The translations under genes and the position numbers were made by a program. The notes under the pieces were generated by a model, which was not told where the DNA came from, did not search any database, and saw nothing but the letters and a program-made list of their open reading frames with translations. From IMG/VR virus record IMGVR_UViG_3300031555_004162, positions 14,478-78,477 of that record: a stretch of DNA of 64,000 bases. The stretch is one strand, 5' to 3'. This document shows positions 1-64,000 of this stretch, in pieces. Source of the DNA: a virus (lineage: Duplodnaviria > Heunggongvirae > Uroviricota > Caudoviricetes). How positions within the stretch are numbered: the stretch's first letter is position 1; the number at the start of each line of letters is the position of its first letter.

Positions 1-107
1 CTCCCTTCAATTAATGAGTATTCCAAAATTTATATAAACGACCCTTTAATTACATTTTTCATATGATGAAATAAATTCTAAATCATCATTAATTAATTCG
101 CCTCGTA

Positions 108-575
108 TTAAATCATTAAATTAAATGCATCATAAACTCCACTATTGAGTTCATCATAGTCCGGACCATAATGTTTAATTAATTTATCTCTTAATGTATC
201 ATATAATTCTATAACATCTTCATCAGACATACCATCAAATATTGTTTCGCTGTCTGGAGATACTCCATGAGATGTAATAAAATCTTCTACATAACTCTCA
301 AAAGTAGTATAATTGTATGCTAAATCAATAGCATCTTTTAATTCTTCAATTGATTTATTTTCGAGTTCTGTCTTAAACATATTTTTCAATTCAATAACTT
401 TGTAATAAATATCTTCAATTATTTCATTACATTGTTTTGGAATTAATTCCTTTTGAGAAACACTTGAAATAACATCATTTATTTCTTTAAGTGTTCTTTT
501 ATAATTTTTATTAGACACTTTTACAGGTTTATCAAACTCTTTAAGTGTTTGAAAATCTTCTAATATCTTAATCAT
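108..575 (-). CDS. hypothetical protein (155 aa, acidic)
   Basis: ORF on the coding (-) strand, packed against its neighbours; no recognisable motif. Confidence 0.5.
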   Translation of the reverse strand: MIKILEDFQTLKEFDKPVKVSNKNYKRTLKEINDVISSVSQKELIPKQCNEIIEDIYYKVIELKNMFKTELENKSIEELKDAIDLAYNYTTFESYVEDFITSHGVSPDSETIFDGMSDEDVIELYDTLRDKLIKHYGPDYDELNSGVYDAFNLMI

Positions 576-630
576 TTTTATTTCACCTCATTTCTTATTT
601 TATTAAATCATATTTATTTTTCTTTCATTA

Positions 631-1101
631 TTAATTAAACGCATCAATATATAACTCAACATTATCATCAATAAAGTGAGGCATTGATGTACTTTTTGAA
701 ATAAAATAATCACCATAGTTGTTTATATCCGTATGTTTTTCGTAAAATTCTTTATAATATTCGCGTAATTTATTTATAAATTCAGTCTTAGATGTAGTAA
801 CTGCATCTTTAAGATAAGATGATAACATTGATAATTCAACATAACGATATTTATAGTTATTAGATTCAATATTCCATAAACCCACATTTATATGCAAACC
901 TTGTGAATCTATTATTGTATCTTTGATTTTACATACAAAGGGTTCGCCACTTGTACTATTAAATCCTCCTAAAATTAAGCCTTTATAACTAAATGCAGTA
1001 TCATAAGCTGATTGCAAATCATTAATTATATTTTCAAAATTAAATTCGTTATTATTGATATGTTCTTCATTCATAATTTGTAAGTTTTCAAATAAATTCA
1101 T
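631..1101 (-). CDS. MNLFENLQ-leader family protein 1
   Basis: ORF 631..1116 trimmed to the internal ATG, which has GGAGG 8 nt upstream. N-terminus MNLFENLQIMNE is shared with three adjacent genes. Confidence 0.6.
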   Translation of the reverse strand: MNLFENLQIMNEEHINNNEFNFENIINDLQSAYDTAFSYKGLILGGFNSTSGEPFVCKIKDTIIDSQGLHINVGLWNIESNNYKYRYVELSMLSSYLKDAVTTSKTEFINKLREYYKEFYEKHTDINNYGDYFISKSTSMPHFIDDNVELYIDAFN

Positions 1102-1120
1102 TTTTATTTCCTCCATTTAA

Positions 1121-1444
1121 TTAAGCATTTGCATGAGATTCAAATGTCCCAATAACTAAAAGTGCATTATATATTGTTTCAAATTCTTCAGCTGTCATTA
1201 TATCATCTTCAACCGCTATAGAGATATACTCATTTTTAATTTGAGAAGTATTGGTTCCTCTTTCAGAATTAAAAGCATCTCCAATATCTGCTAATATTTC
1301 TTCGTAAGCTTTTTCAACAAAAGCTACTTTTTCTTTTGGGAATTGTTTTAAGGTTTCTCTAGCATTAGATACCTTCTTAAAGAATTCTCTTGGAGATTCT
1401 GTTTTAGCTTCTTTCATTAACTGCAAATTTTCAAATAAATTCAT
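1121..1444 (-). CDS. MNLFENLQ-leader family protein 2
   Basis: Start moved to the ATG (MNLFENLQLMKE) behind a GAGGTGA site; same conserved leader. Confidence 0.6.
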   Translation of the reverse strand: MNLFENLQLMKEAKTESPREFFKKVSNARETLKQFPKEKVAFVEKAYEEILADIGDAFNSERGTNTSQIKNEYISIAVEDDIMTAEEFETIYNALLVIGTFESHANA

Positions 1445-1463
1445 ATATATCACCTCATTTTAA

Positions 1464-1808
1464 TTATAAGTTATCAACTTTTATTAATATATCTATTTGT
1501 GATGAACTAACATTGTAGATATCAAAATTAAATTCATCAGCAAATGATTTTATAAATTCTCTAAAGTTATTTGGAATTAAACATGGATATGTAACAGTGA
1601 GTTTAATATCATATCCCTTAGAAAAATATTCATCTGAAATATATTTTGTAGCTGAGAATAACATACAAGCATGTAATTCATTCTCTGTTCCAAACTTAGC
1701 TTTAAATTTATCATAAAATTTATTTTCTATTTCTTCTGCAATATCATCTAAAGTTTTATTATTTAAACTAACTTCTTTTATCATTTGCAAATTTTCAAAT
1801 AAATTCAT
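1464..1808 (-). CDS. MNLFENLQ-leader family protein 3
   Basis: N-terminus MNLFENLQMIKE; the body is unrelated to the other family members. Confidence 0.6.
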   Translation of the reverse strand: MNLFENLQMIKEVSLNNKTLDDIAEEIENKFYDKFKAKFGTENELHACMLFSATKYISDEYFSKGYDIKLTVTYPCLIPNNFREFIKSFADEFNFDIYNVSSSQIDILIKVDNL

Positions 1809-1837
1809 TTACATCACTTCCTATAATTATATTTTAT

Positions 1838-2053
1838 TTATATAAATCTTCTATAGCATCTCTTAAATATAACTATCTTATATGTTTTCTTTTCTAAAGC
1901 AGCTATCTCGTTGTTTTTAAGAAAATTATCCGGTAATTCTACTCTAACATATTTCATATTATAATATTCAAACTCTTCACCAATATTTACATCTCGTAGC
2001 AATGTCATATTATCTATGTCTCCCTTCAAAGGTCTCTCCTTTAGGATTTTCAT
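1838..2053 (-). CDS. hypothetical small protein (alternative frame A)
   Basis: ATG (MKILKERP) with AGTAGGA upstream; overlaps ORF 2010..2195 in another frame, so only one is likely real. Confidence 0.3.
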   Translation of the reverse strand: MKILKERPLKGDIDNMTLLRDVNIGEEFEYYNMKYVRVELPDNFLKNNEIAALEKKTYKIVIFKRCYRRFI

Positions 2054-2195
2054 TTTTAGTAATCCTACTGAAAGATTGTTTAAAATTATCAAATTTTTTC
2101 ATTAGAAGAATTCTAGTTTCTTTATTATTAAAATCATTTGCCAATTCATTAAATTTTTCTGATTGCTTTTCTGTTAATCTCATGATGGTTCTCAT
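2010..2195 (-). CDS. hypothetical small protein (alternative frame B)
   Basis: 61-aa ORF starting 30 nt after the upstream gene; no clear RBS; overlaps 1838..2053. Confidence 0.3.
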   Translation of the reverse strand: MRTIMRLTEKQSEKFNELANDFNNKETRILLMKKFDNFKQSFSRITKNENPKGETFEGRHR

Positions 2196-2225
2196 TTACT
2201 ATTAATTTTTATAATATTTATAATC

Positions 2226-2603
2226 TTATTTTTCAATTTTAGTTATTTTTCTATAACCTGAATTATATAAGTTTTTAGCAGAATACCAATAATCTACTCT
2301 TGTCTCACCAAACTCTCTACCAGCCCATTCATCATATTCAATAATTTTATTTAAATCATCATCCATAGCAGATATAGTTTCTGTATAAATTTTTAATTCA
2401 TCTTCTGACATGTCACATTCTGCTTTAATTTCCACTACAGGAGATAATTCCATTAATTTATATTCAAAAGCATGATTAAGATCGTTATGAAGTTTAATAA
2501 AGTCTAATGCTTCATTTATATTTTCTTCAGTATATATTACATCTTTTATATAATCTTTCACTACACCATCTAACGATTTTATTAAGATTGCATATAATTT
2601 CAT
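2226..2603 (-). CDS. hypothetical protein
   Basis: 125-aa ORF on the coding strand. Confidence 0.5.
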   Translation of the reverse strand: MKLYAILIKSLDGVVKDYIKDVIYTEENINEALDFIKLHNDLNHAFEYKLMELSPVVEIKAECDMSEDELKIYTETISAMDDDLNKIIEYDEWAGREFGETRVDYWYSAKNLYNSGYRKITKIEK

Positions 2604-2606
2604 TTT

Positions 2607-2972
2607 TTATTCTCCTTTCAATTTAAATTCAAAATCATAATATTTCTGTAATCCTACTATCATACTTCTCATAAAATAATTCATTTTTTCACTATAATGT
2701 TTTATTGCAAACTCTTTAGCTTTTTCAAATGTTTCAAAACCATATTTGGTATGCAATGTAGAACCAGGAATATCAGATATATTGAATCCATCATAATCAG
2801 TAAGAGTTATAAAAGATGTTCTCCACATTTTATTGCTACCGTCCATAATGCTATGATATTTACTAATTATAATTAAAACATCTATAACATCATGCACTTT
2901 TATTTCTGCCTTATATAATTCCTCTTCACCTTCATGTTTTTTAAATTTTAATTCTTTTAAACTGTTCTCCAT
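2607..2972 (-). CDS. hypothetical protein
   Basis: ORF trimmed to MENSLKEL, which has AAGGAGG 8 nt upstream. Confidence 0.5.
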   Translation of the reverse strand: MENSLKELKFKKHEGEEELYKAEIKVHDVIDVLIIISKYHSIMDGSNKMWRTSFITLTDYDGFNISDIPGSTLHTKYGFETFEKAKEFAIKHYSEKMNYFMRSMIVGLQKYYDFEFKLKGE

Positions 2973-3079
2973 AATGATATCCTCCTTTAAATGTATAATA
3001 TAATTATAAACCATTTTACTATAAATGTAAACATAAATTTATCAATTGTATTTAACTTTGGTATAAGTGTCTAAACAAA

Positions 3080-3120
3080 AATATAAGACTTGTATATTTT
3101 TAACAAGTCTTATAAATTAA
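3080..3120 (-). terminator. hairpin (ataagacttgt / acaagtcttat) after gene 3149..3712
   Basis: 11-bp inverted repeat with an AT-rich loop in an intergenic region. Confidence 0.35.
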
Positions 3121-3148
3121 ATATTAAAACATTTATTTTTAACTTTCA

Positions 3149-3712
3149 TTATAAAAGATTTATGTATAAAAAATCTTTACCTGTTCCTAATTCATTTAAT
3201 GATATATTTATTTTACAATTATTTTCTTTTTCAAATTCAGGTAGTTCTTTTTTTAATTTAAGAATATCATTACCACTTAAATACCATCTACCATATTGTG
3301 ATTGATCATCATTCAAATATATTTTTAAATGTTTATCTTTTATTAATTGAATTAATTTATTATATATATTTAGTATTTTTTCATTATTATTTTTTTCATT
3401 ATTTTCATTATTATCATCATCTAAAAAATCTAATCCATACATAATATCAATTGCTTTATTATATTCATCACTTGTTATTTCTTTAATATTTAAAATATTG
3501 CCTATTGAACATATATCTATCCATTCAAGATCGGTATTATTATCATTACATAATCTATCTATAACTTTTGTAGTACTTTCATCGGAAAATAAAGATACAT
3601 CTATAATCGTTTCTATAGGAATTTTACCGTCCGAACCATTTATCATATAATATTTTTTAGCAACATTATTTTCTTCTTCTTTCATTAATTGCAAATTTTC
3701 AAATAAATTCAT
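3149..3712 (-). CDS. MNLFENLQ-leader family protein 4
   Basis: N-terminus MNLFENLQLMKEEE; GAGGTTGA RBS; Asn/Asp-rich divergent body. Confidence 0.6.
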   Translation of the reverse strand: MNLFENLQLMKEEENNVAKKYYMINGSDGKIPIETIIDVSLFSDESTTKVIDRLCNDNNTDLEWIDICSIGNILNIKEITSDEYNKAIDIMYGLDFLDDDNNENNEKNNNEKILNIYNKLIQLIKDKHLKIYLNDDQSQYGRWYLSGNDILKLKKELPEFEKENNCKINISLNELGTGKDFLYINLL

Positions 3713-3718
3713 TGTTTA

Positions 3719-4078
3719 TCAACCTCTAAAATAATTTATTAAATTTTTAGTTATAAATTCATCATTAATATCATAAAAATTATCATTTACTATAGTTCTT
3801 AATAAATTTAATTGTTCTATTGTTAATTCTTCTTCTTTTAATCTATCTACAAATAATTCAATATCTACTATTTCTGTATCACAAATTATCATATAATCAT
3901 CTATTTCATTATCAGGTTCATATAATTGAAATAATCCATCTAATAAAGTATATCTTCCTATACCACATCTTTTATTGTTATAACTATTATCTTCAAAAAA
4001 TATTTCAGCATTTATTAATTTAGATACAATATCTTCTATATCTTCATATATATCATTAACATTATCAAATAAACTCAT
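3719..4078 (-). CDS. leader-family-like protein 5 (MSLFDNV variant)
   Basis: Start trimmed to MSLFDNVNDIYED with GAGGGA 7 nt upstream; N-terminus resembles the family leader (M[NS]LF[ED]N). Confidence 0.5.
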   Translation of the reverse strand: MSLFDNVNDIYEDIEDIVSKLINAEIFFEDNSYNNKRCGIGRYTLLDGLFQLYEPDNEIDDYMIICDTEIVDIELFVDRLKEEELTIEQLNLLRTIVNDNFYDINDEFITKNLINYFRG

Positions 4079-4190
4079 TTTAAATCCCTCATCAATATAA
4101 TTAAACTTATTTCTATTTAACATTAAATACAGCCAATATAAATTCTATTTAATTATATTTTATTTATCTTAAAATGCATATTTGAAAATT

Positions 4191-4220
4191 AATAAAGACT
4201 TCTTAATTGAAGTCTTTATT
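4191..4220 (-). terminator. rho-independent terminator
   Basis: aataaagacttc / gaagtctttatt 12-bp stem, followed on the minus strand by a T-run. Confidence 0.45.
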
Positions 4221-4844
4221 AATAAAATGTGTTATATCAGATTCGCTTGTAAAATAATATTTTTCACCATCTTCAGACATTCCGGTATTTAGTTCATCTA
4301 ATGTACATATAACACTATCATATGAATCTGCCTTTAATAATACTGAATGCTTAGTTATAACTATATTATCTACTGTCATTGCATTTATTTCATTATTAAT
4401 TTTATCGTAAACATATATTAAATCATCTACATGCACATCGCCTAAAGCATATTTATTTTTAGATATATTTTTAGTTTCAAAATAATCAATATCTGCATAG
4501 ATTAAATCTAAATAAACTAATTCACCATTATAATAAACTAAATTTTTATCAAATACTTCATTTATAAGATTTAAAAATGCCTTGGTTTCATCTTTATCTA
4601 AAATTTCATCTAATACATGAATATCCCATTCTTCATATGCATCTTCACCTATTTGTTTAATTATATCCTCTAAATCAAATTGCATTCTATCTGATTCAGC
4701 TATATAAACATCTTTATCATTAATATATTCTTTTAAATCTTTTATCGATAATAATTCTTCTTTTGTCATTATATCCGGATTTGTATATGTAGAGTCATAA
4801 ATTAATAATAATTGATTGTTAGAACATTCAGATAATTTTTTCAT
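4203..4844 (-). CDS. hypothetical protein (213 aa, acidic)
   Basis: ORF; no motif recognised. Confidence 0.5.
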   Translation of the reverse strand: MKKLSECSNNQLLLIYDSTYTNPDIMTKEELLSIKDLKEYINDKDVYIAESDRMQFDLEDIIKQIGEDAYEEWDIHVLDEILDKDETKAFLNLINEVFDKNLVYYNGELVYLDLIYADIDYFETKNISKNKYALGDVHVDDLIYVYDKINNEINAMTVDNIVITKHSVLLKADSYDSVICTLDELNTGMSEDGEKYYFTSESDITHFINKDFN

Positions 4845-4857
4845 ATTATATTACCTC

Positions 4858-5400
4858 TTACGGATGATATGTTATTTTTTCAATTTTGGTAATAGAACCA
4901 TTAAGAGGCATATACACATTTGCAGTTCCCATTCTTTTAACTAATTTATTTAATTTTCTAGTGTCTACTACAAATTCAACAATATCTTTATTTCTAACTG
5001 CATATTGATGAGTAGAATTAGTATGTCTATCTGCTTTACAATCACCTAATATTGCATAAAATACTTTTCCCATATCGGTAGTGATTCTATATCTACTACC
5101 AATTTCTGTTCCATAATATGAACCTAATGCAACTACATAATAATCATCGGTAATTCCTAAATCTCTTTCACCATAACTTCTTAAAAATCCTTCATTATCG
5201 GTATATGTCCATGTATGTAAAAATTTATATTGAGCACTTCTTGTATTTGTAACTGCTCTATAGTCCATGTATGTTTTGAATGATGAATTAAACCATGTAG
5301 GCACATTCATTGATGTGTATTCCATATAAGCCGCATTTGCAGGTATACTGCTTCCTACCAAAATTGTTATTGTTAATAAAATTTTTAATAATTTTTTCAT
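4858..5400 (-). CDS. secreted protein, possible 3D (MltA-like) domain
   Basis: Start trimmed to MKKLLKILL (GGAGTG RBS). N-terminal signal peptide ending ...IPANA. Motif VVALG..YGTEIG..I.....G...A..GD..AD resembles the 3D domain. Confidence 0.4.
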   Translation of the reverse strand: MKKLLKILLTITILVGSSIPANAAYMEYTSMNVPTWFNSSFKTYMDYRAVTNTRSAQYKFLHTWTYTDNEGFLRSYGERDLGITDDYYVVALGSYYGTEIGSRYRITTDMGKVFYAILGDCKADRHTNSTHQYAVRNKDIVEFVVDTRKLNKLVKRMGTANVYMPLNGSITKIEKITYHP

Positions 5401-5540
5401 AAGTTTTAAACACTCCAATTCATTTTTTATTTAATTTATCATAAGTGTAATTAATCTTAAATCATAAGCACCAACTCCTCATATTATTAATAATCACAAT
5501 TGAACAAAAACATTATTTAATTGAATTGTTTTTTATTAAA

Positions 5541-5571
5541 ATTAAAAAAGTTATTAGATAAACTAATAACT
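5541..5571 (-). terminator. hairpin terminator after gene 5573..5926
   Basis: aagttattag ... ctaataactt inverted repeat. Confidence 0.4.
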
Positions 5572-5572
5572 T

Positions 5573-5926
5573 TTAATTAGATATTTCTAATTGTTTCATA
5601 GCTATTTGTGCAAGTGATATTGTACTCATATTTGATAATTCTTCTACAACATGTGTAACAGTTATAATAGAATTATTCTTATTTAATTCATTTGCAACTT
5701 CTATGGCTTTATTTTCATCATCATATATTAAACCATCCACCATAAATTTTAAATATTTAGCACTTTCTTTTTCCATTAATACTATTACATATTGCTTTCT
5801 TGCATATCCCACAGTTTTAAAATATTGTTCCATTGTATTATATCTTGTTTCGACATCTTTTAATGTTAAATCTGAATCATCATTGATATGTAAGTTTAAT
5901 AATTCTTCTTTTATTTTTATTGGCAT
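5573..5926 (-). CDS. hypothetical protein
   Basis: 117-aa ORF. Confidence 0.45.
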   Translation of the reverse strand: MPIKIKEELLNLHINDDSDLTLKDVETRYNTMEQYFKTVGYARKQYVIVLMEKESAKYLKFMVDGLIYDDENKAIEVANELNKNNSIITVTHVVEELSNMSTISLAQIAMKQLEISN

Positions 5927-5967
5927 TTACATTCACCTCTTAATTTTTATCTAAAAGAAATAAGTCA

Positions 5968-6171
5968 TTATACTTCTTTTAGATAATTTATTCTTTTAAG
6001 TAAGTCAACACATGCAGCGTTAAAATTATTTTCTACTGTATCTTTTCTTGAAATACTTTTTAGTTTATATTTATTTTTAATAATATATTGTTTATTATCA
6101 GCATATATATCATAGTTATTTCCATTTAAATCTACATAATGTTTGATGATTTTATCAATTGCATTATTCAT
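5968..6171 (-). CDS. hypothetical small protein
   Basis: 67-aa ORF. Confidence 0.35.
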   Translation of the reverse strand: MNNAIDKIIKHYVDLNGNNYDIYADNKQYIIKNKYKLKSISRKDTVENNFNAACVDLLKRINYLKEV

Positions 6172-6199
6172 ATCATTTATTTTCTCCTTTAAATAAATT

Positions 6200-6763
6200 T
6201 CATTGCTCTGTAAATTTAATAACTAACTTATCATCTTCAATATAAATGTCGTTGATAATTCCTTGTACTCTTTTTGTATCAAATTCAATATTTTTAAAAC
6301 GCATCGAACAATTATTTTGATTTATAAATGTACATTCATATGATAATAAATAATGAACAAATCGTTCTTTATAATAAGAACGCAATATATCATATAATCC
6401 TGATATTCTTATACCATGTGTAATACCTTTACTTTTATATTCTTCTTTCATATTATTTACAATACTTATTATTTTAGTCATTAATTCATCATCACATTTA
6501 TTACATGTTTTATCTAAATATTCATTTAATTTATCTTCACTACTAAAATAAACATATTCATCAACTCTTATATCGGTATCAATATACTTTAATGGGAATT
6601 CTTTTTTATCCAAATCATGGACATGTATAAAACATTTAGTTTCATCATCTTCTAATTTTATTATCAATTGATCTATCACACATACATATTTACTTTTTCT
6701 TGGAAGATATAAAATGTATAAATAATCGCCTAATTCAAAATTACAATTAATATTAAAATTCAT
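6200..6763 (-). CDS. hypothetical protein
   Basis: 187-aa ORF. Confidence 0.5.
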   Translation of the reverse strand: MNFNINCNFELGDYLYILYLPRKSKYVCVIDQLIIKLEDDETKCFIHVHDLDKKEFPLKYIDTDIRVDEYVYFSSEDKLNEYLDKTCNKCDDELMTKIISIVNNMKEEYKSKGITHGIRISGLYDILRSYYKERFVHYLLSYECTFINQNNCSMRFKNIEFDTKRVQGIINDIYIEDDKLVIKFTEQ

Positions 6764-6784
6764 TATTGATTTCTCCTTTTAAAT

Positions 6785-7081
6785 TTATTTTATATATATA
6801 AACGATGTGGTACAATATCGTCCGTTATTTAAAAATTTAAATCTTAATTCAGATTTAAACTTATGTGGCCAAGTGTTTGTATGTTCTATTCTATTAAACA
6901 TTATTACAACGTCATTCATTTTTAAATAGCTTATGTTATGATACCATTCTATTTCATACGTAATATCATTTAAAATAAAAGATATAGTTCTACTAAAACC
7001 ATATTTATCTACACCTGTATGTCCTAAATATTCAATTTCAGGAACAGATAATAATACTTTTTCTATTTGTTCTAGATCCAA
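6785..7081 (-). CDS. hypothetical protein
   Basis: 98-aa ORF. Confidence 0.45.
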   Translation of the reverse strand: MDLEQIEKVLLSVPEIEYLGHTGVDKYGFSRTISFILNDITYEIEWYHNISYLKMNDVVIMFNRIEHTNTWPHKFKSELRFKFLNNGRYCTTSFIYIK

Positions 7082-7086
7082 GATGA

Positions 7087-7299
7087 CTACTCCCCTTTAC
7101 ATGCAATTTGCTTACTTAAAGTTAATAATTCTTTCCTTAATCTGATAATATCATTTTCCATTCTAGAATATCCTCTAATCCCATATGTTAATGTTATATT
7201 GGTTTCTTTTTCTAATGTTTTCTGAATATCATTTTTTAATCTAGAATACAATTCATCACAAAAAGATAACTGATTAATTATATCTTTTTTAGTAGCCAT
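7087..7299 (-). CDS. hypothetical small protein
   Basis: 70-aa ORF. Confidence 0.4.
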   Translation of the reverse strand: MATKKDIINQLSFCDELYSRLKNDIQKTLEKETNITLTYGIRGYSRMENDIIRLRKELLTLSKQIACKGE

Positions 7300-7301
7300 A
7301 T

Positions 7302-7829
7302 TTATTTCTCCTCAATTCGTTTTATAATATCTTCTACAATAGCATCATAACTTTCAAGTTCTCCTGTATATTCTTTATATGGAATATTATTTGATAATAA
7401 CATATTAACTATATCTTCATATAATTTACTTGCTTCAGCTTCAGTTTGATTTCTTCCTTTAGGATTATAAGGTTTTACTTTTTTTATCATATAATTTAAA
7501 TTTTTATATGAATTAAAAACATTAAGCACTGTTTGATTAAAATGAAATCCTAATTTTTCATCTTGATTATATACTATAGATAAAGGTAATGGACTATCTG
7601 TAATTATCATAAAAACTTTATCTTCACATCTACTAATTCTATAATATTGTTTACCAAACATATATGCTTGATTTTTTAAAGCGGTTTGATTTTCTTCCCA
7701 TGTTTTATCTTTAGCAAATTCTGTTACTAATTCTACATTTAAACCTGTCATTTTTAATTTTGAAAAAATATAAGCTGCTCCTGTTGATTTACCTGCTCCC
7801 GGTTGTCCAAATAAATTTACTACATACAT
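7302..7829 (-). CDS. P-loop NTPase / nucleotide kinase-like
   Basis: Walker A motif GQPGAGKST at the N-terminus; size (175 aa) typical of dNMP/adenylate-kinase-like proteins. Confidence 0.55.
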   Translation of the reverse strand: MYVVNLFGQPGAGKSTGAAYIFSKLKMTGLNVELVTEFAKDKTWEENQTALKNQAYMFGKQYYRISRCEDKVFMIITDSPLPLSIVYNQDEKLGFHFNQTVLNVFNSYKNLNYMIKKVKPYNPKGRNQTEAEASKLYEDIVNMLLSNNIPYKEYTGELESYDAIVEDIIKRIEEK

Positions 7830-8026
7830 ATGTGTTCCTCTCTTTCTTTATAAATTGTTTTTGGATATAGTTCATAAGATGTTTCTATTTTTCCACATTT
7901 AGGACATCTATATTTATATTGTGGTGGATTACTCATTAGTATTAAATTATCTCTTTCCATTTGTTCTCCACATTCACAATATGCATATTCTATATAAATA
8001 TTTACCGGTATAGATTGTATATTCAT
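7820..8026 (-). CDS. zinc-ribbon protein
   Basis: CxxC...CxxC (CECG...CPKCG). Confidence 0.4.
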   Translation of the reverse strand: MNIQSIPVNIYIEYAYCECGEQMERDNLILMSNPPQYKYRCPKCGKIETSYELYPKTIYKEREEHICM

Positions 8027-8045
8027 AATTTAATCTTCTCCTTTT

Positions 8046-8405
8046 TTAATTTAAAACATCATTAAAAAATTCAACTAAAATATCTTTTATAATATCTATA
8101 GGAATATTTTTTGATTTTAATATTCTTAATAAAGTAAAAGGTTCATTTACTCTATTGTGTGTATTTTGATTTTCAAATTCATTACTTATAACATTTGTTA
8201 TTTCTGTCAAATTCCATTCATCGGTAAATTGCACATTTTTATCAGGATGTTTCCATATATGTTTGTTACAAGATTCACAAGTTCTTTCTTCAACAGAAAA
8301 ATCTTCTAAAAAATATTCAGGGTAGCCTCCTGTATGAAATGTTTGACAATGATTACATTCAGGACATTTAAATTTTCTAACACCAAATAATTCTATGTAA
8401 CTCAT
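8046..8405 (-). CDS. zinc-ribbon protein
   Basis: CPECNHC ... CESCNKH. Confidence 0.45.
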   Translation of the reverse strand: MSYIELFGVRKFKCPECNHCQTFHTGGYPEYFLEDFSVEERTCESCNKHIWKHPDKNVQFTDEWNLTEITNVISNEFENQNTHNRVNEPFTLLRILKSKNIPIDIIKDILVEFFNDVLN

Positions 8406-8449
8406 ATTATTTTCCTCTTTTTAATTATAATAATGTCAATATTTAAACA

Positions 8450-8947
8450 TTATTTTGTAGCGTTAAAATATTCATTAGATAAAATTTCATATAATTTTCT
8501 GTCATGATATGTTCCGTCAATTAATTTCACATCATCTTTACAAATACCAACTATTCTTCCGCCAAATTTTTTAATCATTTTATCATATGATTTTTCTACC
8601 GGATTTCCCACCACTACATAAAAACTTAATTTTCTAAATTTATATTTTTCAAATATATCTTTTAATGCTTTCATTAAATCTTTGCCAAAAACTAATTTAT
8701 TATTTGAAAAATTTATTATACTTAATGCATTTACTTTACTTTCAGCTCGTACAACGTTATAAGCTATATAGCCTATAACTTCATTATTATGAATTGATAC
8801 AAATTGATGTCTATTCCATGTATTTGTATCAATTGTCATAGTATCATGAAACACATCATTAACCCAGTATTTATATCTATCATTAAACCACATATCATAT
8901 TGTAATTTTTCTAATTGTTCTTTATATTTTATTGCAGGTTCTAGCAT
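8450..8947 (-). CDS. GNAT-like acetyltransferase (tentative)
   Basis: Length and the FGKDLMKAL...SFYVVVGNPVEKSYDKMIKKFGG segment resemble the GNAT acyl-CoA binding core. Confidence 0.4.
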   Translation of the reverse strand: MLEPAIKYKEQLEKLQYDMWFNDRYKYWVNDVFHDTMTIDTNTWNRHQFVSIHNNEVIGYIAYNVVRAESKVNALSIINFSNNKLVFGKDLMKALKDIFEKYKFRKLSFYVVVGNPVEKSYDKMIKKFGGRIVGICKDDVKLIDGTYHDRKLYEILSNEYFNATK

Positions 8948-8962
8948 ATGTAATCTCCTTTA

Positions 8963-9412
8963 TTATTCAATTTCATATATGTGATAACAATATACCTTGT
9001 CTATGTGTGTATCATCATACAAATATTCGTGTTGTGGATTTTGGTTTCCAATATACTCTCCCCACTTATGCCATCTCCAACCACCTTCTGATGATTGTGC
9101 CTCTCTTTTTACAGTAGACAATCCAACAACATAATTTTTATCAACAGCATTGAGTAAATCTTTATGTTTTTCTAAAATCTGTTCATAATTGTCACAGACG
9201 CCATTTGTTACCCAGTTATTTATAATATTCACATTACATTTTTCTTCTAAAAATCCTTCAAAGTTATATGCATATCCATCATGCCTATATACTCCTGTTG
9301 TATAATGCTCAAAATAGTTTTCCTCTTGACTTAAATCAATACCGTTTACTTGTGCAATAGTTGCATAAATAAAACTCGGTTTAACATTGTTATATTCTAC
9401 ATCTTTTAACAT
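8963..9412 (-). CDS. hypothetical protein
   Basis: Start trimmed to MLKDVEY with GAGGAGG 9 nt upstream. Confidence 0.45.
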   Translation of the reverse strand: MLKDVEYNNVKPSFIYATIAQVNGIDLSQEENYFEHYTTGVYRHDGYAYNFEGFLEEKCNVNIINNWVTNGVCDNYEQILEKHKDLLNAVDKNYVVGLSTVKREAQSSEGGWRWHKWGEYIGNQNPQHEYLYDDTHIDKVYCYHIYEIE

Positions 9413-9413
9413 A

Positions 9414-9803
9414 TTAAATTTCCTCCTCTTCAATAGATAATATGACTTTACTATCACTATAATTGCCTGATAAACCTAATTGTTTAGATTGATTCAATGA
9501 TATCCATAAATCTTTATGAAAATAATCAAATAATTCATATAGGTCTTTTATTAAATAATGTTTAGATGTTCTAATAGAACACATTAATTCTTCTAATAAA
9601 TCTCTAACATACCATCTACAAGCGTTTTTATCTCCTTCAGCAGTTAAAACTATATTAATATGCTCATCATATTGACGATAATTATATGTAGTTTTTGCAT
9701 CTTTATATAATGATTTATTTACTCTAAATCTTTCTTGTATCTGATTTTCATCAAATGTAAAATCACCGTCTGTGTTAAAATAAGCTTTAAAACATAATTT
9801 CAT
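9414..9803 (-). CDS. hypothetical protein
   Basis: Start trimmed to MKLCFK with GAGAGG upstream. Confidence 0.45.
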   Translation of the reverse strand: MKLCFKAYFNTDGDFTFDENQIQERFRVNKSLYKDAKTTYNYRQYDEHINIVLTAEGDKNACRWYVRDLLEELMCSIRTSKHYLIKDLYELFDYFHKDLWISLNQSKQLGLSGNYSDSKVILSIEEEEI

Positions 9804-9851
9804 ATTTTTACCTCTCAATAATCTTAATAAATTCTTATTTTCAAAACATAC

Positions 9852-10238
9852 TTAAAAATTATCCTTTAATTCTTGTAAAACATCTGCTATATCATCAAAT
9901 TCAACTATTTTTACATAATCATCTTCATCAAAATCAAAATTATGAACATATGATTTTTCTTCCAATTTTGTTTCAATTTCTGAAAGTATTTCTAATTTTG
10001 CATTTTTTATTTCTTCGACAGTTACATCTAATGCTCTTTGCGAATTATATTTATTTGTTTCATAAAGAAATTGAATATTTTCTTTTAATTTATCATTTTC
10101 TTGTTTAAGTTGTTTAATAAAATCAAGCATGTTTTCTATTTTACCTTTTTCTTCATGCAAATGAATTATAGCTTTATCATGATTTTCAAGTATTGTTAAT
10201 AATGATTCTAAAAAAATAATAATTTGATTATAATTCAT
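9852..10238 (-). CDS. hypothetical coiled-coil protein
   Basis: 128-aa ORF, Glu/Lys/Leu-rich. Confidence 0.45.
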   Translation of the reverse strand: MNYNQIIIFLESLLTILENHDKAIIHLHEEKGKIENMLDFIKQLKQENDKLKENIQFLYETNKYNSQRALDVTVEEIKNAKLEILSEIETKLEEKSYVHNFDFDEDDYVKIVEFDDIADVLQELKDNF

Positions 10239-10282
10239 AATTATTCACCTCTTTAATCTTTTTATAAAAACTATTAATATGA

Positions 10283-10585
10283 TCATATTTTTCCAAATAC
10301 TACAAAACAATGAATCCCTTGTTCCCATGCTTTTTTCAACACCTGACTCATATTCATATCGTCAAATTTGCCAACATAAATTGATTTATAATTATCTTCA
10401 GAAAAAGTAGTTACTAATCTTTCTTTATTACCTCCCATATAATCTCCAGTAGGATAATAAAAATTAAATTCATCTTCATCAATTTCTTTTATAATATTTT
10501 CTACTTTAGATATATCTTCTTCTTTTTCTACAAAGATTCTTCCATATCCTTTTCTTGAAAATTTCATTTCCAAATTATCATACAT
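10283..10585 (-). CDS. hypothetical protein
   Basis: 100-aa ORF. Confidence 0.45.
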   Translation of the reverse strand: MYDNLEMKFSRKGYGRIFVEKEEDISKVENIIKEIDEDEFNFYYPTGDYMGGNKERLVTTFSEDNYKSIYVGKFDDMNMSQVLKKAWEQGIHCFVVFGKI

Positions 10586-10594
10586 TAATATACG

Positions 10595-10882
10595 CTACTC
10601 CTTTACATAAAAACTATTAATATAATCATTAAATATCCACTCATAACCTGTAAAACCAATATTTATTTCGTCCTTTTCATCTTTAAAGCGAATAACAGTT
10701 TCATCTGTACTAATATCTATAGATAATATGGTTGGTAACCAAGCTAATAGTAATATTATGTTATTTGTATAACGTATAACATTTTCTACGTCAATGCTTT
10801 TAATACAATTTTCATAAAATTGAGCAGTAGTTACAGCAACTGAATGTTCTTTATTAAATAACACCATGATTATCACCTCCAA
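10595..10882 (-). CDS. hypothetical protein
   Basis: 95-aa ORF. Confidence 0.4.
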   Translation of the reverse strand: MEVIIMVLFNKEHSVAVTTAQFYENCIKSIDVENVIRYTNNIILLLAWLPTILSIDISTDETVIRFKDEKDEINIGFTGYEWIFNDYINSFYVKE

Positions 10883-10896
10883 ATGAAATGTGTATT

Positions 10897-11178
10897 TTAT
10901 TTACGACCAACTGTAAATAGCCAATAGATTAGTAAACAAATTATCTTTATAATTTTATATATCCAATAGCAAATTGCATACGGAATAAATATTATATTTA
11001 GCAATATCGTTATAAAACTAATTCCGAACCAGTTTAAGTTTGTCCATTTATTATAATTTCTAATAGGATTAAATATTGATAAATCAAATCCTATAGAATT
11101 AAGTATTATTGTTTCAATACTCACAATAATACCAATTATAAGTGTAATGCTTTCAGCAATAGACAATATTATCACCAA
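10897..11178 (-). CDS. small membrane protein (2 TM)
   Basis: Two long hydrophobic segments. Confidence 0.45.
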   Translation of the reverse strand: MVIILSIAESITLIIGIIVSIETIILNSIGFDLSIFNPIRNYNKWTNLNWFGISFITILLNIIFIPYAICYWIYKIIKIICLLIYWLFTVGRK

Positions 11179-11202
11179 CTTTCACGATAAAATAAATGTA
11201 TT

Positions 11203-11436
11203 TTATTTACTTGATTTTCCCATTACAATTTCATCAAATAATTCTTGCATACGTTCTATGCTTGGTAAATGGCTTAAATTGTTGCAAACTTTCTCTTTCA
11301 TACAAGAATCCTCTTTTCCTTTTTCATATATACCTCTAAGAATTATTTCAATTTTCTCAGTAGCACGACCATCAGCTTTTGCAATATTTGTACATATATC
11401 AAAAATCTCTTTTGCTGTTTCTTTAAAGTCGATCAT
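11203..11436 (-). CDS. hypothetical small protein
   Basis: 77-aa ORF. Confidence 0.4.
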   Translation of the reverse strand: MIDFKETAKEIFDICTNIAKADGRATEKIEIILRGIYEKGKEDSCMKEKVCNNLSHLPSIERMQELFDEIVMGKSSK

Positions 11437-11482
11437 TGCTATTATTCACCAACTTTCACCATAAAATAAATGTTTTAACTGT

Positions 11483-11863
11483 TTAATCGCAAGCTTTTAG
11501 TTTTAACGTGATATAACTCTCATAATCGCTTGCAGAATGTATCTCTTCAATAGAATATTCTCTTAATTGATTATGAGGAGTTTTAAGCATTATCGTATCT
11601 CCATATGTCTTGTACTGTTTATATTTTTCTGCTAGCACAAACATTTTTTCGTTTTCCAATAATTCTTGTCTGATATAAAAGGAAAAATCACTATCAATAA
11701 TTCTCACTAAATAAGATTTTGTATTCACATTAAATTCGAGTACTTCAATTAGAACTCTCTCTAAATTTAAAGTTATTGTTTTTACAACCTCTAAAGAGTC
11801 CAATCCTATTAATACATCACTGCTATAATATTTAAAATCCATATCAATTCTCCTTTTGGACAA
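11483..11863 (-). CDS. hypothetical protein
   Basis: 126-aa ORF. Confidence 0.45.
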   Translation of the reverse strand: MSKRRIDMDFKYYSSDVLIGLDSLEVVKTITLNLERVLIEVLEFNVNTKSYLVRIIDSDFSFYIRQELLENEKMFVLAEKYKQYKTYGDTIMLKTPHNQLREYSIEEIHSASDYESYITLKLKACD

Positions 11864-11972
11864 ACTATATATGTAATATCTAAATATCTTGCTGCATATT
11901 CATTTCCAAATCTTCAACAATAATATTTAGTTTCTTTCTTTTTCTTCATTTGCACGATCCTCATGTAAAATA

Positions 11973-12161
11973 TTATAATATCAATTCCTTATTTTCTTTA
12001 TTTTTTGCACCGCAATGAACACATTCTGTGGGTTTAGATGAATTTTTATGTTTAATAAATATGAGATGTTTGCATTGAGAACATTTATATGTATATCCAT
12101 ATTCATCTGCATCATCAAATATCCATTCTAATAAGTTAGTCATCATTTTTATTATCTCCAT
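11973..12161 (-). CDS. zinc-ribbon protein
   Basis: CSQCKH...CVHCG. Confidence 0.4.
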   Translation of the reverse strand: MEIIKMMTNLLEWIFDDADEYGYTYKCSQCKHLIFIKHKNSSKPTECVHCGAKNKENKELIL

Positions 12162-12164
12162 TAT

Positions 12165-12527
12165 TTATTCAATTATTAAATTATACACAATACTTGCTAA
12201 AACTTTAGAATCAAATTTATTTTGCACTAATTCTACACAATATTCTTCATTAAGATTTTTATTTTTGTAATTTAAATCTTTACTTACTTTAACTGCTTCA
12301 TGTAAATCTGTATAAAACTTACAGCCGATACAATAACTAATACATTTTAATGTATCTTTAGCTACTAAACAAATAACATATACATTAGTTTCTCCACTCA
12401 TAGCATTTATAAATGTAATTAAATTATTATAATTATTTTCTAATTCTTTAAATGTTAAATTAGATGTGTGATTAATATATTGATTGTGTAAATCTTCTCT
12501 AATTTTTATTTTGTTCACAATACACAC
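12165..12527 (-). CDS. hypothetical protein
   Basis: 120-aa ORF. Confidence 0.45.
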   Translation of the reverse strand: MCIVNKIKIREDLHNQYINHTSNLTFKELENNYNNLITFINAMSGETNVYVICLVAKDTLKCISYCIGCKFYTDLHEAVKVSKDLNYKNKNLNEEYCVELVQNKFDSKVLASIVYNLIIE

Positions 12528-12874
12528 TCCTTTAATCTATGTTCAAATTCATCTAATAAAGCATCGTGAATTTTTATAATAGCACTTTGAGTTTTAATTA
12601 AATCTTTTAATTGTTTTACATTTTCTTTTTGTTCATTTATGATATCTATTTTTGATAAGTACTTTGTAGAAACATTCATTGTTTTTCCACTTTTAAGTAG
12701 ATAATTAAAATAATTATTTCCGCTTTCATCATTCATAACCTGATGAAATTTTACAACTACAACTTCAGATGATAGCTCTTTAATAATTTCAACAATGCAT
12801 AAACTATTATTATTAGAATTGCATGGATAAATGCATACATCTCCTATTTTTAAATTACTGTTCATTTGAAACAT
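12515..12874 (-). CDS. hypothetical protein
   Basis: 119-aa ORF. Confidence 0.45.
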   Translation of the reverse strand: MFQMNSNLKIGDVCIYPCNSNNNSLCIVEIIKELSSEVVVVKFHQVMNDESGNNYFNYLLKSGKTMNVSTKYLSKIDIINEQKENVKQLKDLIKTQSAIIKIHDALLDEFEHRLKECVL

Positions 12875-12933
12875 CCTTTCATTGTAATCACTTTCTATAT
12901 AATTATAATCATTTTAATCACACTTTATTATTT

Positions 12934-13425
12934 TTATTCTTTATAGATAAAATCATTGTTCAATAATAAATCAATATATCCTATAATAGCATCATTTTTT
13001 TCTTCATATCCTCTTTGAAAATCTTCACTTAATAGATTTTTTGCACATCGAATGTATAAATCATTTTCTTGAATAATAATTTCTTTTAATTTATCTGCAA
13101 ACTTTTTTGCACCTTTCAATTCAGCATTTTTTATAGCTAAATCAAAATCAGTTTCAAAAGGTAAAGGATTTAAAATGTCTTCTATTTGTTCAATAATAAT
13201 TTTTTGTTTTTTACATTCTTCATTTAACCTTTTTATCTCTTTTTCTTTCATATCATTATATTCATTCATTAATTCAGAATTCGTATATTGTTTAAATCCA
13301 TTAAGTGCTTCTATAGTTTTTCTAGTAATTGTTTTTGAATCTTTATTTCTATACCCATGTTTTTTCTTTCTTTGTTTAATTTCTAACATTTTTTGATAAG
13401 CTGTTTTATTTTTCATATTAATCAC
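12934..13425 (-). CDS. hypothetical protein (basic N-terminus, coiled coil)
   Basis: 163-aa ORF. Confidence 0.45.
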   Translation of the reverse strand: MINMKNKTAYQKMLEIKQRKKKHGYRNKDSKTITRKTIEALNGFKQYTNSELMNEYNDMKEKEIKRLNEECKKQKIIIEQIEDILNPLPFETDFDLAIKNAELKGAKKFADKLKEIIIQENDLYIRCAKNLLSEDFQRGYEEKNDAIIGYIDLLLNNDFIYKE

Positions 13426-13454
13426 CCCCTCATGACTTTATTTCTGCTCACTGT

Positions 13455-13736
13455 TTACATGATTTGTTTCATATTAGCACCGCAACAACCACAATACCTC
13501 TGCCAATTATCAAAATCCCATATATCTGTTTGCGTCATATTACATTCCGAACAAGTAGCACTACCATCTTTGTGCAATTTCCACTTTCCATATTTTATTT
13601 CATTTGTTTTAATAGCAGGCATATTATCGATATTTTTAATTATATCATCTACAGAACATTTTCCATCATATACTCTTACGCCTTGAATAAACAATTGTTT
13701 TAATTCATCTGCATCTATTATTTTCATTATACTCAC
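13455..13736 (-). CDS. zinc-ribbon protein
   Basis: CSECN...CGCCG. Confidence 0.4.
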   Translation of the reverse strand: MSIMKIIDADELKQLFIQGVRVYDGKCSVDDIIKNIDNMPAIKTNEIKYGKWKLHKDGSATCSECNMTQTDIWDFDNWQRYCGCCGANMKQIM

Positions 13737-13745
13737 TTCCCACTT

Positions 13746-13952
13746 TTATCTATGATACCATGCTTCAGTATTATCGGTAAATCTTATACATACTTTAGTA
13801 GGAATACCTGTAGCATTAGACTTGATAGATTGATATCTAGCATCAACCACACTTTTTATAGTTTTATGACTTGATTCACATTCTTCAGCTTTACGTTTTT
13901 CATTATAATTAGTATTGCATTTTTCACATACATATAACTTCTTTTCTATCAT
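13746..13952 (-). CDS. zinc-ribbon protein
   Basis: CEKCN...CESSH. Confidence 0.4.
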   Translation of the reverse strand: MIEKKLYVCEKCNTNYNEKRKAEECESSHKTIKSVVDARYQSIKSNATGIPTKVCIRFTDNTEAWYHR

Positions 13953-13973
13953 AATGACACATCCTTTTTATAA

Positions 13974-14306
13974 TTATTTTTCTAATCTTGGAATCAAAAT
14001 AAAATCTTCTAATAATTCTTCAATATGCTCATCTGTCCACACAGGTGGTTTAGTATCATCTATGCTATTTTGATACCAATCAGATAAATAGCCTACATCT
14101 TTTTCTATTATTTGATTACTTTCTACACACATTAATTCGACCATTTCCACTTCATGTCTATCTTTAAAATATTTAGTCAATGCATTATAATCATCAATCA
14201 CTTTTTGACATGTTTCTTTATTTTCCCAATATTTAAGAATTGGATTATTAGAACATGTACAAATTTTATTAGTAGTTTTATCTCTTACAGCATATAATTT
14301 TAACAT
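13974..14306 (-). CDS. hypothetical protein
   Basis: 110-aa ORF. Confidence 0.45.
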   Translation of the reverse strand: MLKLYAVRDKTTNKICTCSNNPILKYWENKETCQKVIDDYNALTKYFKDRHEVEMVELMCVESNQIIEKDVGYLSDWYQNSIDDTKPPVWTDEHIEELLEDFILIPRLEK

Positions 14307-14387
14307 AATTTATCATCCTCCATTATACAATAAATTTCACTTTTGATATTTTATTAAACATATTATACATCTATTTAATTTTCAACA

Positions 14388-14735
14388 TTACTGGATTTCA
14401 TCTTGTCTCTCCTTTTGTATTCCATAATTGCAAGAATCATTTTCTAATACAAAAGAATGATGCCTTTCACACCAATATTTATTTATGCCTTTCCATTTTT
14501 CTGACATTTGTAATGCTCGCTTACAATCATTGCACATTATTTTTAATCCTTCAATAATTTGTATAGGTACTACTTCTGCATTAGCACCTCTACTATTTTC
14601 TTCAATCATTGTATTTTCTGCATTTGCTTTTATTCGATATATAGATGCTTGATTATAATATTTACCCCATTTATTTACACCTTTTCCACGAAAATACAAT
14701 CCTGTATTTTTATCTCTTACAACATAATATTGCAT
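14388..14735 (-). CDS. hypothetical protein (Cys/His cluster)
   Basis: CNDCKRAL...CERHH. Confidence 0.45.
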   Translation of the reverse strand: MQYYVVRDKNTGLYFRGKGVNKWGKYYNQASIYRIKANAENTMIEENSRGANAEVVPIQIIEGLKIMCNDCKRALQMSEKWKGINKYWCERHHSFVLENDSCNYGIQKERQDEIQ

Positions 14736-14750
14736 TTAATCAACTACCTT

Positions 14751-15314
14751 CTATAATAAATAATTTAAAGACTTAATTTGTAATTTACAAATAGCTAAAT
14801 CTACATGTTTATTTGTTAATCCTGAATAAAGTCCATTAGAAGTATTTATAAATTCAAATGAATCTACATATGGATGCATGTCTTTCACATCATCATCTAA
14901 AATTACAAAACTTCGAACGATTGTTCTATTTTTATGTAACCACGATTTAATTTCTTTGCCTCTTGCACCTGATTTTAAAGCAGGTGTAATGCCTATTACT
15001 TCAATATTATATTTATTAAGTAAATCAGTAAGTCGTCTTTGGTCTTCATATTGTTCTTCATATGGAAGGTTCCACCAACCATATCTCCAACTACTAGATA
15101 TAACTATCTTAGCATTAGTAGCTTTTACAATTTTAGCTAATCGTTTTACTTTACTCTCATGAATGCCAAAAGGCTTTGTAATACGTTTGTACCAGAGCTC
15201 TAATGGTTTATACTTTATTCTCTTTACAATATTCCAGCCAAGGAGATTCCATTTATTATAACCATTTAATACTCCGTCTATATCTAAAAATATAATGTTA
15301 AATTTTTCTTTCAT
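14751..15314 (-). CDS. HAD-superfamily phosphatase
   Basis: Motif I FLDIDGVL, motif II SSS, a conserved Lys, and motif IV LDDD. Confidence 0.55.
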   Translation of the reverse strand: MKEKFNIIFLDIDGVLNGYNKWNLLGWNIVKRIKYKPLELWYKRITKPFGIHESKVKRLAKIVKATNAKIVISSSWRYGWWNLPYEEQYEDQRRLTDLLNKYNIEVIGITPALKSGARGKEIKSWLHKNRTIVRSFVILDDDVKDMHPYVDSFEFINTSNGLYSGLTNKHVDLAICKLQIKSLNYLL

Positions 15315-15315
15315 A

Positions 15316-15807
15316 TCATTCTCCTAAATTAAAACTATCTAATTCATATTCTAATTCATTTCTTTTAAGTAAATAAATATATTTATTAAGTATTTCATAA
15401 TATGAATCTACAAAGAATGGAGTGATTTTAGATACATCCGCAAGAAAATTATTAGGTGAAGCATTGTCTGCTATAATAGTACACGTCTTGCATAATAAAG
15501 AATTATAGTGTTTACAAACACTACAATGTTTTATCATTTCTACCTTTACAACTTCATCATTATTTGCATTCGTCATTCCATAATGAATTCCTTTAATCGG
15601 CTGTATCGCTAAATAACTTTCATCTTTATCATCAAATCTTATTGGAGAGCAACCTTCAATTTTAATAAATTTACTAATATCATCTTGACAAATTTTTCCA
15701 GTCCATGCACCATTCATTACATAGAAAGTTGTACCTACAGGTAACTTATAAACGTTTGTAACTATTCCTCCATATTTAGGGTCTGGCTTTCCTTCATATT
15801 CTTTCAT
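15316..15807 (-). CDS. hypothetical protein
   Basis: 163-aa ORF with several Cys. Confidence 0.45.
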   Translation of the reverse strand: MKEYEGKPDPKYGGIVTNVYKLPVGTTFYVMNGAWTGKICQDDISKFIKIEGCSPIRFDDKDESYLAIQPIKGIHYGMTNANNDEVVKVEMIKHCSVCKHYNSLLCKTCTIIADNASPNNFLADVSKITPFFVDSYYEILNKYIYLLKRNELEYELDSFNLGE

Positions 15808-15810
15808 AAT

Positions 15811-16326
15811 TTACTCCTCTTTATTTATATTAATGTTTTGTTTAACAATAGGAAAATAACTAGTTTTAGTTTTAAATATTATACAGTTTGCATTACAATC
15901 TATTTTTTTAAATTCTTGTGTAGTCAAACAATAATAACTACGAGCAGAATTTAAATCATCATCAATACGAATATATTTAACATGACTATTATCATCTCGT
16001 AATTCAAAAAATGTACCTATAGGAATATCTCTTACTCTAAATATTTCAGCGTTTGAGCTATAATTAGTTACATCTAAATGAGTCGTATTCTTCATAAACA
16101 TCTCATATAAATCAATTTTTTTGTTTGATTCTTTATATCCTAAAAATCTAAATGCAATTGTAAATGCAGAAAACATCCACCATTCCCAATTATAAATAAA
16201 TATATCATACTTAAAAGATAATATGACATAAAAAACACTCCATAAAATAAAAGCAATTAAATCATATTTATTTTTTTCTAAAAAACTTTTAATATATTTT
16301 TGATACATAATTACTTCACTCCTCAT
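15811..16326 (-). CDS. membrane protein (N-terminal TM helices)
   Basis: Hydrophobic N-terminal third. Confidence 0.45.
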   Translation of the reverse strand: MRSEVIMYQKYIKSFLEKNKYDLIAFILWSVFYVILSFKYDIFIYNWEWWMFSAFTIAFRFLGYKESNKKIDLYEMFMKNTTHLDVTNYSSNAEIFRVRDIPIGTFFELRDDNSHVKYIRIDDDLNSARSYYCLTTQEFKKIDCNANCIIFKTKTSYFPIVKQNININKEE

Positions 16327-16333
16327 GATTTAT

Positions 16334-16594
16334 TTATTCATTTACAAAATCGCCAAGCTCTAAATTAAATTGTACAATTTTCAAATCTTTTGGATCAGGT
16401 AATCTACACAATTTATATGTTTGAGATTTATTATATTTTCTAGTATAATTTTCTAAAGCAGTTTTACACCTTTGTTTACTTTCCCAAAATTTGTGTCCTG
16501 GAGAAGTTAACGTTGTTTCAAACTTAATATCTTTAGTATTTATTATTGCGTACAATTTGGTTGGATATTTAAAAATAATTTCTTTTTCATTCAT
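16334..16594 (-). CDS. hypothetical protein
   Basis: 86-aa ORF. Confidence 0.4.
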   Translation of the reverse strand: MNEKEIIFKYPTKLYAIINTKDIKFETTLTSPGHKFWESKQRCKTALENYTRKYNKSQTYKLCRLPDPKDLKIVQFNLELGDFVNE

Positions 16595-16617
16595 GATATA
16601 TCATCTCCTTTTATAAA

Positions 16618-16818
16618 TTAATCTTCTATACAAAGATACACTCCAGGAATTCCATCAGTTGTTATTTCTATACTATCAGCTCCAATAACACTATGTGCTT
16701 TCCCAAAGTCACCTAAAGATGTAACCATTATTTTCTTTTCTTTATCTTCTACCATTTCTAAGAAATCAATTAATCTTCTTACTGTTAAAACTTTTGAATA
16801 TTTACTCAATATTAGCAC
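16618..16818 (-). CDS. hypothetical small protein
   Basis: 66-aa ORF. Confidence 0.35.
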   Translation of the reverse strand: MLILSKYSKVLTVRRLIDFLEMVEDKEKKIMVTSLGDFGKAHSVIGADSIEITTDGIPGVYLCIED

Positions 16819-17161
16819 TCCTTAATTCATGTTCATATTCATATGTATAGTTTTCAAGTTTAGAATCATAATGTAATTCAAACTCTTCAAGTTCGTATCC
16901 TTTTAATTCTTTTTGTTCTTCTTCTAATCTAAATCTTGCAGCCAACTTAGCTACGCGGTAGATTGATTCAGTGCTTTTACTATTTTCCAAAGCTTCTTTT
17001 AGATAAATATCAAAATGTTCTTTTCTATTTTCATAAATAGGTTCCCATTTTTCATGATAAGATTTTAAACTCATAAAATTATGCGTTTGAAAAATAAATA
17101 TTAATACGATTGCAACAATTAATACCATCAATAATATAACTAAAAATTCAATACCTGTCAT
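16802..17161 (-). CDS. membrane-anchored protein
   Basis: N-terminal TM helix. Confidence 0.45.
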   Translation of the reverse strand: MTGIEFLVILLMVLIVAIVLIFIFQTHNFMSLKSYHEKWEPIYENRKEHFDIYLKEALENSKSTESIYRVAKLAARFRLEEEQKELKGYELEEFELHYDSKLENYTYEYEHELRSANIE

Positions 17162-17173
17162 ATTCTTTACCTC

Positions 17174-17293
17174 TTTACCAAATTAATTCACCTAAAATCC
17201 AACCTAATAAGAAGAATGGAAGTTGTAGTAATATTTGCAAAATTATCCTTATAAAAGTATTCTGTTTATAAAACCAATCATAAAATTTATTCA
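17174..17293 (-). CDS. small membrane peptide (39 aa)
   Basis: ATG preceded by GAGAGG; hydrophobic; below the ORF-track size cut-off. Confidence 0.3.
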
Positions 17294-17299
17294 TATTAA

Positions 17300-17668
17300 T
17301 TACCTCTCAATTATTATTGATGTACCATCAGGTTGTATTTTCAAAATCTCTATTTTGTTTAATTCTAATGAATGATTATATGCATCTCTATACTTATAAT
17401 AATAAGTGTAAATATAAGTAATTTTATTATTAGAATCATATAAAACTTTTTGAGCAGGACTATCACAATCATCACAATGAGGGGTCATTGATTTTTCTAG
17501 TAATCCAACTTCATTTAAATTTACATGTTCGCATGGTCCTATAACTTTTTCTGTTCTTACTATAGAACCTGGAGTAATAGAACATCCAATAATTAATCCA
17601 ATTAACAAACATGCAATTACTATTCCTATAATCCATAACGTTGCAATACCTTTACTTATTCTTATCAT
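17300..17668 (-). CDS. membrane-anchored protein
   Basis: N-terminal TM helix. Confidence 0.45.
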   Translation of the reverse strand: MIRISKGIATLWIIGIVIACLLIGLIIGCSITPGSIVRTEKVIGPCEHVNLNEVGLLEKSMTPHCDDCDSPAQKVLYDSNNKITYIYTYYYKYRDAYNHSLELNKIEILKIQPDGTSIIIER

Positions 17669-17921
17669 TTGTTTTATCCTCCGTGTCTACAATTATCGCT
17701 AATGGACCAACCTCTCCATTGATTGCATTTAGACAAGCTTTGCATTTTCTTCTCAATCTTCTTGTTTCACCATCAACTTTTACACATTCTAAGTTATCAA
17801 GAAAACTTCTAAATAAATTGCAATAATGTTCATTTATAGAATGCCGAGCATATAAACAATCTAAATGTCCTTTATCTGAACAAAATTCACCATCAGGAAT
17901 TTCAACACTTATTGTAGCCAT
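17652..17921 (-). CDS. Cys-rich protein
   Basis: 89-aa ORF with 8 Cys. Confidence 0.4.
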   Translation of the reverse strand: MATISVEIPDGEFCSDKGHLDCLYARHSINEHYCNLFRSFLDNLECVKVDGETRRLRRKCKACLNAINGEVGPLAIIVDTEDKTNDKNK

Positions 17922-17962
17922 AAATTTATATTACCTCCTATTTTATAATCATCTGTTAATGA

Positions 17963-18094
17963 TTATGGTCTATTTCTACGTTTACTAGTTTTTCTTATTT
18001 TTTGTAAACGTTTAAATTTCTTTTTATCTTTCTTTTTATGTTTTTTATCACCATCTCTTATAAATTCATTGTTATGATTTAATATGTAACCCAT
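17963..18094 (-). CDS. very basic 43-aa protein (Lys/Arg-rich)
   Basis: AGGAGG 9 nt upstream of the ATG; sequence MGYILNHNNEFIRDGDKKHKKKDKKKFKRLQKIRKTSKRRNRP. Confidence 0.35.
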   Translation of the reverse strand: MGYILNHNNEFIRDGDKKHKKKDKKKFKRLQKIRKTSKRRNRP

Positions 18095-18292
18095 AATTAT
18101 ATCCTCCTTTCATAATTTTAGCTACTATATAGTATAATAGTTTTAATAAGCGCTTATTATTTGCAAAAAAGAAACATGCCAACTAAATTATTTTAGTCAG
18201 CATGTTTCTAACTCATTAATTATATTAATACAGAAAGGTTATGAAAAAAATTAAAGAAAAATTGTTAATAAGAAGGATGTTATTCTTCTTAT

Positions 18293-18661
18293 TTATATTT
18301 TAATATTCTTATTAATTAAACAAAAATATAATATATCATTCACTTTATAAAAATTATAATCTCTATTTATAGGTGTTACATCAGCTTTAAATGCTATATC
18401 ATACTCATTTATAATTGATTTTAATCGTAAATTGTCTATTGTTAATTGAGCTTTATTATTTTCTATTGATATAATATTACCTATAATTTTATTAGATTTA
18501 ACACTAGTACCATCCAATTCATTATCAAAAGTATCATATAATGGTTTATACCATTTATTATTATATTTTAAAAATGCATCACTCAGTGATTTTTCTTCAT
18601 AAACGCAATTATTCATATAAGGATTTTTATAAGTAATATTAAGTGTTATCAAATCTGTCAT
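18293..18661 (-). CDS. hypothetical protein
   Basis: 122-aa ORF. Confidence 0.45.
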   Translation of the reverse strand: MTDLITLNITYKNPYMNNCVYEEKSLSDAFLKYNNKWYKPLYDTFDNELDGTSVKSNKIIGNIISIENNKAQLTIDNLRLKSIINEYDIAFKADVTPINRDYNFYKVNDILYFCLINKNIKI

Positions 18662-18929
18662 TTATTTCACCTCTTGTCGTATCATTTAAATCAACACCAT
18701 AATATCTTTCACATAAATAAGATGAAGAATAAGTATTATGACATGCTCTAACTTCATACGGAATATTTAAATCAAATTTAGGAGCAAAGCCTTTACTGCC
18801 ATTTGCAAAATAACCTACAAGTTCATCTTCTTTTTTATGTCCTAATCTTTCTAACACTTTAAGAAATGTAATAAATTCATTTACATCCTTTTCATCCATA
18901 GTAACTTTTAACACAAATGATTTTTTCAT
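18639..18929 (-). CDS. hypothetical protein
   Basis: 96-aa ORF. Confidence 0.4.
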   Translation of the reverse strand: MKKSFVLKVTMDEKDVNEFITFLKVLERLGHKKEDELVGYFANGSKGFAPKFDLNIPYEVRACHNTYSSSYLCERYYGVDLNDTTRGEINDRFDNT

Positions 18930-19189
18930 ATCTTATATCCTTTGAATGTATCTTTACTTGATAATTGTACATTAGGTTTCATATTCATATTATTCATTGT
19001 TGATAACAAAATCTCACATAAATCATAATATTCGAATATAATTTTTTCAAATAAATCTATATGTTTTTTATCAGGTATAAAATTACTTCCTATTATTTTA
19101 TTTACACATGTAGTGCATGTATCGCATGAAATATTTTTATTCATGCATATTTCACATGGATCCAAAATATCATTTAGTTGTATTAACAT
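18926..19189 (-). CDS. Cys-rich protein
   Basis: CEIC...CDTCTTC. Confidence 0.4.
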   Translation of the reverse strand: MLIQLNDILDPCEICMNKNISCDTCTTCVNKIIGSNFIPDKKHIDLFEKIIFEYYDLCEILLSTMNNMNMKPNVQLSSKDTFKGYKI

Positions 19190-19519
19190 TTAGTTCTCTC
19201 CTTTATTTTGTTTATCTTTTAACAGCATTGCTAAATATTTTTGTTTCATAACGTTGATATATTCTTCTTTATAATCAGAAATAGAATAAATCTCATTTAT
19301 TAATGAATCAAAATTTAAAAGTGCTGCATAATCTGCAATTTGCTCCAATGATTCATTTTCATCACTTCTATCAATTGCAAATTCTAAAAATTCATCAATT
19401 TCAACATCTGTATTATTTGCATTATGTTTAAAATCATAAGCTATAGCATAATCAAGTAGAAACAATGATCCAATAAATATAATAACAAGAATAACTAATA
19501 AATACTCAAAATTCGTCAT
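19190..19519 (-). CDS. membrane-anchored protein
   Basis: N-terminal TM helix. Confidence 0.45.
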   Translation of the reverse strand: MTNFEYLLVILVIIFIGSLFLLDYAIAYDFKHNANNTDVEIDEFLEFAIDRSDENESLEQIADYAALLNFDSLINEIYSISDYKEEYINVMKQKYLAMLLKDKQNKGEN

Positions 19520-19567
19520 AGTTTATTTTCCTCCAAAGTTGTAAAAATCTTTAATTCATGTTATACG

Positions 19568-19822
19568 TTAAAACTCACCATATAGTCTAGTGATATATAT
19601 TGAATTATGGCTATATACATCTCCGCTTTGAAAAAATTTTAACGTTATATCTCCGATAACTATTGTCAATGGAAATAAATCACTAATATCAACCTTTTCT
19701 ATTCGTGCATGTTCTGTAATTGTTCTAATGTTTTCTCTAATAGCCCATACGGTTTGTTCAGAATATATTTCATCTGTATTCTTTATAAGTTCATTTAACA
19801 TGTTTTCAAATTTCAATCTCAT
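19568..19822 (-). CDS. hypothetical protein
   Basis: 84-aa ORF. Confidence 0.4.
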   Translation of the reverse strand: MRLKFENMLNELIKNTDEIYSEQTVWAIRENIRTITEHARIEKVDISDLFPLTIVIGDITLKFFQSGDVYSHNSIYITRLYGEF

Positions 19823-20231
19823 GATTTAATTCTCCTTCAATAGTATTATTTTCATTCCACCAATCTCTAAAATCAGTAGCATCTAATTCATCCATTAATG
19901 TTTTTATTTTTATATTAACAGATTGTGCATACACATGAACTGATTCATTATAGGTAACTTTTGTAAATTTAGGAATAACCCACTGCATGGTTTTTGAACA
20001 ATCATCATATTTAAATAGCATGTGATTTAACACTTTATTATCTATACGCTCTAAATGATACATATATCGTTCTACATATTTATCTCTTGCATCATTTATA
20101 CTAGATGCATAAATAATTCGAGTATTATATGTAAAATAGTCCATATATTCTAATTTTTTCTTTTTTCTTATCAATGTTAATTTTTCATAAGTAAGAGTTA
20201 CTTTAGTAGTAACGCAATATAATCTTTTCAT
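19806..20231 (-). CDS. hypothetical protein
   Basis: 141-aa ORF. Confidence 0.45.
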   Translation of the reverse strand: MKRLYCVTTKVTLTYEKLTLIRKKKKLEYMDYFTYNTRIIYASSINDARDKYVERYMYHLERIDNKVLNHMLFKYDDCSKTMQWVIPKFTKVTYNESVHVYAQSVNIKIKTLMDELDATDFRDWWNENNTIEGELNHEIEI

Positions 20232-20272
20232 GTTATTTCTCCATATTATTATACTGATTTTAAAATCTTCTA

Positions 20273-20860
20273 TTAGTTATTTTTCATATAATATACACGC
20301 TTAATCTTTTTATTTTTATCTACATCTACAATTTTAACATAAACTGTATCTTCAAATTCTTCACCAAATTGTTTTATATAATACAAATCATGTTGTTTAT
20401 TAGTGAGTACTTCGTGAAAAATACAGTCACTGTTTATATCTTGCCCACAATAATGAATTAAATCATTGACCGTTTTACATTGGAGTTTGGCTCTTACTGT
20501 TATTGAACAATCAGAGCCATAATGTACAGACTCAATAATATAGTCTTTCCATTTCTCTGATTCTTTAAGCACCTGTGTAATAGTTATATCTGCAAAACAA
20601 TCTTTATCTAGACCTTTTTTCATACCTCGGTACATATATGGACGCCTAATAAGGAGTGTATGAAAATTATCGCATGTATTTTGGTCATATTCGTAAGCTC
20701 TTTTACAAAAGTCTACAAGAGATTCACCGGCATGTTCAAGAGGTTTAAACTTTATTTTCTCTTTATTTTCTGTTTCAATATAATTAATAAGTATTCTTTC
20801 TACATCAGAAGATGTAAATTTTCTACCTTTAACTATAAAGTCATTATCTCTAATAATCAT
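20273..20860 (-). CDS. hypothetical protein
   Basis: 195-aa ORF. Confidence 0.5.
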   Translation of the reverse strand: MIIRDNDFIVKGRKFTSSDVERILINYIETENKEKIKFKPLEHAGESLVDFCKRAYEYDQNTCDNFHTLLIRRPYMYRGMKKGLDKDCFADITITQVLKESEKWKDYIIESVHYGSDCSITVRAKLQCKTVNDLIHYCGQDINSDCIFHEVLTNKQHDLYYIKQFGEEFEDTVYVKIVDVDKNKKIKRVYYMKNN

Positions 20861-21201
20861 TCTGCCACCGTCCCATATCTTTTTCCAAGGTCATTTAATG
20901 TATCTACCAATTTAGGAGGTACTCCTACCAATCTTACCGGACCGAAATATCCTTCATAAAATCTATGTCTTCCCCAAGTACAATATAACTTATGCTCTTT
21001 ATCATATCGAGCAATAAGAGGTTTAGTTACATAATGTCCATCATCTGTTATACAATGAATTTGTAAAGTCATCGCTGGTCTTTCACCGTATTTACCAGGA
21101 ATATCACATCTTGTAACATGTACAATGTGTAATGGATATAACTGAGAAGATGACTCATTATAACAATTGGACACCTGATAAATAGGTATATCATTACACA
21201 T
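20857..21201 (-). CDS. hypothetical protein
   Basis: 114-aa ORF. Confidence 0.45.
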   Translation of the reverse strand: MCNDIPIYQVSNCYNESSSQLYPLHIVHVTRCDIPGKYGERPAMTLQIHCITDDGHYVTKPLIARYDKEHKLYCTWGRHRFYEGYFGPVRLVGVPPKLVDTLNDLGKRYGTVAE

Positions 21202-21285
21202 TAAACATCATGCCTCCTTTTTTATATCTACTCTTTAACAATATGTTCGATTATCTCTACACTAAGATTTTCATATTATTTAAAT

Positions 21286-21516
21286 TTATCTCTTCTTCCA
21301 ATTATGTTCTGTTTTTACTATTCTTTTCTTACAATATCTACAATTGCTTACGTGACCTATAGACTCGTTTTGCCATTCTTCAGGCACGCATTGATGTAAC
21401 ATATCATGAAAAAATATTTTAAACCAACCCAATTGTACATATCCAATATATAGTACATTTATAAATGGAATACCAAGCATTATAGCAATTAACAAACCTA
21501 CAAATAATCTAATCAC
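21286..21516 (-). CDS. small membrane protein
   Basis: N-terminal TM helix. Confidence 0.4.
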   Translation of the reverse strand: MIRLFVGLLIAIMLGIPFINVLYIGYVQLGWFKIFFHDMLHQCVPEEWQNESIGHVSNCRYCKKRIVKTEHNWKKR

Positions 21517-21580
21517 CTATTATCACTTCTTTCCACGCTCAATATTAATATATAACTTTATTCTTTTGTCCGTAGGTTAA

Positions 21581-21832
21581 TTATACCTCTTTATCGTTAT
21601 ATATTTCTCCAACCACACCTATTATTCTACCAATGAGTTGCCAATCTAATACTTTAGCTACATCGTTTAATTCAAGCAATTGAGCTATACTAAGTTTATT
21701 GAGATATTCTGCAATGATATCTATATTAGGTACATCATCTAAATTCATGCTATAGAATATCTTATCTCTCAGTTCATTCTTCAATCGTCTATTAATTTCG
21801 TCATTCATTCCTGTATATACCAAATTGGTCAT
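21581..21832 (-). CDS. hypothetical protein
   Basis: 83-aa ORF. Confidence 0.4.
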   Translation of the reverse strand: MTNLVYTGMNDEINRRLKNELRDKIFYSMNLDDVPNIDIIAEYLNKLSIAQLLELNDVAKVLDWQLIGRIIGVVGEIYNDKEV

Positions 21833-21870
21833 AAAATCACCTTCTAATCACTTTACATTAAAAATTATAT

Positions 21871-22104
21871 TTATTTTCTTTTTGGAATAAATGTGCATCT
21901 ATCTTTCATTACATCTAATAATATTCCTGCAGTAACTGTTTCGGAAACATATTCCCATTTACCATACACTTTTTTATATAAAGCAAAACTATATATATCA
22001 TCTAATTCAAATTTATATGTTTTACTTGTAATATCATCGCCATATTTTATAACAAATTCATCACCATATTTTATACAAAATGAATTTAAAATATTATTCA
22101 GCAT
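21871..22104 (-). CDS. hypothetical protein
   Basis: 77-aa ORF. Confidence 0.4.
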   Translation of the reverse strand: MLNNILNSFCIKYGDEFVIKYGDDITSKTYKFELDDIYSFALYKKVYGKWEYVSETVTAGILLDVMKDRCTFIPKRK

Positions 22105-22117
22105 ATTAATATCTCCT

Positions 22118-22378
22118 TCACATAATTTTTATATTAAGTAATAATTCTTCTAAAAAATCTTTCAATAAACTGTCTCTCATATCATCTAAAGTATCACAAC
22201 TTAAACCCCATGAAGTATGTTTATTATTCATTTCATATAAATCATAATTATTATCATAACATTTACAACGAAATATAAAATTATCGCCGTCTGAATTAGT
22301 AACTTTTACAATAGTTCCAGGTGTAATATCATAAATAGTATTTACTATTCTTAATATTTTATTCTTATGAGACTCCAT
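22118..22378 (-). CDS. hypothetical protein
   Basis: Start trimmed to MESHKN, which has AGAGGAAA upstream. Confidence 0.4.
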   Translation of the reverse strand: MESHKNKILRIVNTIYDITPGTIVKVTNSDGDNFIFRCKCYDNNYDLYEMNNKHTSWGLSCDTLDDMRDSLLKDFLEELLLNIKIM

Positions 22379-22429
22379 ATAATTTCCTCTTTTCAATTTA
22401 ATATAATAAATTAGCACGACTATTATTAT

Positions 22430-23029
22430 TTATTGTTTATCTATGAACATTTTATTTTCCAAAGAAACACCTTCAGATACTTTAATACTATTAGGAACAT
22501 AATGATAAAATTCATGAATCATAGATTCTGCATCAGCTTGAGTATAAGCTATAACATTGGTTGTTTTAGTTAAAGGAAATCCATCAACTTTACTTTTTTC
22601 ATATTTAGAATCCCAGGTCACTGTAAACAATTTTAACTCAGGTTGTACAACTTTAGAATATATAGTTTCTGTATCACATACATTTGCATTAGGGTGGGTT
22701 GTATCACAATGATAACAAGTGATATCATCTCCTTCATCCCAAATAGTTAACACTCCGAGTAATAATCCGCATTTAGGACATCTATATACTCTTTCTGTTT
22801 TCTTTAATATATTAATATCAACTAAACTATCTAATATAGGTGTAGCATTTTCAGGTGATAAATCCATATATTTTGCAAATTGACTTATTCTGATTTTATC
22901 ATTTTCACCACATTCACTTATAAATCTTATAACTCTAGATAAACGTTTTAATGAATGTACATTATCCTGCATAGATGCTGTTATTGATGATAAATTTCCA
23001 AGTAATTGTATCATTTGTTCTTTTTGCAT
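22430..23029 (-). CDS. putative DNA-binding protein (winged-helix-like segment plus zinc ribbon)
   Basis: ISQFAKYMDLSPENATPILDSLVDINILKK followed by CPKCG...CYHC. Confidence 0.4.
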   Translation of the reverse strand: MQKEQMIQLLGNLSSITASMQDNVHSLKRLSRVIRFISECGENDKIRISQFAKYMDLSPENATPILDSLVDINILKKTERVYRCPKCGLLLGVLTIWDEGDDITCYHCDTTHPNANVCDTETIYSKVVQPELKLFTVTWDSKYEKSKVDGFPLTKTTNVIAYTQADAESMIHEFYHYVPNSIKVSEGVSLENKMFIDKQ

Positions 23030-23250
23030 AACGTCAACAACCTTTCCTTATCCTGAATATATGAATTTAATTCCATATCTAATAATTTTACTTCACTCAT
23101 TAAATAACTTAAAATTCTAAAACTATCATAATTTGAATCATTAATTGAAGTTTTCTTTATTTGAGTTATTTTGGTTTTAATGTTTATAAGTTTTTTATTT
23201 ATTGATTTTATTCTTATACTAACATAGAAAAGCTTTATTCGATTTATCAT
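23011..23250 (-). CDS. hypothetical small protein
   Basis: 79-aa ORF. Confidence 0.35.
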   Translation of the reverse strand: MINRIKLFYVSIRIKSINKKLINIKTKITQIKKTSINDSNYDSFRILSYLMSEVKLLDMELNSYIQDKERLLTLCKKNK

Positions 23251-23266
23251 ATATGTACTCCTTTAA

Positions 23267-23560
23267 TTATTCTAATTTATCTATATGAATTTCATGAGCA
23301 TGTTGCAATGATTCATATATCATTGTTAATATAGACTCCCATCCTAATATATTAGCATCATCTATATAAGAATGTAATAATTCATAATGACATCCATTTA
23401 TGTAATCTTTTACATCAGTCATTGAATACATTCCTGAATGTATTATATCTACACTTACAAGTTTACCAATTACATATGATCTTAAATCAGATATAACTAA
23501 ATCTCTCATATGACATTTTACACTTCTTCTGTGATTTAATTTATTTAAATCCAATTTCAT
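23267..23560 (-). CDS. hypothetical protein
   Basis: 97-aa ORF. Confidence 0.4.
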   Translation of the reverse strand: MKLDLNKLNHRRSVKCHMRDLVISDLRSYVIGKLVSVDIIHSGMYSMTDVKDYINGCHYELLHSYIDDANILGWESILTMIYESLQHAHEIHIDKLE

Positions 23561-23637
23561 ATAATAACCTCCAATATAAATCTATTTGTAAATTTATTTA
23601 AAGTCATCTGTGTTAGTTTTTTAATTCAGAAAACCAT

Positions 23638-23808
23638 TTAAATGTTAATAGATATTCTATTTAATTCTGATTCTAAATATTTTACTTTATTCAACATAAA
23701 TCTATATTCGTATGGCAAATACAATTTACCAGAATTTAAACAACCTTTTAATTTTTGTATTTTCTTTTTTATAACAAATGATTTAAATAAATAATAAATT
23801 TTTTTCAT
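23638..23808 (-). CDS. small ORF (56 aa)
   Basis: ATG preceded by AAAGGAG 9 nt upstream; fills an otherwise empty gap. Confidence 0.3.
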   Translation of the reverse strand: MKKIYYLFKSFVIKKKIQKLKGCLNSGKLYLPYEYRFMLNKVKYLESELNRISINI

Positions 23809-23812
23809 GATA

Positions 23813-23998
23813 TTACTCCTTTGTATTTTCTACTTCTTGAATATCTATATCATACAGCTTTCCTACAAAAGTTCTATTATTACTTATAAATTCTCTTACT
23901 TTCTTTTTATTATTTTCTACTATAACTTCTGTCACTTCTTTGTGCTTGTTATTATCGTCTAATATTGTGTATTTACATTTAAACGTCTTCATAATCAT
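23813..23998 (-). CDS. hypothetical small protein
   Basis: 61-aa ORF. Confidence 0.35.
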   Translation of the reverse strand: MIMKTFKCKYTILDDNNKHKEVTEVIVENNKKKVREFISNNRTFVGKLYDIDIQEVENTKE

Positions 23999-24010
23999 TT
24001 CCTCCTTTAG

Positions 24011-24208
24011 TTAGTTAATATCATTTAAATCACTTACTATCTTTCTTATCTTTTTTGATGTAATAGTTAATCTATAATACAGTTTATTTATCATGTTATA
24101 ATTAACAGCTGTTACTGATGTATATTCTAATTTATGTAAGGTGAATTCATATTTTTTTCTTAATCTGTTATATCTATGTTGCAGCCATATTCGTTTTACT
24201 TTATTCAT
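24011..24208 (-). CDS. hypothetical small protein
   Basis: 65-aa ORF. Confidence 0.35.
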   Translation of the reverse strand: MNKVKRIWLQHRYNRLRKKYEFTLHKLEYTSVTAVNYNMINKLYYRLTITSKKIRKIVSDLNDIN

Positions 24209-24272
24209 TGTTTACTCCAATCATTATAATATCTAGACTATCTTCTTCTATATATTATAATTAAATATCGCT

Positions 24273-24710
24273 TTAAATATTATTTATTTCTTTTGCGACT
24301 AATTTGTATTTAAAATTATCATTTTTATATAATAACTGAATTGTTTGTAAAGCTTCATCATAACTCATCAGTTTTGCCTTTTCTTTATCTCTGGTCCAAA
24401 TAACTTCATTGCAATCATTTAAATTAACATTTTGAAATATAGATTGTATATTAAACAAATATAAAATTTCATCTGTATTAGCAGTATTCACTACGCAATA
24501 TGATTTACCTTCTTTTTCTTCTATTGGTTCATCATTTATATTATTTTTCAATATTAGTTGTTTTATGTTATTCAATATATTTAATGTTTTATTGAGTGAC
24601 TCTAATTCAGTTTGAGCAACATTAGGTTTAACCATTGCTCTTTCAATAGATATGTTTATCTTTTTTAATTGTTTATTTATATAATTAAGTTCTTCATTAA
24701 AATTTATCAT
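24273..24710 (-). CDS. hypothetical protein
   Basis: 145-aa ORF. Confidence 0.45.
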   Translation of the reverse strand: MINFNEELNYINKQLKKINISIERAMVKPNVAQTELESLNKTLNILNNIKQLILKNNINDEPIEEKEGKSYCVVNTANTDEILYLFNIQSIFQNVNLNDCNEVIWTRDKEKAKLMSYDEALQTIQLLYKNDNFKYKLVAKEINNI

Positions 24711-24736
24711 TTTTTATTCCTCCACATAATAATTAT

Positions 24737-24937
24737 TTATATTCTTTCCCACCAATTTTCAGGAATTTTATAGTGCCATTTACAATTAGAACAATTTTCT
24801 TTATTTTTACAATTAAGACAAATGATGTTTGAAGCTTCCTGTAATAAACTTGCTATATCTAATAGAATACCTGAATCAGGAGGACTAACATCATCAAAAT
24901 CTTTTTCTAAATAATTTATTGCTTCTTCAACTTTCAT
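24737..24937 (-). CDS. zinc-ribbon protein
   Basis: CLNCKNKENCSNCKWH. Confidence 0.4.
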   Translation of the reverse strand: MKVEEAINYLEKDFDDVSPPDSGILLDIASLLQEASNIICLNCKNKENCSNCKWHYKIPENWWERI

Positions 24938-25148
24938 GTTTTTCTCTATATTCCTTTATATCATTTTCTGATATGCCCAAAACAGCACTTATTCCATCCA
25001 GCATAGAGTCAGTTAATATTTTACTTACCTCTGCTACGGTAATTCTTCTAACAAGATATTCTGTTCCATCTTTTATTGTTATTACATCAAAATAAATTCC
25101 GTCAATCATTGTTTCTTTCTCCTTAATAAATATAATTAATTTTAGCAT
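24927..25148 (-). CDS. hypothetical protein
   Basis: 73-aa ORF. Confidence 0.4.
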   Translation of the reverse strand: MLKLIIFIKEKETMIDGIYFDVITIKDGTEYLVRRITVAEVSKILTDSMLDGISAVLGISENDIKEYREKHES

Positions 25149-25671
25149 CTATTTTTATTTTTCTAATAGATACTTTCATCTTACTATATATTTTGGCTTG
25201 TCTTGCTTGTTCTTCAGCTTCAACCTCTCTATTATACAATATAGCATCTTTAATATCGGTAGATAAAAACGTATCAAAACTTTTTACATCTTTTTGACTA
25301 AAATATTTTAACATTCCATGTTCCACCGTTGTAAGAATATATCTTGTCATCTCTGTATTAATATTACCTGAAGATACTTCTCTTGGAATTAATTCTACTT
25401 TATCCATAAGATATTGTCTATTTGTTTCTGAAAGCCAAAGATTAATAAGCCCATAAGTTTTAGAATCTTCAACCACTAATTTTTCAATAGGCTTAATAAA
25501 TCTTTGTATGCCATTTAAAAATTTAGAATTAATGGTTTCTATTTCGTATTCTTGAATAGTATGTTTAGCATCATCAATTGTCTTACACCATACTACTTCA
25601 TCAAGATTATTTTGAAGATTAGGTACTTCATTTGATATCCAAATTGTTTGTGTATGTTCTATAGTATTCAT
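25123..25671 (-). CDS. hypothetical protein
   Basis: 182-aa ORF. Confidence 0.45.
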   Translation of the reverse strand: MNTIEHTQTIWISNEVPNLQNNLDEVVWCKTIDDAKHTIQEYEIETINSKFLNGIQRFIKPIEKLVVEDSKTYGLINLWLSETNRQYLMDKVELIPREVSSGNINTEMTRYILTTVEHGMLKYFSQKDVKSFDTFLSTDIKDAILYNREVEAEEQARQAKIYSKMKVSIRKIKIDAKINYIY

Positions 25672-25938
25672 TTAATTAAGTCCCCATTTCTTATAAAATT
25701 TATTTAAATCATCGTCTGTAATTTTAATTTTATGTCTAATAAAGTCGCTAGTTACATCATTCATTGCTTCTTTTATTTCATTTATAGTTTTAAACACTTT
25801 TCTTAAACGTCCGTTACTATCAAATGCATACCGCTCATTGAGAGTAACAATATACAATGGATTTGTTTTATAAATAACAACTTCTATCTTTTTAACTCGT
25901 TTATCATCTTTATATAAATCACGCATTAACATTAACAA
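25672..25938 (-). CDS. hypothetical protein
   Basis: 88-aa ORF. Confidence 0.4.
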   Translation of the reverse strand: MLMLMRDLYKDDKRVKKIEVVIYKTNPLYIVTLNERYAFDSNGRLRKVFKTINEIKEAMNDVTSDFIRHKIKITDDDLNKFYKKWGLN

Positions 25939-25944
25939 ACACCT

Positions 25945-26298
25945 CTAATTTATTTCCATCCAACCATTCCGTTGAATAATCATCCTCATGTTTTGAACTC
26001 CTACTGGATTCATGCTATGAATTCTAATAGGATAGTTACGTTTAGTTCCTTCAAGCCATTTGAGAAGTTCAATATAATTACCTCCTTGTGATACATACTC
26101 TCCAGCATCATGGTCTATATCTATAACTTCTAATTCAGTTAGTGGGAATTTTAACCCCCATGATTCTTCTTTTATATATCTATTTTCATTTTCCATCTTC
26201 ATAATGATAGACTTTGCTTTGTTCACGGTCTTTACCCAAACATACCCTTTTGGTGCAGGCCTTATATCATCAACCCAAATCTTCATAATTTTCCTCAC
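25945..26298 (-). CDS. hypothetical protein
   Basis: 117-aa ORF. Confidence 0.45.
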   Translation of the reverse strand: MRKIMKIWVDDIRPAPKGYVWVKTVNKAKSIIMKMENENRYIKEESWGLKFPLTELEVIDIDHDAGEYVSQGGNYIELLKWLEGTKRNYPIRIHSMNPVGVQNMRMIIQRNGWMEIN

Positions 26299-26476
26299 AT
26301 ACTTTTAATCTATCACATTTATCTACACTTTTACATATGCATTTAGGTTTACTGTCTACTTCATTAATATATGCTCTCAATGTGCATGCATATACTCCTA
26401 CAGCATGCGGTATTAATTCTGAAAATAAACAATCTCTTGGAGTTTCAGGTAATTTATCTACAACTATTTTCATCAT
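26270..26476 (-). CDS. Cys-rich small protein
   Basis: 68-aa ORF. Confidence 0.35.
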   Translation of the reverse strand: MMKIVVDKLPETPRDCLFSELIPHAVGVYACTLRAYINEVDSKPKCICKSVDKCDRLKVCEENYEDLG

Positions 26477-26478
26477 AC

Positions 26479-27183
26479 TTATCCTCCAACGTTATTTTCA
26501 GCCATATCTTCTAAAATCATTTTAGCAAATTCTTCATGCTGTTTTATAGTTAACATTTTGTTACATGTGTTTGTTCGTCCACAATGTTTATACCAATTAA
26601 TCATGGTACCTGATAGTTTATGAAGAATATACCACTCATCATTATTATACCAACCTTTAAAGTCATCTGTTTCATACCAAGATTCATTCATAAGAACTTC
26701 TGAAACATCTCCATATATTCTTACAAACTCATCTCTATCTAAACCATATTGAGGAAGTGTTTCGAATGGACTTTCAGAATTAGCTGTTCTAAGAAGCACA
26801 TTATATCGTTTTTTAAAATCTTCAAAAGTTTTCAATTTATCTTTATATTGATGTTCAATAGCTGTTACTACAGACATTTCTAAATCATTAGCAATACTTG
26901 TTAACGTTATTGCAGCAATGTACATATTATCTACAAATTTCCAAAGGTCTGAATCTTTACACGATGTCCAACCATACATACCGATATATTTCTTTTTACA
27001 TATAATCTGCTTTAAAACATTTTCGGCTTCATTAAAACTTTCATATATTGTAGCATCTCCCAAATTCACAGGAAATTTAATATGTTGAACTTTAAATTCT
27101 TTTTCAGATTTAGCTCCACTTCTTATTTCATATCCGTATACATTTACGAACTCAGTGTCATTTATTGCAATCACATATGACAT
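26479..27183 (-). CDS. hypothetical protein
   Basis: 234-aa ORF. Confidence 0.5.
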   Translation of the reverse strand: MSYVIAINDTEFVNVYGYEIRSGAKSEKEFKVQHIKFPVNLGDATIYESFNEAENVLKQIICKKKYIGMYGWTSCKDSDLWKFVDNMYIAAITLTSIANDLEMSVVTAIEHQYKDKLKTFEDFKKRYNVLLRTANSESPFETLPQYGLDRDEFVRIYGDVSEVLMNESWYETDDFKGWYNNDEWYILHKLSGTMINWYKHCGRTNTCNKMLTIKQHEEFAKMILEDMAENNVGG

Positions 27184-27400
27184 CGTATTCTTTACCTCCT
27201 ATAATTTTTTTAATAAACCATCTTTCAGGACCAGGATTAAATCCAATAATGTATTCTTCATCATTCATATAAACTCTCTTTTTATATTCAAAAGTTAAAG
27301 CATTGCTATTATGAAAAATATCTCCAACATTTCTAAATACCCAAGGAAGTGGTTGATGATAATTATTAGTCAATTCATTTGCAAATATAATGTATCTCAT
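27158..27400 (-). CDS. hypothetical protein
   Basis: 80-aa ORF. Confidence 0.4.
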   Translation of the reverse strand: MRYIIFANELTNNYHQPLPWVFRNVGDIFHNSNALTFEYKKRVYMNDEEYIIGFNPGPERWFIKKIIGGKEYDVICDCNK

Positions 27401-27414
27401 TTTTTGACCTCCAA

Positions 27415-27597
27415 TTATTTCTTAGACACCCATGTTTCAGAGTCTAATAAGATTACATTTTGTACTATTAACTCATCATTTTCAGAAATAATTACTAGAT
27501 TTCCATCTGTATAATACCAATGGGTAACGTTGTCAAAAATATCTTTATGAATTTCACATTCAGAATAATAAGTAATTTTTAAAGTCATTTTTACCAC
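27415..27597 (-). CDS. hypothetical small protein
   Basis: 60-aa ORF. Confidence 0.35.
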   Translation of the reverse strand: MVKMTLKITYYSECEIHKDIFDNVTHWYYTDGNLVIISENDELIVQNVILLDSETWVSKK

Positions 27598-28025
27598 TCC
27601 ATATCTAAAAGTTTGAAAATATATTTATTGAGATGTAAATCGTCATCGGTGATTTTATCATATACCACCATTCCAATTAAAGCTGATGCTAAACTATGAA
27701 ATGCTCTCGAAATTGATTTATATTTAATATGTGGATAATATAAACCATCTTCACCTTTAATAATCTGGTATCTATTACTAATAGCAATATATTCATCAAC
27801 TTTATGAAAACGTCTAAATTCCGAAACAGCATATTCTTTACCGTTAGCTGAACCAGCAATTTTTACTTCATCTTCCGGATTTTCAACAGTTGCTAATTCT
27901 TCTTCATAATAAGAGCCATAACCTGCAGGATAAAACTTATAAATCGTATTTCCATTATGTTTCTTTTCAATAAGTTTTCCAACTTTATCTTTATATACTA
28001 CTATATCTTTATAAATATTATCCAT
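27591..28025 (-). CDS. hypothetical protein
   Basis: 144-aa ORF. Confidence 0.45.
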   Translation of the reverse strand: MDNIYKDIVVYKDKVGKLIEKKHNGNTIYKFYPAGYGSYYEEELATVENPEDEVKIAGSANGKEYAVSEFRRFHKVDEYIAISNRYQIIKGEDGLYYPHIKYKSISRAFHSLASALIGMVVYDKITDDDLHLNKYIFKLLDMEW

Positions 28026-28551
28026 TCAATGCACTCTCCATTTCATCTAATTCATGCACTATCTGTTCATATAACTCATTATTTATAATCTGTTTAATAT
28101 CTAAATTATTATCAAAGAATTTATTTTTTACATTGATAAATAAATCTATAATAGCTCCGTCAAAATTAAATCCAAATGCTCTTTCAGCCTCTATAGGTGA
28201 TACTAATCTCGATAAACAAAGTAAATAATTCAATATTGCAGTAATTATAATTCTTTCATCATTATTTATTTCTTTTTCTTCAGAAATAACATTATCCGGA
28301 TGAGTAAAGTAAGCATATATCTTATCATCAAGTTTAATACCACCAGGTGCAATATCAGGTTTTGTTCTTAATTCATATCTATAACCCATATTTTGAAATT
28401 TTAAAATATATTTAGCAAATGACCCACAACCGGTTTCTGTAAATTCAACATTAAATCTATGTTTATTAGCATATTCAAAATCATCTTCATCTAAAAAACA
28501 AGAGTTTACAAATAGTGTTTCATTATCTTCTAACAATTTATAATTATGCAT
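28018..28551 (-). CDS. hypothetical protein
   Basis: 177-aa ORF. Confidence 0.45.
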   Translation of the reverse strand: MHNYKLLEDNETLFVNSCFLDEDDFEYANKHRFNVEFTETGCGSFAKYILKFQNMGYRYELRTKPDIAPGGIKLDDKIYAYFTHPDNVISEEKEINNDERIIITAILNYLLCLSRLVSPIEAERAFGFNFDGAIIDLFINVKNKFFDNNLDIKQIINNELYEQIVHELDEMESALNG

Positions 28552-28553
28552 AC

Positions 28554-28895
28554 TTAAACCTCCTTAGCTTCTTCATTACATACTCTTATATAAGCATTTA
28601 ATTTATCTACTAGCTCTTTTGCTCTTTTAAGATTTTCCATAACCTTATTTTCTTCTTCCAAATTAAGAGTACCATAACCTGAAAAACAAACCGCAAATCT
28701 ATCTATAATATACTCATTCATGTTATATTCATCATTTAATAATTTACTATATATTTCAGGTTTCCACCAATTTTCTTTATTTTTATCTTCATCATCGGTA
28801 AATATTTTATTAACGTATAATTGATATCCACTGTTACGAGCATTATATCCGTATGGTTCGCACATGCTCTTAATTGTTTCTATATTATATTTCAT
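28554..28895 (-). CDS. hypothetical protein
   Basis: 113-aa ORF. Confidence 0.45.
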   Translation of the reverse strand: MKYNIETIKSMCEPYGYNARNSGYQLYVNKIFTDDEDKNKENWWKPEIYSKLLNDEYNMNEYIIDRFAVCFSGYGTLNLEEENKVMENLKRAKELVDKLNAYIRVCNEEAKEV

Positions 28896-29191
28896 TGTTT
28901 GTTCCTCCTATGCACAACTAATATTTCACCATTAATTAAATCTGTAAGATTTTTAAGTTCTTCATCAGTTTTAGCTACACGAGTATAAAATCTTACATCT
29001 GTTAATGAACCATCTTCAGCATATTCTCTGGTTGCATAAACTACATGTTCTGCTCCTGAAATTTTAAGATATTCTTCAGCTTCTTTTCTAAAATGATTTA
29101 ATTCATCCGGTAAATTACGAATAGGCATTTGACCTGTAATAATTCCTCGATTTAAACCATCGCTTTGTGTCCATCTAATCCAATTATTCAT
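28892..29191 (-). CDS. hypothetical protein
   Basis: 99-aa ORF. Confidence 0.45.
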   Translation of the reverse strand: MNNWIRWTQSDGLNRGIITGQMPIRNLPDELNHFRKEAEEYLKISGAEHVVYATREYAEDGSLTDVRFYTRVAKTDEELKNLTDLINGEILVVHRRNKQ

Positions 29192-29240
29192 AATTGCATC
29201 TCCTTTAATGAATTATTTATAATAGTTATTTACAGTTATA

Positions 29241-29269
29241 ATTATAACATAAATTTTTATAAATGTAAA
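29241..29269 (-). promoter_or_regulatory. sigma-A-like promoter (TTTACA-N17-TGTTATAAT) driving 28892..29191 and downstream genes
   Basis: On the minus strand, TTTACA at 29264-29269 and TATAAT at 29241-29246 with a 17-nt spacer; a second TGTTATAAT box lies about 60 nt upstream. Confidence 0.45.
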
Positions 29270-29350
29270 TAGATTTTTTATAATTAAATAAAAAATTGTT
29301 ATAATTATATAAAAATACAAATTATATTTATATAATTATAACAATAATAT

Positions 29351-29581
29351 TTAAATATGTTCTATAGAAGAATTATCTTTAAAAAAATCAACCAATATAT
29401 TTCTTACATATAAATCTTTTTTGTAATATGAATCATATCCTTTTTCTTTAGCCTTTTTATTTTTATGTACATAATATTCATTCCATACTTTATCTAACGC
29501 TTCTTTTTTAGAATTTGCTTTTACTATATATTTATCATTATCACCACAAGGAACTATACATTCTACCAAATAAATACTCAC
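29351..29581 (-). CDS. hypothetical protein
   Basis: 76-aa ORF. Confidence 0.4.
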   Translation of the reverse strand: MSIYLVECIVPCGDNDKYIVKANSKKEALDKVWNEYYVHKNKKAKEKGYDSYYKKDLYVRNILVDFFKDNSSIEHI

Positions 29582-29587
29582 TCATAT

Positions 29588-29815
29588 TCACTCCTAACTA
29601 ATCTATAAAATAAACAGTTTTACCTTTTTCATATGCTAATGCTATATTTTTAACTAGTGTTTCAGCTTCTTTAGATGAATTAAATGAACCTATAATGGCT
29701 CTATTTGAATTATAGTCACTAAATGCTCTAACATCTACATGATTTTCATTTTCCTCAATTGTAATAGAAAATTATCATAATTTATGTCTTTTCCATATTT
29801 TAAACTTATTACTCT
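29588..29815 (-). pseudogene. frameshifted small gene (about 77 codons across two frames)
   Basis: ATG at 29815 with AGGAGA 7 nt upstream and a TAATG overlap with the upstream stop. After 27 codons a stop appears inside an A-rich run (gaaaatgaaaatcatg), and the reading continues for about 50 codons in another frame to a stop near 29588. Confidence 0.3.
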
Positions 29816-29817
29816 CA

Positions 29818-30306
29818 TTATAAATCTCCTTTATCACTTATGTAATTGTCCCATATCATTTGTAGATAATCATAATAATCATATTGCATTGCCCATTCTA
29901 CATCAGATTCTTTATTCCATGAAAATGCTTTTTTATTTGCAAATAACGCAAGAAATTTATTAAAATACTCTTTTTGACTTAAATTACCATTTATAGGTTC
30001 TCCATTAGGAAATAACGTTTTACATACAGGAACTATAGTTGCAAAATATGTATGAATATCTTTTATATCCATTTCTCTCTGAAACATTAACATCCAAGCA
30101 GCTTGATTTAAGTCTTGAATATTCTTACTTGTAATCTTAATAATATTAGATACTATATCATTAATATAAAGTGATAAATTTTGAGCATTTTCAAGTGAAT
30201 TAGCAGAATATTTACTGATCATCGTTTTCATTATAAATTCTGCATTTTTATCATTAAGTAAATCATTAATTTTTTGTTCATTTTCATCAGATATATATTT
30301 ATTCAT
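29818..30306 (-). CDS. hypothetical protein
   Basis: 162-aa ORF. Confidence 0.5.
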   Translation of the reverse strand: MNKYISDENEQKINDLLNDKNAEFIMKTMISKYSANSLENAQNLSLYINDIVSNIIKITSKNIQDLNQAAWMLMFQREMDIKDIHTYFATIVPVCKTLFPNGEPINGNLSQKEYFNKFLALFANKKAFSWNKESDVEWAMQYDYYDYLQMIWDNYISDKGDL

Positions 30307-30307
30307 A

Positions 30308-30619
30308 TTAATATCCTCCTAATAAATCTCTTGTTACTTTTCCAGTTAATAAGTCACAAACTGTATTCATATTATGAGTTTTACTTACTAATTCTTTTAT
30401 ATCTTCAGAAGATAAATTAGTTAACTTATTTAATTCTTCTATAGCTTTATTAGCATGTTCCAATTTAGTTTTAAGTATTTCATTTTCTTTAATAAGTGAA
30501 TATTTTTCATCCAACAATTCATCTCTACTTTTTGTTAATGTTTTGATAGTTTTATTTTTAGAATCTATAATTCCTTGAAAATGTTTTTCAGCGGCTGAAA
30601 ATTTCTTTCCTTTTGACAT
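30308..30619 (-). CDS. hypothetical coiled-coil protein
   Basis: 103-aa ORF. Confidence 0.45.
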   Translation of the reverse strand: MSKGKKFSAAEKHFQGIIDSKNKTIKTLTKSRDELLDEKYSLIKENEILKTKLEHANKAIEELNKLTNLSSEDIKELVSKTHNMNTVCDLLTGKVTRDLLGGY

Positions 30620-30624
30620 TTTAC

Positions 30625-30882
30625 TTACACCTCTTCCAACACTAAACGTTTAAAATTATTATTTAAAAAACTAACAACTACATTATCCTCGTGAAAATCT
30701 GTATATATTTCATCTCTTGTCACGTGTTCAAGTATTGCGTCGGTAACTATAATACGTCCATACTCTTCTTTTGTTATAAACCTTTTTATTCTAAAAAGTC
30801 TTAGATAACTAAATCTATTTTCAGGATTTATCCCAATTATAATATCATCACGTTTAAAATTACAATTATAAAATTCATTCAT
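30625..30882 (-). CDS. hypothetical protein
   Basis: 85-aa ORF. Confidence 0.4.
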   Translation of the reverse strand: MNEFYNCNFKRDDIIIGINPENRFSYLRLFRIKRFITKEEYGRIIVTDAILEHVTRDEIYTDFHEDNVVVSFLNNNFKRLVLEEV

Positions 30883-30893
30883 TTAAATTCACC

Positions 30894-31268
30894 TCAAAAT
30901 TGATATTCAGATGCACACTTGTTACAAACCTTTACTACTTCATTTTCTGAATCTACCGGTTCACCGCAACATTCACATATATTTCCATTAAATCTTTTAG
31001 ATGGTCTTGTAATAGTTTTCTGTGAAAAAGTTGCTACTGGTTCTTCAATAGGAACTTCATGATAATCAATTCCTAATATTGTTTCTTCTTCATTTAGCTC
31101 TAATTCTCTATCAATAGGAGCTAAACGAAGTGAATATTTTAACTGATTTTTAGGGTGTCCATTAGTATGTGTAGCAATAGACGTAATATTAGCATCTCCG
31201 TGCATATACAAATAATTTCCAATAATTTGATGTAATTCTGATAATTTTACTACTCTTTTAGTTTTCAT
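30894..31268 (-). CDS. hypothetical protein with C-terminal zinc ribbon
   Basis: CECCGEP...CNKCASEY. Confidence 0.45.
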   Translation of the reverse strand: MKTKRVVKLSELHQIIGNYLYMHGDANITSIATHTNGHPKNQLKYSLRLAPIDRELELNEEETILGIDYHEVPIEEPVATFSQKTITRPSKRFNGNICECCGEPVDSENEVVKVCNKCASEYQF

Positions 31269-31282
31269 TGTATCATCTCCTT

Positions 31283-31456
31283 TTAATCAATATTGTCAAG
31301 TGCATCGATTAATCTTTCATACGACAATGATCTTTCAACTCCAAAAACTTCTACGTCATCATCACTTCTTTTTCCACTACTTAATTTTTCAATTGATTCA
31401 TTTAGCATCGATATTATATTTTTTGCATCTTCTATTGATAGTGTTATATTTTTCAT
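31283..31456 (-). CDS. small ORF (57 aa)
   Basis: ATG preceded by AAAGGAGAT, immediately downstream of the promoter module. Confidence 0.35.
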   Translation of the reverse strand: MKNITLSIEDAKNIISMLNESIEKLSSGKRSDDDVEVFGVERSLSYERLIDALDNID

Positions 31457-31491
31457 ATTTAGTATCTCCTTTACAACTATAATCTATTACA

Positions 31492-31520
31492 ATTATAACA
31501 CATTCTTTTATAATTGTAAA
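31492..31520 (-). promoter_or_regulatory. sigma-A-like promoter module, copy 1
   Basis: On the minus strand, TTTACA at 31515-31520, a 17-nt spacer, and TGTTATAAT with the hexamer at 31492-31497. Flanked by TTACAATTATAA / TTATAATTGTAA repeats from 31487 to 31548. Confidence 0.5.
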
Positions 31521-31601
31521 CCGTTTTTTTATAATTGTAATTAAACTGTAATATTATTTATCTATTAGCTTTTCAATATTTTTATTATTTGACATAATTA
31601 C

Positions 31602-32855
31602 TCACTCCGATGACTTAAAATTATATACAGGCTTAATAAGCTTTATAATCTCTACTGTATCTTCAATATTATTTACAATATCATTAATATTCTTATATGC
31701 TTGAGGAGATTCATCGAGAGTACCTTCATTAATACATGTAGAATAAATACCTGTCATAGATTCTGCAAAATCAGAAAGACTAATAGTTTCTTTAGCTTTA
31801 CCTCTACTCATTAATCTACCAGCACCATGAGGAGCTGAATTATTGTAATCCTCGTTTCCTTTACCTTTACAAATAAGAACTCCATCTCTCATATTAATAG
31901 GAATAACTAACATTTGTCCTTCATAAGCAGCGACCGCACCTTTTCTAATTATGTTATCATCTCCAATATAATTATGAATCGTATCAAACCATTCGGTCTT
32001 AATATTATATTTCCCTTTTTGTTTAATTCTTAACTTTCCACTAGTAGATAATTGAACTTGACAATCATTGAAATAATTCTTTATAAGTTCTTCAGCGATT
32101 GTAAATCTATTCAGTGCAGCGTATTTCTGACAAATTCTCATATCATGTAAATATTTATCTTTATCTTCACCAATAAGATAAAGTAAATTTTTAGGAATCT
32201 TATCTAACTTTGACTTATAATTATTTATGGCTTCTTGAATATCAGATTCCCTTCCAGATGCTTTCATTTCTGCTATTAAGGAATTTATATTATTCTTATC
32301 TTCTTCCTTTCCAGCTTTATTTTGATAATACTTACATACGTCTAATCCTAAATGTCTAGAACCAGTATGAATCATAAGATATTTGTTTCCTTCAAAATCT
32401 TCATCAATTTCACAAAAATGATTCCCCGAACCAAGCGAGCCGATAGCTCTTAATACTTTATCATATTGATGTTTTACCACATCTTTATAACAATACATAT
32501 TTTCAAGTTCGTCAAATTTCTTTTTCTGTTTTGAATTAACTTCAAATCCGAAAGCAACATTTTCACGAAGTATTTTATCAAATCTCTTATAATCTATATC
32601 AACATTTCCTAATGGAATTGTTAGTACACCACAACCAATATCGACTCCAACTAAATTAGGAACTACTTTATCTCCTAAATTAGCTGTAAATCCTATAACA
32701 CATCCTGCTCCAGCGTGACAATCAGGTTGAATTCTTATTTTACAACCTTCAACAAAAGGCTGATTTAATAATTGTATTATCTGACATATACACTCATCTT
32801 CTATAACATCTGTAAATACTTTAGCAGTACCATATTTTCCTTTAAGTTCTAACAT
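31602..32855 (-). CDS. rtcB: RNA-splicing ligase RtcB
   Basis: Motifs GVDIGCGV, CHAGAGC, GSGNHFCEIDED and APHGAGR. Start trimmed to MLELKGKYGTAKVF behind GGAGGAATAAA. Confidence 0.8.
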   Translation of the reverse strand: MLELKGKYGTAKVFTDVIEDECICQIIQLLNQPFVEGCKIRIQPDCHAGAGCVIGFTANLGDKVVPNLVGVDIGCGVLTIPLGNVDIDYKRFDKILRENVAFGFEVNSKQKKKFDELENMYCYKDVVKHQYDKVLRAIGSLGSGNHFCEIDEDFEGNKYLMIHTGSRHLGLDVCKYYQNKAGKEEDKNNINSLIAEMKASGRESDIQEAINNYKSKLDKIPKNLLYLIGEDKDKYLHDMRICQKYAALNRFTIAEELIKNYFNDCQVQLSTSGKLRIKQKGKYNIKTEWFDTIHNYIGDDNIIRKGAVAAYEGQMLVIPINMRDGVLICKGKGNEDYNNSAPHGAGRLMSRGKAKETISLSDFAESMTGIYSTCINEGTLDESPQAYKNINDIVNNIEDTVEIIKLIKPVYNFKSSE

Positions 32856-32856
32856 T

Positions 32857-33099
32857 TTATTCCTCCACTTTTGTAGGTTTATAAAGAGTAGCATCTTCAA
32901 GTTCTTCTAAATCGTAAATAATGCTATTAAGTTTATCTATTACAAGTTCATTAACTTTAAATCCATTTTTATCAATAATACGTTTATCATAACTTATATG
33001 ATGAATAGCTTCATCTATTCGGCTATATGCTTCTTTTATTAACCCTTTATATTTTTTATTTTCATTTTCATCTCTTGGAGTTATTTCATAAGCTTTCAT
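32857..33099 (-). CDS. hypothetical protein
   Basis: Start trimmed to MKAYEITP, which has GAGAGGA upstream. Confidence 0.4.
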   Translation of the reverse strand: MKAYEITPRDENENKKYKGLIKEAYSRIDEAIHHISYDKRIIDKNGFKVNELVIDKLNSIIYDLEELEDATLYKPTKVEE

Positions 33100-33158
33100 A
33101 ATGTTAATCCTCTCTATAATAAATTCTATAATTTTTAAATATAACTCTATTAATAAGT

Positions 33159-33860
33159 TTAGTCCCAATATGCGTTAATATTTTCATAATCAGGATAATT
33201 TTCTTTCATATAAGCGTCTAACTTTACTCTTAAAGCATCTTTTATCTTATTATCACTGTCATAATCACCTACAGGTGGTATACACTCTGTACTAAAAATA
33301 ACTATTTCACCATCTTTTACAATTCCTTGATAATCTGAATTTTTCCACACTTCATAATCAGAACTTTCATCTGCAACACGAGTCACAATAGTTTGATATC
33401 TTGTATTAAAGTTGATAAATGCATCTCTATCATAAAATGCAGCTTTATAAAAGAAATCTGCTCTCTTTTTTCCCTTATTGTCAAATAAATTATTCCACAT
33501 TGAATGGTCCGTTGCTTCAATTTTCCAACCTTCAGGAAGTACTACATTATAAAATAAATCGTCGCACTCATCAACAATAACAATTCCCATTTTCTCATAT
33601 TGTTGTCTTGTGTATTTAATGTTATTTTGCATAATAATCTTGTGTCTTTCTTCCCATTCCATTGAATCCTCTACACCGTTCCATCTTACCTCATTTGGCA
33701 GACAAACGTCATTTAACTTCTTTGGTAGTCTTTGATTTCTTACAACTGATTGTTGACCTCTTCTTTCCTGATTTTCAATAGCTTTAGAAGGATTTTCACC
33801 TTCCATTGCATATAGTATTGCATCCATAAAAGTAATCATATTATCATTATTCATTTTCAT
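33159..33860 (-). CDS. hypothetical protein
   Basis: 233-aa ORF. Confidence 0.5.
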   Translation of the reverse strand: MKMNNDNMITFMDAILYAMEGENPSKAIENQERRGQQSVVRNQRLPKKLNDVCLPNEVRWNGVEDSMEWEERHKIIMQNNIKYTRQQYEKMGIVIVDECDDLFYNVVLPEGWKIEATDHSMWNNLFDNKGKKRADFFYKAAFYDRDAFINFNTRYQTIVTRVADESSDYEVWKNSDYQGIVKDGEIVIFSTECIPPVGDYDSDNKIKDALRVKLDAYMKENYPDYENINAYWD

Positions 33861-33866
33861 TCTCCT

Positions 33867-34151
33867 TTAATTAAAATTAGGTTCGTATTTGACAGCTTTT
33901 TGTTCTTTAGTATATTCTACTTTACCACATTTCTTACAAGTTCTACTCCATCTATCCACTTTCTTTTCAGTATGACCAACTAATTCAGGATAATAATCTG
34001 ATCCTTGGAATCTTGTCTCATATCTTGGTTCTTTTACTATTTCCGGGTCAAACTTTACTTTATCCCATTCATGACAACAATTAGATTGTTCTCTATGTAG
34101 TTCTCTTAATTCTCTTTCATATCTAGCTCTTATTTCTTCTTCTCTTGTCAT
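33867..34151 (-). CDS. hypothetical protein (C-terminal CxxC...CxxC)
   Basis: Start trimmed to MTREEE behind GGAGG; CCHEW...CKKCG. Confidence 0.45.
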   Translation of the reverse strand: MTREEEIRARYERELRELHREQSNCCHEWDKVKFDPEIVKEPRYETRFQGSDYYPELVGHTEKKVDRWSRTCKKCGKVEYTKEQKAVKYEPNFN

Positions 34152-34289
34152 AATTAAACCTCCAATCATATATATTTACATTTTCTAAAGTTTTGACATT
34201 TTCGACATCTAACCCAGTATAAATATTCTTTACCTTTGGTTATTTTACTTAATTCTTTACAAGATTTATTCATCATATCTTTCATATTA

Positions 34290-34457
34290 TTATTCATCAA
34301 ATTCATCAAATTCATTCACTTCTTCTTTTAATTCTTCTAAACAATTTCTACATAATGGAATTCTAATACCATTTACTATCAAAACACCTTTAGTGGTGTT
34401 TCCACATATATCGTAGTTTTCATCAAAGTAATCTTTTACTTCTAATTTAATAGACAT
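34290..34457 (-). CDS. small acidic ORF (55 aa)
   Basis: ATG with GGAGGAA 8 nt upstream; CGN...CRNC and an acidic tail EFDEFDE. Confidence 0.35.
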   Translation of the reverse strand: MSIKLEVKDYFDENYDICGNTTKGVLIVNGIRIPLCRNCLEELKEEVNEFDEFDE

Positions 34458-34460
34458 GAT

Positions 34461-34679
34461 TTATTCCTCCAATTCATAATTATGTACTCTACTATAATCT
34501 ATATTTTCACCCAACCATGACAACATTGTAGAAGTTAATTCTCCATCAATATATAGATTTACTATCCCGCTATGAATACTTCCATCACTAGCAATTGCAA
34601 CTTTTTCAAAATTAAATATTTCAAACGTTCGTCCATCTTTTAAATAACCTTTTGAATTTACGTTTATAATTACCGTCAT
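34461..34679 (-). CDS. hypothetical protein
   Basis: 72-aa ORF. Confidence 0.4.
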   Translation of the reverse strand: MTVIINVNSKGYLKDGRTFEIFNFEKVAIASDGSIHSGIVNLYIDGELTSTMLSWLGENIDYSRVHNYELEE

Positions 34680-34742
34680 ATGATACTCCTTATTTGAATA
34701 ACTGCTTTCTAAGATTTTTATTATTTAAATATTTTTCTTATA

Positions 34743-35018
34743 TTAATAAAATTCTTTTTCAAGACGAATATTATTTTCTTTTACTAATAAACTGAGTTTT
34801 TCTTTTTCACAAACCAATTTATTATATTTATCTTCAAACATCTTATATTTTTCACAAGTTTTATCGTACGAATTAAAACATTTTATTGCATCGCCTGCCC
34901 ATTCAATATCTTCATTAATCTTTTTAATCTGATTTAAAAGTCTCTCTTGACTTCTAATTAATTTTTCAAATTCTTCAAATGAACCATTCTTCCATTTTAA
35001 CATTTGTTCTAAAGTCAT
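34743..35018 (-). CDS. hypothetical coiled-coil protein
   Basis: Start trimmed to MTLEQMLKW, which has AAGGAGG 9 nt upstream. The ORF-track N-terminal extension runs through the promoter and terminator. Confidence 0.45.
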   Translation of the reverse strand: MTLEQMLKWKNGSFEEFEKLIRSQERLLNQIKKINEDIEWAGDAIKCFNSYDKTCEKYKMFEDKYNKLVCEKEKLSLLVKENNIRLEKEFY

Positions 35019-35049
35019 TTTATTAACCTCCTTTATATTTTCTAATATA

Positions 35050-35078
35050 ATTATAACATAAAAATTTATAATTGTAAA
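35050..35078 (-). promoter_or_regulatory. sigma-A-like promoter module, copy 2
   Basis: On the minus strand, TTTACA at 35073-35078, a 17-nt spacer, and TGTTATAAT with the hexamer at 35050-35055. The upstream element TTACAGTTTTATTACAATTATAAGAAAAGGG is conserved. Confidence 0.5.
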
Positions 35079-35112
35079 CCCTTTTCTTATAATTGTAATA
35101 AAACTGTAAAAA

Positions 35113-35143
35113 TAAAAGGAGTCTCTTATGAGACTCCTTTTTA
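35113..35143 (-). terminator. rho-independent terminator
   Basis: Perfect hairpin aaaggagtctc-ttat-gagactccttt flanked by A and T runs; sits immediately upstream of promoter copy 2 on the minus strand. Confidence 0.5.
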
Positions 35144-35467
35144 TATTAATAATATTTAAACTATACACTATATTTTTAATAACTTATCATATAAACAAAA
35201 CAAACAAATAACTAAAAATCTAATTTATACTCATTTTTACTCGGCACAATACATTTACATTCACTTCATAATAAACTTTAAAGAGGTAATCTATATCAAA
35301 TAGTTTAAATATTATGATTATATTTTATTATTAATTTTATCTATTAATAACTGTTTACAAATATTTAATGCAATCACCCATTCAGAATTTATATATTCAT
35401 CCGATTCAATATAATCATTTATTAATCTTATAATTTCTTGATAAGTCATTTCATATCACATCTTTCA

Positions 35468-35989
35468 TCATAATTGAGGTAACATTTCCAATAATTCTTC
35501 AATCTTATTTTTAGTATTATCAGATAATATCATTTTATCTTTATTATTATCATACCAATGCTTTGCAGTACTTTTAGGATTATTATATTTAAATGATGAC
35601 CAATCACATAACATTTCTATAATACAATTTAAAGGCATATCTAATATTTTTTGTTCACCTGAATCTTTTTGTAAAATCCAATATTGCCAATGATGATCAT
35701 TACATTTTTGATGATGGTTCCAAGCTTCATCATATAATGCTTCATTATCGGCACCTGCTTTAGATGGATAAAAATGATGCAAATATGGATAAAATTCTAC
35801 ATCATCATACTTAGATGCATCATGATTATTTATTTTATGTTCTAATTCATGCTCATTAAAATCAAACATTGTTAAAAGATCATCTTTTATAGATTCATAA
35901 GATTTCTTAACGCCATCTATATGATTTTCTAAATATTTATAATATTCTTCAGATCTATCAGATACTCTTTCAGTTAATATTTTCAACAT
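35468..35989 (-). CDS. His/Trp-motif protein, paralog A (WNHH...HHWQYW...MP...CDW)
   Basis: Shares the HHWxYWI...G...L.MP...I.EM.CDW block with 39007..39549. Confidence 0.5.
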   Translation of the reverse strand: MLKILTERVSDRSEEYYKYLENHIDGVKKSYESIKDDLLTMFDFNEHELEHKINNHDASKYDDVEFYPYLHHFYPSKAGADNEALYDEAWNHHQKCNDHHWQYWILQKDSGEQKILDMPLNCIIEMLCDWSSFKYNNPKSTAKHWYDNNKDKMILSDNTKNKIEELLEMLPQL

Positions 35990-36050
35990 TTATTTTCTCC
36001 TTTAAAAAATAAACATGAGACATTTTAATCATGTCTCATGTTTAATAAAA

Positions 36051-36326
36051 TTATTCATTTATAAGTTTTCTTACAGTAGGTGAAAATCTAAATTTAGGAT
36101 TTTTCTTAGCAGGACTTACTTTTTCTTCACCTGTTTTTGGGTTTCTTACTACTCTTTCAGGTTGATCTATTGCTTCAAATTTTCCAAAACTATAAATTTC
36201 TACCTTTTCACCATTCTTTAAATTTTCATTTACTAATTGTACAAATGTATCAATAACCCCTGTAACAGTGTTAATTGATTCTCCTGTAGATATTGCAATC
36301 TTTTCGATTAATTCTTGTTTTTTCAT
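36051..36326 (-). CDS. hup: HU/IHF-family DNA-binding protein
   Basis: Start trimmed to MKKQELIEK behind AAAGGAGAA. GEKVEIYSFGKFEA...RNPKTGEEK...F matches the HU arm and signature. Confidence 0.75.
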   Translation of the reverse strand: MKKQELIEKIAISTGESINTVTGVIDTFVQLVNENLKNGEKVEIYSFGKFEAIDQPERVVRNPKTGEEKVSPAKKNPKFRFSPTVRKLINE

Positions 36327-36352
36327 AATATTTCTCCTTTTATTTAATAATA

Positions 36353-36655
36353 TCACTGCTTATTATATTCATCTAATGCTTTATAAATAGCAGTTTCAAA
36401 CTTAACACGTGTATCAGCTGTAATAGGATGATATATATCAAAAAATCCAGAAACCGGATTATTTTTTTCATCCAATGCAGTGATTTTTTGTGATGGAAAT
36501 GCAATAAACTTTTTCTTATTTCCATTTTCTATTTTTTCAATAACCCTAATATTATGCAAAACCATTTCATTGTCTATTAATACTGAAACTAATGCTTTAA
36601 CAGGTTTAGTAGGATCATTATAAACTTTTTTTACTTGAACGCTTGTAATTATCAT
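36353..36655 (-). CDS. spoVG: SpoVG-like protein
   Basis: KALVSVLIDNEMVLHNIRVIE...FIAFPSQK....DIYHPITADTR aligns along its length with the SpoVG consensus (KA.ASIT.D..FV.HD.RVI....FVAMPS.......DIAHPI). Confidence 0.8.
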   Translation of the reverse strand: MIITSVQVKKVYNDPTKPVKALVSVLIDNEMVLHNIRVIEKIENGNKKKFIAFPSQKITALDEKNNPVSGFFDIYHPITADTRVKFETAIYKALDEYNKQ

Positions 36656-36718
36656 GTCTTTTTATCTCCTTAATTATTTTTATATTTATATTTTATTATT
36701 TTAAATGTAAAAACGTAT

Positions 36719-37375
36719 TTAATAAATTAATTCATTAATAGGAGTGTTATATTTACATATTTTCCAATTTGAACAAAATTTAGAATTATAATTACGTTTT
36801 AAACATAATATAGCTGCTTCATTTTCAGTGCAATTAACATTATATACTTCATTATAAAAGTCTATATTATTAATATTACTAATACTTATTTTATATGAAT
36901 TATTTGAATTTTTAGTCTTATTAGCAAATCCTATATGAGTTCTATTAGTAGATATATAATAAAAAGTCCAATAATCTTTATATTTAGTAGTCGGATATAA
37001 TAGTTCCCATATATATGAACTAAATTTATTTATTTTATTAGAAATTTTAGCATTATATTCATTAAGTTTAGTATCTATTTCATTATTATTTACGATATTT
37101 TGCTGCATAAAATAATTATCATTAATATTTAAACTAATAAATCTCATATCTTTACTTATTTTTAAAATATAATACAATTTACCATTTCTAAAATTACAAT
37201 TAAAATATTTGTTTATTTTTCTTAAATCCGATATATTCATTAATCTATAAAATAATATGTTAATACAATCTTCTTTCTCTTCTATAATCATATTTCGTAC
37301 ATTATCTATTTTTGTATTTAAACTTATACCAATTAATATTTTTAAATATTTTAAATTGTTTGCACTTATATTCAT
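36719..37375 (-). CDS. Asn-rich hypothetical protein
   Basis: 218-aa low-complexity N/I/K-rich ORF. Confidence 0.4.
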   Translation of the reverse strand: MNISANNLKYLKILIGISLNTKIDNVRNMIIEEKEDCINILFYRLMNISDLRKINKYFNCNFRNGKLYYILKISKDMRFISLNINDNYFMQQNIVNNNEIDTKLNEYNAKISNKINKFSSYIWELLYPTTKYKDYWTFYYISTNRTHIGFANKTKNSNNSYKISISNINNIDFYNEVYNVNCTENEAAILCLKRNYNSKFCSNWKICKYNTPINELIY

Positions 37376-37427
37376 AATAATTCTCCTCTAATGCTTATTT
37401 AATGTAATTTGGAATTATATAGTATAT

Positions 37428-38588
37428 TTAAATTAATTTATCTACATGTTGAAATTCATCTAATGTAAATTCATAAACTTTATTTTGAGTATGATTTTGA
37501 AATACAACATCTTTATCACTTATTATATTATAATCGTTTGTAAATGTGTTCATTATTTCTTTAGAAATCCATTCTATAAATTTAACCGGAACACCTTGAG
37601 CTAAACATTGAATTGTAGGAATTTTACATTCATTAGGATAAAATATAAAATCATCCGGATAGCCCATTATTCTAGCATATTCTCTTATATATAAATCTCT
37701 ATTTTCTACAGGATGAATAAATTGAGCTAAACTAGTCATTGAAGGAGCCACTCCGTCAAAATCAAGTCTATATGAAGATTTATCCCATAATCTTTCTCCA
37801 TTATTTTTCTTTTCAATAAAAGATTTTACTTGTTTTTTATGTTCATTCGGAATTTTTTCAATGTCTAGATTATTTAAATTGTTGTATAATCCACACATTA
37901 AAGATTCATTATGTTTTACATATCTATAAAATTCTTCCATATTTTTAATAGCTCTGTTATTATCAAATTCCATATTGGGTGTGTCAGGAGTTAAACCTTC
38001 AAATATTTCTTTTATTGTTGTTTTATTTTGTTTAACAAATTTTATTTCAGGTATTTTTTCATATTTATTTTTATTCCAACCTACAATCATAGTTCTTAAT
38101 CTTCTCATACTTACACCATGATTTCCAGCCATATCTCGTATGATTGTAAATTTATACTTTTCACCTAATATATTCACCATATCTTTTAAAATAGGTAATC
38201 CTAAAGTCACGACTGTTGGTGCATTTTCTATTAAAAATGTATCAGGATTTAAATGATTTATAATATCAAATACTTCATAAAATCTATTATTTACTTTATT
38301 ATCTACTTTTGCATTTTTATTTATAGAACTTAATCCAGAGCATGGATTATTTGAATATAATAAGTTATAATGTTTTTCTTTTAAAGTGTCTAAGAATGCA
38401 TTTTGAGACCACTCTGATGGTCTCTTAATATTTATATTAGGATAATTCTTACAAAAATGATACGCATTAGTATCTGTCATATCTTCAGTCATTTCTAAAA
38501 CAGTATCTATTTTCCATCCTGTATTTAAATGTCCTATGGTCTGACTCCCAGAAAATATATATGCACCTATAGCTGATAATTCATTCAT
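37428..38588 (-). CDS. DNA cytosine-5 methyltransferase-like protein
   Basis: Motif I-like YIFSGSQTIG, motif IV-like NPCSGLS (PCQ.FS), motif VI-like LIENAPTVV (ENV) and motif VIII-like SMRRLRT. Confidence 0.5.
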   Translation of the reverse strand: MNELSAIGAYIFSGSQTIGHLNTGWKIDTVLEMTEDMTDTNAYHFCKNYPNINIKRPSEWSQNAFLDTLKEKHYNLLYSNNPCSGLSSINKNAKVDNKVNNRFYEVFDIINHLNPDTFLIENAPTVVTLGLPILKDMVNILGEKYKFTIIRDMAGNHGVSMRRLRTMIVGWNKNKYEKIPEIKFVKQNKTTIKEIFEGLTPDTPNMEFDNNRAIKNMEEFYRYVKHNESLMCGLYNNLNNLDIEKIPNEHKKQVKSFIEKKNNGERLWDKSSYRLDFDGVAPSMTSLAQFIHPVENRDLYIREYARIMGYPDDFIFYPNECKIPTIQCLAQGVPVKFIEWISKEIMNTFTNDYNIISDKDVVFQNHTQNKVYEFTLDEFQHVDKLI

Positions 38589-38612
38589 ATTTTATATTAC
38601 TCCTTTTTAATT

Positions 38613-38987
38613 TCAATCTAACTCTATTCTACCTATAAGATTTGGATGAATAATCATTTCCTTCATATAAGGAGTTAGATCGTAAAAATCATCTTCTCTT
38701 AATTTTTTAAATGGACTACACTCCATGCCTGCAAATAAAAATACACAAATTTCACTGTTATTATCACCTATAGGTTTTAATTTAATATCAGGCTTATTAG
38801 ATCTACATGTAAAAATTAATCTATATTTTCTAAACCATTTGGTCATAAATTTAGGACCTTTAATAGTCATAAGATGTTTAATATTATTCTCTTTAGCAGT
38901 CCAATCACAAGTATGTATTATGTAATCTTCATATATTTTTATTTCGTGTCCATTTGCACCCATGTGAGTATTTATTATTTTATCCAT
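38613..38987 (-). CDS. hypothetical protein
   Basis: 124-aa ORF. Confidence 0.45.
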   Translation of the reverse strand: MDKIINTHMGANGHEIKIYEDYIIHTCDWTAKENNIKHLMTIKGPKFMTKWFRKYRLIFTCRSNKPDIKLKPIGDNNSEICVFLFAGMECSPFKKLREDDFYDLTPYMKEMIIHPNLIGRIELD

Positions 38988-39006
38988 GTTTTCTCCTTAG
39001 TTAATT

Positions 39007-39549
39007 TCATTTTTCATATGTTTTTTCATATTTTTTAATAATATCTTTTAACTTAAATCTACCAGAGCTATAATCATGTAATACATTAAATAAAAATGTA
39101 TAAGTATCTAAATGTATTTTTATTTTACCACTATTGTATAATCTATTAAAAGTTTTAAAAGGAATATCACAGGTCCAATTATCTTTATTATATGCTTTTC
39201 CAGCTCCTATCCAATCACATATCATTTCTTTAACATATTTAATTGGCATTTTTAATGCTTCTCCACCTGAAGAAAGATTATCAATCCAATATTCCCAATG
39301 ATGTGGATTTCTTCCTCTATGATGTAACCATGCGTATGAATATCCTTTTTCATCTTTTTCATTATCAATTGGACTTCTATCACCTGTATAATATTTAGCA
39401 GAATTAAAAAATTCAGAAAAACTAAATTTAGACCAATCATGCATAAATCCTCTAAAAGGAATTCCAGCTTCAACAGATGCTAAAAACACATAATATTTAT
39501 GTCTGTTTATTATAGCAAAATGTTTTAATAATTTTTTATAATATTTCAT
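39007..39549 (-). CDS. His/Trp-motif protein, paralog B (LHH...HHWEYW...MP...CDW)
   Basis: Shares the conserved block with 35468..35989. Confidence 0.5.
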   Translation of the reverse strand: MKYYKKLLKHFAIINRHKYYVFLASVEAGIPFRGFMHDWSKFSFSEFFNSAKYYTGDRSPIDNEKDEKGYSYAWLHHRGRNPHHWEYWIDNLSSGGEALKMPIKYVKEMICDWIGAGKAYNKDNWTCDIPFKTFNRLYNSGKIKIHLDTYTFLFNVLHDYSSGRFKLKDIIKKYEKTYEK

Positions 39550-40061
39550 TTAGTTCTCCCATTTAACTCATTCATCTTATTTTTAGCATTGTCTATATCA
39601 AAAAATATTCTTAATCCCATTGATCTTGATAATCTATATGCAGTTTTAATATATGAATTTTTTGTCTGCAACATAACTTTCCAACCTAAACTCGATCTAT
39701 AGTAAATTTTATCTATGTAAGCTTCTTCAATTGTGTATTTACCATTTTTAATTTTCTTAATAACGAATACTGTAAGTCTTTTATTTTGAATATCTATCAA
39801 ATGTGGAATCGTTAAATAAGCAATTGTATTGTCATAATTATTTATTCTATCAAGTTTTCTTAAATAATCTAAAGGACCCATACAATTATCCCATAGTAGA
39901 TCCGAGTAATAATGTTTCTTTTTTAATGATTTTTTAAAAGTATTAACTTCTAATTCATTCTTACATTTTTCTATGTACACTTCTGCAGATATTCCATTCA
40001 CCATGTCTAATGCATACATCTTTGCTTCTTTTTTAATTTTCTTTAAATTTGTTAAGTTCAT
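39546..40061 (-). CDS. hypothetical protein
   Basis: 171-aa ORF. Confidence 0.45.
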   Translation of the reverse strand: MNLTNLKKIKKEAKMYALDMVNGISAEVYIEKCKNELEVNTFKKSLKKKHYYSDLLWDNCMGPLDYLRKLDRINNYDNTIAYLTIPHLIDIQNKRLTVFVIKKIKNGKYTIEEAYIDKIYYRSSLGWKVMLQTKNSYIKTAYRLSRSMGLRIFFDIDNAKNKMNELNGRTK

Positions 40062-40162
40062 AATTTATTTCTCCTTTATATTAAATTTTTATAAATAAAC
40101 TTCCTATTATTTATAATAGTACACGTATTAAAATATTATTTTTATTAAAAAAACTCCAAATT

Positions 40163-40423
40163 TTATTTGGAGTTTTTTAGTATTAAATATTTGTGTTTAG
40201 TTGCCATGCCACCACGAATATGTTTATCTTTAAAATTTGATGCAACTAATTTTCTAACTTTTTGATATAATCTTTTATCAATGTATGGTAATTTATAAAG
40301 AAAATCGTATGACAATGTAGATTTACCAATTCCAAACACTTTAGCAGTTTTTCGTATTGTAGATTTATTATCTACGTAATAAATTGCACAAGCTTTTATT
40401 CTATTCTCAAGTTGTTCGTTCAT
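40163..40423 (-). CDS. SpoIIID-like HTH transcriptional regulator
   Basis: Start trimmed to MNEQLEN (GGAG RBS). RIKACAIYYVDNKSTIRKTAKVFGIGKSTLSYDF...LP.I...L...V......KHIRGGMATKHKY parallels B. subtilis SpoIIID (ERTIKIGKYIVETKKTVRVIAKEFGVSKSTVHKDL...RHLRGGEATKLKY). Confidence 0.7.
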   Translation of the reverse strand: MNEQLENRIKACAIYYVDNKSTIRKTAKVFGIGKSTLSYDFLYKLPYIDKRLYQKVRKLVASNFKDKHIRGGMATKHKYLILKNSK

Positions 40424-40472
40424 ATAAATCAACTCCTTTAATTATATTTTATTAAAGGAATCAATAAATATA

Positions 40473-41513
40473 TTATTCTTCATCGTCTTCAAATTTTGGA
40501 TTTTCTAATAATAAATTATCCACTTTTAATTTTATACTATTAAACAATTCAATATCATTATTTAAAGCATCTAACACCTTAGCTTGTCCTTGCCATTTAT
40601 ATTCTTTTTCATTTACTTTTGCATCAAACCACGCTCCACCTTTATGAATCACTCCGAATTTAAGAGCTAAATCTAATAAATCTATATCTGTTCTTATTCC
40701 ATTTCTGTAAAATAAAGAGCATTTAGATATTCTTCTATCTGAAGGACATGTTTTTGATTTTACCAATTTTACTTCTATTAAATGACCTTGAGGATTTTCA
40801 GATGAACTTGAAATTTCATTGCCTTTTTCATCAAGAAATTTTCCTTTACGAGTCATATAACGTTGAGAACATGCAAACTTCCAAGCTCTACCTCCAGGAG
40901 TAGTGATAGGATTGTACATATTACCTATATTTTCTCTAACTTGATTTATTCCTATAAAACAAATATTATTCCTCTTTATAATAGGTGTGCACTGGTTTAC
41001 AAATTGTGTTAATGGTAATGCTATTCCACCATATGTTTTATCTTCAAATGATTTTTCAGAAGCTTGTTTAGAAAACATTGCTCCTATAGAATCTAAAATC
41101 ATTAATCCGAAAGCTTCAGTTTCCATAGCTGCTTTTACTTGATCGAATATTTCTTCAGCGTATTGTCCTATACAATTTAATATAATAACTTTACTAGAAT
41201 CAACGCCCATATGAGAAGCCCATTTTGCATCATAAGTGCCTTCAACATCTATATATAAAATATATTCGTCCGGCCACAATTTTTGAAAATTAGCCATAAT
41301 ATCTAAACACAAGGTTGATTTTCCAGATGATTCTTCACCATAAAATTCTATAATTCTTCCTCTTGGAACACCACCATAACTCATATAGTTTAATCTTAAA
41401 CTGGAAAACGGAATTAAATCTAATTCTTTTTCTTCCATACCTAATTGTACAATTTCAGAACCATATTGTTTATTTACTTTTTTCATCCAATCCATTAAAT
41501 TTGTATTAGTCAT
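40473..41513 (-). CDS. recA: RecA-family recombinase
   Basis: GVPRGRIIEFYGEESSGKSTLCLD (Walker A), Walker B ILDSIGAMF, overall RecA layout; 346 aa. Confidence 0.85.
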   Translation of the reverse strand: MTNTNLMDWMKKVNKQYGSEIVQLGMEEKELDLIPFSSLRLNYMSYGGVPRGRIIEFYGEESSGKSTLCLDIMANFQKLWPDEYILYIDVEGTYDAKWASHMGVDSSKVIILNCIGQYAEEIFDQVKAAMETEAFGLMILDSIGAMFSKQASEKSFEDKTYGGIALPLTQFVNQCTPIIKRNNICFIGINQVRENIGNMYNPITTPGGRAWKFACSQRYMTRKGKFLDEKGNEISSSSENPQGHLIEVKLVKSKTCPSDRRISKCSLFYRNGIRTDIDLLDLALKFGVIHKGGAWFDAKVNEKEYKWQGQAKVLDALNNDIELFNSIKLKVDNLLLENPKFEDDEE

Positions 41514-41588
41514 GTATTTGTAACTCCTTTATAAGATAATTTTAAATAAAATCTTTATAATATTTATAATCATTTATTTTAAAATTGT

Positions 41589-42212
41589 TTATTTAAACCT
41601 CTTATCTTTTTGTTTACGCGATTTTAATATATATTTTTTATAATCATTATAATCTTTAAATTTGATATATTCACCAGAATAAACATCAAAACATGAATTA
41701 TCTGCACATAATTCATATGAATTTGTTGAACACACAATGAACACATCTTTATCCTTATTATGTTCATCTTCCATAATTGTTTTAAATAAATATTCTTTTA
41801 TTTCAATAGCATTATCTATGCTTAAACCTGAATCTATAGCATCAAATAAAATCCATAATTCTTTACTATTTTTATGTTGCTGTACAAACCTTGCAATTTT
41901 GCCTGCTATAATACCAAGATTAATATATATTTGTTCACCTTCAGATGATTGCATCAGTGTAGCTGCAGTAGTTATATCATCCTCATAAACTCTTTCAGAT
42001 ATTGATGTTGCTCCACCTTCATATTCATTACTATAATATATTACTGGGATTTTAGATGATTGCAAAGACTCTTTAATTGATTGTAATAAAGTAGTTTTTC
42101 CAGATCCATTGCATCCTATTAAAATAGTAACACCTGGATTTATTTCGATTTCTGATTTTTTATAAATGATATCATCGTATGGTTTTCTTGTAATTTTAAA
42201 AAATCTACTCAT
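41589..42212 (-). CDS. P-loop ATPase (ABC/AAA_21-like)
   Basis: Walker A GCNGSGKTTLLQSI; Walker B-like ILFDAIDSGL. Confidence 0.55.
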   Translation of the reverse strand: MSRFFKITRKPYDDIIYKKSEIEINPGVTILIGCNGSGKTTLLQSIKESLQSSKIPVIYYSNEYEGGATSISERVYEDDITTAATLMQSSEGEQIYINLGIIAGKIARFVQQHKNSKELWILFDAIDSGLSIDNAIEIKEYLFKTIMEDEHNKDKDVFIVCSTNSYELCADNSCFDVYSGEYIKFKDYNDYKKYILKSRKQKDKRFK

Positions 42213-42224
42213 TTTATGGACTCC

Positions 42225-42551
42225 TTATTCAATTCTTATAGCTCTATCATCCCAATATTCATTAGCAAAAATTTTAGGACTATTCATTGGAACTTCTGGA
42301 TTTTCATTATAATATTTAGGAATAATAGTTATAGGCATATTCATTATGCACCATTCTTTAGCAGCATTTAATGTTTCACCACTTCTACAAGTCCATAAAA
42401 TAATTACTAATTCTTGTCCTCGTTTATTTACTTCAACATTTTTATCTAACAAATGTTTAATAGTATTTTCTTTTATATTTCCTATTGCAGGATAGTTATG
42501 TTCTACTAATGTTCCATCAAAATCAAGAGCTATATAATATTTATCATACAT
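42225..42551 (-). CDS. small HAD-like hydrolase
   Basis: N-terminal ALDFDGTL motif I; 108 aa. Confidence 0.45.
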   Translation of the reverse strand: MYDKYYIALDFDGTLVEHNYPAIGNIKENTIKHLLDKNVEVNKRGQELVIILWTCRSGETLNAAKEWCIMNMPITIIPKYYNENPEVPMNSPKIFANEYWDDRAIRIE

Positions 42552-43158
42552 TTTTTACAATCTCTCCTATCATTTCAATCCACCTATTATAGGTTTTTAA
42601 ATATTCTTCATTAGATATTTCAGTGTATAAATCTATTTCTCTTTTACGTTGTCCAGAGTTATCCATTAAATTACAAAACCAACCTATGCTTTCAGTATGA
42701 AGTGAAAAAATTTCTTCATACATGTTTTTACTCTTAAATGATTTTATAGGAAGATTAAAAACCAAAGTATTCATTTTATATGGATTATTTTCTTCAACAT
42801 TTAAAATCTTATAATATGCAATAGTTTCTTCATTTATAAGTCTTTTAAATGTTTTTCCAATATATTCTATATTATTAGCTATATCTTTTTTAGTTTGTTC
42901 ACAATAATATTTATTAATTTGTTCATTTAATTCATCTCTCTGTTTTTCTAAAATTTTAATATCTACTTCATCTTCATCTATCAAATTAATATCTTCTATA
43001 AGTTTTGTATTTCCATTTTCTAAAATAATTAGTTCCGATTTTGATACCCATTTAATCCAGCGATTACATTTTTGACAGTATAATCCAGTGTGAAAATCAC
43101 CATAACTTAAACGTCCAAGTGTGGGTCCACACTTTTTACATATAGTTTCAATATTCAT
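42544..43158 (-). CDS. hypothetical protein with N-terminal zinc ribbon
   Basis: CKKCG...CQKCNRW. Confidence 0.45.
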   Translation of the reverse strand: MNIETICKKCGPTLGRLSYGDFHTGLYCQKCNRWIKWVSKSELIILENGNTKLIEDINLIDEDEVDIKILEKQRDELNEQINKYYCEQTKKDIANNIEYIGKTFKRLINEETIAYYKILNVEENNPYKMNTLVFNLPIKSFKSKNMYEEIFSLHTESIGWFCNLMDNSGQRKREIDLYTEISNEEYLKTYNRWIEMIGEIVKNV

Positions 43159-43172
43159 AATTACTCATTCCT

Positions 43173-43493
43173 TTAATACTTTATTTCATCAGGTGTTAAT
43201 TTAACAGCTTTTTCTTTTAATTTTTTCACATATCGTATTCCTTTATCGTTTACTTTTATTTTAAGTAAACTATCATCTTCTGAAAGTTTCCGCATTTGTT
43301 CAGTAATTGGAATTCTATAAGCCATATATAAATTTTTATAAAATACACTTTCCGAACATTCATCTGCTTTATCACCAGTATAATTTTCAAAAGATTCTGC
43401 AGTGCAATCGAATGTTTCTACTTCATAATCACCTGAAGGAATACCGATTAATACTTTAGTATTTCTTTTAAATAAAATATCAATAATCTTCAT
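43173..43493 (-). CDS. hypothetical protein
   Basis: 106-aa ORF. Confidence 0.45.
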   Translation of the reverse strand: MKIIDILFKRNTKVLIGIPSGDYEVETFDCTAESFENYTGDKADECSESVFYKNLYMAYRIPITEQMRKLSEDDSLLKIKVNDKGIRYVKKLKEKAVKLTPDEIKY

Positions 43494-43509
43494 AATATAT
43501 ATTCCTCAT

Positions 43510-44511
43510 TTACTTATTGAATTTAATAGCATTTTCATTAAATAAAGTATTATCACATTCCACAAAATAGTCAAATAGTGGTAACGCTAACTCTCTCATT
43601 TGAGGATGAGCAGCTTTGTCACATCTTAATTCAAAGAAATGTCCCCATTCATAATTATGAGCAGTCATTATAATTTCAGTTTTTAAACTGTTACCAAGTA
43701 CACTTCTAGCTTCTTGAGGAGTAGCTCCTAATTCTAATAACTCAAAGTATGCTTTTTCTGAAGCTTTTATTGCATCTCTCCAAACATGATACTTGTTTCT
43801 TTCAACACTTTGAAGTTCTGCTTCACCATCAAACATTAATGGGTCAATCACCGTGATATTATTATCAAATTTATCTTTAGAATAATTACAATATCTTGTA
43901 GATTCTTGAGCATATGAAGAATCCCTATGTCTAACGATTTCATGTGATACACCTCTATCACAAATAAATTTAATAGATTTCCATCCGTGCATCCATTGTT
44001 CTTCTGGAATTAATGTATTAATATCATCGATTTTAGTCCAATTATTTCTATGTACTTTTTTAAATTTATTACCAAATAATTCATCACAATCATAATCTAA
44101 GACTATTTGCTCACATAATTCAATTAAATGTTCTTTCATATAACTATTAGTCTTATAAGCTTCTAATAAATCTAAAAGAGACCTTGCGCTAAACGACAAT
44201 ATATATCTTAATTTTGTTTCAAAATTACCTTCATCATTACATGAAATAATTTCTGTCGTACTAGATGTTATATATTTTTCATTACTTAATATTTTAAAAA
44301 ATAAATTATTAGGAGTATTACATTGATATACAAATATAAAATGTTCTAACATCGCCCAATGTTTTTTATCATATAAATTTTTAATCATTTTTTTATGACT
44401 TTCATCAGTTATTAAATCTTCTGATTTATAACAAATTCTTGCAATTTTTTCAATATGTTTTTGAGGATTGTCATCATACATTTCTTTAAATGACGGCTTT
44501 ATAATTTTCAT
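43510..44511 (-). CDS. thyX: flavin-dependent thymidylate synthase ThyX
   Basis: ThyX signature RHR-x7-S present as RHRDSSYAQES; longer than typical ThyX (333 aa). Confidence 0.75.
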   Translation of the reverse strand: MKIIKPSFKEMYDDNPQKHIEKIARICYKSEDLITDESHKKMIKNLYDKKHWAMLEHFIFVYQCNTPNNLFFKILSNEKYITSSTTEIISCNDEGNFETKLRYILSFSARSLLDLLEAYKTNSYMKEHLIELCEQIVLDYDCDELFGNKFKKVHRNNWTKIDDINTLIPEEQWMHGWKSIKFICDRGVSHEIVRHRDSSYAQESTRYCNYSKDKFDNNITVIDPLMFDGEAELQSVERNKYHVWRDAIKASEKAYFELLELGATPQEARSVLGNSLKTEIIMTAHNYEWGHFFELRCDKAAHPQMRELALPLFDYFVECDNTLFNENAIKFNK

Positions 44512-44525
44512 AATTTATCTCTCCT

Positions 44526-45230
44526 TTATATTAATTCTGTTATATTTCCATTATCTAAATTTACATGTATCTTACATTCATTTATTAACTCGTTATGAAC
44601 AACTTGTAATTGTGAAGTATTTAGTAAAATACTTTTATAAATACTTAATACATTATCTACAAAAATCACAATATCTACTTTATTCCAAACTTTCTTATGT
44701 GACATTAACATATAATTCATAAAAGTTGTTAAAGTTATACATAATAAATATGGAAAATTATCTGTTGTTGATTTTATAATTACATCATCCATATTATTTG
44801 TTCTAACCTCATTAGAATTTAATTGAGGTAAATCTTTACATTTATCTAATATAGATACTCCATAATCACGATTAAAATCATCCAGTAACATATTTAAGTC
44901 TCTGTTACTATTTCCAATAGTGATAATAAATCTTTTTAATTTTTCTGCAAACTCTATTATTTGATGTGTATTTAAATTAAATTTTTTATTAATAACTTTT
45001 ATACTACATAATAATGCTATTACTGAACATTTAGTTAAAATTTTATTATCTATACTTTTTCTTATTCTATATACTTCTAACATTTTCTTAGATGATTTTG
45101 TTAATTCATTATATCCAGAATCTCTAGCATACTTATTTATATCATCCCAAGTTTTATTTATTTTTTGTTTTTTAATTTCTTCTTTTATTTGCTTTCTTTT
45201 TTTCTTTAATTGCAATGCAGTTTTATCCAT
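44526..45230 (-). CDS. hypothetical protein
   Basis: 234-aa ORF, basic N-terminus. Confidence 0.45.
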   Translation of the reverse strand: MDKTALQLKKKRKQIKEEIKKQKINKTWDDINKYARDSGYNELTKSSKKMLEVYRIRKSIDNKILTKCSVIALLCSIKVINKKFNLNTHQIIEFAEKLKRFIITIGNSNRDLNMLLDDFNRDYGVSILDKCKDLPQLNSNEVRTNNMDDVIIKSTTDNFPYLLCITLTTFMNYMLMSHKKVWNKVDIVIFVDNVLSIYKSILLNTSQLQVVHNELINECKIHVNLDNGNITELI

Positions 45231-45293
45231 TTCTTTTTATCCTTTTTATTTCTTTTCTTATATAATATAATAGACTAAATTATAAAAAATTAT

Positions 45294-45662
45294 TTAATGA
45301 TAACCATATTCACTATCTATTTTTAAATCAGAAGATATACATTCATTATCATATAATTTATTTAAAGAGTTTATTTGTTCCTTAGTTATTTTTTTAGGAT
45401 TAATATATGTGTTATACCAAACTGAAATACATCCTGTCATATTGACGAGTTCTAACATTACATCACACCAAATATCTAAAATATCAAATAATACTTCTCT
45501 TTCATAACATGTAAGATTAATTAATTTTTCTTGATGACTTGGAATTGCATATGATATATCTCCATCAGGATGAATTAATACTTCACAATAGTTTATATAA
45601 TTTTCATTGTGATACTTTATAAATTCATCTATTTTCATTTTATCAGTTCTCATAATAATCAT
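45294..45662 (-). CDS. hypothetical protein
   Basis: 122-aa ORF. Confidence 0.45.
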   Translation of the reverse strand: MIIMRTDKMKIDEFIKYHNENYINYCEVLIHPDGDISYAIPSHQEKLINLTCYEREVLFDILDIWCDVMLELVNMTGCISVWYNTYINPKKITKEQINSLNKLYDNECISSDLKIDSEYGYH

Positions 45663-46327
45663 CCTTCTTTTATAGCGGTTGTTCCAAATCTCTTACCTTC
45701 TGTATAACCATTTAATTCTGCATGTACACTAGTTGATTTATTTTTTATTACTCTTTCTTTTTGTGCAAAATCTTTAGTAAAATTAGAAAAATTAGTTTGT
45801 ACTTCTTTATCAACCTGAACCATTAATGCATATTTTTCTTGTTTGTTTTGTTCTTCATATTTTGCTTGAATGCCTGCAACAAATCCATTAAACCAAGAAT
45901 ATTTAATTCCTTTAGCGGTCCCAAATATATCTCTATATTCTCTTGCATATTTTTCTGCTTTTTCTTCTGCAATTTCATATGCACAGTTTATAATTTCTGT
46001 AACACATTCAACATCTGTTTTAAAACCAAATAATGTAACTCTATGAATTTTGCCATGAGTTGTAATATATTTAAGTACTCCGAAATTTTTAGTAAATACA
46101 TCTATTAACATGTATATCCAAGGAATAGTTGCATTGTAATTATTTAATTCCATTTTGACGATTTCTTTATCATCTTCTTTTAAAATATCTTTTTCTTCAA
46201 GTTTATGTTTTAACATTAATTTTCTCGCAGTTGTTAAAGCACTTAATGCTTCAGCTTCAGTACAACCATTTTCAACAGTTTTATTCAATAAATGTTTTAT
46301 TTTGTTTAATATAGAATTATCACACAT
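45659..46327 (-). CDS. hypothetical protein
   Basis: 222-aa ORF. Confidence 0.45.
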   Translation of the reverse strand: MCDNSILNKIKHLLNKTVENGCTEAEALSALTTARKLMLKHKLEEKDILKEDDKEIVKMELNNYNATIPWIYMLIDVFTKNFGVLKYITTHGKIHRVTLFGFKTDVECVTEIINCAYEIAEEKAEKYAREYRDIFGTAKGIKYSWFNGFVAGIQAKYEEQNKQEKYALMVQVDKEVQTNFSNFTKDFAQKERVIKNKSTSVHAELNGYTEGKRFGTTAIKEG

Positions 46328-46366
46328 ACTTTTTTCTCCTTATAATTATTTTGCAGGCCAATTAAC

Positions 46367-46519
46367 TATCATATAATGAAGCCAATTCCAATCACTATAA
46401 TGAGGATCGATACTTCCACTTTTTACTGACATTTCCAAAAAACATAAGATAAATGATATCAAAAATATCATTGATACAATATAGAGCATGTTTTCTAAAA
46501 ATTTAAATAATTTCTTCAT
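46367..46519 (-). CDS. small membrane protein (50 aa)
   Basis: ATG with AAAGGAGAA upstream; hydrophobic core; first gene after promoter copy 3. Confidence 0.35.
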
Positions 46520-46568
46520 AGTTATTTCTCCTTTTAAATAATTTTAGCTTTTGTTTTATTATGTTTTA

Positions 46569-46597
46569 ATTATAACATATTTTCTTACATTTGTAAA
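46569..46597 (-). promoter_or_regulatory. sigma-A-like promoter module, copy 3
   Basis: On the minus strand, TTTACA at 46592-46597, a 17-nt spacer, and TGTTATAAT with the hexamer at 46569-46574; same conserved upstream element as copies 1 and 2. Confidence 0.5.
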
Positions 46598-46626
46598 CCC
46601 TTTTCTTATAATTGTAATAAAACTGT

Positions 46627-46660
46627 AAAAAAGGATTAGACGTTTAATCTAATCCTTTTA
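46627..46660 (-). terminator. rho-independent terminator
   Basis: ggattaga-cgtttaa-tctaatcc hairpin flanked by A and T runs, directly upstream (minus sense) of promoter copy 3. Confidence 0.5.
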
Positions 46661-46662
46661 AA

Positions 46663-47301
46663 TTATCTCGGTTCTAAATACAATGAACTCCAATAATCAC
46701 TATATTGTAATATCGTTAATAATTTATTCTGTTTAAAATTAACTTTTTCAACCTTATCATATGGTGAATTATGATATAATATTGCAACCCATTCGTCTTC
46801 ATCTAAATCTATAAATTTTTGTAAAATATATAATGATTCGGATTCATGTGGGTTATATTCTGCTTCATCAAACAAATACGGTGGAGTAGCTTTATAACCC
46901 GCAGCTTTTTGCTTTTCAGTTGGCTCATTTTCAATATAATCATCGTGTTTTCCTAAATCATGAAATAATGCATCTGTAATTACTTTATATATAGGAATAT
47001 CACAATTGAGTGATTTATTTAAATTTAAAGCTGTTTTTGTAACTAAATTCGAATGTAAAAGCAAACCATGTCTTATACATAGATGATACTTTGTAGATGC
47101 AGGTGCTTGTATGAAATGACTTTCATTAATAATAAATGTTATTAATTTTTCAAAATCGTTAAATCTTTTTTGTAATTTTTCTCTTAATGAAATATCTTCA
47201 CAACCATTTATGTAAAGTTGTAAATTTGTTTGAGCTTTATTACAAAAATTTTCAAACGTTTTTATTTCTCTTTCAATTTCTTCTTGATTTAATTCTCTCA
47301 T
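46663..47301 (-). CDS. HD-domain phosphohydrolase
   Basis: H...H (HLCIRHGLLLHS) and LFHDLGK HD motif. Confidence 0.55.
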   Translation of the reverse strand: MRELNQEEIEREIKTFENFCNKAQTNLQLYINGCEDISLREKLQKRFNDFEKLITFIINESHFIQAPASTKYHLCIRHGLLLHSNLVTKTALNLNKSLNCDIPIYKVITDALFHDLGKHDDYIENEPTEKQKAAGYKATPPYLFDEAEYNPHESESLYILQKFIDLDEDEWVAILYHNSPYDKVEKVNFKQNKLLTILQYSDYWSSLYLEPR

Positions 47302-47356
47302 AATTTATTTCTCCTTTTCTTTATTAACTATAATTGCAAACTTAAACATTTATTAT

Positions 47357-47554
47357 TTATAAATTATCAATTTTATTTAAATTAAATGTTTTACCTCTTG
47401 GTCCTTTTTTGTATACAATGCATTTATCATCTGCATCACAAGGTCTCATATGTCCTGTGAACAATATATATTCACATGTCCATGGAAACATAGATGATGC
47501 TCTATATATACAAGTATTGCATTTACATTTTTTATACTTATTCATATGCATCAA
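47357..47554 (-). CDS. Cys-rich small protein
   Basis: CKCNTC...CDADDKC. Confidence 0.4.
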   Translation of the reverse strand: MMHMNKYKKCKCNTCIYRASSMFPWTCEYILFTGHMRPCDADDKCIVYKKGPRGKTFNLNKIDNL

Positions 47555-47562
47555 ATTCCTTT

Positions 47563-50160
47563 TTAATTTATTTTATCGATTTTGTATATATAATTATGTT
47601 TAATTTCTTTATAAATATATTTCTCTATAATCGGATATATATATGTTTGAATATATAATAAATACAATAATTTGTAAAGTTTTTCATCACATGCATGTTC
47701 ACTATAATATCTAAATTTTGAATTTCTCATTTCATCAATAAATATATCTTTAATTTCATCATATCTTGTATGAGCAGTCTCAAAATTATTTATTACAAAA
47801 CATGTAGTTTCAATAAATGTTAAAAACCAATTTTCATTTTTAAAATCTTTATCATCAATATAAAATTCACCGTTATTCCACACATTGTGTTTTTTAGCAT
47901 ATGTCTTTATTTCATCTACAATATATCCTAATTTTTTAATATCTAAAGCTTCTCGTTCATTTATTTCTTCAATTGATGTATCACTATCAAATGATTCTTC
48001 ATAAAAAGATTTATCAACTTCATCATATGTTAATTCAGGATGAGTTACTAAATCACTTAATTTTGCAAATGTTCTTTTTGTAGATGGTCCACATACACAT
48101 CTGATATGAGTGGCATAATATAAGTCAATGTTTAATTTATTAGGCTTTATTTTATCATAATTGTCATTAAATAAATTAGATAGTTTTAAATACTCACCGG
48201 CCATTAAATATTTAGCGAACTGTTTAGCTCGTCTGTCAGTAAAATTTCTAACATTATTAATTATTTTCCAATGTGAAATAAGTTCTTTCCAATTATATTT
48301 AGAAATATCATCTACATACTGTGTAATTAATTGTTCTTCATAAAATTCTCTATCTGTTAAAAACTTATAAGCAATTTTAAAATATTTAATTAAATAACTA
48401 TAATCTAATGATGAATAATATCCAGTTGTGCTATCTCTTGAAGAACCAAATTGACCAATCTTTTTAGTATCTATAAAATACTTCATCCATATAGAATTCA
48501 TATATTCAAGATTAATAAATTCAGAAGTCTCTACTTCAAAATTAGCCTTATTTTTTCTTTCATTCCACCAATCGTCTTTTTTAACAGCTATAAAAATTCT
48601 ATCATTTTCAATAAGATTAATTTTATAAAGTCCAGAAGATACTTTACAATCTCTTGTAGTATTCAATTCTCCTCGAGCTCTATTGGCACTATATGTCTTA
48701 CCATTACTTTCTCGAATAGATTGAATAACTAAAATAGTATCTCCAACATGATTATATTCATTTATATTTTCTACAAAGTCGGCAAAATTTCCATATCTAT
48801 TATCATCTAACCAAGCATTTGCATAATTATGAATAATATATTTAGATGTAAATCTAATATCTACTTTTTCAGGTACAGTAAGTATTTCTCTATGTTCAAT
48901 TAGTCCTTGAACTACACTTAAAGCAAAATATCTCGAAACGGCTTCACCAATAGGAGTGTTAGGAGTTTTATCATTTTCATCTATTTGTTTTACTTCAGGT
49001 TTATATATTACATCTTCTATGAAAGATAATTTATGCTCATCCATATCAGTTTTGTCATTATCCCATTCTTCTTCAAGCCAACCCACATATAAATTTTCAC
49101 CATTTCTAACAACAAATCCAATTTTATTTCCATGCAACATATCGTATGACTCTAAAATATCATCATCACTGTTGTAAAAATAATTTTTATTTGTTTTAGA
49201 ACATCTAAAAAATGATATACATTTTAGTTGAGGACAAAACATTTCCATAACGGAATCCGAATATTTAAGTACTTCTTCTAAAAGTTTATAATTGCCTTCA
49301 ATATCATCAGTATATATACTCATGGTTTTAGCTAAATCTTCATTAAGATATAACATTTTTTGATTAAGCACTATAGGTGTTTCTTCTGATTCTTTTTTAC
49401 CTTCTCTTAATTGAATTAATTCTACAGTTTCACCTGCAAAACATCTAATAGAATAAATGTTTGTTTTCAACATAAAGATTTGCTGTTTTAATGCTTTTAA
49501 TTTTTCATTAAATTCAGCCATCTTTTCATCAAGTTCAGCTATCATTGCTTGTTTCTTAGCCTCAAGTAAATTCATCTTTTCATCTATTTCTTTTTGAATT
49601 TTGGCTAATTCATCAGTTTTAGCATTTTTTACATTTTCTATTTGTGATTTTAAATTATCCATTAATGTTGTTACTTTCTTTTGCTCACTTTTAACATCAT
49701 TAATAGATAAATTTGTAATTTCAGCCGGTAGTTTACTTTCGGTTGCAGGAGTATTTCCATTTATTAACATTCTCTTTACTTCATTTAATGAATACTGAGA
49801 ATAATCTGTTTCAGGTATAAATTCAACAAAATCTTCAAGAATAAATATAGATACTTTACCATAAGATACTACTACATATTTATCAATATGCATATCTACG
49901 TTCCATGTAAAATTATTTAATTTAATATATGCATCTACAGTTTTAGCATTATCATATCTTAATATATTAACTCCATCTGGTTTAGAATTACAATACTGTT
50001 TATTTAATATATTATCAATTGCTTTTGAAATAACTTGAGTATCTTTTTCATTCCATTTACCATAAAAATATTGCATATATTCATCGTTAAATTTTACAAC
50101 ATCAAAATTTTCAGATTGAATATACTCCAAATATTCATTAAGTTTGATATTAGATTTCAT
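47563..50160 (-). CDS. large hypothetical protein (865 aa) with central coiled coil
   Basis: Long uninterrupted ORF; residues ~150-250 are heptad-like K/E/L-rich; no catalytic motif recognised. Confidence 0.6.
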   Translation of the reverse strand: MKSNIKLNEYLEYIQSENFDVVKFNDEYMQYFYGKWNEKDTQVISKAIDNILNKQYCNSKPDGVNILRYDNAKTVDAYIKLNNFTWNVDMHIDKYVVVSYGKVSIFILEDFVEFIPETDYSQYSLNEVKRMLINGNTPATESKLPAEITNLSINDVKSEQKKVTTLMDNLKSQIENVKNAKTDELAKIQKEIDEKMNLLEAKKQAMIAELDEKMAEFNEKLKALKQQIFMLKTNIYSIRCFAGETVELIQLREGKKESEETPIVLNQKMLYLNEDLAKTMSIYTDDIEGNYKLLEEVLKYSDSVMEMFCPQLKCISFFRCSKTNKNYFYNSDDDILESYDMLHGNKIGFVVRNGENLYVGWLEEEWDNDKTDMDEHKLSFIEDVIYKPEVKQIDENDKTPNTPIGEAVSRYFALSVVQGLIEHREILTVPEKVDIRFTSKYIIHNYANAWLDDNRYGNFADFVENINEYNHVGDTILVIQSIRESNGKTYSANRARGELNTTRDCKVSSGLYKINLIENDRIFIAVKKDDWWNERKNKANFEVETSEFINLEYMNSIWMKYFIDTKKIGQFGSSRDSTTGYYSSLDYSYLIKYFKIAYKFLTDREFYEEQLITQYVDDISKYNWKELISHWKIINNVRNFTDRRAKQFAKYLMAGEYLKLSNLFNDNYDKIKPNKLNIDLYYATHIRCVCGPSTKRTFAKLSDLVTHPELTYDEVDKSFYEESFDSDTSIEEINEREALDIKKLGYIVDEIKTYAKKHNVWNNGEFYIDDKDFKNENWFLTFIETTCFVINNFETAHTRYDEIKDIFIDEMRNSKFRYYSEHACDEKLYKLLYLLYIQTYIYPIIEKYIYKEIKHNYIYKIDKIN

Positions 50161-50197
50161 TAGTAAATCCTCCTTTGTATAAGTATAATAGTATCAT

Positions 50198-50362
50198 TTA
50201 ATGAGTATTATCTACTATTATTTCACATACATTTGAAGGATAACTACTTCCAGCACAATACCAGCAATCATATTCTGGTTTATATAACCAAACACCATCA
50301 ACTACATTTGCTCCTACTTTCATAGAACCTCTAAACATTTTATAACCTTCACACGTTAACAT
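50198..50362 (-). CDS. small ORF (54 aa)
   Basis: ATG preceded by GAAGGA; has a CWYC pair. Confidence 0.3.
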   Translation of the reverse strand: MLTCEGYKMFRGSMKVGANVVDGVWLYKPEYDCWYCAGSSYPSNVCEIIVDNTH

Positions 50363-50644
50363 TTATTATTCCTTCTTTCAATTTTTGTATTATAATTATA
50401 TCAAATATAAATATAAATGTAAACAAAAAATTTATAATTATTTGCAAACTTATACATTTTTAACAAAAATCAAGAGTTGAATTGTAAAATGTATTCAACT
50501 CTTGATATATTATGATTAATATTTTTTTAATTCTCTTTTAAGTTTATTCACTATGTTATGATTTTCTTTCTTAGGTTGTCTACTTTCTAATAATGAAATT
50601 CTATTCATAATCATTAATTTTGTTTTCATACTTATACTCTCCTT

Positions 50645-50962
50645 TTATTCTTTATAAAAAATTAATTTATACACACAAGTATGTGTAGTTAATTTATCAA
50701 TATTTATGTCTTCTATTATTAATTCTATTCCCATATCTGCATATTGTGATATGAGTATTTTACCTATCTCCAACATGATATTTTGTATATCATCTATTTT
50801 TAATCTATAATTATCCAAATTAATAGTAAAAACATATGTGATTTGTCTTGATGATTTTAGGTTTACTTCTTTTTCATAATCTATAACATATTTATTATCA
50901 ACTATAAGTTGAAAATTCATAGGTATTTTTAATTTCTTAGGATTATAAAAATTTATTTGCAT
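50645..50962 (-). CDS. hypothetical protein
   Basis: Start trimmed to MQINF, giving a TAATATG junction with the upstream stop and GGAGAA 9 nt upstream. Confidence 0.45.
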   Translation of the reverse strand: MQINFYNPKKLKIPMNFQLIVDNKYVIDYEKEVNLKSSRQITYVFTINLDNYRLKIDDIQNIMLEIGKILISQYADMGIELIIEDINIDKLTTHTCVYKLIFYKE

Positions 50963-50963
50963 A

Positions 50964-51335
50964 TTAATCATTTCTCCATTCTTCACATTTGAATCCATTT
51001 AATCTTAACCAATTAGATACAAGATGTCTATGACAAAAATCTTCCGATTTTTCATAACAAATTAATGCAATATCATTTGATTGTTTGTCACATAATTGTT
51101 CTAATTCCATTACCACTTCTGAGGCATCCAGATTATCCAGAATTTCTTTTTTAAATTGTTCTATATAATAACCATTATCTTTATTTTTCTTCCATTCTAT
51201 AAAAAATTGATATTTAGGAGCCAATCTTTTATATTGTAATCCATCCCACCAATCTGGAGCTTTTCCACAAATAGATATTGGAATTATATTTTTAGGTAAC
51301 TTTTTTAAATTTCCAAAATAACTAGTATATATCAC
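50964..51335 (-). CDS. DUF488-like protein
   Basis: The ...ALICYEKSEDFCHRHLVSNWL segment resembles the DUF488 signature (C.E..p..CHR); GTG start with AAAGGAGA upstream. Confidence 0.4.
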   Translation of the reverse strand: MIYTSYFGNLKKLPKNIIPISICGKAPDWWDGLQYKRLAPKYQFFIEWKKNKDNGYYIEQFKKEILDNLDASEVVMELEQLCDKQSNDIALICYEKSEDFCHRHLVSNWLRLNGFKCEEWRND

Positions 51336-51349
51336 TCATATCATCTCCT

Positions 51350-51520
51350 TTAACATATATTTAAGATAATATAACTAATTATAAATATCAATCCAGTTAG
51401 TATATATGCTCCAATTGGTAAAAATACTAAACGTCCAAAATATGAATAATCATTTTTAAATACAAATATAAAACTTATTCCTATAATTAATAATATAACA
51501 CCAAAAATTAAAATATCCAT
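51350..51520 (-). CDS. small 2-TM membrane protein (56 aa)
   Basis: Hydrophobic ORF immediately downstream of the flotillin gene; its stop overlaps the RBS of the next gene. Confidence 0.35.
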   Translation of the reverse strand: MDILIFGVILLIIGISFIFVFKNDYSYFGRLVFLPIGAYILTGLIFIISYIILNIC

Positions 51521-51538
51521 TTCAACCCAACTTATTTA

Positions 51539-53116
51539 TTATTCATCAATATTATCTTCAAGATATGGATTTACTACTTCAGGAAGAGATTCCTTTTCAT
51601 CATTATTAATAACTGTATTATTTTCAGATGTACTTAATACACCTAAACCTTTAAGAGGTTCTGCAACTGCTTTAACGGCCTCTGAAACTGAATCATTAAA
51701 TGATTTACCATTAAGAGCATTATTAGAAACATCTAAATGTTTCATAAGAGTAGGAATTTGTGCAAGAGTATCAAATAATACATTGTTGCCCATACCTGTT
51801 CCTGAACCACCAATGTTTACAAATTCTGCATTCTTTCCAACTTCAGCCATTACAGTAGCCATATTTGTTGCAATCTGTACTCTTGCTTCATTTTCAATCT
51901 TAATTTTTTCAATTTCAAAATTAACCTTACCATTTCCTGCTCTTGCTTCAGCTAATGCTTTTTCACCTTCAGCTTCGGCAAGTTTTTTCGCTTTAATTGC
52001 TTCAGCTTCTGCAATACCTTGTTTAGTAGTAATTTCAGCTTGAGTTTCACCTTCAAGTTTTATTTTATTTGCATTAGCTTGAGCTTCTCTTTCAATTGCA
52101 TTTGCTTTACCAATAGCTTCTTGCTCTAATACTTTAGCTCTTGCTTCTGCATTAATAGTGGAAACGTTTGCTGTTTCTTGAGCTTTAATTTCCGCTTGAA
52201 CTTTTTCAGCTTCAGCTCTAGTTTTAATAACTTCCTTTTCTTTAATTGCGGCTAGATTAGCTTGTTCTTGTCTGACAACTTCAACTTTACCTTCTTGTGC
52301 AGCAACTTCTTGCATACGAATAGTTTTCTGAAGTTCACCTGCAATTGCAGCGTCTGCATTGGCTTTATCTGTTTCCGCTTTGAATTCGGCAATTTTTAAA
52401 TTATTATTTTTAGTTTTTTCAGCAATTTCAAGTTCTGTATCAAGTTCACTTTGTTTAGCTATTTTTTCTGATTCTGCATTTTGTTGTCTGATTTGCTGAT
52501 CAGCCATAGCTCTTACTTGTTCAGCTTCTTTTCTCTTTTCTTCTCTATCTTTAGCAGCAATATCTTCATAATAACCATTGTTATCTGTAACTTCACCTAT
52601 ATTAAGTGAGATTAATTTAAGACCCATATCTTTAAGTTCATCTGCAACAGCTTCTTGCACCGTTTGTTTAAACTGTTCTTTTTTAGTAGCTACTTCTTCT
52701 GGAGTCATAGTTGCAACAGTGCCAAGTACACATCCAGCCAATGTTCTTTTAACATCTTCTTTAATACCATCACTTTTACGTTCTTTAAAAGATACTATTG
52801 CTTTAGCAAGAACTTCAGTATCAGATGAATCAGGTCTAATTTGAGCAGTCCAATTAATAACGATAGGTACACCTGTCTTTGTCATAATTTCATCTTTATC
52901 AGCTGTAACAGTTAACATACATAAATCGAATGTATCTGCTCTTCTAAAAATAGGAATTACAAGTCCACCTCCAGAAACTTTATAGATAGGCTCTTTTCCG
53001 CCTGTTATTATTAATACTTTATCTACAGGCACTGTTTTATATATTTTACAAAGTAAAATAATAAAAGCCACAATAAATAAAATTATTACCCCACCGATTA
53101 TTAAATATTTTTCCAT
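51539..53116 (-). CDS. flotillin-like SPFH/band-7 protein
   Basis: N-terminal TM helix, an SPFH-like core (PIVINWTAQIRPD...), then long Ala/Glu-rich heptad repeats (AEAEA, EAEQ) typical of FloT/YqiK flotillins. Confidence 0.65.
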   Translation of the reverse strand: MEKYLIIGGVIILFIVAFIILLCKIYKTVPVDKVLIITGGKEPIYKVSGGGLVIPIFRRADTFDLCMLTVTADKDEIMTKTGVPIVINWTAQIRPDSSDTEVLAKAIVSFKERKSDGIKEDVKRTLAGCVLGTVATMTPEEVATKKEQFKQTVQEAVADELKDMGLKLISLNIGEVTDNNGYYEDIAAKDREEKRKEAEQVRAMADQQIRQQNAESEKIAKQSELDTELEIAEKTKNNNLKIAEFKAETDKANADAAIAGELQKTIRMQEVAAQEGKVEVVRQEQANLAAIKEKEVIKTRAEAEKVQAEIKAQETANVSTINAEARAKVLEQEAIGKANAIEREAQANANKIKLEGETQAEITTKQGIAEAEAIKAKKLAEAEGEKALAEARAGNGKVNFEIEKIKIENEARVQIATNMATVMAEVGKNAEFVNIGGSGTGMGNNVLFDTLAQIPTLMKHLDVSNNALNGKSFNDSVSEAVKAVAEPLKGLGVLSTSENNTVINNDEKESLPEVVNPYLEDNIDE

Positions 53117-53138
53117 AATTTATTAATCTCCTTTTTAT

Positions 53139-53309
53139 GTAACATATTTTTTAGTAACATCAACACCATTATCAAAAATGATATAATCTTTACTTTTGAC
53201 AATTGTTTTAAATAAATTTATATCTTCGTAGTTTTGTTTGCATTTTAAATTAGTTAACTCATATTCTTTATAATAAATTTCAAATCTAAATTTTTCCACA
53301 ACTAATATC
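53139..53309 (-). CDS. possible small ORF (GTG start)
   Basis: GGAGAT 7 nt upstream of a GTG; 56 codons; speculative. Confidence 0.2.
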
Positions 53310-53316
53310 TCCTAAT

Positions 53317-53592
53317 TTAATCTATAAAATCATGTATCATCTCAATATAAGGTAATGTGCAATTACAAACATTTATGGAATGTTTATTATATTGTTCACA
53401 CCCTATACAACACTTAGGAGTTTCGCCTGTATGCAAATATGAATTATTATTTAAAGGAATAAAATTGTCATTTATTGTTTTGATAATTTTAACTGAATAA
53501 TCTATTAACAATTGCTTTTCATTTTCCGTTTTATTGACTAATTCTTCATTTAAAGTTATTAAAATTTTATCTTTTACTTCATTAATATTCAT
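53317..53592 (-). CDS. Cys-rich protein
   Basis: CCIGCEQ...CNC. Confidence 0.45.
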   Translation of the reverse strand: MNINEVKDKILITLNEELVNKTENEKQLLIDYSVKIIKTINDNFIPLNNNSYLHTGETPKCCIGCEQYNKHSINVCNCTLPYIEMIHDFID

Positions 53593-53595
53593 AAA

Positions 53596-53865
53596 TTAAA
53601 TTCCTTTTACTTTTATATATTTATTAAAATTTTCATCTACATCAAAATGAGATTTTGCATCAAATTTAATATGATTCAATAACATACTTATTAATTCTCT
53701 TGCAATTACTTCACCATTAGGTATAGCTTTATAACTATATATTGTCTCATCATCGACATTAATATAATATTCACATTCGCCAATTGTCAAATAAATTCTT
53801 TTTATTTTAAAAATATTTATAGCGCTGAGTCCATTATTATAAATCAAATATGAATTTTCAAACAA
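53596..53865 (-). CDS. hypothetical protein
   Basis: 89-aa ORF. Confidence 0.45.
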   Translation of the reverse strand: MFENSYLIYNNGLSAINIFKIKRIYLTIGECEYYINVDDETIYSYKAIPNGEVIARELISMLLNHIKFDAKSHFDVDENFNKYIKVKGI

Positions 53866-53868
53866 TTA

Positions 53869-54369
53869 TTATTCCTCCTTAGATATAAAAAATTTTTCTG
53901 CAAGTTGTTTATATATTGCAGTTTTTCTATTTTTGTCGTATTTACAATACATTATTGCATCTACTAATGCTTCTTTATATATACTTTCTACATATAATAA
54001 TTTTTCAAATAACAACATTTTATCATTTTCTTCTAAATCAGTATTGTTTATAATTTGCAAATATTGTTCTTTATACTTACGTGTCTTAAAAGCATTTATA
54101 TCGCATGATTCATATTTATGAGGAACTATAGTTTTGCAATAATTATCTAATGAAATAATAAATTTTTTATAAGGTATGATTTCATATTTATTAATACTTT
54201 TAAGAGTATCATAAAATTCTTTAACTTCTAAATATGATTCATTATTACATTGGTTTAAATAACATACATTTAAGCCATTCAATATTTCATATAATTTATT
54301 TATACCATGTAATAATAATTCATTATTATGTTCTAAAATTCTTAATTTTAATTTACGTTTATTAAACAT
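53869..54369 (-). CDS. hypothetical protein
   Basis: 166-aa ORF. Confidence 0.45.
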   Translation of the reverse strand: MFNKRKLKLRILEHNNELLLHGINKLYEILNGLNVCYLNQCNNESYLEVKEFYDTLKSINKYEIIPYKKFIISLDNYCKTIVPHKYESCDINAFKTRKYKEQYLQIINNTDLEENDKMLLFEKLLYVESIYKEALVDAIMYCKYDKNRKTAIYKQLAEKFFISKEE

Positions 54370-54386
54370 TTAATTCACCTCCTTTT

Positions 54387-54788
54387 TTATAAACTTATGT
54401 TATTTGAAATAGCATTGCCTATGATAGTTAATGATTCAGGTGTCTTAACAAATGAATCAGTCATTAAATAATAATTAGAATTAAAATCTTGTAACACAAG
54501 CCCGTCCATATATACTGTAAATCCATCAAATTCAATTGGTCCTTTATAATATTTTACTATAAATTCACTCACTGAATCATCAAAATTCACACTTAATATA
54601 TCATTACTGAATATAGGAGATTTATTTTTATCAACTAATGATGTAATTTTACAAATATCATTTTCACTAACTGATATTTTATCATTTTCGGTTGTTAAAT
54701 AATATAATATACTTTCATCGTCTATTATTTTTTCATAATCTCCATATACCCATTCATTGTTAATATATGCTTTACAAGTAATATTCAT
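54387..54788 (-). CDS. hypothetical protein
   Basis: Start trimmed to MNITCKAY behind GGAGGAG. Confidence 0.45.
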   Translation of the reverse strand: MNITCKAYINNEWVYGDYEKIIDDESILYYLTTENDKISVSENDICKITSLVDKNKSPIFSNDILSVNFDDSVSEFIVKYYKGPIEFDGFTVYMDGLVLQDFNSNYYLMTDSFVKTPESLTIIGNAISNNISL

Positions 54789-54864
54789 ATTTTTTACTCC
54801 TCCATTAAACTTTATATATAATATAATTGTTTTTAAACGCATATATTATTTAAAAACAAAAAAT

Positions 54865-54897
54865 AAACCTCATTTTATATGAGGTTTATTTTTTTGG
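54865..54897 (-). terminator. rho-independent terminator closing the tRNA/ncRNA transcription unit
   Basis: aaacctcat-tttta-atgaggttt hairpin followed by a T-run on the minus strand. Confidence 0.5.
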
Positions 54898-55133
54898 ATA
54901 AATTGTAAGTGGATAACAGTTAGAGTCTTCAAGGTTTTAAGCCTTGAGCTATTGAGCATTAGCCGTATTTTTAACAAAGACTCATGTATAATGAATATTA
55001 TGTGAAAGAATAAGTATAGCAAAGTAAAAACCATAACTTATTTTAATACAAAAAATGGTTGTATGTTAAAACCACACAATGTTTATTTAGAAAGGAATGC
55101 AAAATAATGTATTTAAATCACATAATATTCATT

Positions 55134-55260
55134 TGGTCGGAATTAAGAGATTCGAACTCTTCTTAATAAATTAATTGTCAAATACAAAATTTTTAAAGGG
55201 GAAGTTTCATTTAGTATATTTTAATTTATTAAGTGTATAACCACTTTATACCTAATTCCG
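55134..55260 (-). ncRNA. aberrant tRNA-like RNA (127 nt). The acceptor, D and T arms are intact. In place of an anticodon arm there is a 13-bp stem with a ~46-nt loop
   Basis: 5' CGGAATT pairs perfectly with AATTCCG before A-CCA. D-arm is GTAT-AAAGTGGTT-ATAC, T-arm AAGAG-TTCGAAT-CTCTT. The central stem is CTTAATAAATTAA paired with TTAATTTATTAAG. Confidence 0.35.
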
Positions 55261-55427
55261 AAATACCGTGTTTTATAAATGTTAAGTACTATGCATTCAT
55301 ATTTTTATTTAAAGTATAAAAACATACACGGTGATGAAAAACTCCATTTTTTAAAGTAAAAAATATGTAAAACTCAGTTTATTCTATACTTGTAAAAGAT
55401 TTTCTTTGCGCAACCCGAAAACAGGTT

Positions 55428-55516
55428 TGGTGCAAGAGAAGGGATTCGAACCCTCAATTCCTCACGGACGACGGATTTTAAGTCCGTTGCATATACCAAA
55501 ATTCTGCCACTCTTGC
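55428..55516 (-). tRNA. tRNA-Leu (anticodon UAA), type II with long variable arm
   Basis: Acceptor GCAAGAG/CTCTTGC, anticodon loop CTTAAAA, T-loop GTTCGAATC, 3' ACCA encoded. Confidence 0.85.
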
Positions 55517-55689
55517 ATGTAAATCATAAGAATCACCCACTAATTATTAAATAATAACCACTACATTTATATTTAATAATTGCCCACTATCTTACATTAA
55601 ATCTCTAAAGATTCTACCCGTATGCTTTATTAATTAAAAAAGTTGAACAGAAAAAATGAAACAAAGCTATTCATATTACTATGAATATT

Positions 55690-55763
55690 TGGCTGGGGTA
55701 AATGGAATCGAACCAATACTCTAAGAATCAAAATCTTATGTACTACCGTTATACTATACCCCA
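55690..55763 (-). tRNA. tRNA-Gln (anticodon UUG)
   Basis: Acceptor TGGGGTA/TACCCCA, U8, D-arm GTAT/GTAC, anticodon stem TAAGA/TCTTA with loop TTTTGAT, T-loop TTCGATT, 3' GCCA; 74 nt. Confidence 0.85.
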
Positions 55764-55776
55764 ATATATTAAATAT

Positions 55777-55897
55777 TAAAGGTTGAAAATATATTAAATA
55801 ATTAAGAAAAGAGGATTTACCAGGAACTCAATTCTGGTAAAAAGGTAAATGTTATACTTTCGGAAAATTATTCGAAATGAATATTTTCAACCTTTAA
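55777..55897 (-). ncRNA. inverted-repeat-bounded structured element (possible sRNA)
   Basis: Perfect 16-bp arms taaaggttgaaaatat / atattttcaaccttta enclose about 88 nt that contain an internal taccag/ctggta hairpin; no ORF. Confidence 0.3.
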
Positions 55898-55992
55898 TAA
55901 TTTAAACTAAGTTTAATTTATTCCATCTTATATTTATTATAATAGTTTAACTCTAAAGTTATTATTTATTTTTATGATTTTTTTACGATTTT

Positions 55993-56511
55993 TTATGATC
56001 TTTTATATAAACCTAATTCTTCCATTCTTTTTGATATTAATTTTTTACAAGAACTTAATAATTCCTGAGCAATATCCATTTTTTGAGAAATAATTTTAAC
56101 TGATCGTTTCCATGTAGTTTCCAATAACATTTCTTCTTTTATTGCTAATTCAGCACCTGATTTTTTATCAGCGATAGTACCTTCTTGTATAATAAATGCT
56201 TCGTTATAATTAGTTTGCTTTATTATTTTAGATAAATCTTCTTTAATACCAACTTTCATCAATACATTATTAAGTTCGTATATTAATATAGGCAATCTAA
56301 TAATTAATTTCTCTAATTCTTTGTCAGATATTTCATAATTTTCTTTATTTATCTTCTTATGCATTATATTCATAAGTTCATCTAATTCTAAAGTAAGCTC
56401 ATTTATACGATCTATTATGGTTTTACCTATTATAGATTCTGCATGTTCTAATAACTCATCGCAATTTTGTAATTTAATTTCACTAATAATGTCTTTTAAA
56501 AAATCGGCCAT
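55993..56511 (-). CDS. hypothetical protein
   Basis: 172-aa ORF. Confidence 0.5.
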   Translation of the reverse strand: MADFLKDIISEIKLQNCDELLEHAESIIGKTIIDRINELTLELDELMNIMHKKINKENYEISDKELEKLIIRLPILIYELNNVLMKVGIKEDLSKIIKQTNYNEAFIIQEGTIADKKSGAELAIKEEMLLETTWKRSVKIISQKMDIAQELLSSCKKLISKRMEELGLYKRS

Positions 56512-56522
56512 AATTATTTCCT

Positions 56523-57065
56523 TTATTTACCTGAATTTCCAAATCCAGTATCTCCTCGATTGGTATTCATAATTTCTTCTTTTGTCAAACCAGTTTCTTT
56601 CATATAATCTTCTAGAGATACCCATTCAATGCTGTAAGTTTTATAAATATCTAAACTGCACGGTCTTTCTCCTTTTTCAATGGTAATATCTTTGTCTGTC
56701 ACATTGTACAAAAGAGCATTGATACAACCACGATAATTCAAATCTACATGCGCAGGTCCCACTAATAAACCTTCAAGCCATCTACCACCTCTTGTTCTAC
56801 ATGCAATACCAAAACCTTCAGGAATAATAGTTCCAATACCAAGTGATACTTTAGCTGAACCATGAGCTGGAATCGTTACTGTTTCATGAGCATATGCATC
56901 ATATCCAATATCACCTTCTTTATTTCTCTTAGGAAGCATTAATTCACCATCTCCTGAAAAATCAAGATATGGTACCTGTATTGTATTTTCAGTACAATTC
57001 ATTGTTTCCATCATATGTTCCAATGTTGTTATCCTATTTTCTAATTGTGCTAATACTTTATTCAT
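56523..57065 (-). CDS. dut: dUTPase (trimeric dUTPase family) with ~45-aa N-terminal extension
   Basis: GDIGYDAYA (motif 1), RTRGG (motif 3 RSG-like), GPAHVDLNYRG (motif 4), C-terminal RGDTGFGNSG (motif 5). Confidence 0.75.
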   Translation of the reverse strand: MNKVLAQLENRITTLEHMMETMNCTENTIQVPYLDFSGDGELMLPKRNKEGDIGYDAYAHETVTIPAHGSAKVSLGIGTIIPEGFGIACRTRGGRWLEGLLVGPAHVDLNYRGCINALLYNVTDKDITIEKGERPCSLDIYKTYSIEWVSLEDYMKETGLTKEEIMNTNRGDTGFGNSGK

Positions 57066-57184
57066 ATTATGTACTCTCCTTTGTTTTTTCTTATTTATTA
57101 TAATATGTTATCAGATTAAATATTATTTAAAAGATAATAATTTATATTATGTTTTAATTTAAATGTCTTAGAATGCATTCTGAA

Positions 57185-58465
57185 TTACACGTTTATATAA
57201 TTATTTTTAGCATCTTCTAATAATTGACCATCTCTCCAAATATTAAAACAATGATTTTCAGTGAGATCAATAATATTCTTATTTTTAAATTGTTCTCTTA
57301 CTTTTCTCCAATTTATACCTACATTATCTAAACCTCTTTGATGAATCCATTTAATATATTCTATATGACCAAAATTATTTTTCATTTCCTGTTGTTGCTG
57401 AGTAAATCTTTCTTGAATACTATCAAAATTCATAGTACCCATTGCAACTGAACTGTATGTCATCCATCTAAATTCACAATTTATAAGACCTGCTTCTAAT
57501 CCTCTAATAAGTAAATCTAAATCATCATGTCCATTGCCTATAAGAGTTCTATAATTTAAACCAGACTCTTTAAGTCTCTTTAAATTTAAACAAACAGTTC
57601 CTGTAGGAAGTCCTGATAATAATCTCATTGATTTTTCTACATTTATAAAATCAGGAACCCAACTAAATCCTTGCATCATACCTGTGGTAAACATCACATT
57701 ATATTTTTTAGCAACATATTCCATACCAATCTGCCACATTGCCATAGTTTTTCCAAAGTTTTGTGTAGTAACTCCTTGAGCTTTTGGTTCACCATTTGCT
57801 CTAAACCAAGGAACCGTATGACAAAAATTAGTAATATCATCGTCACACATAAATATAAAATCATATTTCTTAGAAAAAGCATTTACAATTTGTTCTCTAG
57901 TTTTTCCAATGTCATCTATTAATTCATCAGGAAATGCTTTTATATGTATATAATCATTATATTTTATATACTCTGATGCTTCATACAGTTCTTTTTGAGA
58001 TTGTCTCACAATAATATAAATTGGATATTCATAACCAGGAACAACTATGTCTTTAATCCATTTTACAAAACCACAATTAGGTCTATTATATGATGGAATT
58101 ACTATAGGGAATAATCTATCCTTTACAATATCATACGCTGCTTCATAAAGTTTGTTACTCCAACAATCAACTGCTAATAGCTCTTCAGTTGTAACTTTCG
58201 GAGCTTTAACTCTTGGAGTTTTTTCATATTTCATTTTTTTACCTTCAATATATTGCTCTAAAGATATATTTTTTTTATTTAATTCATCTTTTAATTTTAT
58301 TACCTCCTCCCAACATTTTTTACACTTTTCATCGACACAATCATTACATTCTTTATCACAATTTATAACCGCTTCAACATATGAACTCATGTTTGAAATA
58401 TTTTTAGGACATTTAAATTCATTTGCTAAAACATTTAATATTGTGTCAGTTTTTAATTTTGCCAT
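57185..58465 (-). CDS. GT-A fold (family 2-like) glycosyltransferase with Cys-rich N-terminal domain
   Basis: FPIVIPSYNRPN matches the GT2 xxIPxYN start; FMCDDDI fits a DxD motif; the N-terminus has 8 Cys (CDKECNDCVDEKCKKC). Confidence 0.5.
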   Translation of the reverse strand: MAKLKTDTILNVLANEFKCPKNISNMSSYVEAVINCDKECNDCVDEKCKKCWEEVIKLKDELNKKNISLEQYIEGKKMKYEKTPRVKAPKVTTEELLAVDCWSNKLYEAAYDIVKDRLFPIVIPSYNRPNCGFVKWIKDIVVPGYEYPIYIIVRQSQKELYEASEYIKYNDYIHIKAFPDELIDDIGKTREQIVNAFSKKYDFIFMCDDDITNFCHTVPWFRANGEPKAQGVTTQNFGKTMAMWQIGMEYVAKKYNVMFTTGMMQGFSWVPDFINVEKSMRLLSGLPTGTVCLNLKRLKESGLNYRTLIGNGHDDLDLLIRGLEAGLINCEFRWMTYSSVAMGTMNFDSIQERFTQQQQEMKNNFGHIEYIKWIHQRGLDNVGINWRKVREQFKNKNIIDLTENHCFNIWRDGQLLEDAKNNYINV

Positions 58466-58481
58466 TTTTATTCCTCCTTTT

Positions 58482-59204
58482 TTAATATCCCATTTTGTCT
58501 GTTAATGTTTCATCATTTATTATCCAATCATTAACTTCTTTTATAATAAAATTATCATTAGGCCTTGCAAACACCACATATTTAATACCTGCATTAATGA
58601 TTATTTTTTTACACATTTGACACGATTCTAAATTCTCTATAATATTTCCATCAATATCACTTCCATATAAATATAAAGTAGAATCAATCATTTTTTCTCT
58701 TTCAGCATTTATAATTGCATTCATTTCACTATGAACACTTCTACATAATTCATATCTTTCTCCTCTTGGAATATTCATTTGTTCTCTTCTACAATATCCT
58801 AAATCGATACAATTCATAGTTAATCTGGGAGAGCCATTATATCCTGTAGAAATTATAGTGTCATTTTTAACAATAACAGAACCATATTTTTTCCTTAAAC
58901 AGGTAGATCTAGTAGATACTTCTTTTGCAATATTTAAATAATATACATGCTTAGAAGGTCTTTCACATGTTTTATCATTTAATTTGTTGTATTGTTCACT
59001 GCATTTATTGCAATAATGATGTTTTTCATATACATTCCATCCAGATTCATTATATGCACCAACTAAAAGTTTAAAATTATTTATACCTTTAAAAATCATC
59101 TTTTTATCACATATATAACATTTAAAATTTATGCAATTTTCATTTTTATATTTACTATCTAAATATTTTTTATTCAAACTATTTATTAAATCTATATTTT
59201 TCAT
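58482..59204 (-). CDS. dCMP deaminase (cytidine/deoxycytidylate deaminase fold)
   Basis: Zinc-binding HSEMNAI (H[AC]E) and SCQMC (PCxxC) motifs; N-terminal Cys-rich extension. Confidence 0.75.
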   Translation of the reverse strand: MKNIDLINSLNKKYLDSKYKNENCINFKCYICDKKMIFKGINNFKLLVGAYNESGWNVYEKHHYCNKCSEQYNKLNDKTCERPSKHVYYLNIAKEVSTRSTCLRKKYGSVIVKNDTIISTGYNGSPRLTMNCIDLGYCRREQMNIPRGERYELCRSVHSEMNAIINAEREKMIDSTLYLYGSDIDGNIIENLESCQMCKKIIINAGIKYVVFARPNDNFIIKEVNDWIINDETLTDKMGY

Positions 59205-59284
59205 TAAACACTCATTCCTTCATTAATTATAAACTATAATACACAATAAATATAATTGTATTTACGTAATGTTATTATTTCTAT

Positions 59285-61051
59285 TTATGAAATTTCTATA
59301 GAAGATATTTGATTTTTATCTTTAGTAACCGTAATCATATGATCCATTGCTATTTCTTTAATATCTCTATGAGAAATTATAAATGTTGTTTCAACGTCTT
59401 GCATTTCATTACAAATTAAATCTAATATGATATTAAATGATATTTCATCACATCCATCAAATATTTCATCTAATATTAATATATTTGATGAAATAGAATT
59501 CATTAATTGTGCTAAAAATCTCTGAGCAATTATAATAGCTATATCTACTTTTTTTCTTTCACCACCTGATAATTGTTCGTATGTTTTTTCGTTAAGATAA
59601 ATATCTAATTTGTTATCTCCTTCAATAACTATTGTTTCATTTTCAAACAACAAACTTGATAATTCTTTTAATTTTGTATTAAGTCCAATAATGACATTAT
59701 TTAACAAATATGATTTAAAATGTGTTGTAGATAATCTCACACAATGCTGAATTAATGATAATTCTCTATTTAAATCTTTTAATTTATCATTATTTTTATT
59801 TATATTTTCTGCGTATGAACATACTTCATCACTTAGTTCATAAATTTTATTTTGAAATTCAAAAACGTTATTTCTTAAACTTGCAATTTTTGTATCTTTT
59901 TGCAACTCTTGTTCATATTCAGCATGCAATAAATTTAAATTATTTTTTAATTCATTCAATGAACTTGACATACTATTTAATTTAGTATACATGTTATTAG
60001 ATATAATGTTTTGTGTTTCATAATCTTTTTGTTTACATTCTATTTCATTTGTTAATCTTGTGATTTCGTCATTTAATTCAGTGATATGATTTTTTATATG
60101 TTCATTTGATGAATAATCTTCTAATACAGTTCCGCACGTAGGACAAATCTTATTGTTCGAATACTTATTTACTTCTATTTTTAAATTTTTAATTTTATTA
60201 TTATTTTCATCAATTGCATGTTTTAATGTAAATAATAATTGTTGTTGTTTATTAAATTTATCATTCACTGCTTCTTTTTGTGTTTCTAATGTCTTTATTT
60301 TTTTATTAATCTCATCAATATCATTTTGGCTAATATTAGATTTTTGATTAATCAACTCTCTTATTTGTTGTTGTGCATTCACCATCGATTGTTGAGTATC
60401 ATCTGCTAATTTAAGTTGCATATCCATTTTAGCTCTTAATTCAGTCGTAGATAATTCATTATTCTTAATATTATAAATAACTTTACCTTCTTTAGTTTTA
60501 AGATTATTTACGAAATCTTCTAATCTATCATTTATATGATACAATGACTCCAAAAGTTCTTTTCTTTCTTTAGGAGAATAAGTTGCAAATTTATTATTAA
60601 ATCCTTGTGATAAAAATATAATTTGTGAAAATATTTCATTGTCTATTTTTATAATATCTTTTATGATTTTATCTGAATCAGTTTTATTTCTTCCTGAAAT
60701 ATCTTCATTGTTTTTTAAAATAGTTAAATTAGTTTTATATTCTTTATGTTTCTGTGAACGCCGTATGATATAATTAGTATTGTCTACATCAACATTTAAT
60801 TCCACAAAACAGCCATTTTTATAAAATTTATTAACTACATCATTTGTAACTCCTGCTGGAGTTTTACCAAATAAGCACCAACATATACTTGATAATAATG
60901 AAGATTTACCAGCTCCATTAGATTTAGTTTTAGAATCATATTTATTAATACCTTTGATAAAACATGTTCCTAAATTATTAAAAGCAATTTCAGCTTTACC
61001 TAATGATTGAAAGCCTTCTAATCTCATAGAATTGAATTTTAAATTAATCAT
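59285..61051 (-). CDS. sbcC: Rad50/SbcC-like recombination ATPase
   Basis: Walker A GAGKSS near the N-terminus, long coiled coil, CPTCG zinc hook, C-terminal signature LSGGERKKV and Walker B LILDEIFDG. Confidence 0.7.
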   Translation of the reverse strand: MINLKFNSMRLEGFQSLGKAEIAFNNLGTCFIKGINKYDSKTKSNGAGKSSLLSSICWCLFGKTPAGVTNDVVNKFYKNGCFVELNVDVDNTNYIIRRSQKHKEYKTNLTILKNNEDISGRNKTDSDKIIKDIIKIDNEIFSQIIFLSQGFNNKFATYSPKERKELLESLYHINDRLEDFVNNLKTKEGKVIYNIKNNELSTTELRAKMDMQLKLADDTQQSMVNAQQQIRELINQKSNISQNDIDEINKKIKTLETQKEAVNDKFNKQQQLLFTLKHAIDENNNKIKNLKIEVNKYSNNKICPTCGTVLEDYSSNEHIKNHITELNDEITRLTNEIECKQKDYETQNIISNNMYTKLNSMSSSLNELKNNLNLLHAEYEQELQKDTKIASLRNNVFEFQNKIYELSDEVCSYAENINKNNDKLKDLNRELSLIQHCVRLSTTHFKSYLLNNVIIGLNTKLKELSSLLFENETIVIEGDNKLDIYLNEKTYEQLSGGERKKVDIAIIIAQRFLAQLMNSISSNILILDEIFDGCDEISFNIILDLICNEMQDVETTFIISHRDIKEIAMDHMITVTKDKNQISSIEIS

Positions 61052-62169
61052 TTGTTTCCTCCCAACAGTGTAATATACTCATCTATGTTTCCTTTTAAAT
61101 CATCTCTATTTGAAAGAAATTTAATAAACTCAGATTCAATATCTACATCCTTATTTATGTGCATATAATTATCATTCTGGACTTCTTTATTATATGTAAA
61201 TATAAATCTATATTTTATAATATTTGGAATATCTGAAAGGGCTTTTTCAATATCTTCTTTTAAACTAAAATCACATTTAATTTTAACTATTATTTGATTA
61301 TTTGTAGACTTTAAATCTTTACAAACAGATTGTATATCTTCAAGACCATTTATATTATAACTCTTAAATAAAATTGAATGTGGATTTACAAACTGTTCAA
61401 TATCCCCATTATCTGTATCAAATATATAACATGCAGGAACATGATTATTGCTGTCTGCAAAACTATGACTGGTCAATGATCCAACATTATATATCTTTTT
61501 ATCATTTTTATTATATATTAATTCGTGACAATGTATGTGACCATTTATTATTACATCAAAATGTTCAGCTAAATAATCTGTTGGAATATGATTTTCTATT
61601 TTTTTACTACCAAATAAAGTAGATCCATTTATATCTCCATGCATAAATAATATTGCTTTAGAATTTAATCTCGGATATTCTATTAACATTTCATCTACAA
61701 CTTTTATAAAATCTTTAGCTTCTTGAAAATTAACAGCATAACAATCCCAAGCACCGCATGTATCAGATGGATTAGTATTAAAATACATATATTTATCAAC
61801 CAATTGAGTATATCCACATAATTTTAAAAATTCTAAAGAATTAAAAGTGTCATTTAATTTATCATGATTTCCAACAATACTAACATCTAATGAAGGATAC
61901 CATGATAAAATTTCATATGGCTTATATATATCATTTATAGTATGAACCAAAGTATGCATTTCATCAGAACTTATAACATGTGAGTCATATAAATCTCCAC
62001 AATTTACTACTGTGTCTACTTTATTTTTTGCAAATATATCATAAGCCCATTTAATTGATTTTTTACACATATCTAATCTAGTTGTATATATTTCATTTTC
62101 TAAATAAGTAGGCATATTCCCGCTGTTATGTGAAATATGTACATCTGAATAAATTCCTATTTTTGCCAT
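61048..62169 (-). CDS. sbcD: Mre11/SbcD-like nuclease (calcineurin-like phosphoesterase)
   Basis: Motifs GIYSDVH, GDLYDS, GNHD, GHIH; 4-nt overlap with sbcC. Confidence 0.8.
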   Translation of the reverse strand: MAKIGIYSDVHISHNSGNMPTYLENEIYTTRLDMCKKSIKWAYDIFAKNKVDTVVNCGDLYDSHVISSDEMHTLVHTINDIYKPYEILSWYPSLDVSIVGNHDKLNDTFNSLEFLKLCGYTQLVDKYMYFNTNPSDTCGAWDCYAVNFQEAKDFIKVVDEMLIEYPRLNSKAILFMHGDINGSTLFGSKKIENHIPTDYLAEHFDVIINGHIHCHELIYNKNDKKIYNVGSLTSHSFADSNNHVPACYIFDTDNGDIEQFVNPHSILFKSYNINGLEDIQSVCKDLKSTNNQIIVKIKCDFSLKEDIEKALSDIPNIIKYRFIFTYNKEVQNDNYMHINKDVDIESEFIKFLSNRDDLKGNIDEYITLLGGNK

Positions 62170-62187
62170 TTATAAACTTCCTTTCAT

Positions 62188-63489
62188 TTAAAAATCAATA
62201 TTTCTATCTTTAAGTGATTTTTTTATTAAATATTTTCTATTAGATAATTGTTTAGGTGTTATATTTAATGTTCCACATATAGTATCAACATCATACGTAT
62301 TACAATCGTTTAGAAATTGTTTTAATCCTTCTATGTCATCATATTTAATAGTTGGCTGCCAGTTCTTTGGTCTTTTACCTTTTTTCTTATTTTTATCAGA
62401 GACTAATAGTTTATCATTATTCATTTCATTTTTAGTGTCTACCTCTGGTTTATTTTTTTCGTTATCTATTAAATCTTTATAATTAATACCTTTTCTTTTT
62501 AAAAATGATTGTATTGCACTTTTTTTATCATAAAGTTTTTGAATATTTTCTAAGTTGTATTTTTTCATACAAGATGCTTTACTCATACTATAATAATCTT
62601 TTATAAATTGTGTTGAAAATTCAATTGTATATCTTACCGTGTTTGCTTTTCTATTATCTTTTTTCTCAATATCTTCTTCTTTGATTGCTTCATTTGAAGA
62701 TTTAATTGATTGTTCAAATATATTTTTCGCAGGAGTTAATGTATTTCCAATAGATTTGTATAAATATATTAAAGAATTTAAAATATCATCTAATTTTTTA
62801 GAATTAGCAACATATAAATCTTTTACTATTTTTAAATCCTCATGAAATGAAACGGTTGACTTATTTGTTTCATCTATCATTGATTTTAAGTTGGTTATAT
62901 TATCATTTGTGGTTATAAACTTATTTTGTATGTCTGTAAAAGAATTAATATAATTAACAGTGTCTCTACTATTCACATTGTTAACGTGTTCTTCATATTT
63001 AGTAAATTTATCTTCAATATATTTATCAAACTTAGCAGTTTTTTGTTTGATAATTAAATTTAAAGTAGATTCCAGTTTATTTAAAAAATCAAGAGAAGAT
63101 AATTCCCGTTCTGATATATTTAAATCAAATTCTACAGCAAGGGCTATATCTATTTTTTTCATAACTAATTCAGATAATCTACCTATATATTCACCTAAAT
63201 CATGTTTATTAATACACCTACATTGTTCTAATAAAATTACTTGCGGTCTACCTTCAAATTCATAATAAACTTGATATGGTCCTACTGAAGATTTAGGTCT
63301 GGTGGTTATAGGAGCTATAGTTACTACATCACCTTTTTTATTTCCTATATCATTTGATATAATAACTACTGGTCTTTTTTTACCTTCAATTCTATTAGGT
63401 TGTATATCTCCTAAATCATAATAATAAACATTTCCTCTACTAAATACGTCCAACATTAATCTTTCTCCTTTGTATAACAATTTATCCAT
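62188..63489 (-). CDS. 433-aa protein with an N-terminal MazF/PemK-like domain fused to an uncharacterised C-terminal region
   Basis: Residues ~15-125 (GNVYYYDLGDIQPNRIEGKKRPVVIISNDIGNKKGDVVTIAPITTRPKSS..PYQV......RPQVILLEQCRCINKHDL...IGRLSELVMKKI) align with the Kid/PemK and MazF toxin core. Confidence 0.55.
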   Translation of the reverse strand: MDKLLYKGERLMLDVFSRGNVYYYDLGDIQPNRIEGKKRPVVIISNDIGNKKGDVVTIAPITTRPKSSVGPYQVYYEFEGRPQVILLEQCRCINKHDLGEYIGRLSELVMKKIDIALAVEFDLNISERELSSLDFLNKLESTLNLIIKQKTAKFDKYIEDKFTKYEEHVNNVNSRDTVNYINSFTDIQNKFITTNDNITNLKSMIDETNKSTVSFHEDLKIVKDLYVANSKKLDDILNSLIYLYKSIGNTLTPAKNIFEQSIKSSNEAIKEEDIEKKDNRKANTVRYTIEFSTQFIKDYYSMSKASCMKKYNLENIQKLYDKKSAIQSFLKRKGINYKDLIDNEKNKPEVDTKNEMNNDKLLVSDKNKKKGKRPKNWQPTIKYDDIEGLKQFLNDCNTYDVDTICGTLNITPKQLSNRKYLIKKSLKDRNIDF

Positions 63490-63600
63490 TTTATTAACTT
63501 CCTATATAATATAATAGCAGTAATATAAGTTTATTATTTAATAATTCATAAATTTATAATTATACTTATATTTCTTATAATTCTATTTATACAAAAAATA

Positions 63601-63621
63601 AAGCGATGAAAAACATCGCTT
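63601..63621 (-). terminator. rho-independent terminator
   Basis: aagcgatg-aaaaa-catcgctt hairpin followed by a T-run on the minus strand. Confidence 0.45.
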
Positions 63622-63823
63622 TATAATAAATATGTGTTATATAATTTATTTTCAAGAAATTTAGGAATTTTTATTTTCTTAATTGTTATATAATTCCTAT
63701 AATTTTCATCTTTAATTCTATATTTTACGTTTTTGTGTAACACTGTTTTTGTGTTTATATCAAAATATCTTCGATTAAATACCAAACATTTTATCATATT
63801 TGCAAACTCCCAATTATATCAAT

Positions 63824-64000
63824 TTATTATGTAATTGTTTCATATGTTTCTTTACCATTCCTGCCCAATCAGAACCATCGGGACAGTATTTTGATTCAAT
63901 AGAGTCAATTGAAGTTCTAGAGCCATAGCTATTATGTATTAATTTTCCAAAATACATTATACATTCATGTTGGCTACTAAATTTCATCCACCCTGACTTT
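63824..64000 (-). CDS. hypothetical protein, C-terminal fragment (N-terminus lies beyond the window edge)
   Basis: Open frame to the window end, stop at 63824-63826; ...GWMKFSSQHECIMYFGKLIHNSYGS... Confidence 0.4.

Follow-up and report, generated by a model that had tools for sequence, protein, structure and literature searches.

An N-terminal dodecapeptide shared by unrelated proteins of an uncultured phage is a probable capsid-targeting propeptide

Described systems

The closest described counterparts of the leader genes reported here encode the internal proteins of phage T4. In T4 IPIII, residues 4 and 7 set targeting, and residues 8 and 10 set processing (PMC9026906). Those gp21-type proteases that have been characterised recognise a short motif with a final Glu and cleave on its C-terminal side (PMC9026906). 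IPII and IPIII both start with MKTYQEFIAE|A, encoded by 30 identical nt, and IPI starts with MKTFKEF...ITE|A. The gene ipII is next to ipIII in the denV-e interval, and ipI neighbours 57B.

The propeptides of the giant phages phiKZ, 201phi2-1 and SPN3US are longer and dissimilar, with an S/A/G-x-E site, and we know of no common short leader reported for these phages. The antirestriction proteins of phage P1 (DarB, Ulx, DdrA/B) enter the head before the DNA and are then injected, and their loading needs DarA and Hdf. In work by Piya et al. from 2017, the N-terminal region of P1 Dar proteins was reportedly sufficient for packaging. Polyvalent proteins carry from 2 to 15 conflict-related domains (LPDs) as well as a peptidase for processing, and their predicted fate is packaging followed by division into units (Iyer et al. 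2017; PMC5512222).

Leader genes in the window

Within the window, the whole 64-kb stretch analysed here of the DNA of a large, uncultured gut phage, four minus-strand ORFs (starts 3712, 1808, 1444 and 1101) open with MNLFENLQ[LMI][MI][KN]E.

3149..3712, minus strand: leader gene, 187 aa, MNLFENLQLMKE and an acidic orphan body (pI 4.5)
2607-2972, 2226-2603 and 2010-2195, with an overlapping ORF at 1838-2092: leaderless genes between the 3712 and 1808 genes
1464..1808, minus strand: leader gene, 114 aa, MNLFENLQMIKE and an orphan body
1121..1444, minus strand: leader gene, 107 aa, MNLFENLQLMKE and an orphan body
631..1101, minus strand: leader gene, 156 aa, MNLFENLQIMNE and an orphan body
3677..3712, minus strand: leader-coding 36 nt, copy 1; further copies at 1773-1808, 1409-1444 and 1066-1101

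The 24-nt pattern ATGAATTTATTTGAAAATTTACAA, allowing up to 3 mismatches, has four matches in the window against 0.01 expected, and four were reached in 0 of 100 shuffles. Together with the ORF starts, this bears out the near-identical N-terminus that a first-pass annotation of this DNA had described for the four genes. The conservation that it saw in the first ~36 nt of DNA also stands: copies are 76-100% identical over ~36-50 nt, and likeness among the four genes begins at the ATG and continues for ~36 nt, with dissimilar RBS regions upstream. The bodies, described as unrelated, are so by BLASTP (E<=1e-3), which gave no links among the phage's ten leader proteins, and Pfam and PHROGs searches returned no match for the bodies. 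Adjacency, also claimed for the four genes, holds for those starting at 1808, 1444 and 1101, which are contiguous, but the 3712 gene is set apart by three to four leaderless genes. The start of the 156-aa gene is placed at 1101, where the RBS GGAGG lies upstream, rather than at the ORF-maximal 1116. A 43%-identical orthologue of the 107-aa protein, leader included, is encoded in the syntenic contig JAEIGA010000013.1 (L064). The array is outside any structural operon and is surrounded by small unidirectional genes of early appearance.

Two more genes of the window have N-termini that bear on the family.

3719..4078, minus strand: possible divergent leader gene, 119 aa, MSLFDNVNDIYED; RBS at start 4078, none at 4123
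108..575, minus strand: gene with a second leader class, 155 aa, MIKILEDFQTLKE

The first of these (MSLFDNV) had been put forward as a fifth member of the array. Its N-terminus, MSLFDNVNDIYED, retains the pattern only, with hydrophobic residues at 3, 4, 7 and 10 and E at 12. A repeat finder placed 4041-4090 in register with the leader DNA at 72% identity, but a PSSM built from independent leaders scored the gene at -8.7 bits, like other N-termini, versus 34-39 bits for the four exact leaders. On this evidence its membership is weakly supported. The gene at 108-575, absent from the first-pass list, has a related leader that belongs to a second recurrent N-terminal class, MI[KR][VIL][VIL]E[DSEN], of which 4 N-termini were observed versus 0.005 expected. 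A hybrid leader form, MIRILEDLQIIKET, lies 2.5 kb downstream, beyond the window edge. Overall, the window has four putative cargo genes with the leader, to which two divergent ones can probably be added.

The array is truncated at the edge of the window: in a public contig of identical sequence (L010, L150), six further leader genes lie downstream, and this phage encodes at least 10 leader proteins, of 100-841 aa. Their bodies have pI values of 4.05-4.77 in nine of ten cases and 6.3 in one; the median pI of the cargo is 4.5. Four of the leader genes lie directly upstream of genes for 718-, 1720- and 1212-aa proteins that resemble tail or baseplate genes. Just beyond the window is the gene for P0002, the leader protein of 841 aa, in which small modules are strung together in shuffled order. 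In the P0002 family, which was collected via the body, residues 1-8 are invariant, residues 9-24 are variable and hydrophobic-x-E|S/T motifs occur at module junctions; the 841-aa mosaic protein is probably cut at each junction. P0002 matched no Pfam domain and has neither an MPTase nor another peptidase of its own, and LPD11 was detected, at 101 bits, in a distant homologue only.

The leader in related phages

A search with a pattern that included L3, F4 and L7 recovered 48 distinct leader proteins from fetched low-GC contigs, which fall into 30 body clusters. L3, F4 and L7 are invariant in this set, a partly circular result because these residues belonged to the pattern that defined it. Two positions that were not used for selection are also constrained: position 10 is M/L/I/F/Y in 45 of the 48 proteins and position 12 is Glu in 40. 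Position 13 is mostly S/A/N/E.

The codons for Leu3 and Leu7 include TTA, TTG, CTT, CTA, CTC and CTG, with the residue constant in the pattern-selected set. Synonymous codon use in leaders versus the genome is 0.73-0.79 versus 0.67 for Leu TTA and 0.04-0.19 versus 0.11 for Asn AAC. The offset variants MSKNLLFENLM and MNSLLFENLQ keep the peptide and alter its distance to the start codon. By codon use, selection acts on the leader peptide and not on RNA. The leader is not fused to the same body in all relatives: bodies differ at the same genomic slot, and at least three unrelated ones occur upstream of the protease gene. We also considered and rejected a Sec or Tat secretion signal, in which a positively charged N-region precedes a hydrophobic core of 10 residues or more; the leader MNLFENLQLMKE is amphipathic and net negative, and lacks such a core.

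Head module, protease and cleavage motif

In leader-carrying relatives the head module runs in the order Portal_T4, leader gene(s), Peptidase_S77 (gp21 family) with a scaffold-like tail, and Gp23 capsid protein. Peptidase_S77 (PF03420) scores 36-40 bits (cut-off 27) and Gp23 (PF07068) 106 bits; Portal_T4 and Phage_T4_gp13 were also found in the lineage, and PF03420 occurs in 120 of 120 protease homologues among the matches listed. The protease gene has a leader gene immediately upstream in L004/L043, L005/L151, L079, L113 and L156; in L156, four leader genes separate it from the portal gene. In T4, the core genes 67 and 68 occupy this slot. The 64-kb window and 22 kb of flank (L010, L150) yielded no S77 or Gp23 gene, and the link of the window phage to a T4-type head module rests on a syntenic relative, JAEIGA010000013.1 (L079), which contains the module and shares with the window phage a colinear run of 16 ORFs that are 38-88% identical.

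The leader ends in hydrophobic-x-Glu, which at the level of motif matches the gp21-type site. The same motif is conserved where maturation would be expected in the capsid protein (Y-[LMT]-E|ATNP, ~10 residues before the start of the Gp23 domain) and in the protease (E-L-[IL]-E|STSP in 101 of 120 homologues among the matches listed, and [LI]-x-E near residue 23), as fits a capsid-targeting sequence (CTS). The motif is short and the proteome is Glu-rich, and therefore the presence of hydrophobic-x-E is by itself weak evidence. In the head and neck region examined of Thornevirus LIS04, which represents the nearest cultured relatives by capsid protein (30% identity), no shared leader was found.

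Proposed role and alternatives

We propose, with a probability of about 0.65, that the dodecapeptide M-N-L-F-E-N-L-Q-x-hydrophobic-x-E is a capsid-targeting propeptide that is removed by a protease. The presence of S77 and Gp23 in the lineage, the protease-adjacent leader genes, the hydrophobic-x-Glu end and the diversity of bodies support a cleavable leader like the T4 CTS, the reading that the first-pass annotation had favoured. The invariant face (L3, F4, L7) would dock the protein on the prohead scaffold or core during head assembly. The gp21-family (Peptidase_S77) prohead protease would then cut after Glu12 (hydrophobic-x-E|S/A/N/E), releasing a mature, mostly acidic protein within the head, and this protein would enter the next host cell along with the DNA. 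We infer each of docking, cleavage, packaging, ejection and cargo function; a role in host take-over or anti-defence is our default guess for the cargo.

Counted against head targeting were the acidic cargo, the early-type array of the window and the leader genes in neck, baseplate or fibre surroundings (L021, L033, L089). Leader genes have a conserved position after a gp13-like gene and around a gp14-like gene (L003, L043, L134, L153, L156), and occur after a gene for a 950-aa baseplate-like protein and a 77-aa gene (L021, L074, L089, L090). Such placements, and that of the four genes next to the tail-like or baseplate-like genes of the window phage, would suit a peptide, cleaved or not, that docks proteins at the neck, baseplate or tail lumen, so that they are in the virion but not in the head interior. 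We consider this quite improbable, given that the prohead protease gene is the tightest recurring neighbour, that Glu with a hydrophobic P3 fits the head protease, which works inside proheads, and that the T4 CTS-protein genes are likewise scattered, at the denV-e and 57B loci. The small, unidirectional, early-looking genes around the window array, and orphan acidic bodies like those of many host take-over proteins, point instead to an intracellular tag for interaction or turnover on proteins that never enter the particle: a degron, or a helix for a common partner such as a chaperone, a host protease adaptor or a regulator of host or phage origin. This, too, is unlikely; it leaves unexplained the leader genes embedded in head, neck and baseplate operons of relatives, the S77-type leader end shared with capsid protein and protease, and the leader on an 841-aa mosaic protein related, through LPD11, to polyvalent proteins, which are predicted to be packaged (PMC5512222).

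Very little weight is given to the idea that conservation lies in the nucleic acid and that the peptide is incidental, the first 36 nt being an element that initiates translation or binds a regulator (RegA-like), or else a module through which recombination shuffles bodies. The 76-100% identity of the DNA copies would agree with it, as would the 30 identical nt common to T4 ipII and ipIII. Different bodies occupy the same slot in relatives, and therefore exchange does occur. However, synonymous sites of the leader are as free as elsewhere in the genome, the Leu3 and Leu7 codons vary around a constant residue (partly circular, through the search pattern), likeness starts exactly at the ATG with differing RBS and upstream regions, and the offset variants preserve the peptide rather than start-codon spacing. 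Recombination between leaders is plausibly a side effect and not the cause.

Comparison with described systems

Under the capsid-targeting reading, the leader proteins resemble T4 internal proteins in having a short N-terminal propeptide on unrelated proteins (12 aa here, 10-19 aa in T4), several tandem genes outside structural operons, and bodies that are hypervariable across relatives (PMC3012670 and PMC9026906 for T4). An aromatic residue at 4 (F4 here, Y/F4 in T4) and a hydrophobic one at 7 (L7 here, F7 in T4) are a resemblance of pattern, selected by the search pattern here. The propeptide end is hydrophobic-x-Glu in both, with the processing pair moved to 10 and 12 here. Leader-carrying relatives also have the gp21-family protease and Gp23-type capsid protein of T4. 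Unlike in T4, the leader is MNLFENLQxMKE, two residues longer than MKTYQEFIAE; each genome has 10 or more cargo genes versus 3-4; cargo pI is ~4.5, whereas IPI-III are basic (pI 8.9-9.5); one cargo protein is an 841-aa mosaic of many modules; and the protease, as seen in relatives, carries a fused coiled-coil tail, which is long and scaffold-like. A further contrast with T4 is the probable host, a low-GC gut bacterium of the Bacillota.

With the giant phages (phiKZ gp175, 201phi2-1, SPN3US gp245) the lineage shares large genomes (relatives are contigs of 177-258 kb), a gp21-related protease, predicted here to cut after Glu as well, and many proteins from scattered loci that are head-internal, putatively so here. 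No sequence relationship to giant-phage inner-body or ejection proteins was detected. Giant-phage propeptides with multiple cleavage sites (PMC9026906) resemble the junction motifs of the P0002 family. P0002 is like polyvalent proteins in being a shuffled chain of small modules with an LPD11-containing distant homologue, but it has no peptidase, and we propose that the prohead protease acts at its hydrophobic-x-E|S/T junctions instead. The window genes were rejected as polyvalent proteins, having single small bodies with no Pfam match. The Dar proteins differ in having no shared short leader and no Glu-specific trimming of a common tag, and no Dar homologues were found.

Implications

A broader reading, which we offer as tentative, is that a lineage of T4-headed phages that infect low-GC gut Bacillota, uncultured and probably jumbo in size (about 180-260 kb), has a generalised cargo-loading system, in which the 12-aa tag and its shorter MI[KR]ILE[DS] variant load into the head at least a dozen unrelated, mostly acidic proteins, along with shuffled polyproteins that the prohead protease cuts at each junction between modules. 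It is similarly conjectural that LPD11 cargo modules are spliced into the protease-scaffold protein as well. Were this so, no larger CTS regulon would be known, and capsid targeting as in T4 would extend to a distant lineage whose leader differs and whose cargo is acidic and includes polyproteins. Such an extension suggests a mechanism of greater age, or of more frequent reinvention, than the T-even cases imply. If the leader is a packaging tag, every ORF starting MNLFENLQ would join a mineable catalogue of injected effectors, and a text search for such ORFs would find the injected proteome of this uncultured gut and rumen phage group; the small fetched sample already contains at least 30 unrelated leader-protein families. 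Injected proteins act before phage gene expression, which makes them leading candidates for functions in anti-defence and host take-over. Much as the T4 CTS serves for E. coli, the 12-residue tag and its cognate protease could also become a portable tool for loading foreign proteins into phages that infect Gram-positive bacteria.

Candidate regulatory elements

Three kinds of candidate element were identified near the leader genes.

4150..4167, minus strand: exact 18-mer ATAAATAAAATATAATTA, second copy at 1824-1841; each just upstream of a leader-gene block
3082..3114, minus strand: 12-bp hairpin and U-run past the 187-aa gene (z = -3.25)
3031-3003, minus strand: promoter-like site TTTACA-17-TATAAT, next after the hairpin

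The 18-mer, with two exact copies and looser matches at chance level, is a possible promoter. The hairpin at 3082..3114 is a probable terminator.

Leader genes of the window phage

The window, at 24% GC, encodes ~118 genes, closely spaced and without exception on the minus strand, and represents the non-structural region of a large phage genome. Recognizable genes include a UvsX-like recombinase, SbcC/SbcD-like nucleases, RtcB, a thymidylate synthase, a DNA methyltransferase, and two tRNAs. DNA-level comparison with catalogued phages gave no match to the window, no close relative of the phage was found in IMG/VR, and the best cultured match of its UvsX has 40% identity. Adjoining the SbcCD-like genes is a gene (62188-63456, minus strand) for a ~420-aa protein with an N-terminal MazF-like growth-inhibitor domain (phrog_1936, E = 6e-18).

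A near-identical N-terminal dodecapeptide, M-N-L-F-E-N-L-Q-x-hydrophobic-x-E (the leader), had been reported on minus-strand genes in the first-pass annotation, and four genes bear it out. Six more lie downstream on contig Ga0307249_10013307 (loci L010 and L150), which is identical to the window start.

Leader genes of the window phage
Window, start 3712, minus strand: 187 aa, N-terminus MNLFENLQLMKE
Window, start 1808, minus strand: 114 aa, N-terminus MNLFENLQMIKE
Window, start 1444, minus strand: 107 aa, N-terminus MNLFENLQLMKE
Window, start 1101, minus strand: 156 aa, N-terminus MNLFENLQIMNE
Downstream: 110 aa (109 aa from an inner ATG), N-terminus MMNLFENLQMMRE
Downstream: 100 aa, N-terminus MNLFENLQTLKE
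Downstream, after a UvrB-like helicase and a sigma-70 region-4 protein: 312 aa, N-terminus MNLFENLQLFKE
Downstream, L150 10001-12526, 8.9 kb beyond the window start: protein P0002, 841 aa, N-terminus MNLFENLQLMKE
Downstream: 112 aa, N-terminus MNLFENLQIIKE
Downstream: 167 aa, N-terminus MNLFESLQMIKE

The window genes had been described as adjacent. Those starting at 1808, 1444, and 1101 are contiguous, but the gene at 3712 is set apart by three or four leaderless genes. A proposed fifth member (start 4078, MSLFDNVNDIYED) aligns in register with 72% DNA identity, but it has only the hydrophobic/Glu pattern and scores as background with a PSSM trained on independent leaders. Directly upstream of the leader block, a gene at 4858-5400 (minus strand) encodes a 180-aa protein with a typical signal peptide (MKKLLKILLTITILVGSSIPANAAY), for which no family match was found.

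With as many as 3 mismatches allowed, the window has four copies of a 24-nt leader core versus 0.01 expected, and a repeat finder recovered the same copies independently. Conservation at the DNA level, also part of the earlier description, starts at the ATG and fades after ~36 nt, and the ribosome-binding regions are unlike one another. The remainders of the proteins (bodies) are unrelated, as first described, with no mutual BLASTP similarity and no Pfam or PHROG match. They are markedly acidic, with a pI of 4.05-4.77 for 9 of the 10 from this phage, whereas pI is <5 in only 24% of window proteins (median 4.5 for leader proteins versus 5.8 for the window proteome).

Directly after the downstream leader genes are large genes of 718, 1720, and 1212 aa that resemble baseplate or fibre genes.

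Distribution of the leader and selection on the peptide

We scanned IMG/VR, JGI/ENA metagenomes, and GTDB genomes for the leader using degenerate codons. Matches in mid- and high-GC contigs were due to chance and did not lie at ORF starts; a recurrent match, MNFFENLQVPKMLAPYVETIYMDGGN, sits within a longer ORF and is unrelated. A clear class occurs on low-GC contigs (22-30%) from human gut, rumen, and comparable samples, where a ribosome-binding site precedes an ORF that begins MNLFENLQ-x-[MLIFY]-[KNH]-E-[SANE], and many of these contigs carry several of them. By body, the 48 distinct leader proteins group into 30 clusters. A leader-only profile retrieved 21 candidates from a 5.8-billion-protein index, which is not a census. 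HMMER with a 30-position profile gave 11 matches at E<=0.001 among 1.84 billion representatives, including the query proteins and low-complexity matches; a signal of 12 aa is too short to be significant against so large a library. The leader string was not found in the literature searched. A different N-terminus, MKIR[NTL]DFVTNSSS[SA]SF, is repeated on several 140-236-aa proteins of 'Bacillales UBA6331' phage-like contigs (L025; L067; L136 at 736 and 3253; L148 at 2958 and 3446), some in tandem.

Synonymous codon choice at leader positions follows genome-wide usage. Leu3 and Leu7 are encoded by six different codons in the set; constancy of these residues was imposed by the search pattern, leaving only the codon spread as informative. 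Outside the pattern, position 10 is hydrophobic in 45 of 48 leaders and position 12 is Glu in 40 of 48. In variants with additional residues at the N-terminus (MSKNLLFENLM, MNSLLFENLQ), the peptide is retained but its register relative to the ATG is not. Because codon use is neutral, positions 10 and 12 are constrained, and offset variants exist, we infer that selection acts on the peptide. That the leader is a nucleic-acid element is highly improbable given the same neutral codon use.

T4-type head module in relatives

In relatives, leader genes sit within a T4-type morphogenesis module.

Gene order at head loci of relatives
L004/L043: portal, three genes, 231-aa gene, leader gene, 620-aa Peptidase_S77 protein
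L079: 231-aa gene, leader gene, S77 protease (708 aa), Gp23 capsid protein (106 bits)
L005/L151: as L079
L153: Portal_T4, S77, Gp23, Phage_T4_gp13, with leader-type genes on both sides of a gp14-like gene
L156: four leader genes between portal and protease, further ones in the neck region

Locus L156 was binned with a MAG of Ca. Onthovivens, a genus of Bacilli; Bacilli resembling Ca. Onthovivens, or Erysipelotrichaceae, are candidate hosts of these phages. Among the matches listed, all 120 protease homologues contain PF03420, the gp21-family prohead protease domain, and several are on contigs of 177-258 kb. Contig JAEIGA010000013.1 holds L079 as well as L055 and L064; across 16 ORFs, the latter two loci are colinear with the window phage (38-88% identity). 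Because of this colinearity, we place the window phage within the lineage that combines leader genes and T4-type heads, the head module itself being seen in relatives. The prohead protease gene, sought since the first-pass annotation, was likewise located in relatives, as an S77 gene next to leader genes, including on JAEIGA010000013.1.

The closest cultured capsid protein, from Listeria phage LIS04 (Thornevirus, L154), has 30% identity. LIS04 shares the gene order of the relatives (long U9/S77 protease, capsid, neck protein, 341-aa gene, gp14-like gene), and the shared leader is not visible at this locus.

A predicted capsid-targeting propeptide

Characterised gp21-type proteases cleave C-terminal to Glu after a short motif, and the propeptides of T4 internal proteins span 10-19 residues (PMC9026906). 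The last three residues of the leader are hydrophobic-x-Glu, a motif also conserved at the expected maturation points of the capsid protein and protease. In the capsid protein it is Y-[L/M/T]-E|ATNP, ~10 residues ahead of the Gp23 domain start, with L-L-E|TTQ at this position in LIS04. In the protease, E-L-[I/L]-E|STSP directly follows the catalytic domain in 101 of the 120 homologues listed, and [L/I]-x-E occurs near residue 23. The first 22-24 residues of the protease (...F-x-x-E-N-S-L-S-Y-L-G-E|E; L079 2262-4388, L005 1917-3836, L004 8575-10437, and P0067-P0186) themselves resemble the leader (F-E-N-L-Q-L-M-K-E|S), and the S77 protease may dock at the same site on the core.

In the T4 sequence record, ipII and ipIII are adjacent and both start MKTYQEFIAE|A, with 30 nucleotides identical, and ipI starts MKTFKEF...ITE|A. 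Targeting of IPIII depends on residues 4 and 7, and its processing on residues 8 and 10 (PMC9026906); in the leader, F4 and L7 are invariant (both are in the search pattern) and positions 10 and 12 hold the putative processing pair. The internal proteins of T-even phages have been described as a diverse defence-countering set with only the capsid-targeting sequence in common (PMC3012670). The putative cargo differs from T4 in being acidic, the opposite of the basic IPI-III (pI ~9), in numbering at least 10 genes per genome, and in including the 841-aa P0002 family, a chain of shuffled modules.

The sequence evidence best supports the main proposal of the first-pass annotation, a short cleavable leader like that of T4 internal proteins. 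We predict, with a probability of roughly 0.65, that the leader is a capsid-targeting propeptide that a gp21-family protease would remove from the cargo protein. Its role as a tag for non-virion interaction or turnover is unlikely, and targeting to another virion compartment is less likely still. A secretion tag, offered earlier as an alternative, is ruled out by the lack of a hydrophobic core. Nor is this an ordinary paralogue family, because the bodies are unrelated; rather than the same body recurring in all relatives, one slot carries different bodies across them.

Putative cargo proteins

Members of the P0002 family (P0003-P0043) are leader-bearing mosaic proteins of 450-870 aa, with modules shuffled among homologues. 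All five major breakpoints lie within 4 residues of hydrophobic-x-E-[S/T/G] (IKE|S, LTE|S, TTE|S), and this coincidence suggests that these are polyproteins which the head protease would cut. At L156, a 111-aa gene of its own (7564-7899) encodes the C-terminal module. Distant P0002 homologues start with other short sequences, again ending in [LI]-x-E-S (e.g., MSIKKLNES, MKINKLLES), and one such distant homologue contains LPD11, a domain of polyvalent proteins, for which packaging followed by processing has been predicted (PMC5512222). Some S77 proteases (P0086, at residues 317-382 with 88 bits; P0087; P0158-P0160; P0163) also have LPD11, inserted in their coiled-coil, scaffold-like tail, which implies that cargo modules could enter proheads as part of a protease-scaffold protein.

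Pfam, PHROGs, and PADLOC searches of the bodies gave nothing significant except in one relative, a 150-aa leader protein (L095 1086-1535, minus strand) with a BspA-type leucine-rich repeat (LRR_5, E = 1.4e-27). Leader proteins at L028 698-1573 and L047 690-1748 have sub-threshold Methyltransf_23 matches (19-24 bits, cut-off 27). AlphaFold2 single-sequence models of the 156- and 187-aa proteins (mean pLDDT 43-44) were too low in confidence for use, and the bodies of the window phage gave no functional clue.

A second N-terminal class

Unrelated small proteins of the same phages carry a second recurrent N-terminus, MI[KR][VIL][VIL]E[DSEN] (4 observed versus 0.005 expected), listed below by its narrower form M-I-[KR]-[VI]-[LI]-E-[DSN].

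Sites of the second motif
Window 108-575, minus strand: gene with N-terminus MIKILEDFQTLKE
L150: 1697-1966 (plus strand), 2730-3089 (minus strand)
L033: 13438-13890
L075: 100, 3937, 5961, 6512
L134: 3465
L153: 112, 361
L156: 15361

This motif is a potential propeptide of 6-7 residues ending in I/L-x-E. The form MIRILEDLQIIKET, on a gene just outside the window, bridges this class and the main leader.

Candidate regulatory elements

A sigma-70 promoter and terminator consensus scan gave fewer matches than shuffled sequence and is uninformative at 24% GC. An exact 18-mer, ATAAATAAAATATAATTA, has two copies (window 1824-1841 and 4150-4167, minus strand), each lying 15-70 nt upstream of the gene that opens a leader block, and may be a class-specific promoter. 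Looser matches are at chance level, and none was found in L150. At window 3082-3114 (minus strand) is a 12-bp hairpin with a U-run (z = -3.25), followed at 3031-3003 (minus strand) by an 11/12 match to TTTACA-17-TATAAT. The combination is reminiscent of promoter/stem-loop cassettes found on either side of shuffled ORFans in T4-type genomes (PMC2839356).

What the first reader, a model, noticed from the sequence alone, without database searches (positions are those of the whole stretch)
29236..46632. Conserved promoter module (TTTACA-N17-TGTTATAAT with a shared ~35-nt upstream element) repeated at least three times, each copy just after a terminator
The three full copies are at 31457-31556, 35019-35112 and 46560-46632. 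Read on the minus strand, each shows TTTACA, an exactly 17-nt spacer, and an extended -10 box TGTTATAAT. Upstream of each lies a near-identical element TTACAGTTT(T/A)ATTACAATTATAA(G/A)AAAA(G/C)GG. That element contains two direct copies of TTACAATTATAA spaced about two helical turns apart, the second overlapping the -35 box. Copy 1 also carries the reverse-complement half-site, forming an inverted repeat. Copies 2 and 3 sit immediately downstream of perfect rho-independent terminators and 40-70 nt upstream of a gene start with an AGGAGG site. A fourth promoter (29241-29269) shares the TTTACA-N17-TGTTATAAT core without the upstream element. This looks like a phage promoter class with a dedicated UP element or regulator-binding site, possibly recognised by a phage-encoded factor such as the SpoIIID-like or HU protein in this window.
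Basis: seen in the sequence. Interest (0 to 1): 0.6.

Follow-up and report, generated by a model that had tools for sequence, protein, structure and literature searches.

The report
Repeated terminator–promoter cassettes of jumbo phage
A large, very AT-rich uncultivated phage, probably of a Clostridium-like host, starts its DNA-metabolism operons from at least six copies of one conserved ~80-nt cassette, a terminator followed by a very strong host-type promoter with a conserved upstream block, which is the same kind of element as the early promoters and PeSL cassettes of T4-type phages.

Summary
One correction: the 17-nt spacer runs from TTTACA to TATAAT, so the core is TTTACA-N14-TGTTATAAT.

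A profile search finds six robust modules in the window, all on the gene strand: 50423, 46597, 35078, 31520, 29269 and 3031. A degenerate seventh lies at 63587. Five of the seven follow a verified hairpin and T-run.

Relatives (49–87% marker-protein identity, 200–226-kb contigs) carry the same module at the same gene junctions. Alignment of 21 modules from 8 genomes shows conservation beyond sigma-A contacts. A core AATTRTA(A) recurs at -51, -30 and -9, exactly 21 bp apart. It is embedded in a near-palindrome TTAYAATTRTAA and followed by an A-tract at -45 to -39. Some lineages carry an extra 21-bp unit. Copies within one genome are homogenised.

Best reading: composite terminator plus strong host sigma-A promoter cassettes for pre-replicative genes, analogous to T4 early promoters and PeSLs. 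The phased repeats could also be operators for a phage protein. HU, SpoIIID-like and SpoVG-like genes are present and conserved, but nothing links them to the sites. This is a new member of a known kind, of moderate interest.

The parts
46629..46659 (-). Terminator hairpin (13-bp stem) with a T-run, ending the upstream operon (865-aa gene ... HD-domain gene). First part of cassette 46597.
   Evidence: -14.1 kcal/mol, z = -6.7, 0/200 shuffles fold as well. Sequence.
46560..46628 (-). TTACAG 46623-46628; -55 site TTACAATTATAA 46606-46617; A-tract and GGG 46598-46605; -35 TTTACA 46592-46597; -34 site TTACAAATGTAA 46585-46596; TGTTATAAT 46569-46577; -13 site 46564-46575. Predicted start near 46562. 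The served gene's ATG is at 46519.
   Evidence: nhmmer E = 1e-10. Positional orthologs L002:13988, L008:4392, L005:12674.
35114..35141 (-). Terminator hairpin (12-bp stem, A-run 5' and T-run 3', so potentially bidirectional) upstream of module 35078.
   Evidence: terminator scan.: -18.1 kcal/mol, z = -5.5.
35040..35109 (-). Upstream element 35079-35109; -55 site 35087-35098; -35 TTTACA 35073-35078; -34 site 35066-35077; TGTTATAAT 35050-35058; -13 site TTATAATTATAT. RBS AAGGAGG. ATG at 35018 (91-aa ORF 34743-35018).
   Evidence: E = 1.2e-10. Positional ortholog L012:7456, after DUF5662.
31483..31551 (-). Three 12/12 sites exactly 21 bp apart: 31529-31540, 31508-31519 (overlaps the -35 at 31515-31520) and 31487-31498 (inverted orientation, overlaps the -10). 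TGTTATAAT 31492-31500. ATG at 31456.
   Evidence: no hairpin; E = 5e-11. Positional orthologs L011:11288 and L012:11593-11650.
29233..29310 (-). Promoter module 29269. -35 TTTACA 29264-29269; TGTTATAAT 29241-29249; phased sites at -13 (12/12), -34 (11/12), -55 (29278-29289, 10/12) and -76 (29299-29310, 11/12). ATG at 29191. An all-A/T 17-bp inverted repeat with a T-run lies upstream at 29286-29343.
   Evidence: 4-site array; E = 8e-9. Positional orthologs L012:13133 and L011:7034.
50385..50509 (-). Cassette 50423. Terminator with a 14-bp perfect stem at 50469-50506 plus T-run; degenerate -55 site AAATAATTATAA 50432-50443; -35 TTTACA 50418-50423; TGATATAAT 50395-50403. It serves a small 'MLTC' ORF (start about 50362) and the 865-aa gene.
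   Evidence: hairpin sequence; E = 5e-5. Positional orthologs L002:9738, L004:9694, L005:9094, L008:17.
2994..3114 (-). Cassette 3031. Terminator hairpin 3082-3114; -55 site ATACAATTGATA; -35 TTTACA 3026-3031; 17-nt spacer; TATAAT 3003-3008 with no TG. The gene start follows AAAGGAGG at about 2972.
   Evidence: -13.4 kcal/mol, z = -4.7; E = 2e-6.
63550..63624 (-). Degenerate cassette 63587. Strong terminator hairpin 63598-63624, then TTTTTTGTATAA, two phased sites (ATAGAATTATAA, GTATAATTATAA) and TATAAT, but a poor -35 (ATAGAA). It precedes the 433-aa gene 62188-63489.
   Evidence: -13.6 kcal/mol, z = -7.0. Not recovered by the profile at E < 1, so membership is doubtful.
40163..40432 (-). SpoIIID-like HTH protein (89 aa). 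A candidate trans-acting factor only; no link to the modules is shown.
   Evidence: PF12116, E = 7e-23. (aligns with B. subtilis SpoIIID 2L0K over the HTH and the C-terminal basic region). Conserved in L002, L005, L010, L012.
36051..36356 (-). HU/IHF-family DNA-binding protein (101 aa). A candidate architectural or regulatory factor only; no link to the modules is shown. A SpoVG-like gene lies next to it at 36353-36655.
   Evidence: PF00216, E = 2.5e-24; PF04026, E = 2.8e-18.. Conserved in L005, L010, L012.

Best explanation
The repeats are composite terminator–promoter cassettes that punctuate the pre-replicative (nucleotide-metabolism, recombination, RNA-repair) gene region of an uncultivated jumbo phage, probably of a clostridial host. 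All genes in this region are co-oriented.

Each cassette ends the upstream transcript with a hairpin and T-run. Within about 70 nt it restarts transcription from a very strong promoter read by the host's primary-sigma (sigma-A/sigma-70) RNA polymerase. That promoter has -35 TTTACA, a 17-bp spacer, TGn and a perfect TATAAT, placed 25-45 nt before a Shine-Dalgarno site.

The conserved upstream block is (w)wAATTRTAA followed by an A-tract at -45 to -39. I infer that it acts as an UP-like docking or bending element for the alpha C-terminal domains. I also infer that the extra conserved bases next to the -35 (AATTRTA) and after the -10 (TTATA) tune polymerase binding or DNA wrapping, as proposed for the 'additional consensus regions' of T4 early promoters.

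Copies within one genome stay alike through shared selection plus recombination between copies.

Shown: the repeat, its statistics, its phasing, its genomic placement and its conservation in relatives. Inferred: which polymerase reads it, when it fires, and the role of the upstream block.
For: - Geometry and uniqueness. The core TTTACA-N14-TGTTATAAT has 4 exact matches against 0.1 expected. Generic sigma-70 matches are at chance in this 24% GC DNA (189 found, 183 expected), yet the modules are the only gene-strand hits scoring 11/12 with a TG.
- Strand. All profile hits with E < 1e-4 are on the gene strand.
- Placement. Each module sits in an intergenic gap 32-50 nt before an ATG preceded by AGGAG. 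Five of seven follow a verified terminator.
- Conservation. The same module sits at the same gene junctions in relatives with 49-87% identity in the 865-aa marker and 80-87% in RtcB.
- Class-wide constraint. Identity at positions sigma-A does not contact is 0.59 between genomes, 0.32 for random pairs, 0.605 for positional orthologs and 0.725 for paralogs.
- Upstream block. An A-tract is conserved at -45 to -39, where a proximal UP subsite would lie, with AATT at -51 to -48.
- No alternative polymerase. No sigma factor or phage RNA polymerase was found among about 115 window ORFs scanned.
- Precedent. T4 early promoters are 'uber UP/-35/TGn/-10' promoters with additional consensus regions (PMC2988021). 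PeSL cassettes combine a terminator stem-loop, an AT-rich upstream region and a strong sigma-70 promoter, repeated about 50 times per genome (PMC2839356).
- Wider occurrence. An unrelated AT-rich viral contig (L017) also uses TTTACAATTGTAA-type promoters. This suggests a host-polymerase preference rather than a clade-specific factor.
Against: - There are no transcript data. Promoter activity, the start site and the timing are all inferred.
- Sigma-A alone does not explain why T at -27 and T at -6 are as invariant as the -10 hexamer.
- It also does not explain why one core, AATTRTA(A), recurs at -51, -30 and -9 with exact 21-bp phasing, or why some lineages add a whole extra 21-bp unit.
- The distal half of the upstream block matches the E. 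coli UP consensus only weakly (my comparison from memory).
- The host and its polymerase are unknown. Only 64 kb of a genome of at least 115 kb was seen, so a phage-encoded sigma factor or polymerase elsewhere is not excluded.
Confidence: 0.6

Rival explanations
1. Operator array. The phased near-palindromes TTAYAATTRTAA at -13, -34, -55 (and -76) are binding sites for a phage-encoded protein. Candidates are the HU-family protein (by analogy with SPO1 TF1), the SpoIIID-like protein, or an unidentified factor. It would bind cooperatively along one face of the helix, cover the -35 and -10, and switch this promoter class off (or on) as a group during infection. The promoters themselves would still be read by host sigma-A polymerase.
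For: - Mean match to the 12-mer is 9.3, 10.7 and 11.1 of 12 at -55, -34 and -13. Background and off-phase controls score 4.8 (sd 1.7).
- Arrays of three or more sites at 21-bp spacing occur 5 times in the window and 0 times in 200 Markov shuffles.
- TTACAATTGTAA and TTATAATTATAA are perfect palindromes, and copy 1 has three 12/12 sites.
- Bases not needed by sigma-A are invariant (-27 T, -6 T).
- The number of units varies in whole 21-bp steps.
- Within-genome homogenisation could reflect co-evolution with a genome-encoded factor.
- HU, SpoIIID-like and SpoVG-like genes are conserved across the clade.
- SpoIIID is a known repressor and activator acting at short sites in promoters (PMC517825).
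Against: - At -55, the one site not constrained by sigma-A, only the right half (AATTRTAA) is conserved. The left half scores 4.2 of 6 and is variable. The palindrome may therefore largely be a by-product, because TTtACA and TtATAAT resemble each other.
- The 21-bp distance between the two proximal sites is forced by the 17-bp spacer.
- No isolated sites occur away from promoters.
- No cognate regulator was identified. One weak MarR hit could not be located.
- The repeat lacks the G-rich core I recall for SpoIIID boxes.
- A similar extended -35 occurs in an unrelated phage contig.
Confidence: 0.25
2. Recombination cassettes. The main reason the ~80-nt sequence is kept so uniform is that it serves as a portable homology patch. 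As with the PeSLs of T4-type phages, recombination would occur between copies (the phage encodes RecA/UvsX-like and SbcCD proteins). This would shuffle, insert or delete the small genes between them. The fine structure upstream of the -35 would then have little function of its own.
For: - The composite architecture of terminator, AT-rich block and strong promoter matches the published PeSL definition (PMC2839356, PMC4122927).
- Paralogs within a genome are more alike (0.725) than positional orthologs between genomes (0.605).
- Each lineage has its own homogenised variant, for example three near-identical modules in L010 and two in L002.
- The gene order around modules differs between relatives. 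The HD gene lies on opposite sides of a module in the window and in L005. A 75-aa gene lies on different sides of the module that follows RtcB in the window and in L012. The ORFs between DUF5662 and RtcB are hypervariable.
Against: - The first ORF after a module lacks a window homolog in 3 of 8 cases in close relatives, no more than the roughly 40% of ORFs without a homolog overall. The small sample shows no enrichment of novelty at modules.
- Homogenisation alone does not explain why the same positions are conserved between genomes that share only 49% marker-protein identity.
- The terminator stems are not conserved between copies, unlike the promoter half.
Confidence: 0.2
3. The modules are read by a phage-encoded sigma factor or phage RNA polymerase rather than by the host primary-sigma holoenzyme. 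The conserved extra bases would be that factor's specificity determinants.
For: - Conservation extends beyond the canonical hexamers.
- The -35 is always TTTACA or a near variant, never TTGACA.
- Jumbo phages often encode their own transcription machinery (general knowledge).
- One relative (L011) encodes a sigma-region-4 plus alpha-CTD fusion protein immediately upstream of one of its modules.
Against: - The 17-bp spacing, TGn and perfect TATAAT are the textbook primary-sigma signature.
- No sigma factor or RNA polymerase was found among about 115 ORFs of the window.
- The fusion protein has no homolog in the window or in the other loci. None of its 187 homologs lies on a contig the size of the clade's large contigs.
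Confidence: 0.07
4. The modules are not promoters. They would be replication iterons, packaging signals or a transcribed leader RNA element that merely looks like a promoter in AT-rich DNA.
For: - 21-bp direct repeats resemble iterons.
- Generic sigma-70-like matches are at chance in this genome.
- Weak mirror-image promoter-like matches occur on the empty strand.
Against: - There are six or seven dispersed copies. Each sits exactly between a terminator and an RBS, on the gene strand only, and is conserved at orthologous junctions.
- The invariant TTTACA-17-TATAAT with TG occurs 4 times against 0.1 expected.
- There is no Rfam match, and no RNA structure beyond the terminators.
Confidence: 0.03

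Closest known systems
Early promoters of phage T4 ('uber' UP/-35/TGn/-10 promoters; Hinton 2010, PMC2988021)
   Same: Both are a large set of near-identical, very strong host-sigma promoters in one phage genome, serving pre-replicative genes. Both combine excellent -35, TGn and -10 elements with an A/T-rich upstream (UP) region. Both show 'additional regions of consensus' beyond the known polymerase contacts. From memory, the T4 early -35 is also GTTTAC-like, with T rather than G at the third position.
   Different: The phage clade and host phylum are unrelated (a probable clostridial jumbo phage against a coliphage). The extra consensus here is organised as one core repeated at exact 21-bp phasing (-51, -30, -9), with a variable number of units. 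I am not aware of that for T4. No Alt-like ADP-ribosyltransferase was seen in the window.
PeSL (promoter-early stem-loop) cassettes of T4-type phages (Arbiol et al. 2010, PMC2839356; Comeau et al. 2014, PMC4122927)
   Same: Both are composite cassettes of up to about 100 nt: a terminator stem-loop, an AT-rich block and a strong sigma-70-like promoter, ending at the RBS of the next gene. Both are repeated many times among small genes of unknown function, with sequence conserved across copies. Here 5 of 7 window modules have the terminator. Copies are homogenised within genomes, and gene order differs around some modules.
   Different: The sequences are not homologous. The stem-loop here always lies upstream of the promoter and is not conserved between copies; PeSL stems are often GGGG/CCCC and can overlap the promoter. 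Module-mediated shuffling and mini-circles are not shown here, and the small breakpoint sample is not enriched.
UP elements and phased A-tracts upstream of strong Gram-positive promoters (rrn-type UP elements; SP82/SPO1 early promoters; C. perfringens plc – from memory)
   Same: The A-tract at -45 to -39 and the AT-rich block extending to about -60 sit where the alpha C-terminal domains bind. In L002-type modules A6 tracts recur every 21 bp, in phase with the helix.
   Different: The conserved block is a specific sequence (AATTRTAA), not just A/T richness. Its match to the E. coli distal UP consensus is weak. Dependence on alpha-CTD is untested.
TF1 of Bacillus phage SPO1 (HU-family protein with preferred sites at early promoters) and phi29 p6/p4 nucleoprotein control of early promoters (from memory)
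   Same: In both cases a phage encodes an HU-like architectural protein together with a family of strong early sigma-A promoters. Repeated binding at a regular helical phase over the promoters would give class-wide repression.
   Different: There is no evidence here that the HU homolog binds the modules. In a search of solved structures it is closest to ordinary HU/IHF. TF1 requires hmU-DNA, and the base composition of this phage's DNA is unknown.

Membership tests
Primary-sigma (sigma-70/sigma-A) promoter | -35 hexamer close to TTGACA and -10 hexamer TATAAT, separated by 17 +/- 1 bp | tested here: met
   TTTACA (5/6), 17 bp, TATAAT (6/6) in 6 window modules and in most of the 21 aligned modules. 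One relative copy has an 18-bp spacer.
Primary-sigma (sigma-70/sigma-A) promoter | Extended -10 TGn | tested here: met
   TGT or TGA precedes TATAAT in 5 of 7 window modules. It is absent in 3031, in 63587 and in the L010 lineage.
Primary-sigma (sigma-70/sigma-A) promoter | Correct position and orientation relative to a gene (upstream, same strand, short leader, RBS) | tested here: met
   All modules are on the gene strand and 32-50 nt before an ATG with AGGAG.
Primary-sigma (sigma-70/sigma-A) promoter | Transcripts start 6-9 nt downstream of the -10; initiation by host holoenzyme | not testable with these tools
   No transcriptome is available, and the host is unknown.
UP element | A/T-rich block between -40 and -60, with an A-tract at the proximal subsite (about -46 to -38) | tested here: met
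   The weighted consensus at -46 to -38 is tAAAAAAAc. AATT at -51 to -48 is conserved.
UP element | Match to the full UP consensus, including the distal subsite | tested here: inconclusive
   By-eye comparison with the E. coli consensus recalled from memory gives about 6 of 11 at the distal subsite. No Firmicute-specific model was available.
UP element | Stimulation depends on the alpha C-terminal domain | not testable with these tools
   Needs in vitro transcription with alpha-CTD-deleted polymerase.
PeSL-type mobile regulatory cassette | Composite of a terminator stem-loop and a strong sigma-70-like early promoter with an AT-rich upstream region, within about 100 nt | tested here: met
   Hairpin and T-run lie directly upstream of modules 46597, 35078, 50423, 3031 and 63587, but not of 31520. 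The same layout is seen in L002, L005, L008 and L004.
PeSL-type mobile regulatory cassette | Many dispersed copies with conserved sequence, preferentially among small variable genes | tested here: met
   6-7 copies in 64 kb and 2-3 per 20-kb locus in relatives, lying among many ORFs with no family match.
PeSL-type mobile regulatory cassette | Copies act as recombination points: breakpoints at cassettes, mini-circles | tested here: inconclusive
   Some rearrangements abut modules (the HD gene, the 75-aa gene, the DUF5662-RtcB interval). However, the first ORF after a module is novel in only 3 of 8 cases, against a background of about 40%. Mini-circles are not testable.
PeSL-type mobile regulatory cassette | Sequence homology to the T4-type PeSLs | tested here: not met
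   The phage clade differs. There is no near DNA match in the phage collection, and the module patterns are absent from or rare in IMG/VR. This is an analogue, not a homologue.
Operator array for a dimeric repressor | Two-fold symmetric sites with both half-sites conserved | tested here: inconclusive
   Sites at -34 and -13 score 10.7 and 11.1 of 12, but their left halves are the sigma-A elements. At -55 the right half scores 5.1 of 6 and the left half only 4.2 of 6.
Operator array for a dimeric repressor | Sites spaced by an integral number of helical turns and overlapping the core promoter | tested here: met
   The spacing is exactly 21 bp, and pairwise spacings peak at 21 and 42 bp. There are 5 arrays against 0 in 200 shuffles.
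Operator array for a dimeric repressor | An identified cognate DNA-binding protein | tested here: not met
   Only HU, SpoIIID-like and SpoVG-like proteins, plus one weak MarR hit that could not be located, were found. None is linked to the site.
SpoIIID box | Match to the SpoIIID binding consensus | tested here: inconclusive
   The phage protein keeps both DNA-binding regions. The published text retrieved gives an 8-bp motif without spelling it out. From memory it is GGACAAG-like. The repeat shares only ACA(A/G) and has no G's.

The most novel reading that the evidence does not exclude
The 21-bp-phased TTAYAATTRTAA units form a modular operator array, expandable in whole units. A clade-conserved phage protein would polymerise on it along one face of the DNA, from about -80 to +1. 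Candidates are the HU-family protein (TF1-like), the SpoIIID-like protein or the SpoVG-like protein. This would give class-wide temporal shut-off or activation of all early cassettes at once. That would be a phage take-over circuit built from domesticated sporulation or nucleoid proteins of Firmicutes, in an uncultivated jumbo-phage clade.
Probability: 0.22. Interest if true: 0.6.

Novelty: new member of a known kind. Interest (0 to 1): 0.38.

Why it matters
The result gives a clean, comparative definition of the main promoter class of an uncultivated clade of ~115 to 226-kb, 24% GC phages that has no cultured relative. It shows that the 'terminator + uber-promoter cassette' design known from T4-type coliphages has an independent counterpart in a probable Firmicute phage.

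Practical uses:
- The consensus can be used to annotate operons and likely early genes in these metagenomic genomes.
- The modules are candidate strong, compact, insulated promoters for AT-rich Gram-positive hosts.

The exact 21-bp phasing and the unit-number variation give a simple, testable handle for separating polymerase-intrinsic recognition from regulation by a phage factor: 5-bp phase shifts and unit deletions.

Tried and rejected
- Literal pattern TTTACA-N17-TGTTATAAT: 0 matches. The spacer had been miscounted in the title.
- Near-identity DNA search of 29-47 kb against 50,697 phage records: no match.
- Exact-pattern scans for the module in IMG/VR, JGI metagenomes and GTDB genomes: nothing.
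- Searches for loci related to the 865-aa family in IMG/VR and GTDB genomes: nothing. Relatives came only from the protein search plus contig look-up.
- Exact-protein look-up with the long RecA ORF failed.
- More distant relatives do not share the module. L007 and L009 (40% marker identity) have none. L013 has a different duplicated cassette. The class is therefore limited to this clade.
- The sigma-region-4 plus alpha-CTD fusion protein of L011 looked like an ideal reader of '-35-like repeat + A-tract' units. It has no homolog in the window or the other loci, and no homolog on the clade's large contigs. I rejected it as an explanation and kept it as a side note.
- One weak MarR-family hit among 74 ORFs could not be located by local phmmer or by a follow-up Pfam call. 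Dropped.
- Known RNA families: only two tRNAs.
- A second candidate promoter motif, CTATTATATTATATA: not enriched.
- PeSL-style enrichment of novel ORFs next to modules: not seen in the small sample.
- Literature look-ups for the relatives' assemblies, the C. perfringens plc A-tracts and the spelled-out SpoIIID and T4 consensus sequences did not return usable text. Those comparisons are marked as from memory.

Full report
**Observation**

The 31-nt upstream element TTACAGTTTWATTACAATTATAARAAAASGG matches three times and never in 100 shuffles.

The title's formula is off by three. TTTACA-N17-TGTTATAAT has no match. TTTACA-N14-TGTTATAAT, which is a 17-nt spacer up to TATAAT, has four exact matches (29241-29269, 31492-31520, 35050-35078, 46569-46597). 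A fifth, at 50395-50423, has TGATATAAT. Chance expectation is 0.10.

Generic sigma-70-like matches are at chance in this 24% GC DNA (189 found, 183 expected). The modules are nevertheless the only gene-strand hits scoring 11/12 with a TG.

Terminators directly upstream of copies 2 and 3 fold at -18.1 and -14.1 kcal/mol, with z = -5.5 and -6.7. Copy 1 has none.

**Context**

All substantial ORFs of the 64-kb window are on the minus strand. The region encodes:
- SbcCD, dCMP deaminase and dUTPase
- two tRNAs
- ThyX, RecA, and DUF2786 and HD-domain proteins
- a C5 methyltransferase, RtcB and DUF5662
- SpoIIID-like, SpoVG-like and HU proteins
- RNA-repair domains

No sigma factor or RNA polymerase was found among about 115 ORFs scanned.

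There is no close DNA match among 50,697 phage records. The nearest cultured RecA/UvsX homologs, at about 40% identity, are in Clostridium phages. RtcB is 100% identical to a protein on a 114,610-bp JGI contig, which is the source of the window. Relatives sit on contigs of 201-226 kb, with more distant ones up to 266 kb. This is therefore the pre-replicative region of an uncultivated jumbo-type phage, probably of a clostridial host.

**Census**

Scanning for arrays of the 12-mer TTAYAATTRTAA (at least 10 of 12 matches) spaced by 21 bp gives five arrays of three or more sites in the window. They are exactly the five core promoters. None appeared in 200 Markov shuffles, and the pairwise site spacings peak at 21 and 42 bp.

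Two weaker arrays led to a further full module at 3031 and a degenerate one at 63587, both after strong hairpins.

A profile HMM built from 19 of the modules recovers six window copies: 31520, 46597, 35078, 29269, 3031 and 50423. In the clade, every hit with E < 1e-4 is on the gene strand. Opposite-strand echoes at the same places are weak, with E of 0.01 or more.

Five of the seven cassettes begin with a verified hairpin and T-run.

**Comparative evidence**

The module is absent from IMG/VR, the JGI metagenome contigs and the GTDB genomes as an exact pattern. Contigs reached through homologs of the 865-aa protein and of RtcB do carry it.

Orthologous junctions hold orthologous modules:

| Window module | Junction | Orthologs |
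|---|---|---|
| 50423 | before the small 'MLTC' ORF and the 865-aa gene | L002:9738, L004:9694, L005:9094, L008:17 |
| 46597 | before DUF2786 | L002:13988, L008:4392, L005:12674 |
| 35078 | after DUF5662 | L012:7456 |
| 31520 | before the 124-aa gene | L011:11288, L012:11593 |
| 29269 | before the 99-aa gene | L012:13133, L011:7034 |

These assignments rest.

Relatives at 40% marker identity (L007, L009) lack the module. L013 (61% RtcB identity) has a different duplicated cassette.

At the 50 positions not contacted by sigma-A, identities are as follows:
- random pairs: 0.32
- modules from different genomes: 0.59
- positional orthologs: 0.605
- paralogs within one genome: 0.725

The similarity therefore reflects a class-wide constraint plus within-genome homogenisation, not descent alone.

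**Anatomy**

I aligned 21 modules from 8 genomes on the -35. The weighted consensus is ...tAatTgtaaaAaaa.ta-TTTACAAtT.tA.aa.ttTAtgtTATAATTAtA. T at -27 and T at -6 are as informative as the T's of the -10 hexamer.

Cutting the region into 21-bp units shows one shared core, AATTRTA(A), at -51 to -44, -30 to -23 and -9 to -2. Mean match to the 12-mer is 9.3, 10.7 and 11.1 of 12 at -55, -34 and -13, and 6.6 at -76. Background and off-phase controls score 4.8 with sd 1.7.

The two proximal sites contain the -35 (TTtACA) and the -10 (TtATAAT), so their 21-bp distance follows from the 17-bp spacer. The -55 and -76 sites are not forced in this way. At -55 only the right half and the following A-tract (-45 to -39) are well conserved.

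A gapped alignment shows the full cassette:
1. hairpin
2. T-run ending in TTTGT
3. an optional extra ~20-nt unit (in L002, L008 and L012)
4. the -55 unit
5. the -35 unit
6. the -10 unit

**Mechanism**

The most economical reading is a family of terminator–promoter cassettes. Each stops read-through and restarts transcription from a very strong promoter read by the host primary-sigma polymerase. I infer that the A-tract/AATT block works as an UP-like or bending element, and that the extra conserved bases tune polymerase binding.

This is what is described for T4 early promoters: 'uber' UP/-35/TGn/-10 promoters with additional consensus regions (PMC2988021). It also matches PeSL cassettes, which combine a terminator stem-loop, an AT-rich block and a strong sigma-70 promoter and are repeated about 50 times per genome (PMC2839356 and PMC4122927).

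An unrelated AT-rich viral contig (L017) also uses TTTACAATTGTAA-type promoters. This hints that the extended -35 suits the host polymerase.

What this reading does not explain well is the exact re-use of one core at three phased positions and the growth of the element in whole 21-bp units.

**Rivals**

- **Operator array.** A phage protein would bind the phased sites. The phasing, the invariant non-sigma positions and the conserved HU, SpoIIID-like and SpoVG-like genes are compatible with this. Against it, the -55 site is asymmetric, no cognate factor is identified and no isolated sites exist. I give it 0.25.
- **PeSL-like recombination** as the cause of uniformity. Homogenisation and some rearrangements next to modules fit. 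However, novelty of the first ORF after a module (3 of 8) is not above background. I give it 0.2. It is not exclusive of the main reading.
- **A phage sigma factor or polymerase.** 0.07.
- **Not a promoter.** 0.03. There is no Rfam match, and the strict gene-strand, pre-RBS placement argues against it.

The sigma-region-4 plus alpha-CTD fusion protein found in L011 was an attractive candidate reader. It is not encoded in the window or the other loci, nor on the clade's large contigs.

**Verdict**

The interpretation as a promoter class is supported. The nature of the upstream element (UP-like or regulator site) is unresolved. The proposed SpoIIID or HU link is untested.

It is a new member of a known kind, namely phage early 'uber'-promoter/PeSL-type cassettes, in a clade with no cultured representative. 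The phased repeat architecture is worth a simple experiment. Interest is moderate.

Noticed in passing
L011:6149-6799: A 216-aa protein fuses sigma-70 region 4 (PF04545) to an RNA polymerase alpha C-terminal domain (PF03118), the two domains that read the -35 and UP elements. It has 187 homologs (E <= 1e-10) in metagenomes, often with extra HTH domains. It sits just upstream of a promoter module in that relative. It is not present in the window.
   Followed up: partly
window 55035-55992: This is a 958-nt non-coding tRNA region. Only tRNA-Leu(TAA) at 55428-55516 and tRNA-Gln(TTG) at 55690-55763 are called. Near 55090-55260 there is a T-arm/acceptor-like 3' end (GAGTTCGAATCTCTTAATTCCGACCA) with a matching 5' acceptor strand far upstream. 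It may be an interrupted or intron-containing tRNA. The phage also encodes RtcB, HAD_SAK_2, cREC_REC and DUF488-N3a RNA-repair domains.
   Followed up: no
window 29270-29350: An all-A/T inverted repeat with a 17-bp stem (-19.4 kcal/mol, z = -5.8) is followed by a T-run. It is built from TGTTATAATTATAT and its complement, upstream of module 29269. A mirror promoter-like match lies on the empty + strand at 29277-29305.
   Followed up: partly
window 45259-45273 and 63503-63517 (also 18126-18140, 1 mismatch): The motif CTATTATATTATATA occurs exactly twice, each time about 20-30 nt before a gene start. It may be a second promoter class, but it is not enriched overall (9 found, 6.6 expected, at up to 2 mismatches).
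   Followed up: partly
L013:8420-9140: A more distant relative from a Hadza gut metagenome carries a different duplicated terminator-plus-promoter cassette (GAGATCAGAG-TTGAAA-N14-TGCTATAAT) before two tandem 150-aa genes. It also has two IS605/TnpB insertions and a preQ0/7-deazaguanine gene set (QueC, QueD, QueE, FolE, QueF-like).
   Followed up: no
window 43510-44511; L010:1-436: The ThyX homolog is long (333 aa, with the Thy1 domain only in the C-terminal part). In relative L010 the ThyX gene carries an intein and an HNH endonuclease. Together with dCMP deaminase, dUTPase, a C5 methyltransferase and a glucosyltransferase-like protein, this hints at modified DNA bases.
   Followed up: no
window 39007-39549 and 35468-35989: Two paralogous DUF5662 genes lie in the same operon region. 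Both are conserved in the relatives L010 and L012. Their function is unknown.
   Followed up: no
window 31602-32900: The mechanically listed RtcB ORF (432 aa, TTG start) is probably 417 aa. All database homologs, including the 100%-identical one, are 417 aa.
   Followed up: partly

What the first reader, a model, noticed from the sequence alone, without database searches (positions are those of the whole stretch)
31602..32855. RtcB RNA ligase encoded together with a phage tRNA cluster: candidate tRNA-repair counter-defence module
ORF 31602..32855 carries all the RtcB signature motifs (GVDIGCG, GSGNHF, HGAGR). The same window encodes tRNA-Leu(UAA), tRNA-Gln(UUG) and a tRNA-like RNA. Phages are known to carry RNA repair enzymes (T4 Pnk/Rnl) to re-ligate tRNAs cut by host anticodon nucleases such as PrrC and RloC, and RtcB seals the 2',3'-cyclic-phosphate and 5'-OH ends those nucleases leave. 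The two tRNAs encoded here read codons (UUA Leu, CAA Gln) that would be frequent in this AT-rich genome. A joint role of tRNA supply plus tRNA repair is plausible. No adjacent RtcA/Pnk-like partner was seen.
Basis: partly seen in the sequence, partly recalled or inferred. Interest (0 to 1): 0.6.

Follow-up and report, generated by a model that had tools for sequence, protein, structure and literature searches.

The report
Ordinary phage RtcB RNA ligase gene
A large, AT-rich gut phage carries an intact and apparently active RtcB RNA-sealing enzyme, a common phage accessory gene that is thought, but has never been shown, to mend RNAs cut by bacterial defences; it is not physically linked to the phage's tRNA genes.

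Summary
ORF 31602..32855 (minus strand, 417 aa) is a true RtcB. It scores 190.8 bits against Pfam PF01139. All six catalytic residues of E. coli RtcB are conserved. The AlphaFold model (pLDDT 93) significantly matches only solved RtcB structures.

It is not unusual. RtcB homologues occur in 683 of 50,697 phage records, form PHROG 1075 ("tRNA splicing ligase"), and have already been read in print as phage counter-defence RNA repair (Iyer et al. 2021).

The "module with a tRNA cluster" is loose. The two tRNAs lie 22.6 kb and about 40 ORFs away. The genes flanking RtcB are not conserved, even in an 80%-identical relative.

Genome-level support for an RNA-damage theme does exist:
- The window also holds a cREC (predicted cyclic-phosphate-processing) gene and a "Swiss-army-knife" HAD phosphatase.
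- RtcB is kept across this family of ~200-kb gut phages.
- In close relatives, RlaP and a CCA-adding enzyme lie at the start of the tRNA hot spot.

Function is inferred, not shown. Verdict: a new member of a known kind, of low to moderate interest. Side notes: an odd tRNA-like RNA and a MazF-like nuclease gene.

The parts
31602..32855 (-). rtcB: 417-aa RtcB-family 3'-phosphate/5'-OH RNA ligase. Predicted metal ligands are D72, C75, H146, H163 and H294; the predicted guanylylation nucleophile is H343.
32861..32866 (-). Shine-Dalgarno GGAGGA, 5 nt upstream of the rtcB ATG. It lies inside the 3' end of the upstream ORF (stop codon 32857..32859), which suggests polycistronic expression.
   Evidence: sequence read directly
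35050..35078 (-). Promoter-like site (TTTACA-17-TG-TATAAT) just downstream of a terminator-like hairpin at 35114..35141. It is a possible start of the transcription unit that ends with rtcB. Evidence is weak, because consensus matches are near chance level in this AT-rich DNA.
   Evidence: 49 sites found against 38 +/- 5 expected
31492..31520 (-). Promoter-like site (TTTACA-17-TG-TATAAT) in the 145-nt gap after the rtcB stop codon. It probably starts the next unit, which would make rtcB the last gene of its unit.
25945..26298 (-). Stand-alone cREC_REC protein (cyclic-phosphate-processing receiver domain, predicted and uncharacterised), 5.3 kb downstream of rtcB on the same strand. Relatives are 113 aa, so the true start is probably at 26286.
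   Evidence: (PF20274, 1.4e-16, 61.4 bits); PMC7824862 and PMC9503650
14751..15314 (-). Stand-alone HAD phosphatase of the 'Swiss Army Knife RNA repair' type, with the DxD motif FLDIDGVLN. It lies 16.3 kb downstream of rtcB.
   Evidence: (PF18143, 1.5e-23, 84.2 bits)
55690..55763 (-). tRNA-Gln(UUG), with CCA encoded. This is the only tRNA found in all nine relatives whose tRNA region was retrieved.
55428..55516 (-). tRNA-Leu(UAA), type II with a long variable arm, with CCA encoded.
55134..55261 (-). tRNA-like element: acceptor stem CGGAAUU/AAUUCCG followed by A and CCA; D arm with GG; T arm AAGAG-UUCGAAU-CUCUU; a perfect 13-bp A/U stem enclosing about 47 nt in place of an anticodon arm; no variable loop. 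It is not a canonical tRNA.
   Evidence: (MFE -24.6 kcal/mol, z = -2.6)
62188..63489 (-). 433-aa protein with an N-terminal PemK/MazF-like endoribonuclease domain. By established knowledge, MazF-type cuts leave the 2',3'-cyclic-phosphate and 5'-OH ends that RtcB seals. It is relevant only to a rival explanation.
   Evidence: PF02452, 3.2e-20, 72.8 bits; phrog_1936, MazF-like growth inhibitor

Best explanation
The gene encodes a catalytically competent, stand-alone RtcB ligase of the common phage clade.

Chemistry. This is established for E. coli and P. horikoshii RtcB and inferred here from full conservation of the active site. With Mn2+ and GTP, the enzyme guanylylates itself on His343. It opens an RNA 2',3'-cyclic phosphate to a 3'-phosphate, transfers GMP to that phosphate, and lets the 5'-OH end attack to restore the phosphodiester. 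No separate kinase or phosphatase is needed.

Biological role (inferred). During infection, probably as part of an early block of accessory genes, the ligase re-seals RNAs of the translation apparatus that metal-independent host defence RNases have cut. Such RNases include anticodon nucleases, toxin-antitoxin RNases and HEPN-type RNases. tRNAs are the most likely substrates. The phage's own tRNA genes act in parallel as replacement supply, not as part of one operon with rtcB.
For: Identity and active site:
- Pfam RtcB scores 190.8 bits and PHROG 1075 gives 5.5e-122.
- E. coli D75, C78, H168, H185, H281 and H337 align to D72, C75, H146, H163, H294 and H343. These residues are invariant in 47 homologues. 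Their roles are taken from PMC9745838.
- The AF2 model has pLDDT 93 and pTM 0.90. All 16 significant PDB matches are RtcB structures, with TM-scores up to 0.71.
- The gene has a good SD and is intact, with no intein.

Retention: RtcB is on relatives' contigs of 201.7 to 258.2 kb at 54-80% identity, while the small genes around it turn over. That points to selection on RtcB itself.

RNA-damage theme in the family:
- cREC and SAK-HAD are in the window.
- cREC is again 9 kb from rtcB in relative L022.
- Close relatives carry RlaP plus a CCA-adding enzyme next to the tRNA genes.
- tRNA sets vary (Gln-UUG always; Lys-UUU, Glu-UUC, Leu-UAA, Tyr, Asn, Met). From my own knowledge, these overlap the classic targets of anticodon nucleases.

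Published comparative genomics reads phage RtcB this way (PMC7824862).
Against: - No biochemical or genetic test of any phage RtcB was found.
- The host is unknown. The only hint is that contigs of this phage family were binned with Candidatus Onthovivens. No host nuclease can therefore be named.
- rtcB is 22.6 kb from the tRNAs and has no conserved neighbour.
- The tRNAs read the commonest Leu and Gln codons, so codon supply alone explains them.
- A HAD 3'-phosphatase would remove the 3'-phosphate that RtcB needs. cREC and HAD may therefore serve another pathway, such as an ATP-dependent ligase outside the window or ADP-ribose metabolism (PMC9503650).
- RtcB enzymes also act on rRNA and on DNA ends in vitro (PMC8051266 abstract; PMC9304027).
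Confidence: 0.55

Rival explanations
1. tRNAs are not the main substrate. RtcB instead repairs rRNA or mRNA, or reverses cuts made by the phage's own MazF-like RNase (62188..63489). This would be a cut-and-rejoin circuit like the one reported for E. coli MazF and RtcB.
For: A PemK/MazF domain is encoded in the same window. By established knowledge, MazF-type cuts leave 2',3'-cyclic-phosphate and 5'-OH ends. A bacterial RtcB repairs damaged ribosomes together with PrfH (PMC9304027). The second- and third-ranked NCBIfam matches, after an intein-containing RtcB model, are the release-factor-H-coupled RtcB models, though both score far below their cut-offs.
Against: The MazF-like gene is 29 kb from rtcB, and its presence in relatives was not examined. 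No PrfH or RF-like gene was found in the window. The NCBIfam matches (104.7 and 80.5 bits) are far below the cut-offs (407 and 271.8) and cover the N-terminal half only.
Confidence: 0.15
2. RtcB splices a phage-encoded interrupted RNA, for example by maturing the tRNA-like element at 55134..55261 after an endonuclease removes its long inserted arm. This would resemble archaeal and eukaryal tRNA splicing.
For: The element keeps an acceptor stem, D arm, T arm and ACCA end, but has about 73 nt where a 17-nt anticodon arm should be. Databases name RtcB a 'tRNA splicing ligase'.
Against: ARAGORN finds no tRNA there even with intron search. No 5-bp/7-nt anticodon arm with U33 and R37 can be formed by any simple excision. 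No bulge-helix-bulge motif appears in the predicted fold. No splicing endonuclease or archease was found in the window. The element is absent from relatives that keep RtcB. Relatives also carry aberrant tRNA calls such as Phe(aaa) and Asn(att), which suggests decaying tRNA genes at this hot spot.
Confidence: 0.04
3. RtcB acts on DNA ends, by 3'-phosphate capping or joining, as part of the phage's DNA metabolism rather than RNA repair.
For: RtcB can ligate 5'-OH DNA strands in vitro (PMC8051266 abstract). The gene lies in a region rich in DNA-metabolism genes: HU, a C5 methylase, RecA, ThyX and SbcCD.
Against: Those genes are not adjacent to rtcB or co-conserved with it at short range. To my knowledge, no in vivo DNA role for any RtcB is established. 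RNA-end-processing genes (cREC, HAD, and RlaP and the CCA enzyme in relatives) are the recurring companions.
Confidence: 0.04
4. The gene is a dispensable passenger acquired from Firmicutes and plays no role in lytic growth under most conditions.
For: Cellular homologues at about 53-57% identity occur in Lachnospiraceae and Eubacterium. The gene sits among fast-turning small accessory ORFs.
Against: It is retained at 54-80% identity, with every catalytic residue intact, on many ~200-kb relatives while its neighbours are replaced.
Confidence: 0.12

Closest known systems
Phage RtcB clade (PHROG 1075, 'tRNA splicing ligase'), e.g. Clostridioides phage phiCD211 gp96, Bacillus Bastille-like phages (Kioshi gp23, Deep Blue) and mycobacteriophages
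   Same: Full-length match to the PHROG profile (5.5e-122). Identity is 44-50% over the whole length to 604 phage records. It is a stand-alone gene among small unknown ORFs with no conserved partner.
   Different: No phage record is closer than 50% identity, and no phage record matches the 7-kb stretch around rtcB (29000..36000) at DNA level. It belongs to an uncultured lineage of ~200-kb gut phages at about 24% GC. It carries a beta-hairpin insertion (residues ~262-288) shared only with its nearest relatives.
E. coli RtcB (rtcBA operon, RtcR-regulated RNA repair)
   Same: Same family, with all metal ligands and the His-GMP nucleophile conserved. The same ligation chemistry is therefore expected.
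   Different: Only 32% identity. No RtcA cyclase and no RtcR regulator nearby. It is phage-borne and probably expressed from phage promoters.
T4 Pnkp + Rnl1 repair of PrrC-cut tRNA-Lys
   Same: The same proposed logic: a phage enzyme reverses a host anticodon-nuclease cut.
   Different: Unrelated enzymes and chemistry. T4 must heal the ends (kinase and phosphatase) and then seal 5'-P/3'-OH with an ATP-dependent ligase. RtcB seals 3'-P/5'-OH directly using GTP. No Rnl or Pnkp was found in the window. No host nuclease is known here.
RtcB2-PrfH ribosome rescue and repair system
   Same: The release-factor-H-coupled RtcB models rank second and third among the NCBIfam matches (PRK09588 and TIGR03073, N-terminal half only).
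   Different: Scores of 104.7 and 80.5 bits are far below the cut-offs of 407 and 271.8. No PrfH-like gene is in the window.
Archaeal and metazoan tRNA-splicing ligase RtcB/RTCB with archease
   Same: Same fold (TM-score 0.6-0.7 to P. horikoshii and human RTCB) and the same active site.
   Different: 18-22% identity in the structural alignments. It is shorter (417 aa against about 480-505 aa). No archease, no splicing endonuclease and no intron-containing tRNA was detected.

Membership tests
RtcB family (PF01139), 3'-phosphate/5'-OH RNA ligases | Significant full-length match to the family profile | tested here: met
   Pfam: 190.8 bits against a cut-off of 27, E = 6.6e-56, profile positions 90-425 of 426 in the best stretch. 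PHROG 1075: 409 bits.
RtcB family (PF01139), 3'-phosphate/5'-OH RNA ligases | Binuclear-metal ligands (E. coli Asp75, Cys78, His168, His185, His281) | tested here: met
   They align to D72, C75, H146, H163 and H294 and are invariant in 47 homologues. Residue roles come from PMC9745838.
RtcB family (PF01139), 3'-phosphate/5'-OH RNA ligases | Histidine nucleophile for guanylylation (E. coli His337, in HGAGR) | tested here: met
   H343 in SAPHGAGR aligns with E. coli H337. It also aligns with the His of the CHGAGR motif in human RTCB.
RtcB family (PF01139), 3'-phosphate/5'-OH RNA ligases | RtcB fold | tested here: met
   AF2 pLDDT 93 and pTM 0.90. All 16 PDB matches with E <= 0.001 are RtcB structures; the next match has E = 0.29.
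RtcB family (PF01139), 3'-phosphate/5'-OH RNA ligases | Mn2+/GTP-dependent sealing of 2',3'-cyclic-phosphate or 3'-phosphate ends to 5'-OH ends | not testable with these tools
   Needs purified protein.
NCBIfam equivalogs (PRK09588 / TIGR03073, release-factor-H-coupled RtcB) | Score above the curated cut-off | tested here: not met
   104.7 bits against 407, and 80.5 bits against 271.8; N-terminal half only.
rtcBA RNA repair operon | Adjacent RtcA cyclase and RtcR regulator | tested here: not met
   No RTC or RtcR-type Pfam hit on any ORF of 50 aa or more in the window. The flanking ORFs have no family match.
Phage tRNA-repair counter-defence (T4 Pnkp/Rnl1-PrrC paradigm) | Phage-encoded ligase able to seal nuclease-cut tRNA | tested here: inconclusive
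   An intact RtcB active site is present, but substrate choice is unknown.
Phage tRNA-repair counter-defence (T4 Pnkp/Rnl1-PrrC paradigm) | Host anticodon nuclease activated by infection | not testable with these tools
   The host is unknown. The genome-contig scan found only distant RtcBs at 23-31% identity. The only hint is that contigs of this phage family were binned with Candidatus Onthovivens MAGs.
Phage tRNA-repair counter-defence (T4 Pnkp/Rnl1-PrrC paradigm) | Loss of the ligase restricts the phage on nuclease-bearing hosts | not testable with these tools
   A genetic experiment is needed. No such test for any phage RtcB was found in the library.
   22,573 nt and about 40 ORFs separate them. 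In relative L001, the 10 kb on each side of rtcB holds no tRNA.
Archaeal/eukaryal-type tRNA splicing | Intron-containing tRNA genes, a splicing endonuclease and archease | tested here: not met
   ARAGORN with intron search finds none. No endonuclease or archease Pfam hits. The tRNA-like element yields no canonical anticodon arm.

The most novel reading that the evidence does not exclude
This family of ~200-kb gut phages runs a two-locus system against tRNA damage. One locus holds a fixed RtcB with a nearby cREC. The other is a hot spot that combines varying replacement tRNAs, including the usual anticodon-nuclease targets Gln-UUG, Lys-UUU and Glu-UUC, with, in some members, an RlaP plus CCA-adding-enzyme repair cassette. 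In this phage, the non-canonical tRNA-like RNA (acceptor, D and T arms, ACCA end, and a 13-bp arm instead of an anticodon arm) would be a functional decoy or cofactor. It could be an anticodon-less tRNA mimic that titrates a host tRNA nuclease, or one that recruits repair enzymes as Y RNAs do next to rtcB in Salmonella.
Probability: 0.08. Interest if true: 0.6.

Novelty: new member of a known kind. Interest (0 to 1): 0.25.

Why it matters
The gene adds one more member, from an uncultured lineage of ~200-kb gut phages, to a very common class of phage accessory genes. Its value is as context rather than as a discovery.

- RtcB stays conserved while every neighbouring gene turns over.
- The same phage family shuffles tRNA genes, RlaP and a CCA-adding enzyme at one hot spot.

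Together these suggest strong pressure from RNA-cutting host defences in gut Bacillota. What phage RtcB actually repairs remains experimentally open. This phage gives no special handle on that question, because its host is unknown.

Tried and rejected
1. Near-identical DNA in known phages: none. IMG/VR relatives of RtcB: none. An exact match of the tRNA-like 3' half in IMG/VR: none.

2. Source contig: look-ups by the exact RtcB sequence failed twice, although a 100%-identical JGI protein exists on a 114.6-kb contig.

3. A conserved partner gene next to rtcB: a ~120-130-aa ORF follows rtcB in phiCD211, Kioshi and L001. These ORFs are unrelated to each other and to the window's neighbours, and none is a cREC.

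4. Archease, RtcA, RtcR, PrfH, Pnkp, Rnl1/Rnl2, 2H phosphoesterase, Ro60/TROVE, RlaP and CCA-adding enzyme in the window: no Pfam hit at E <= 1e-3 on the ORFs of 50 aa or more that were scanned. These were submitted as linker-joined concatenates, plus single proteins.

5. tRNA-like element as an intron-bearing tRNA, tmRNA or Y RNA: ARAGORN with -i, -ps and -m finds nothing. Rfam at E <= 10 gives no tRNA or Y-RNA hit there. No canonical anticodon arm can be formed. No copy is present in seven related loci.

6. PADLOC: no defence-system match for RtcB, cREC, HAD or the MazF-like protein. Only generic P-loop matches were found for the 207-aa ATPase.

7. Host inference from species-representative genomes: only distant RtcBs at 23-31% identity.

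8. Promoter and terminator scans: matches are close to chance in this AT-rich DNA, so the transcription-unit boundaries are tentative.
Full report
**1. The observation**

The ORF exists, on the minus strand, at 31602..32855. It is 417 aa from an ATG. A GGAGGA Shine-Dalgarno lies 5 nt upstream, inside the end of the preceding ORF.

ARAGORN and Rfam agree on two tRNA genes: Leu(UAA) at 55428..55516 and Gln(UUG) at 55690..55763. Both are on the minus strand and both encode CCA. A third, tRNA-like element lies at about 55134..55261 on the minus strand.

The codon claim holds. In 96 predicted genes, TTA is 68% of Leu codons (56 per 1000, the fifth commonest codon) and CAA is 86% of Gln codons.

**2. 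What the protein is**

- Pfam RtcB scores 190.8 bits against a cut-off of 27.
- PHROG 1075, "tRNA splicing ligase", gives 5.5e-122 over the full length.
- Sequence search of the PDB finds only RtcB proteins.
- The NCBIfam equivalog models are all far below their cut-offs, so the protein belongs to none of those curated subfamilies.

I aligned the protein to E. coli RtcB, taken from NC_000913.3; identity is 32%. The two-metal ligands Asp75, Cys78, His168, His185 and His281, and the guanylylation nucleophile His337, correspond to D72, C75, H146, H163, H294 and H343. Residue roles come from PMC9745838. These positions are invariant in 47 homologues.

An AlphaFold2 model built on that alignment has mean pLDDT 93 and pTM 0.90. 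All 16 significant Foldseek matches in the PDB are RtcB structures, from human, P. horikoshii, T. thermophilus and zebrafish, with TM-scores up to 0.71. The next match has E = 0.29. The protein is therefore an RtcB with a complete catalytic apparatus. Activity itself is inferred.

**3. The genome**

The window is about 24% GC, and 127 of 131 ORFs are on the minus strand. Neither the 7-kb stretch around rtcB (29000..36000) nor the tRNA region matched any deposited phage at DNA level, apart from a short tRNA-Leu match.

Protein searches place the window in an uncultured family of gut-metagenome phages with contigs of 162 to 258 kb, including Hadza and other human or animal gut samples. SpoVG, SpoIIID and HU genes point to a Bacillota host. 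Two contigs of the family were binned with Candidatus Onthovivens (Bacilli) MAGs. That is only a hint.

In the 201,741-bp relative L001, RtcB is 80% identical and follows the same gene series: ThyX, DUF488, RecA, SpoIIID, DUF5662, methylase, SpoVG, HU, DUF5662.

**4. Is there a module?**

rtcB and the nearest tRNA are 22,573 nt and about 40 ORFs apart. The ORFs that flank rtcB have no Pfam or PHROG match. They are not conserved in L001, in phiCD211 or in Bacillus phage Kioshi.

RtcA, RtcR, archease, PrfH, Pnkp, Rnl, Ro60, RlaP and CCA-adding enzyme are all absent from the window at Pfam E <= 1e-3. rtcB is thus a stand-alone gene, probably the last gene of a polycistronic unit. A promoter-like site with an extended -10 follows its stop codon. 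Such matches are near chance level in this DNA.

**5.

The window holds two genes from families predicted to process RNA ends:
- a stand-alone cREC_REC protein at 25945..26298 (61.4 bits), 5.3 kb downstream of rtcB;
- a "Swiss Army Knife" HAD phosphatase at 14751..15314 (84.2 bits).

cREC is predicted, not proven, to open cyclic phosphates. It is reported to be linked to RNA ligases in phages (PMC7824862; PMC9503650). In relative L022, cREC again lies about 9 kb downstream of rtcB on the same strand, with different genes in between.

One caution applies. RtcB needs no end-healing, and a 3'-phosphatase would destroy its substrate. cREC and HAD may therefore serve another ligase outside the window, or ADP-ribose metabolism.

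**6. The tRNA locus is a hot spot**

The locus lies downstream of a family-specific marker gene (55993..56511). The nine relatives whose tRNA region was retrieved all carry Gln(UUG) there. They add different mixtures of Leu(UAA), Lys(UUU), Met, Tyr and Glu(UUC), plus some aberrant calls such as Phe(aaa) and Asn(att).

Two of the closest relatives retrieved (marker protein 84-88% identical) carry RlaP (PF10127, "RNA ligase-associated Pol-beta") and a CCA-adding enzyme between the marker gene and tRNA-Gln. RlaP is a frequent member of bacterial RtcB operons (PMC12776372).

RtcB itself sits on family contigs of 201.7, 204.9, 207.7, 208.2, 208.5, 212.7 and 258.2 kb. Four of these lengths equal the lengths of marker-gene contigs. 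At family level, tRNA supply and RNA or tRNA repair functions do co-occur and turn over together. This fits pressure from RNA-cutting defences. It also fits plain codon-supply selection for the tRNAs.

**7. Mechanism**

- Shown: family membership, an intact active site, the RtcB fold, and retention across the family.
- Established for the family (PMC9745838): RtcB-His-GMP formation, hydrolysis of the cyclic phosphate, RNA(3')pp(5')G formation, and attack by the 5'-OH.
- Inferred: the substrates are translation RNAs, most likely tRNAs, cut by host metal-independent RNases.

Confidence in the biological role is about 0.55, and in the enzymology about 0.9.

Rivals:
- repair of rRNA or mRNA, or reversal of cuts by the phage's own MazF-like RNase at 62188..63489;
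- splicing of the tRNA-like element, which is disfavoured;
- a role at DNA ends;
- a dispensable passenger gene.

**8. Comparison with what is known, and novelty**

RtcB homologues occur in 683 of 50,697 phage records and are mostly annotated as tRNA splicing ligase. Iyer et al. 2021 already describe phage RtcB, ATP-grasp ligases, cRec and SAK-HAD as supplements to phage tRNAs in counter-defence. No paper in the library tests a phage RtcB experimentally.

This is a new member of a known kind. It is at most 50% identical to any deposited phage protein and sits in a new phage lineage. Interest is low to moderate (0.25).

**9. The tRNA-like element**

It has:
- a 7-bp acceptor stem starting C1-G72, then A73 and CCA;
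- a D arm with the GG dinucleotide;
- a canonical T arm (UUCGAAU loop);
- no variable loop;
- a perfect 13-bp A/U stem enclosing about 47 nt where the anticodon arm should be.

Its predicted fold is only modestly better than shuffled sequence (z = -2.6). It is not found in the relatives examined. The most economical reading is a decayed or rearranged tRNA gene at a fast-evolving hot spot. A functional tRNA mimic cannot be excluded.

Noticed in passing
window 55134..55261 (-): A non-canonical tRNA-like RNA. It has an acceptor stem (C1-G72, A73, CCA), a D arm and a T arm, but a perfect 13-bp A/U stem enclosing about 47 nt where the anticodon arm should be, and no variable loop. ARAGORN and Rfam do not call it, and it is absent from seven related loci. 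It is either a decayed tRNA or a tRNA mimic.
   Followed up: partly
L012 4998..7470; L013 2242..4680 (relatives; equivalent to window ~55770..55990): In two of the closest relatives, RlaP (PF10127) and a CCA-adding enzyme (PolyA_pol + HD + tRNA_NucTran2_2) lie between the marker gene and tRNA-Gln, in the same hot spot as the window's tRNAs. Other relatives carry differing tRNA sets there: Lys-UUU, Met, Tyr, Glu-UUC, and aberrant Phe(aaa) and Asn(att).
   Followed up: partly
window 62188..63489 (-): A 433-aa protein with an N-terminal PemK/MazF-like endoribonuclease domain (72.8 bits; PHROG 'MazF-like growth inhibitor') and a ~300-aa C-terminal extension of unknown function. It lies just upstream of the SbcD- and SbcC-like genes. 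No antitoxin was identified.
   Followed up: partly
window 14751..15314 (-) and 25945..26298 (-): A stand-alone SAK-type HAD phosphatase and a stand-alone cREC domain protein. Both families are predicted RNA-end or ADP-ribose processing enzymes with no experimental characterisation. cREC homologues are very numerous in metagenomes (3507 hits).
   Followed up: partly
window 43510..44511, 56523..57065, 57185..58465, 58482..59204, 37428..38588 (all -): A set of nucleotide and DNA-modification genes: ThyX, dUTPase, a TET-associated-type glycosyltransferase (PHROG 'beta-glucosyl-HMC-alpha-glucosyltransferase'), dCMP deaminase and a C5 cytosine methylase. Together they suggest a hypermodified phage DNA. 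Relative L007 adds a CTP_transf_like gene at this locus.
   Followed up: no
window 36051..36655, 40163..40432 (-): Host-like regulators HU, SpoVG and SpoIIID are encoded by the phage and conserved in relative L001. This points to a Bacillota host, and SpoIIID is otherwise a sporulation regulator. Two family contigs were binned with Candidatus Onthovivens MAGs.
   Followed up: partly
L001 1..436 compared with window 43510..44511: The ThyX gene of the 201.7-kb relative is 650 aa and carries an intein with an HNH domain. The window's ThyX is 333 aa and has no intein.
   Followed up: no
phage records H5, H8, H22, H23; P0032, P0120: Some phage rtcB genes match in two pieces spread over ~2.0-2.2 kb, or encode 616-661-aa products. 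The top NCBIfam hit is an intein-containing RtcB model. RtcB appears to be a recurrent target of inteins or other insertions. The window's copy is uninterrupted.
   Followed up: no
window 35468..35989 and 39007..39549 (-): Two paralogous DUF5662 proteins (104 and 117 bits), both also present in relative L001. Their function is unknown.
   Followed up: no
window 41589..42212 (-): A 207-aa P-loop ATPase next to RecA. Its N-terminal ~40-100 residues match AriA, PtuA and GajA-type defence ATPase models in PADLOC. This is probably only the shared ABC/OLD-type P-loop.
   Followed up: no
window 51539..53116 (-) and 50964..51335 (-): A 525-aa SPFH/Band-7 (flotillin-like) membrane protein with a long coiled-coil, alanine- and glutamate-rich tail, and a DUF488-N3a protein. 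The DUF488 gene is conserved next to ThyX in L001.
   Followed up: no
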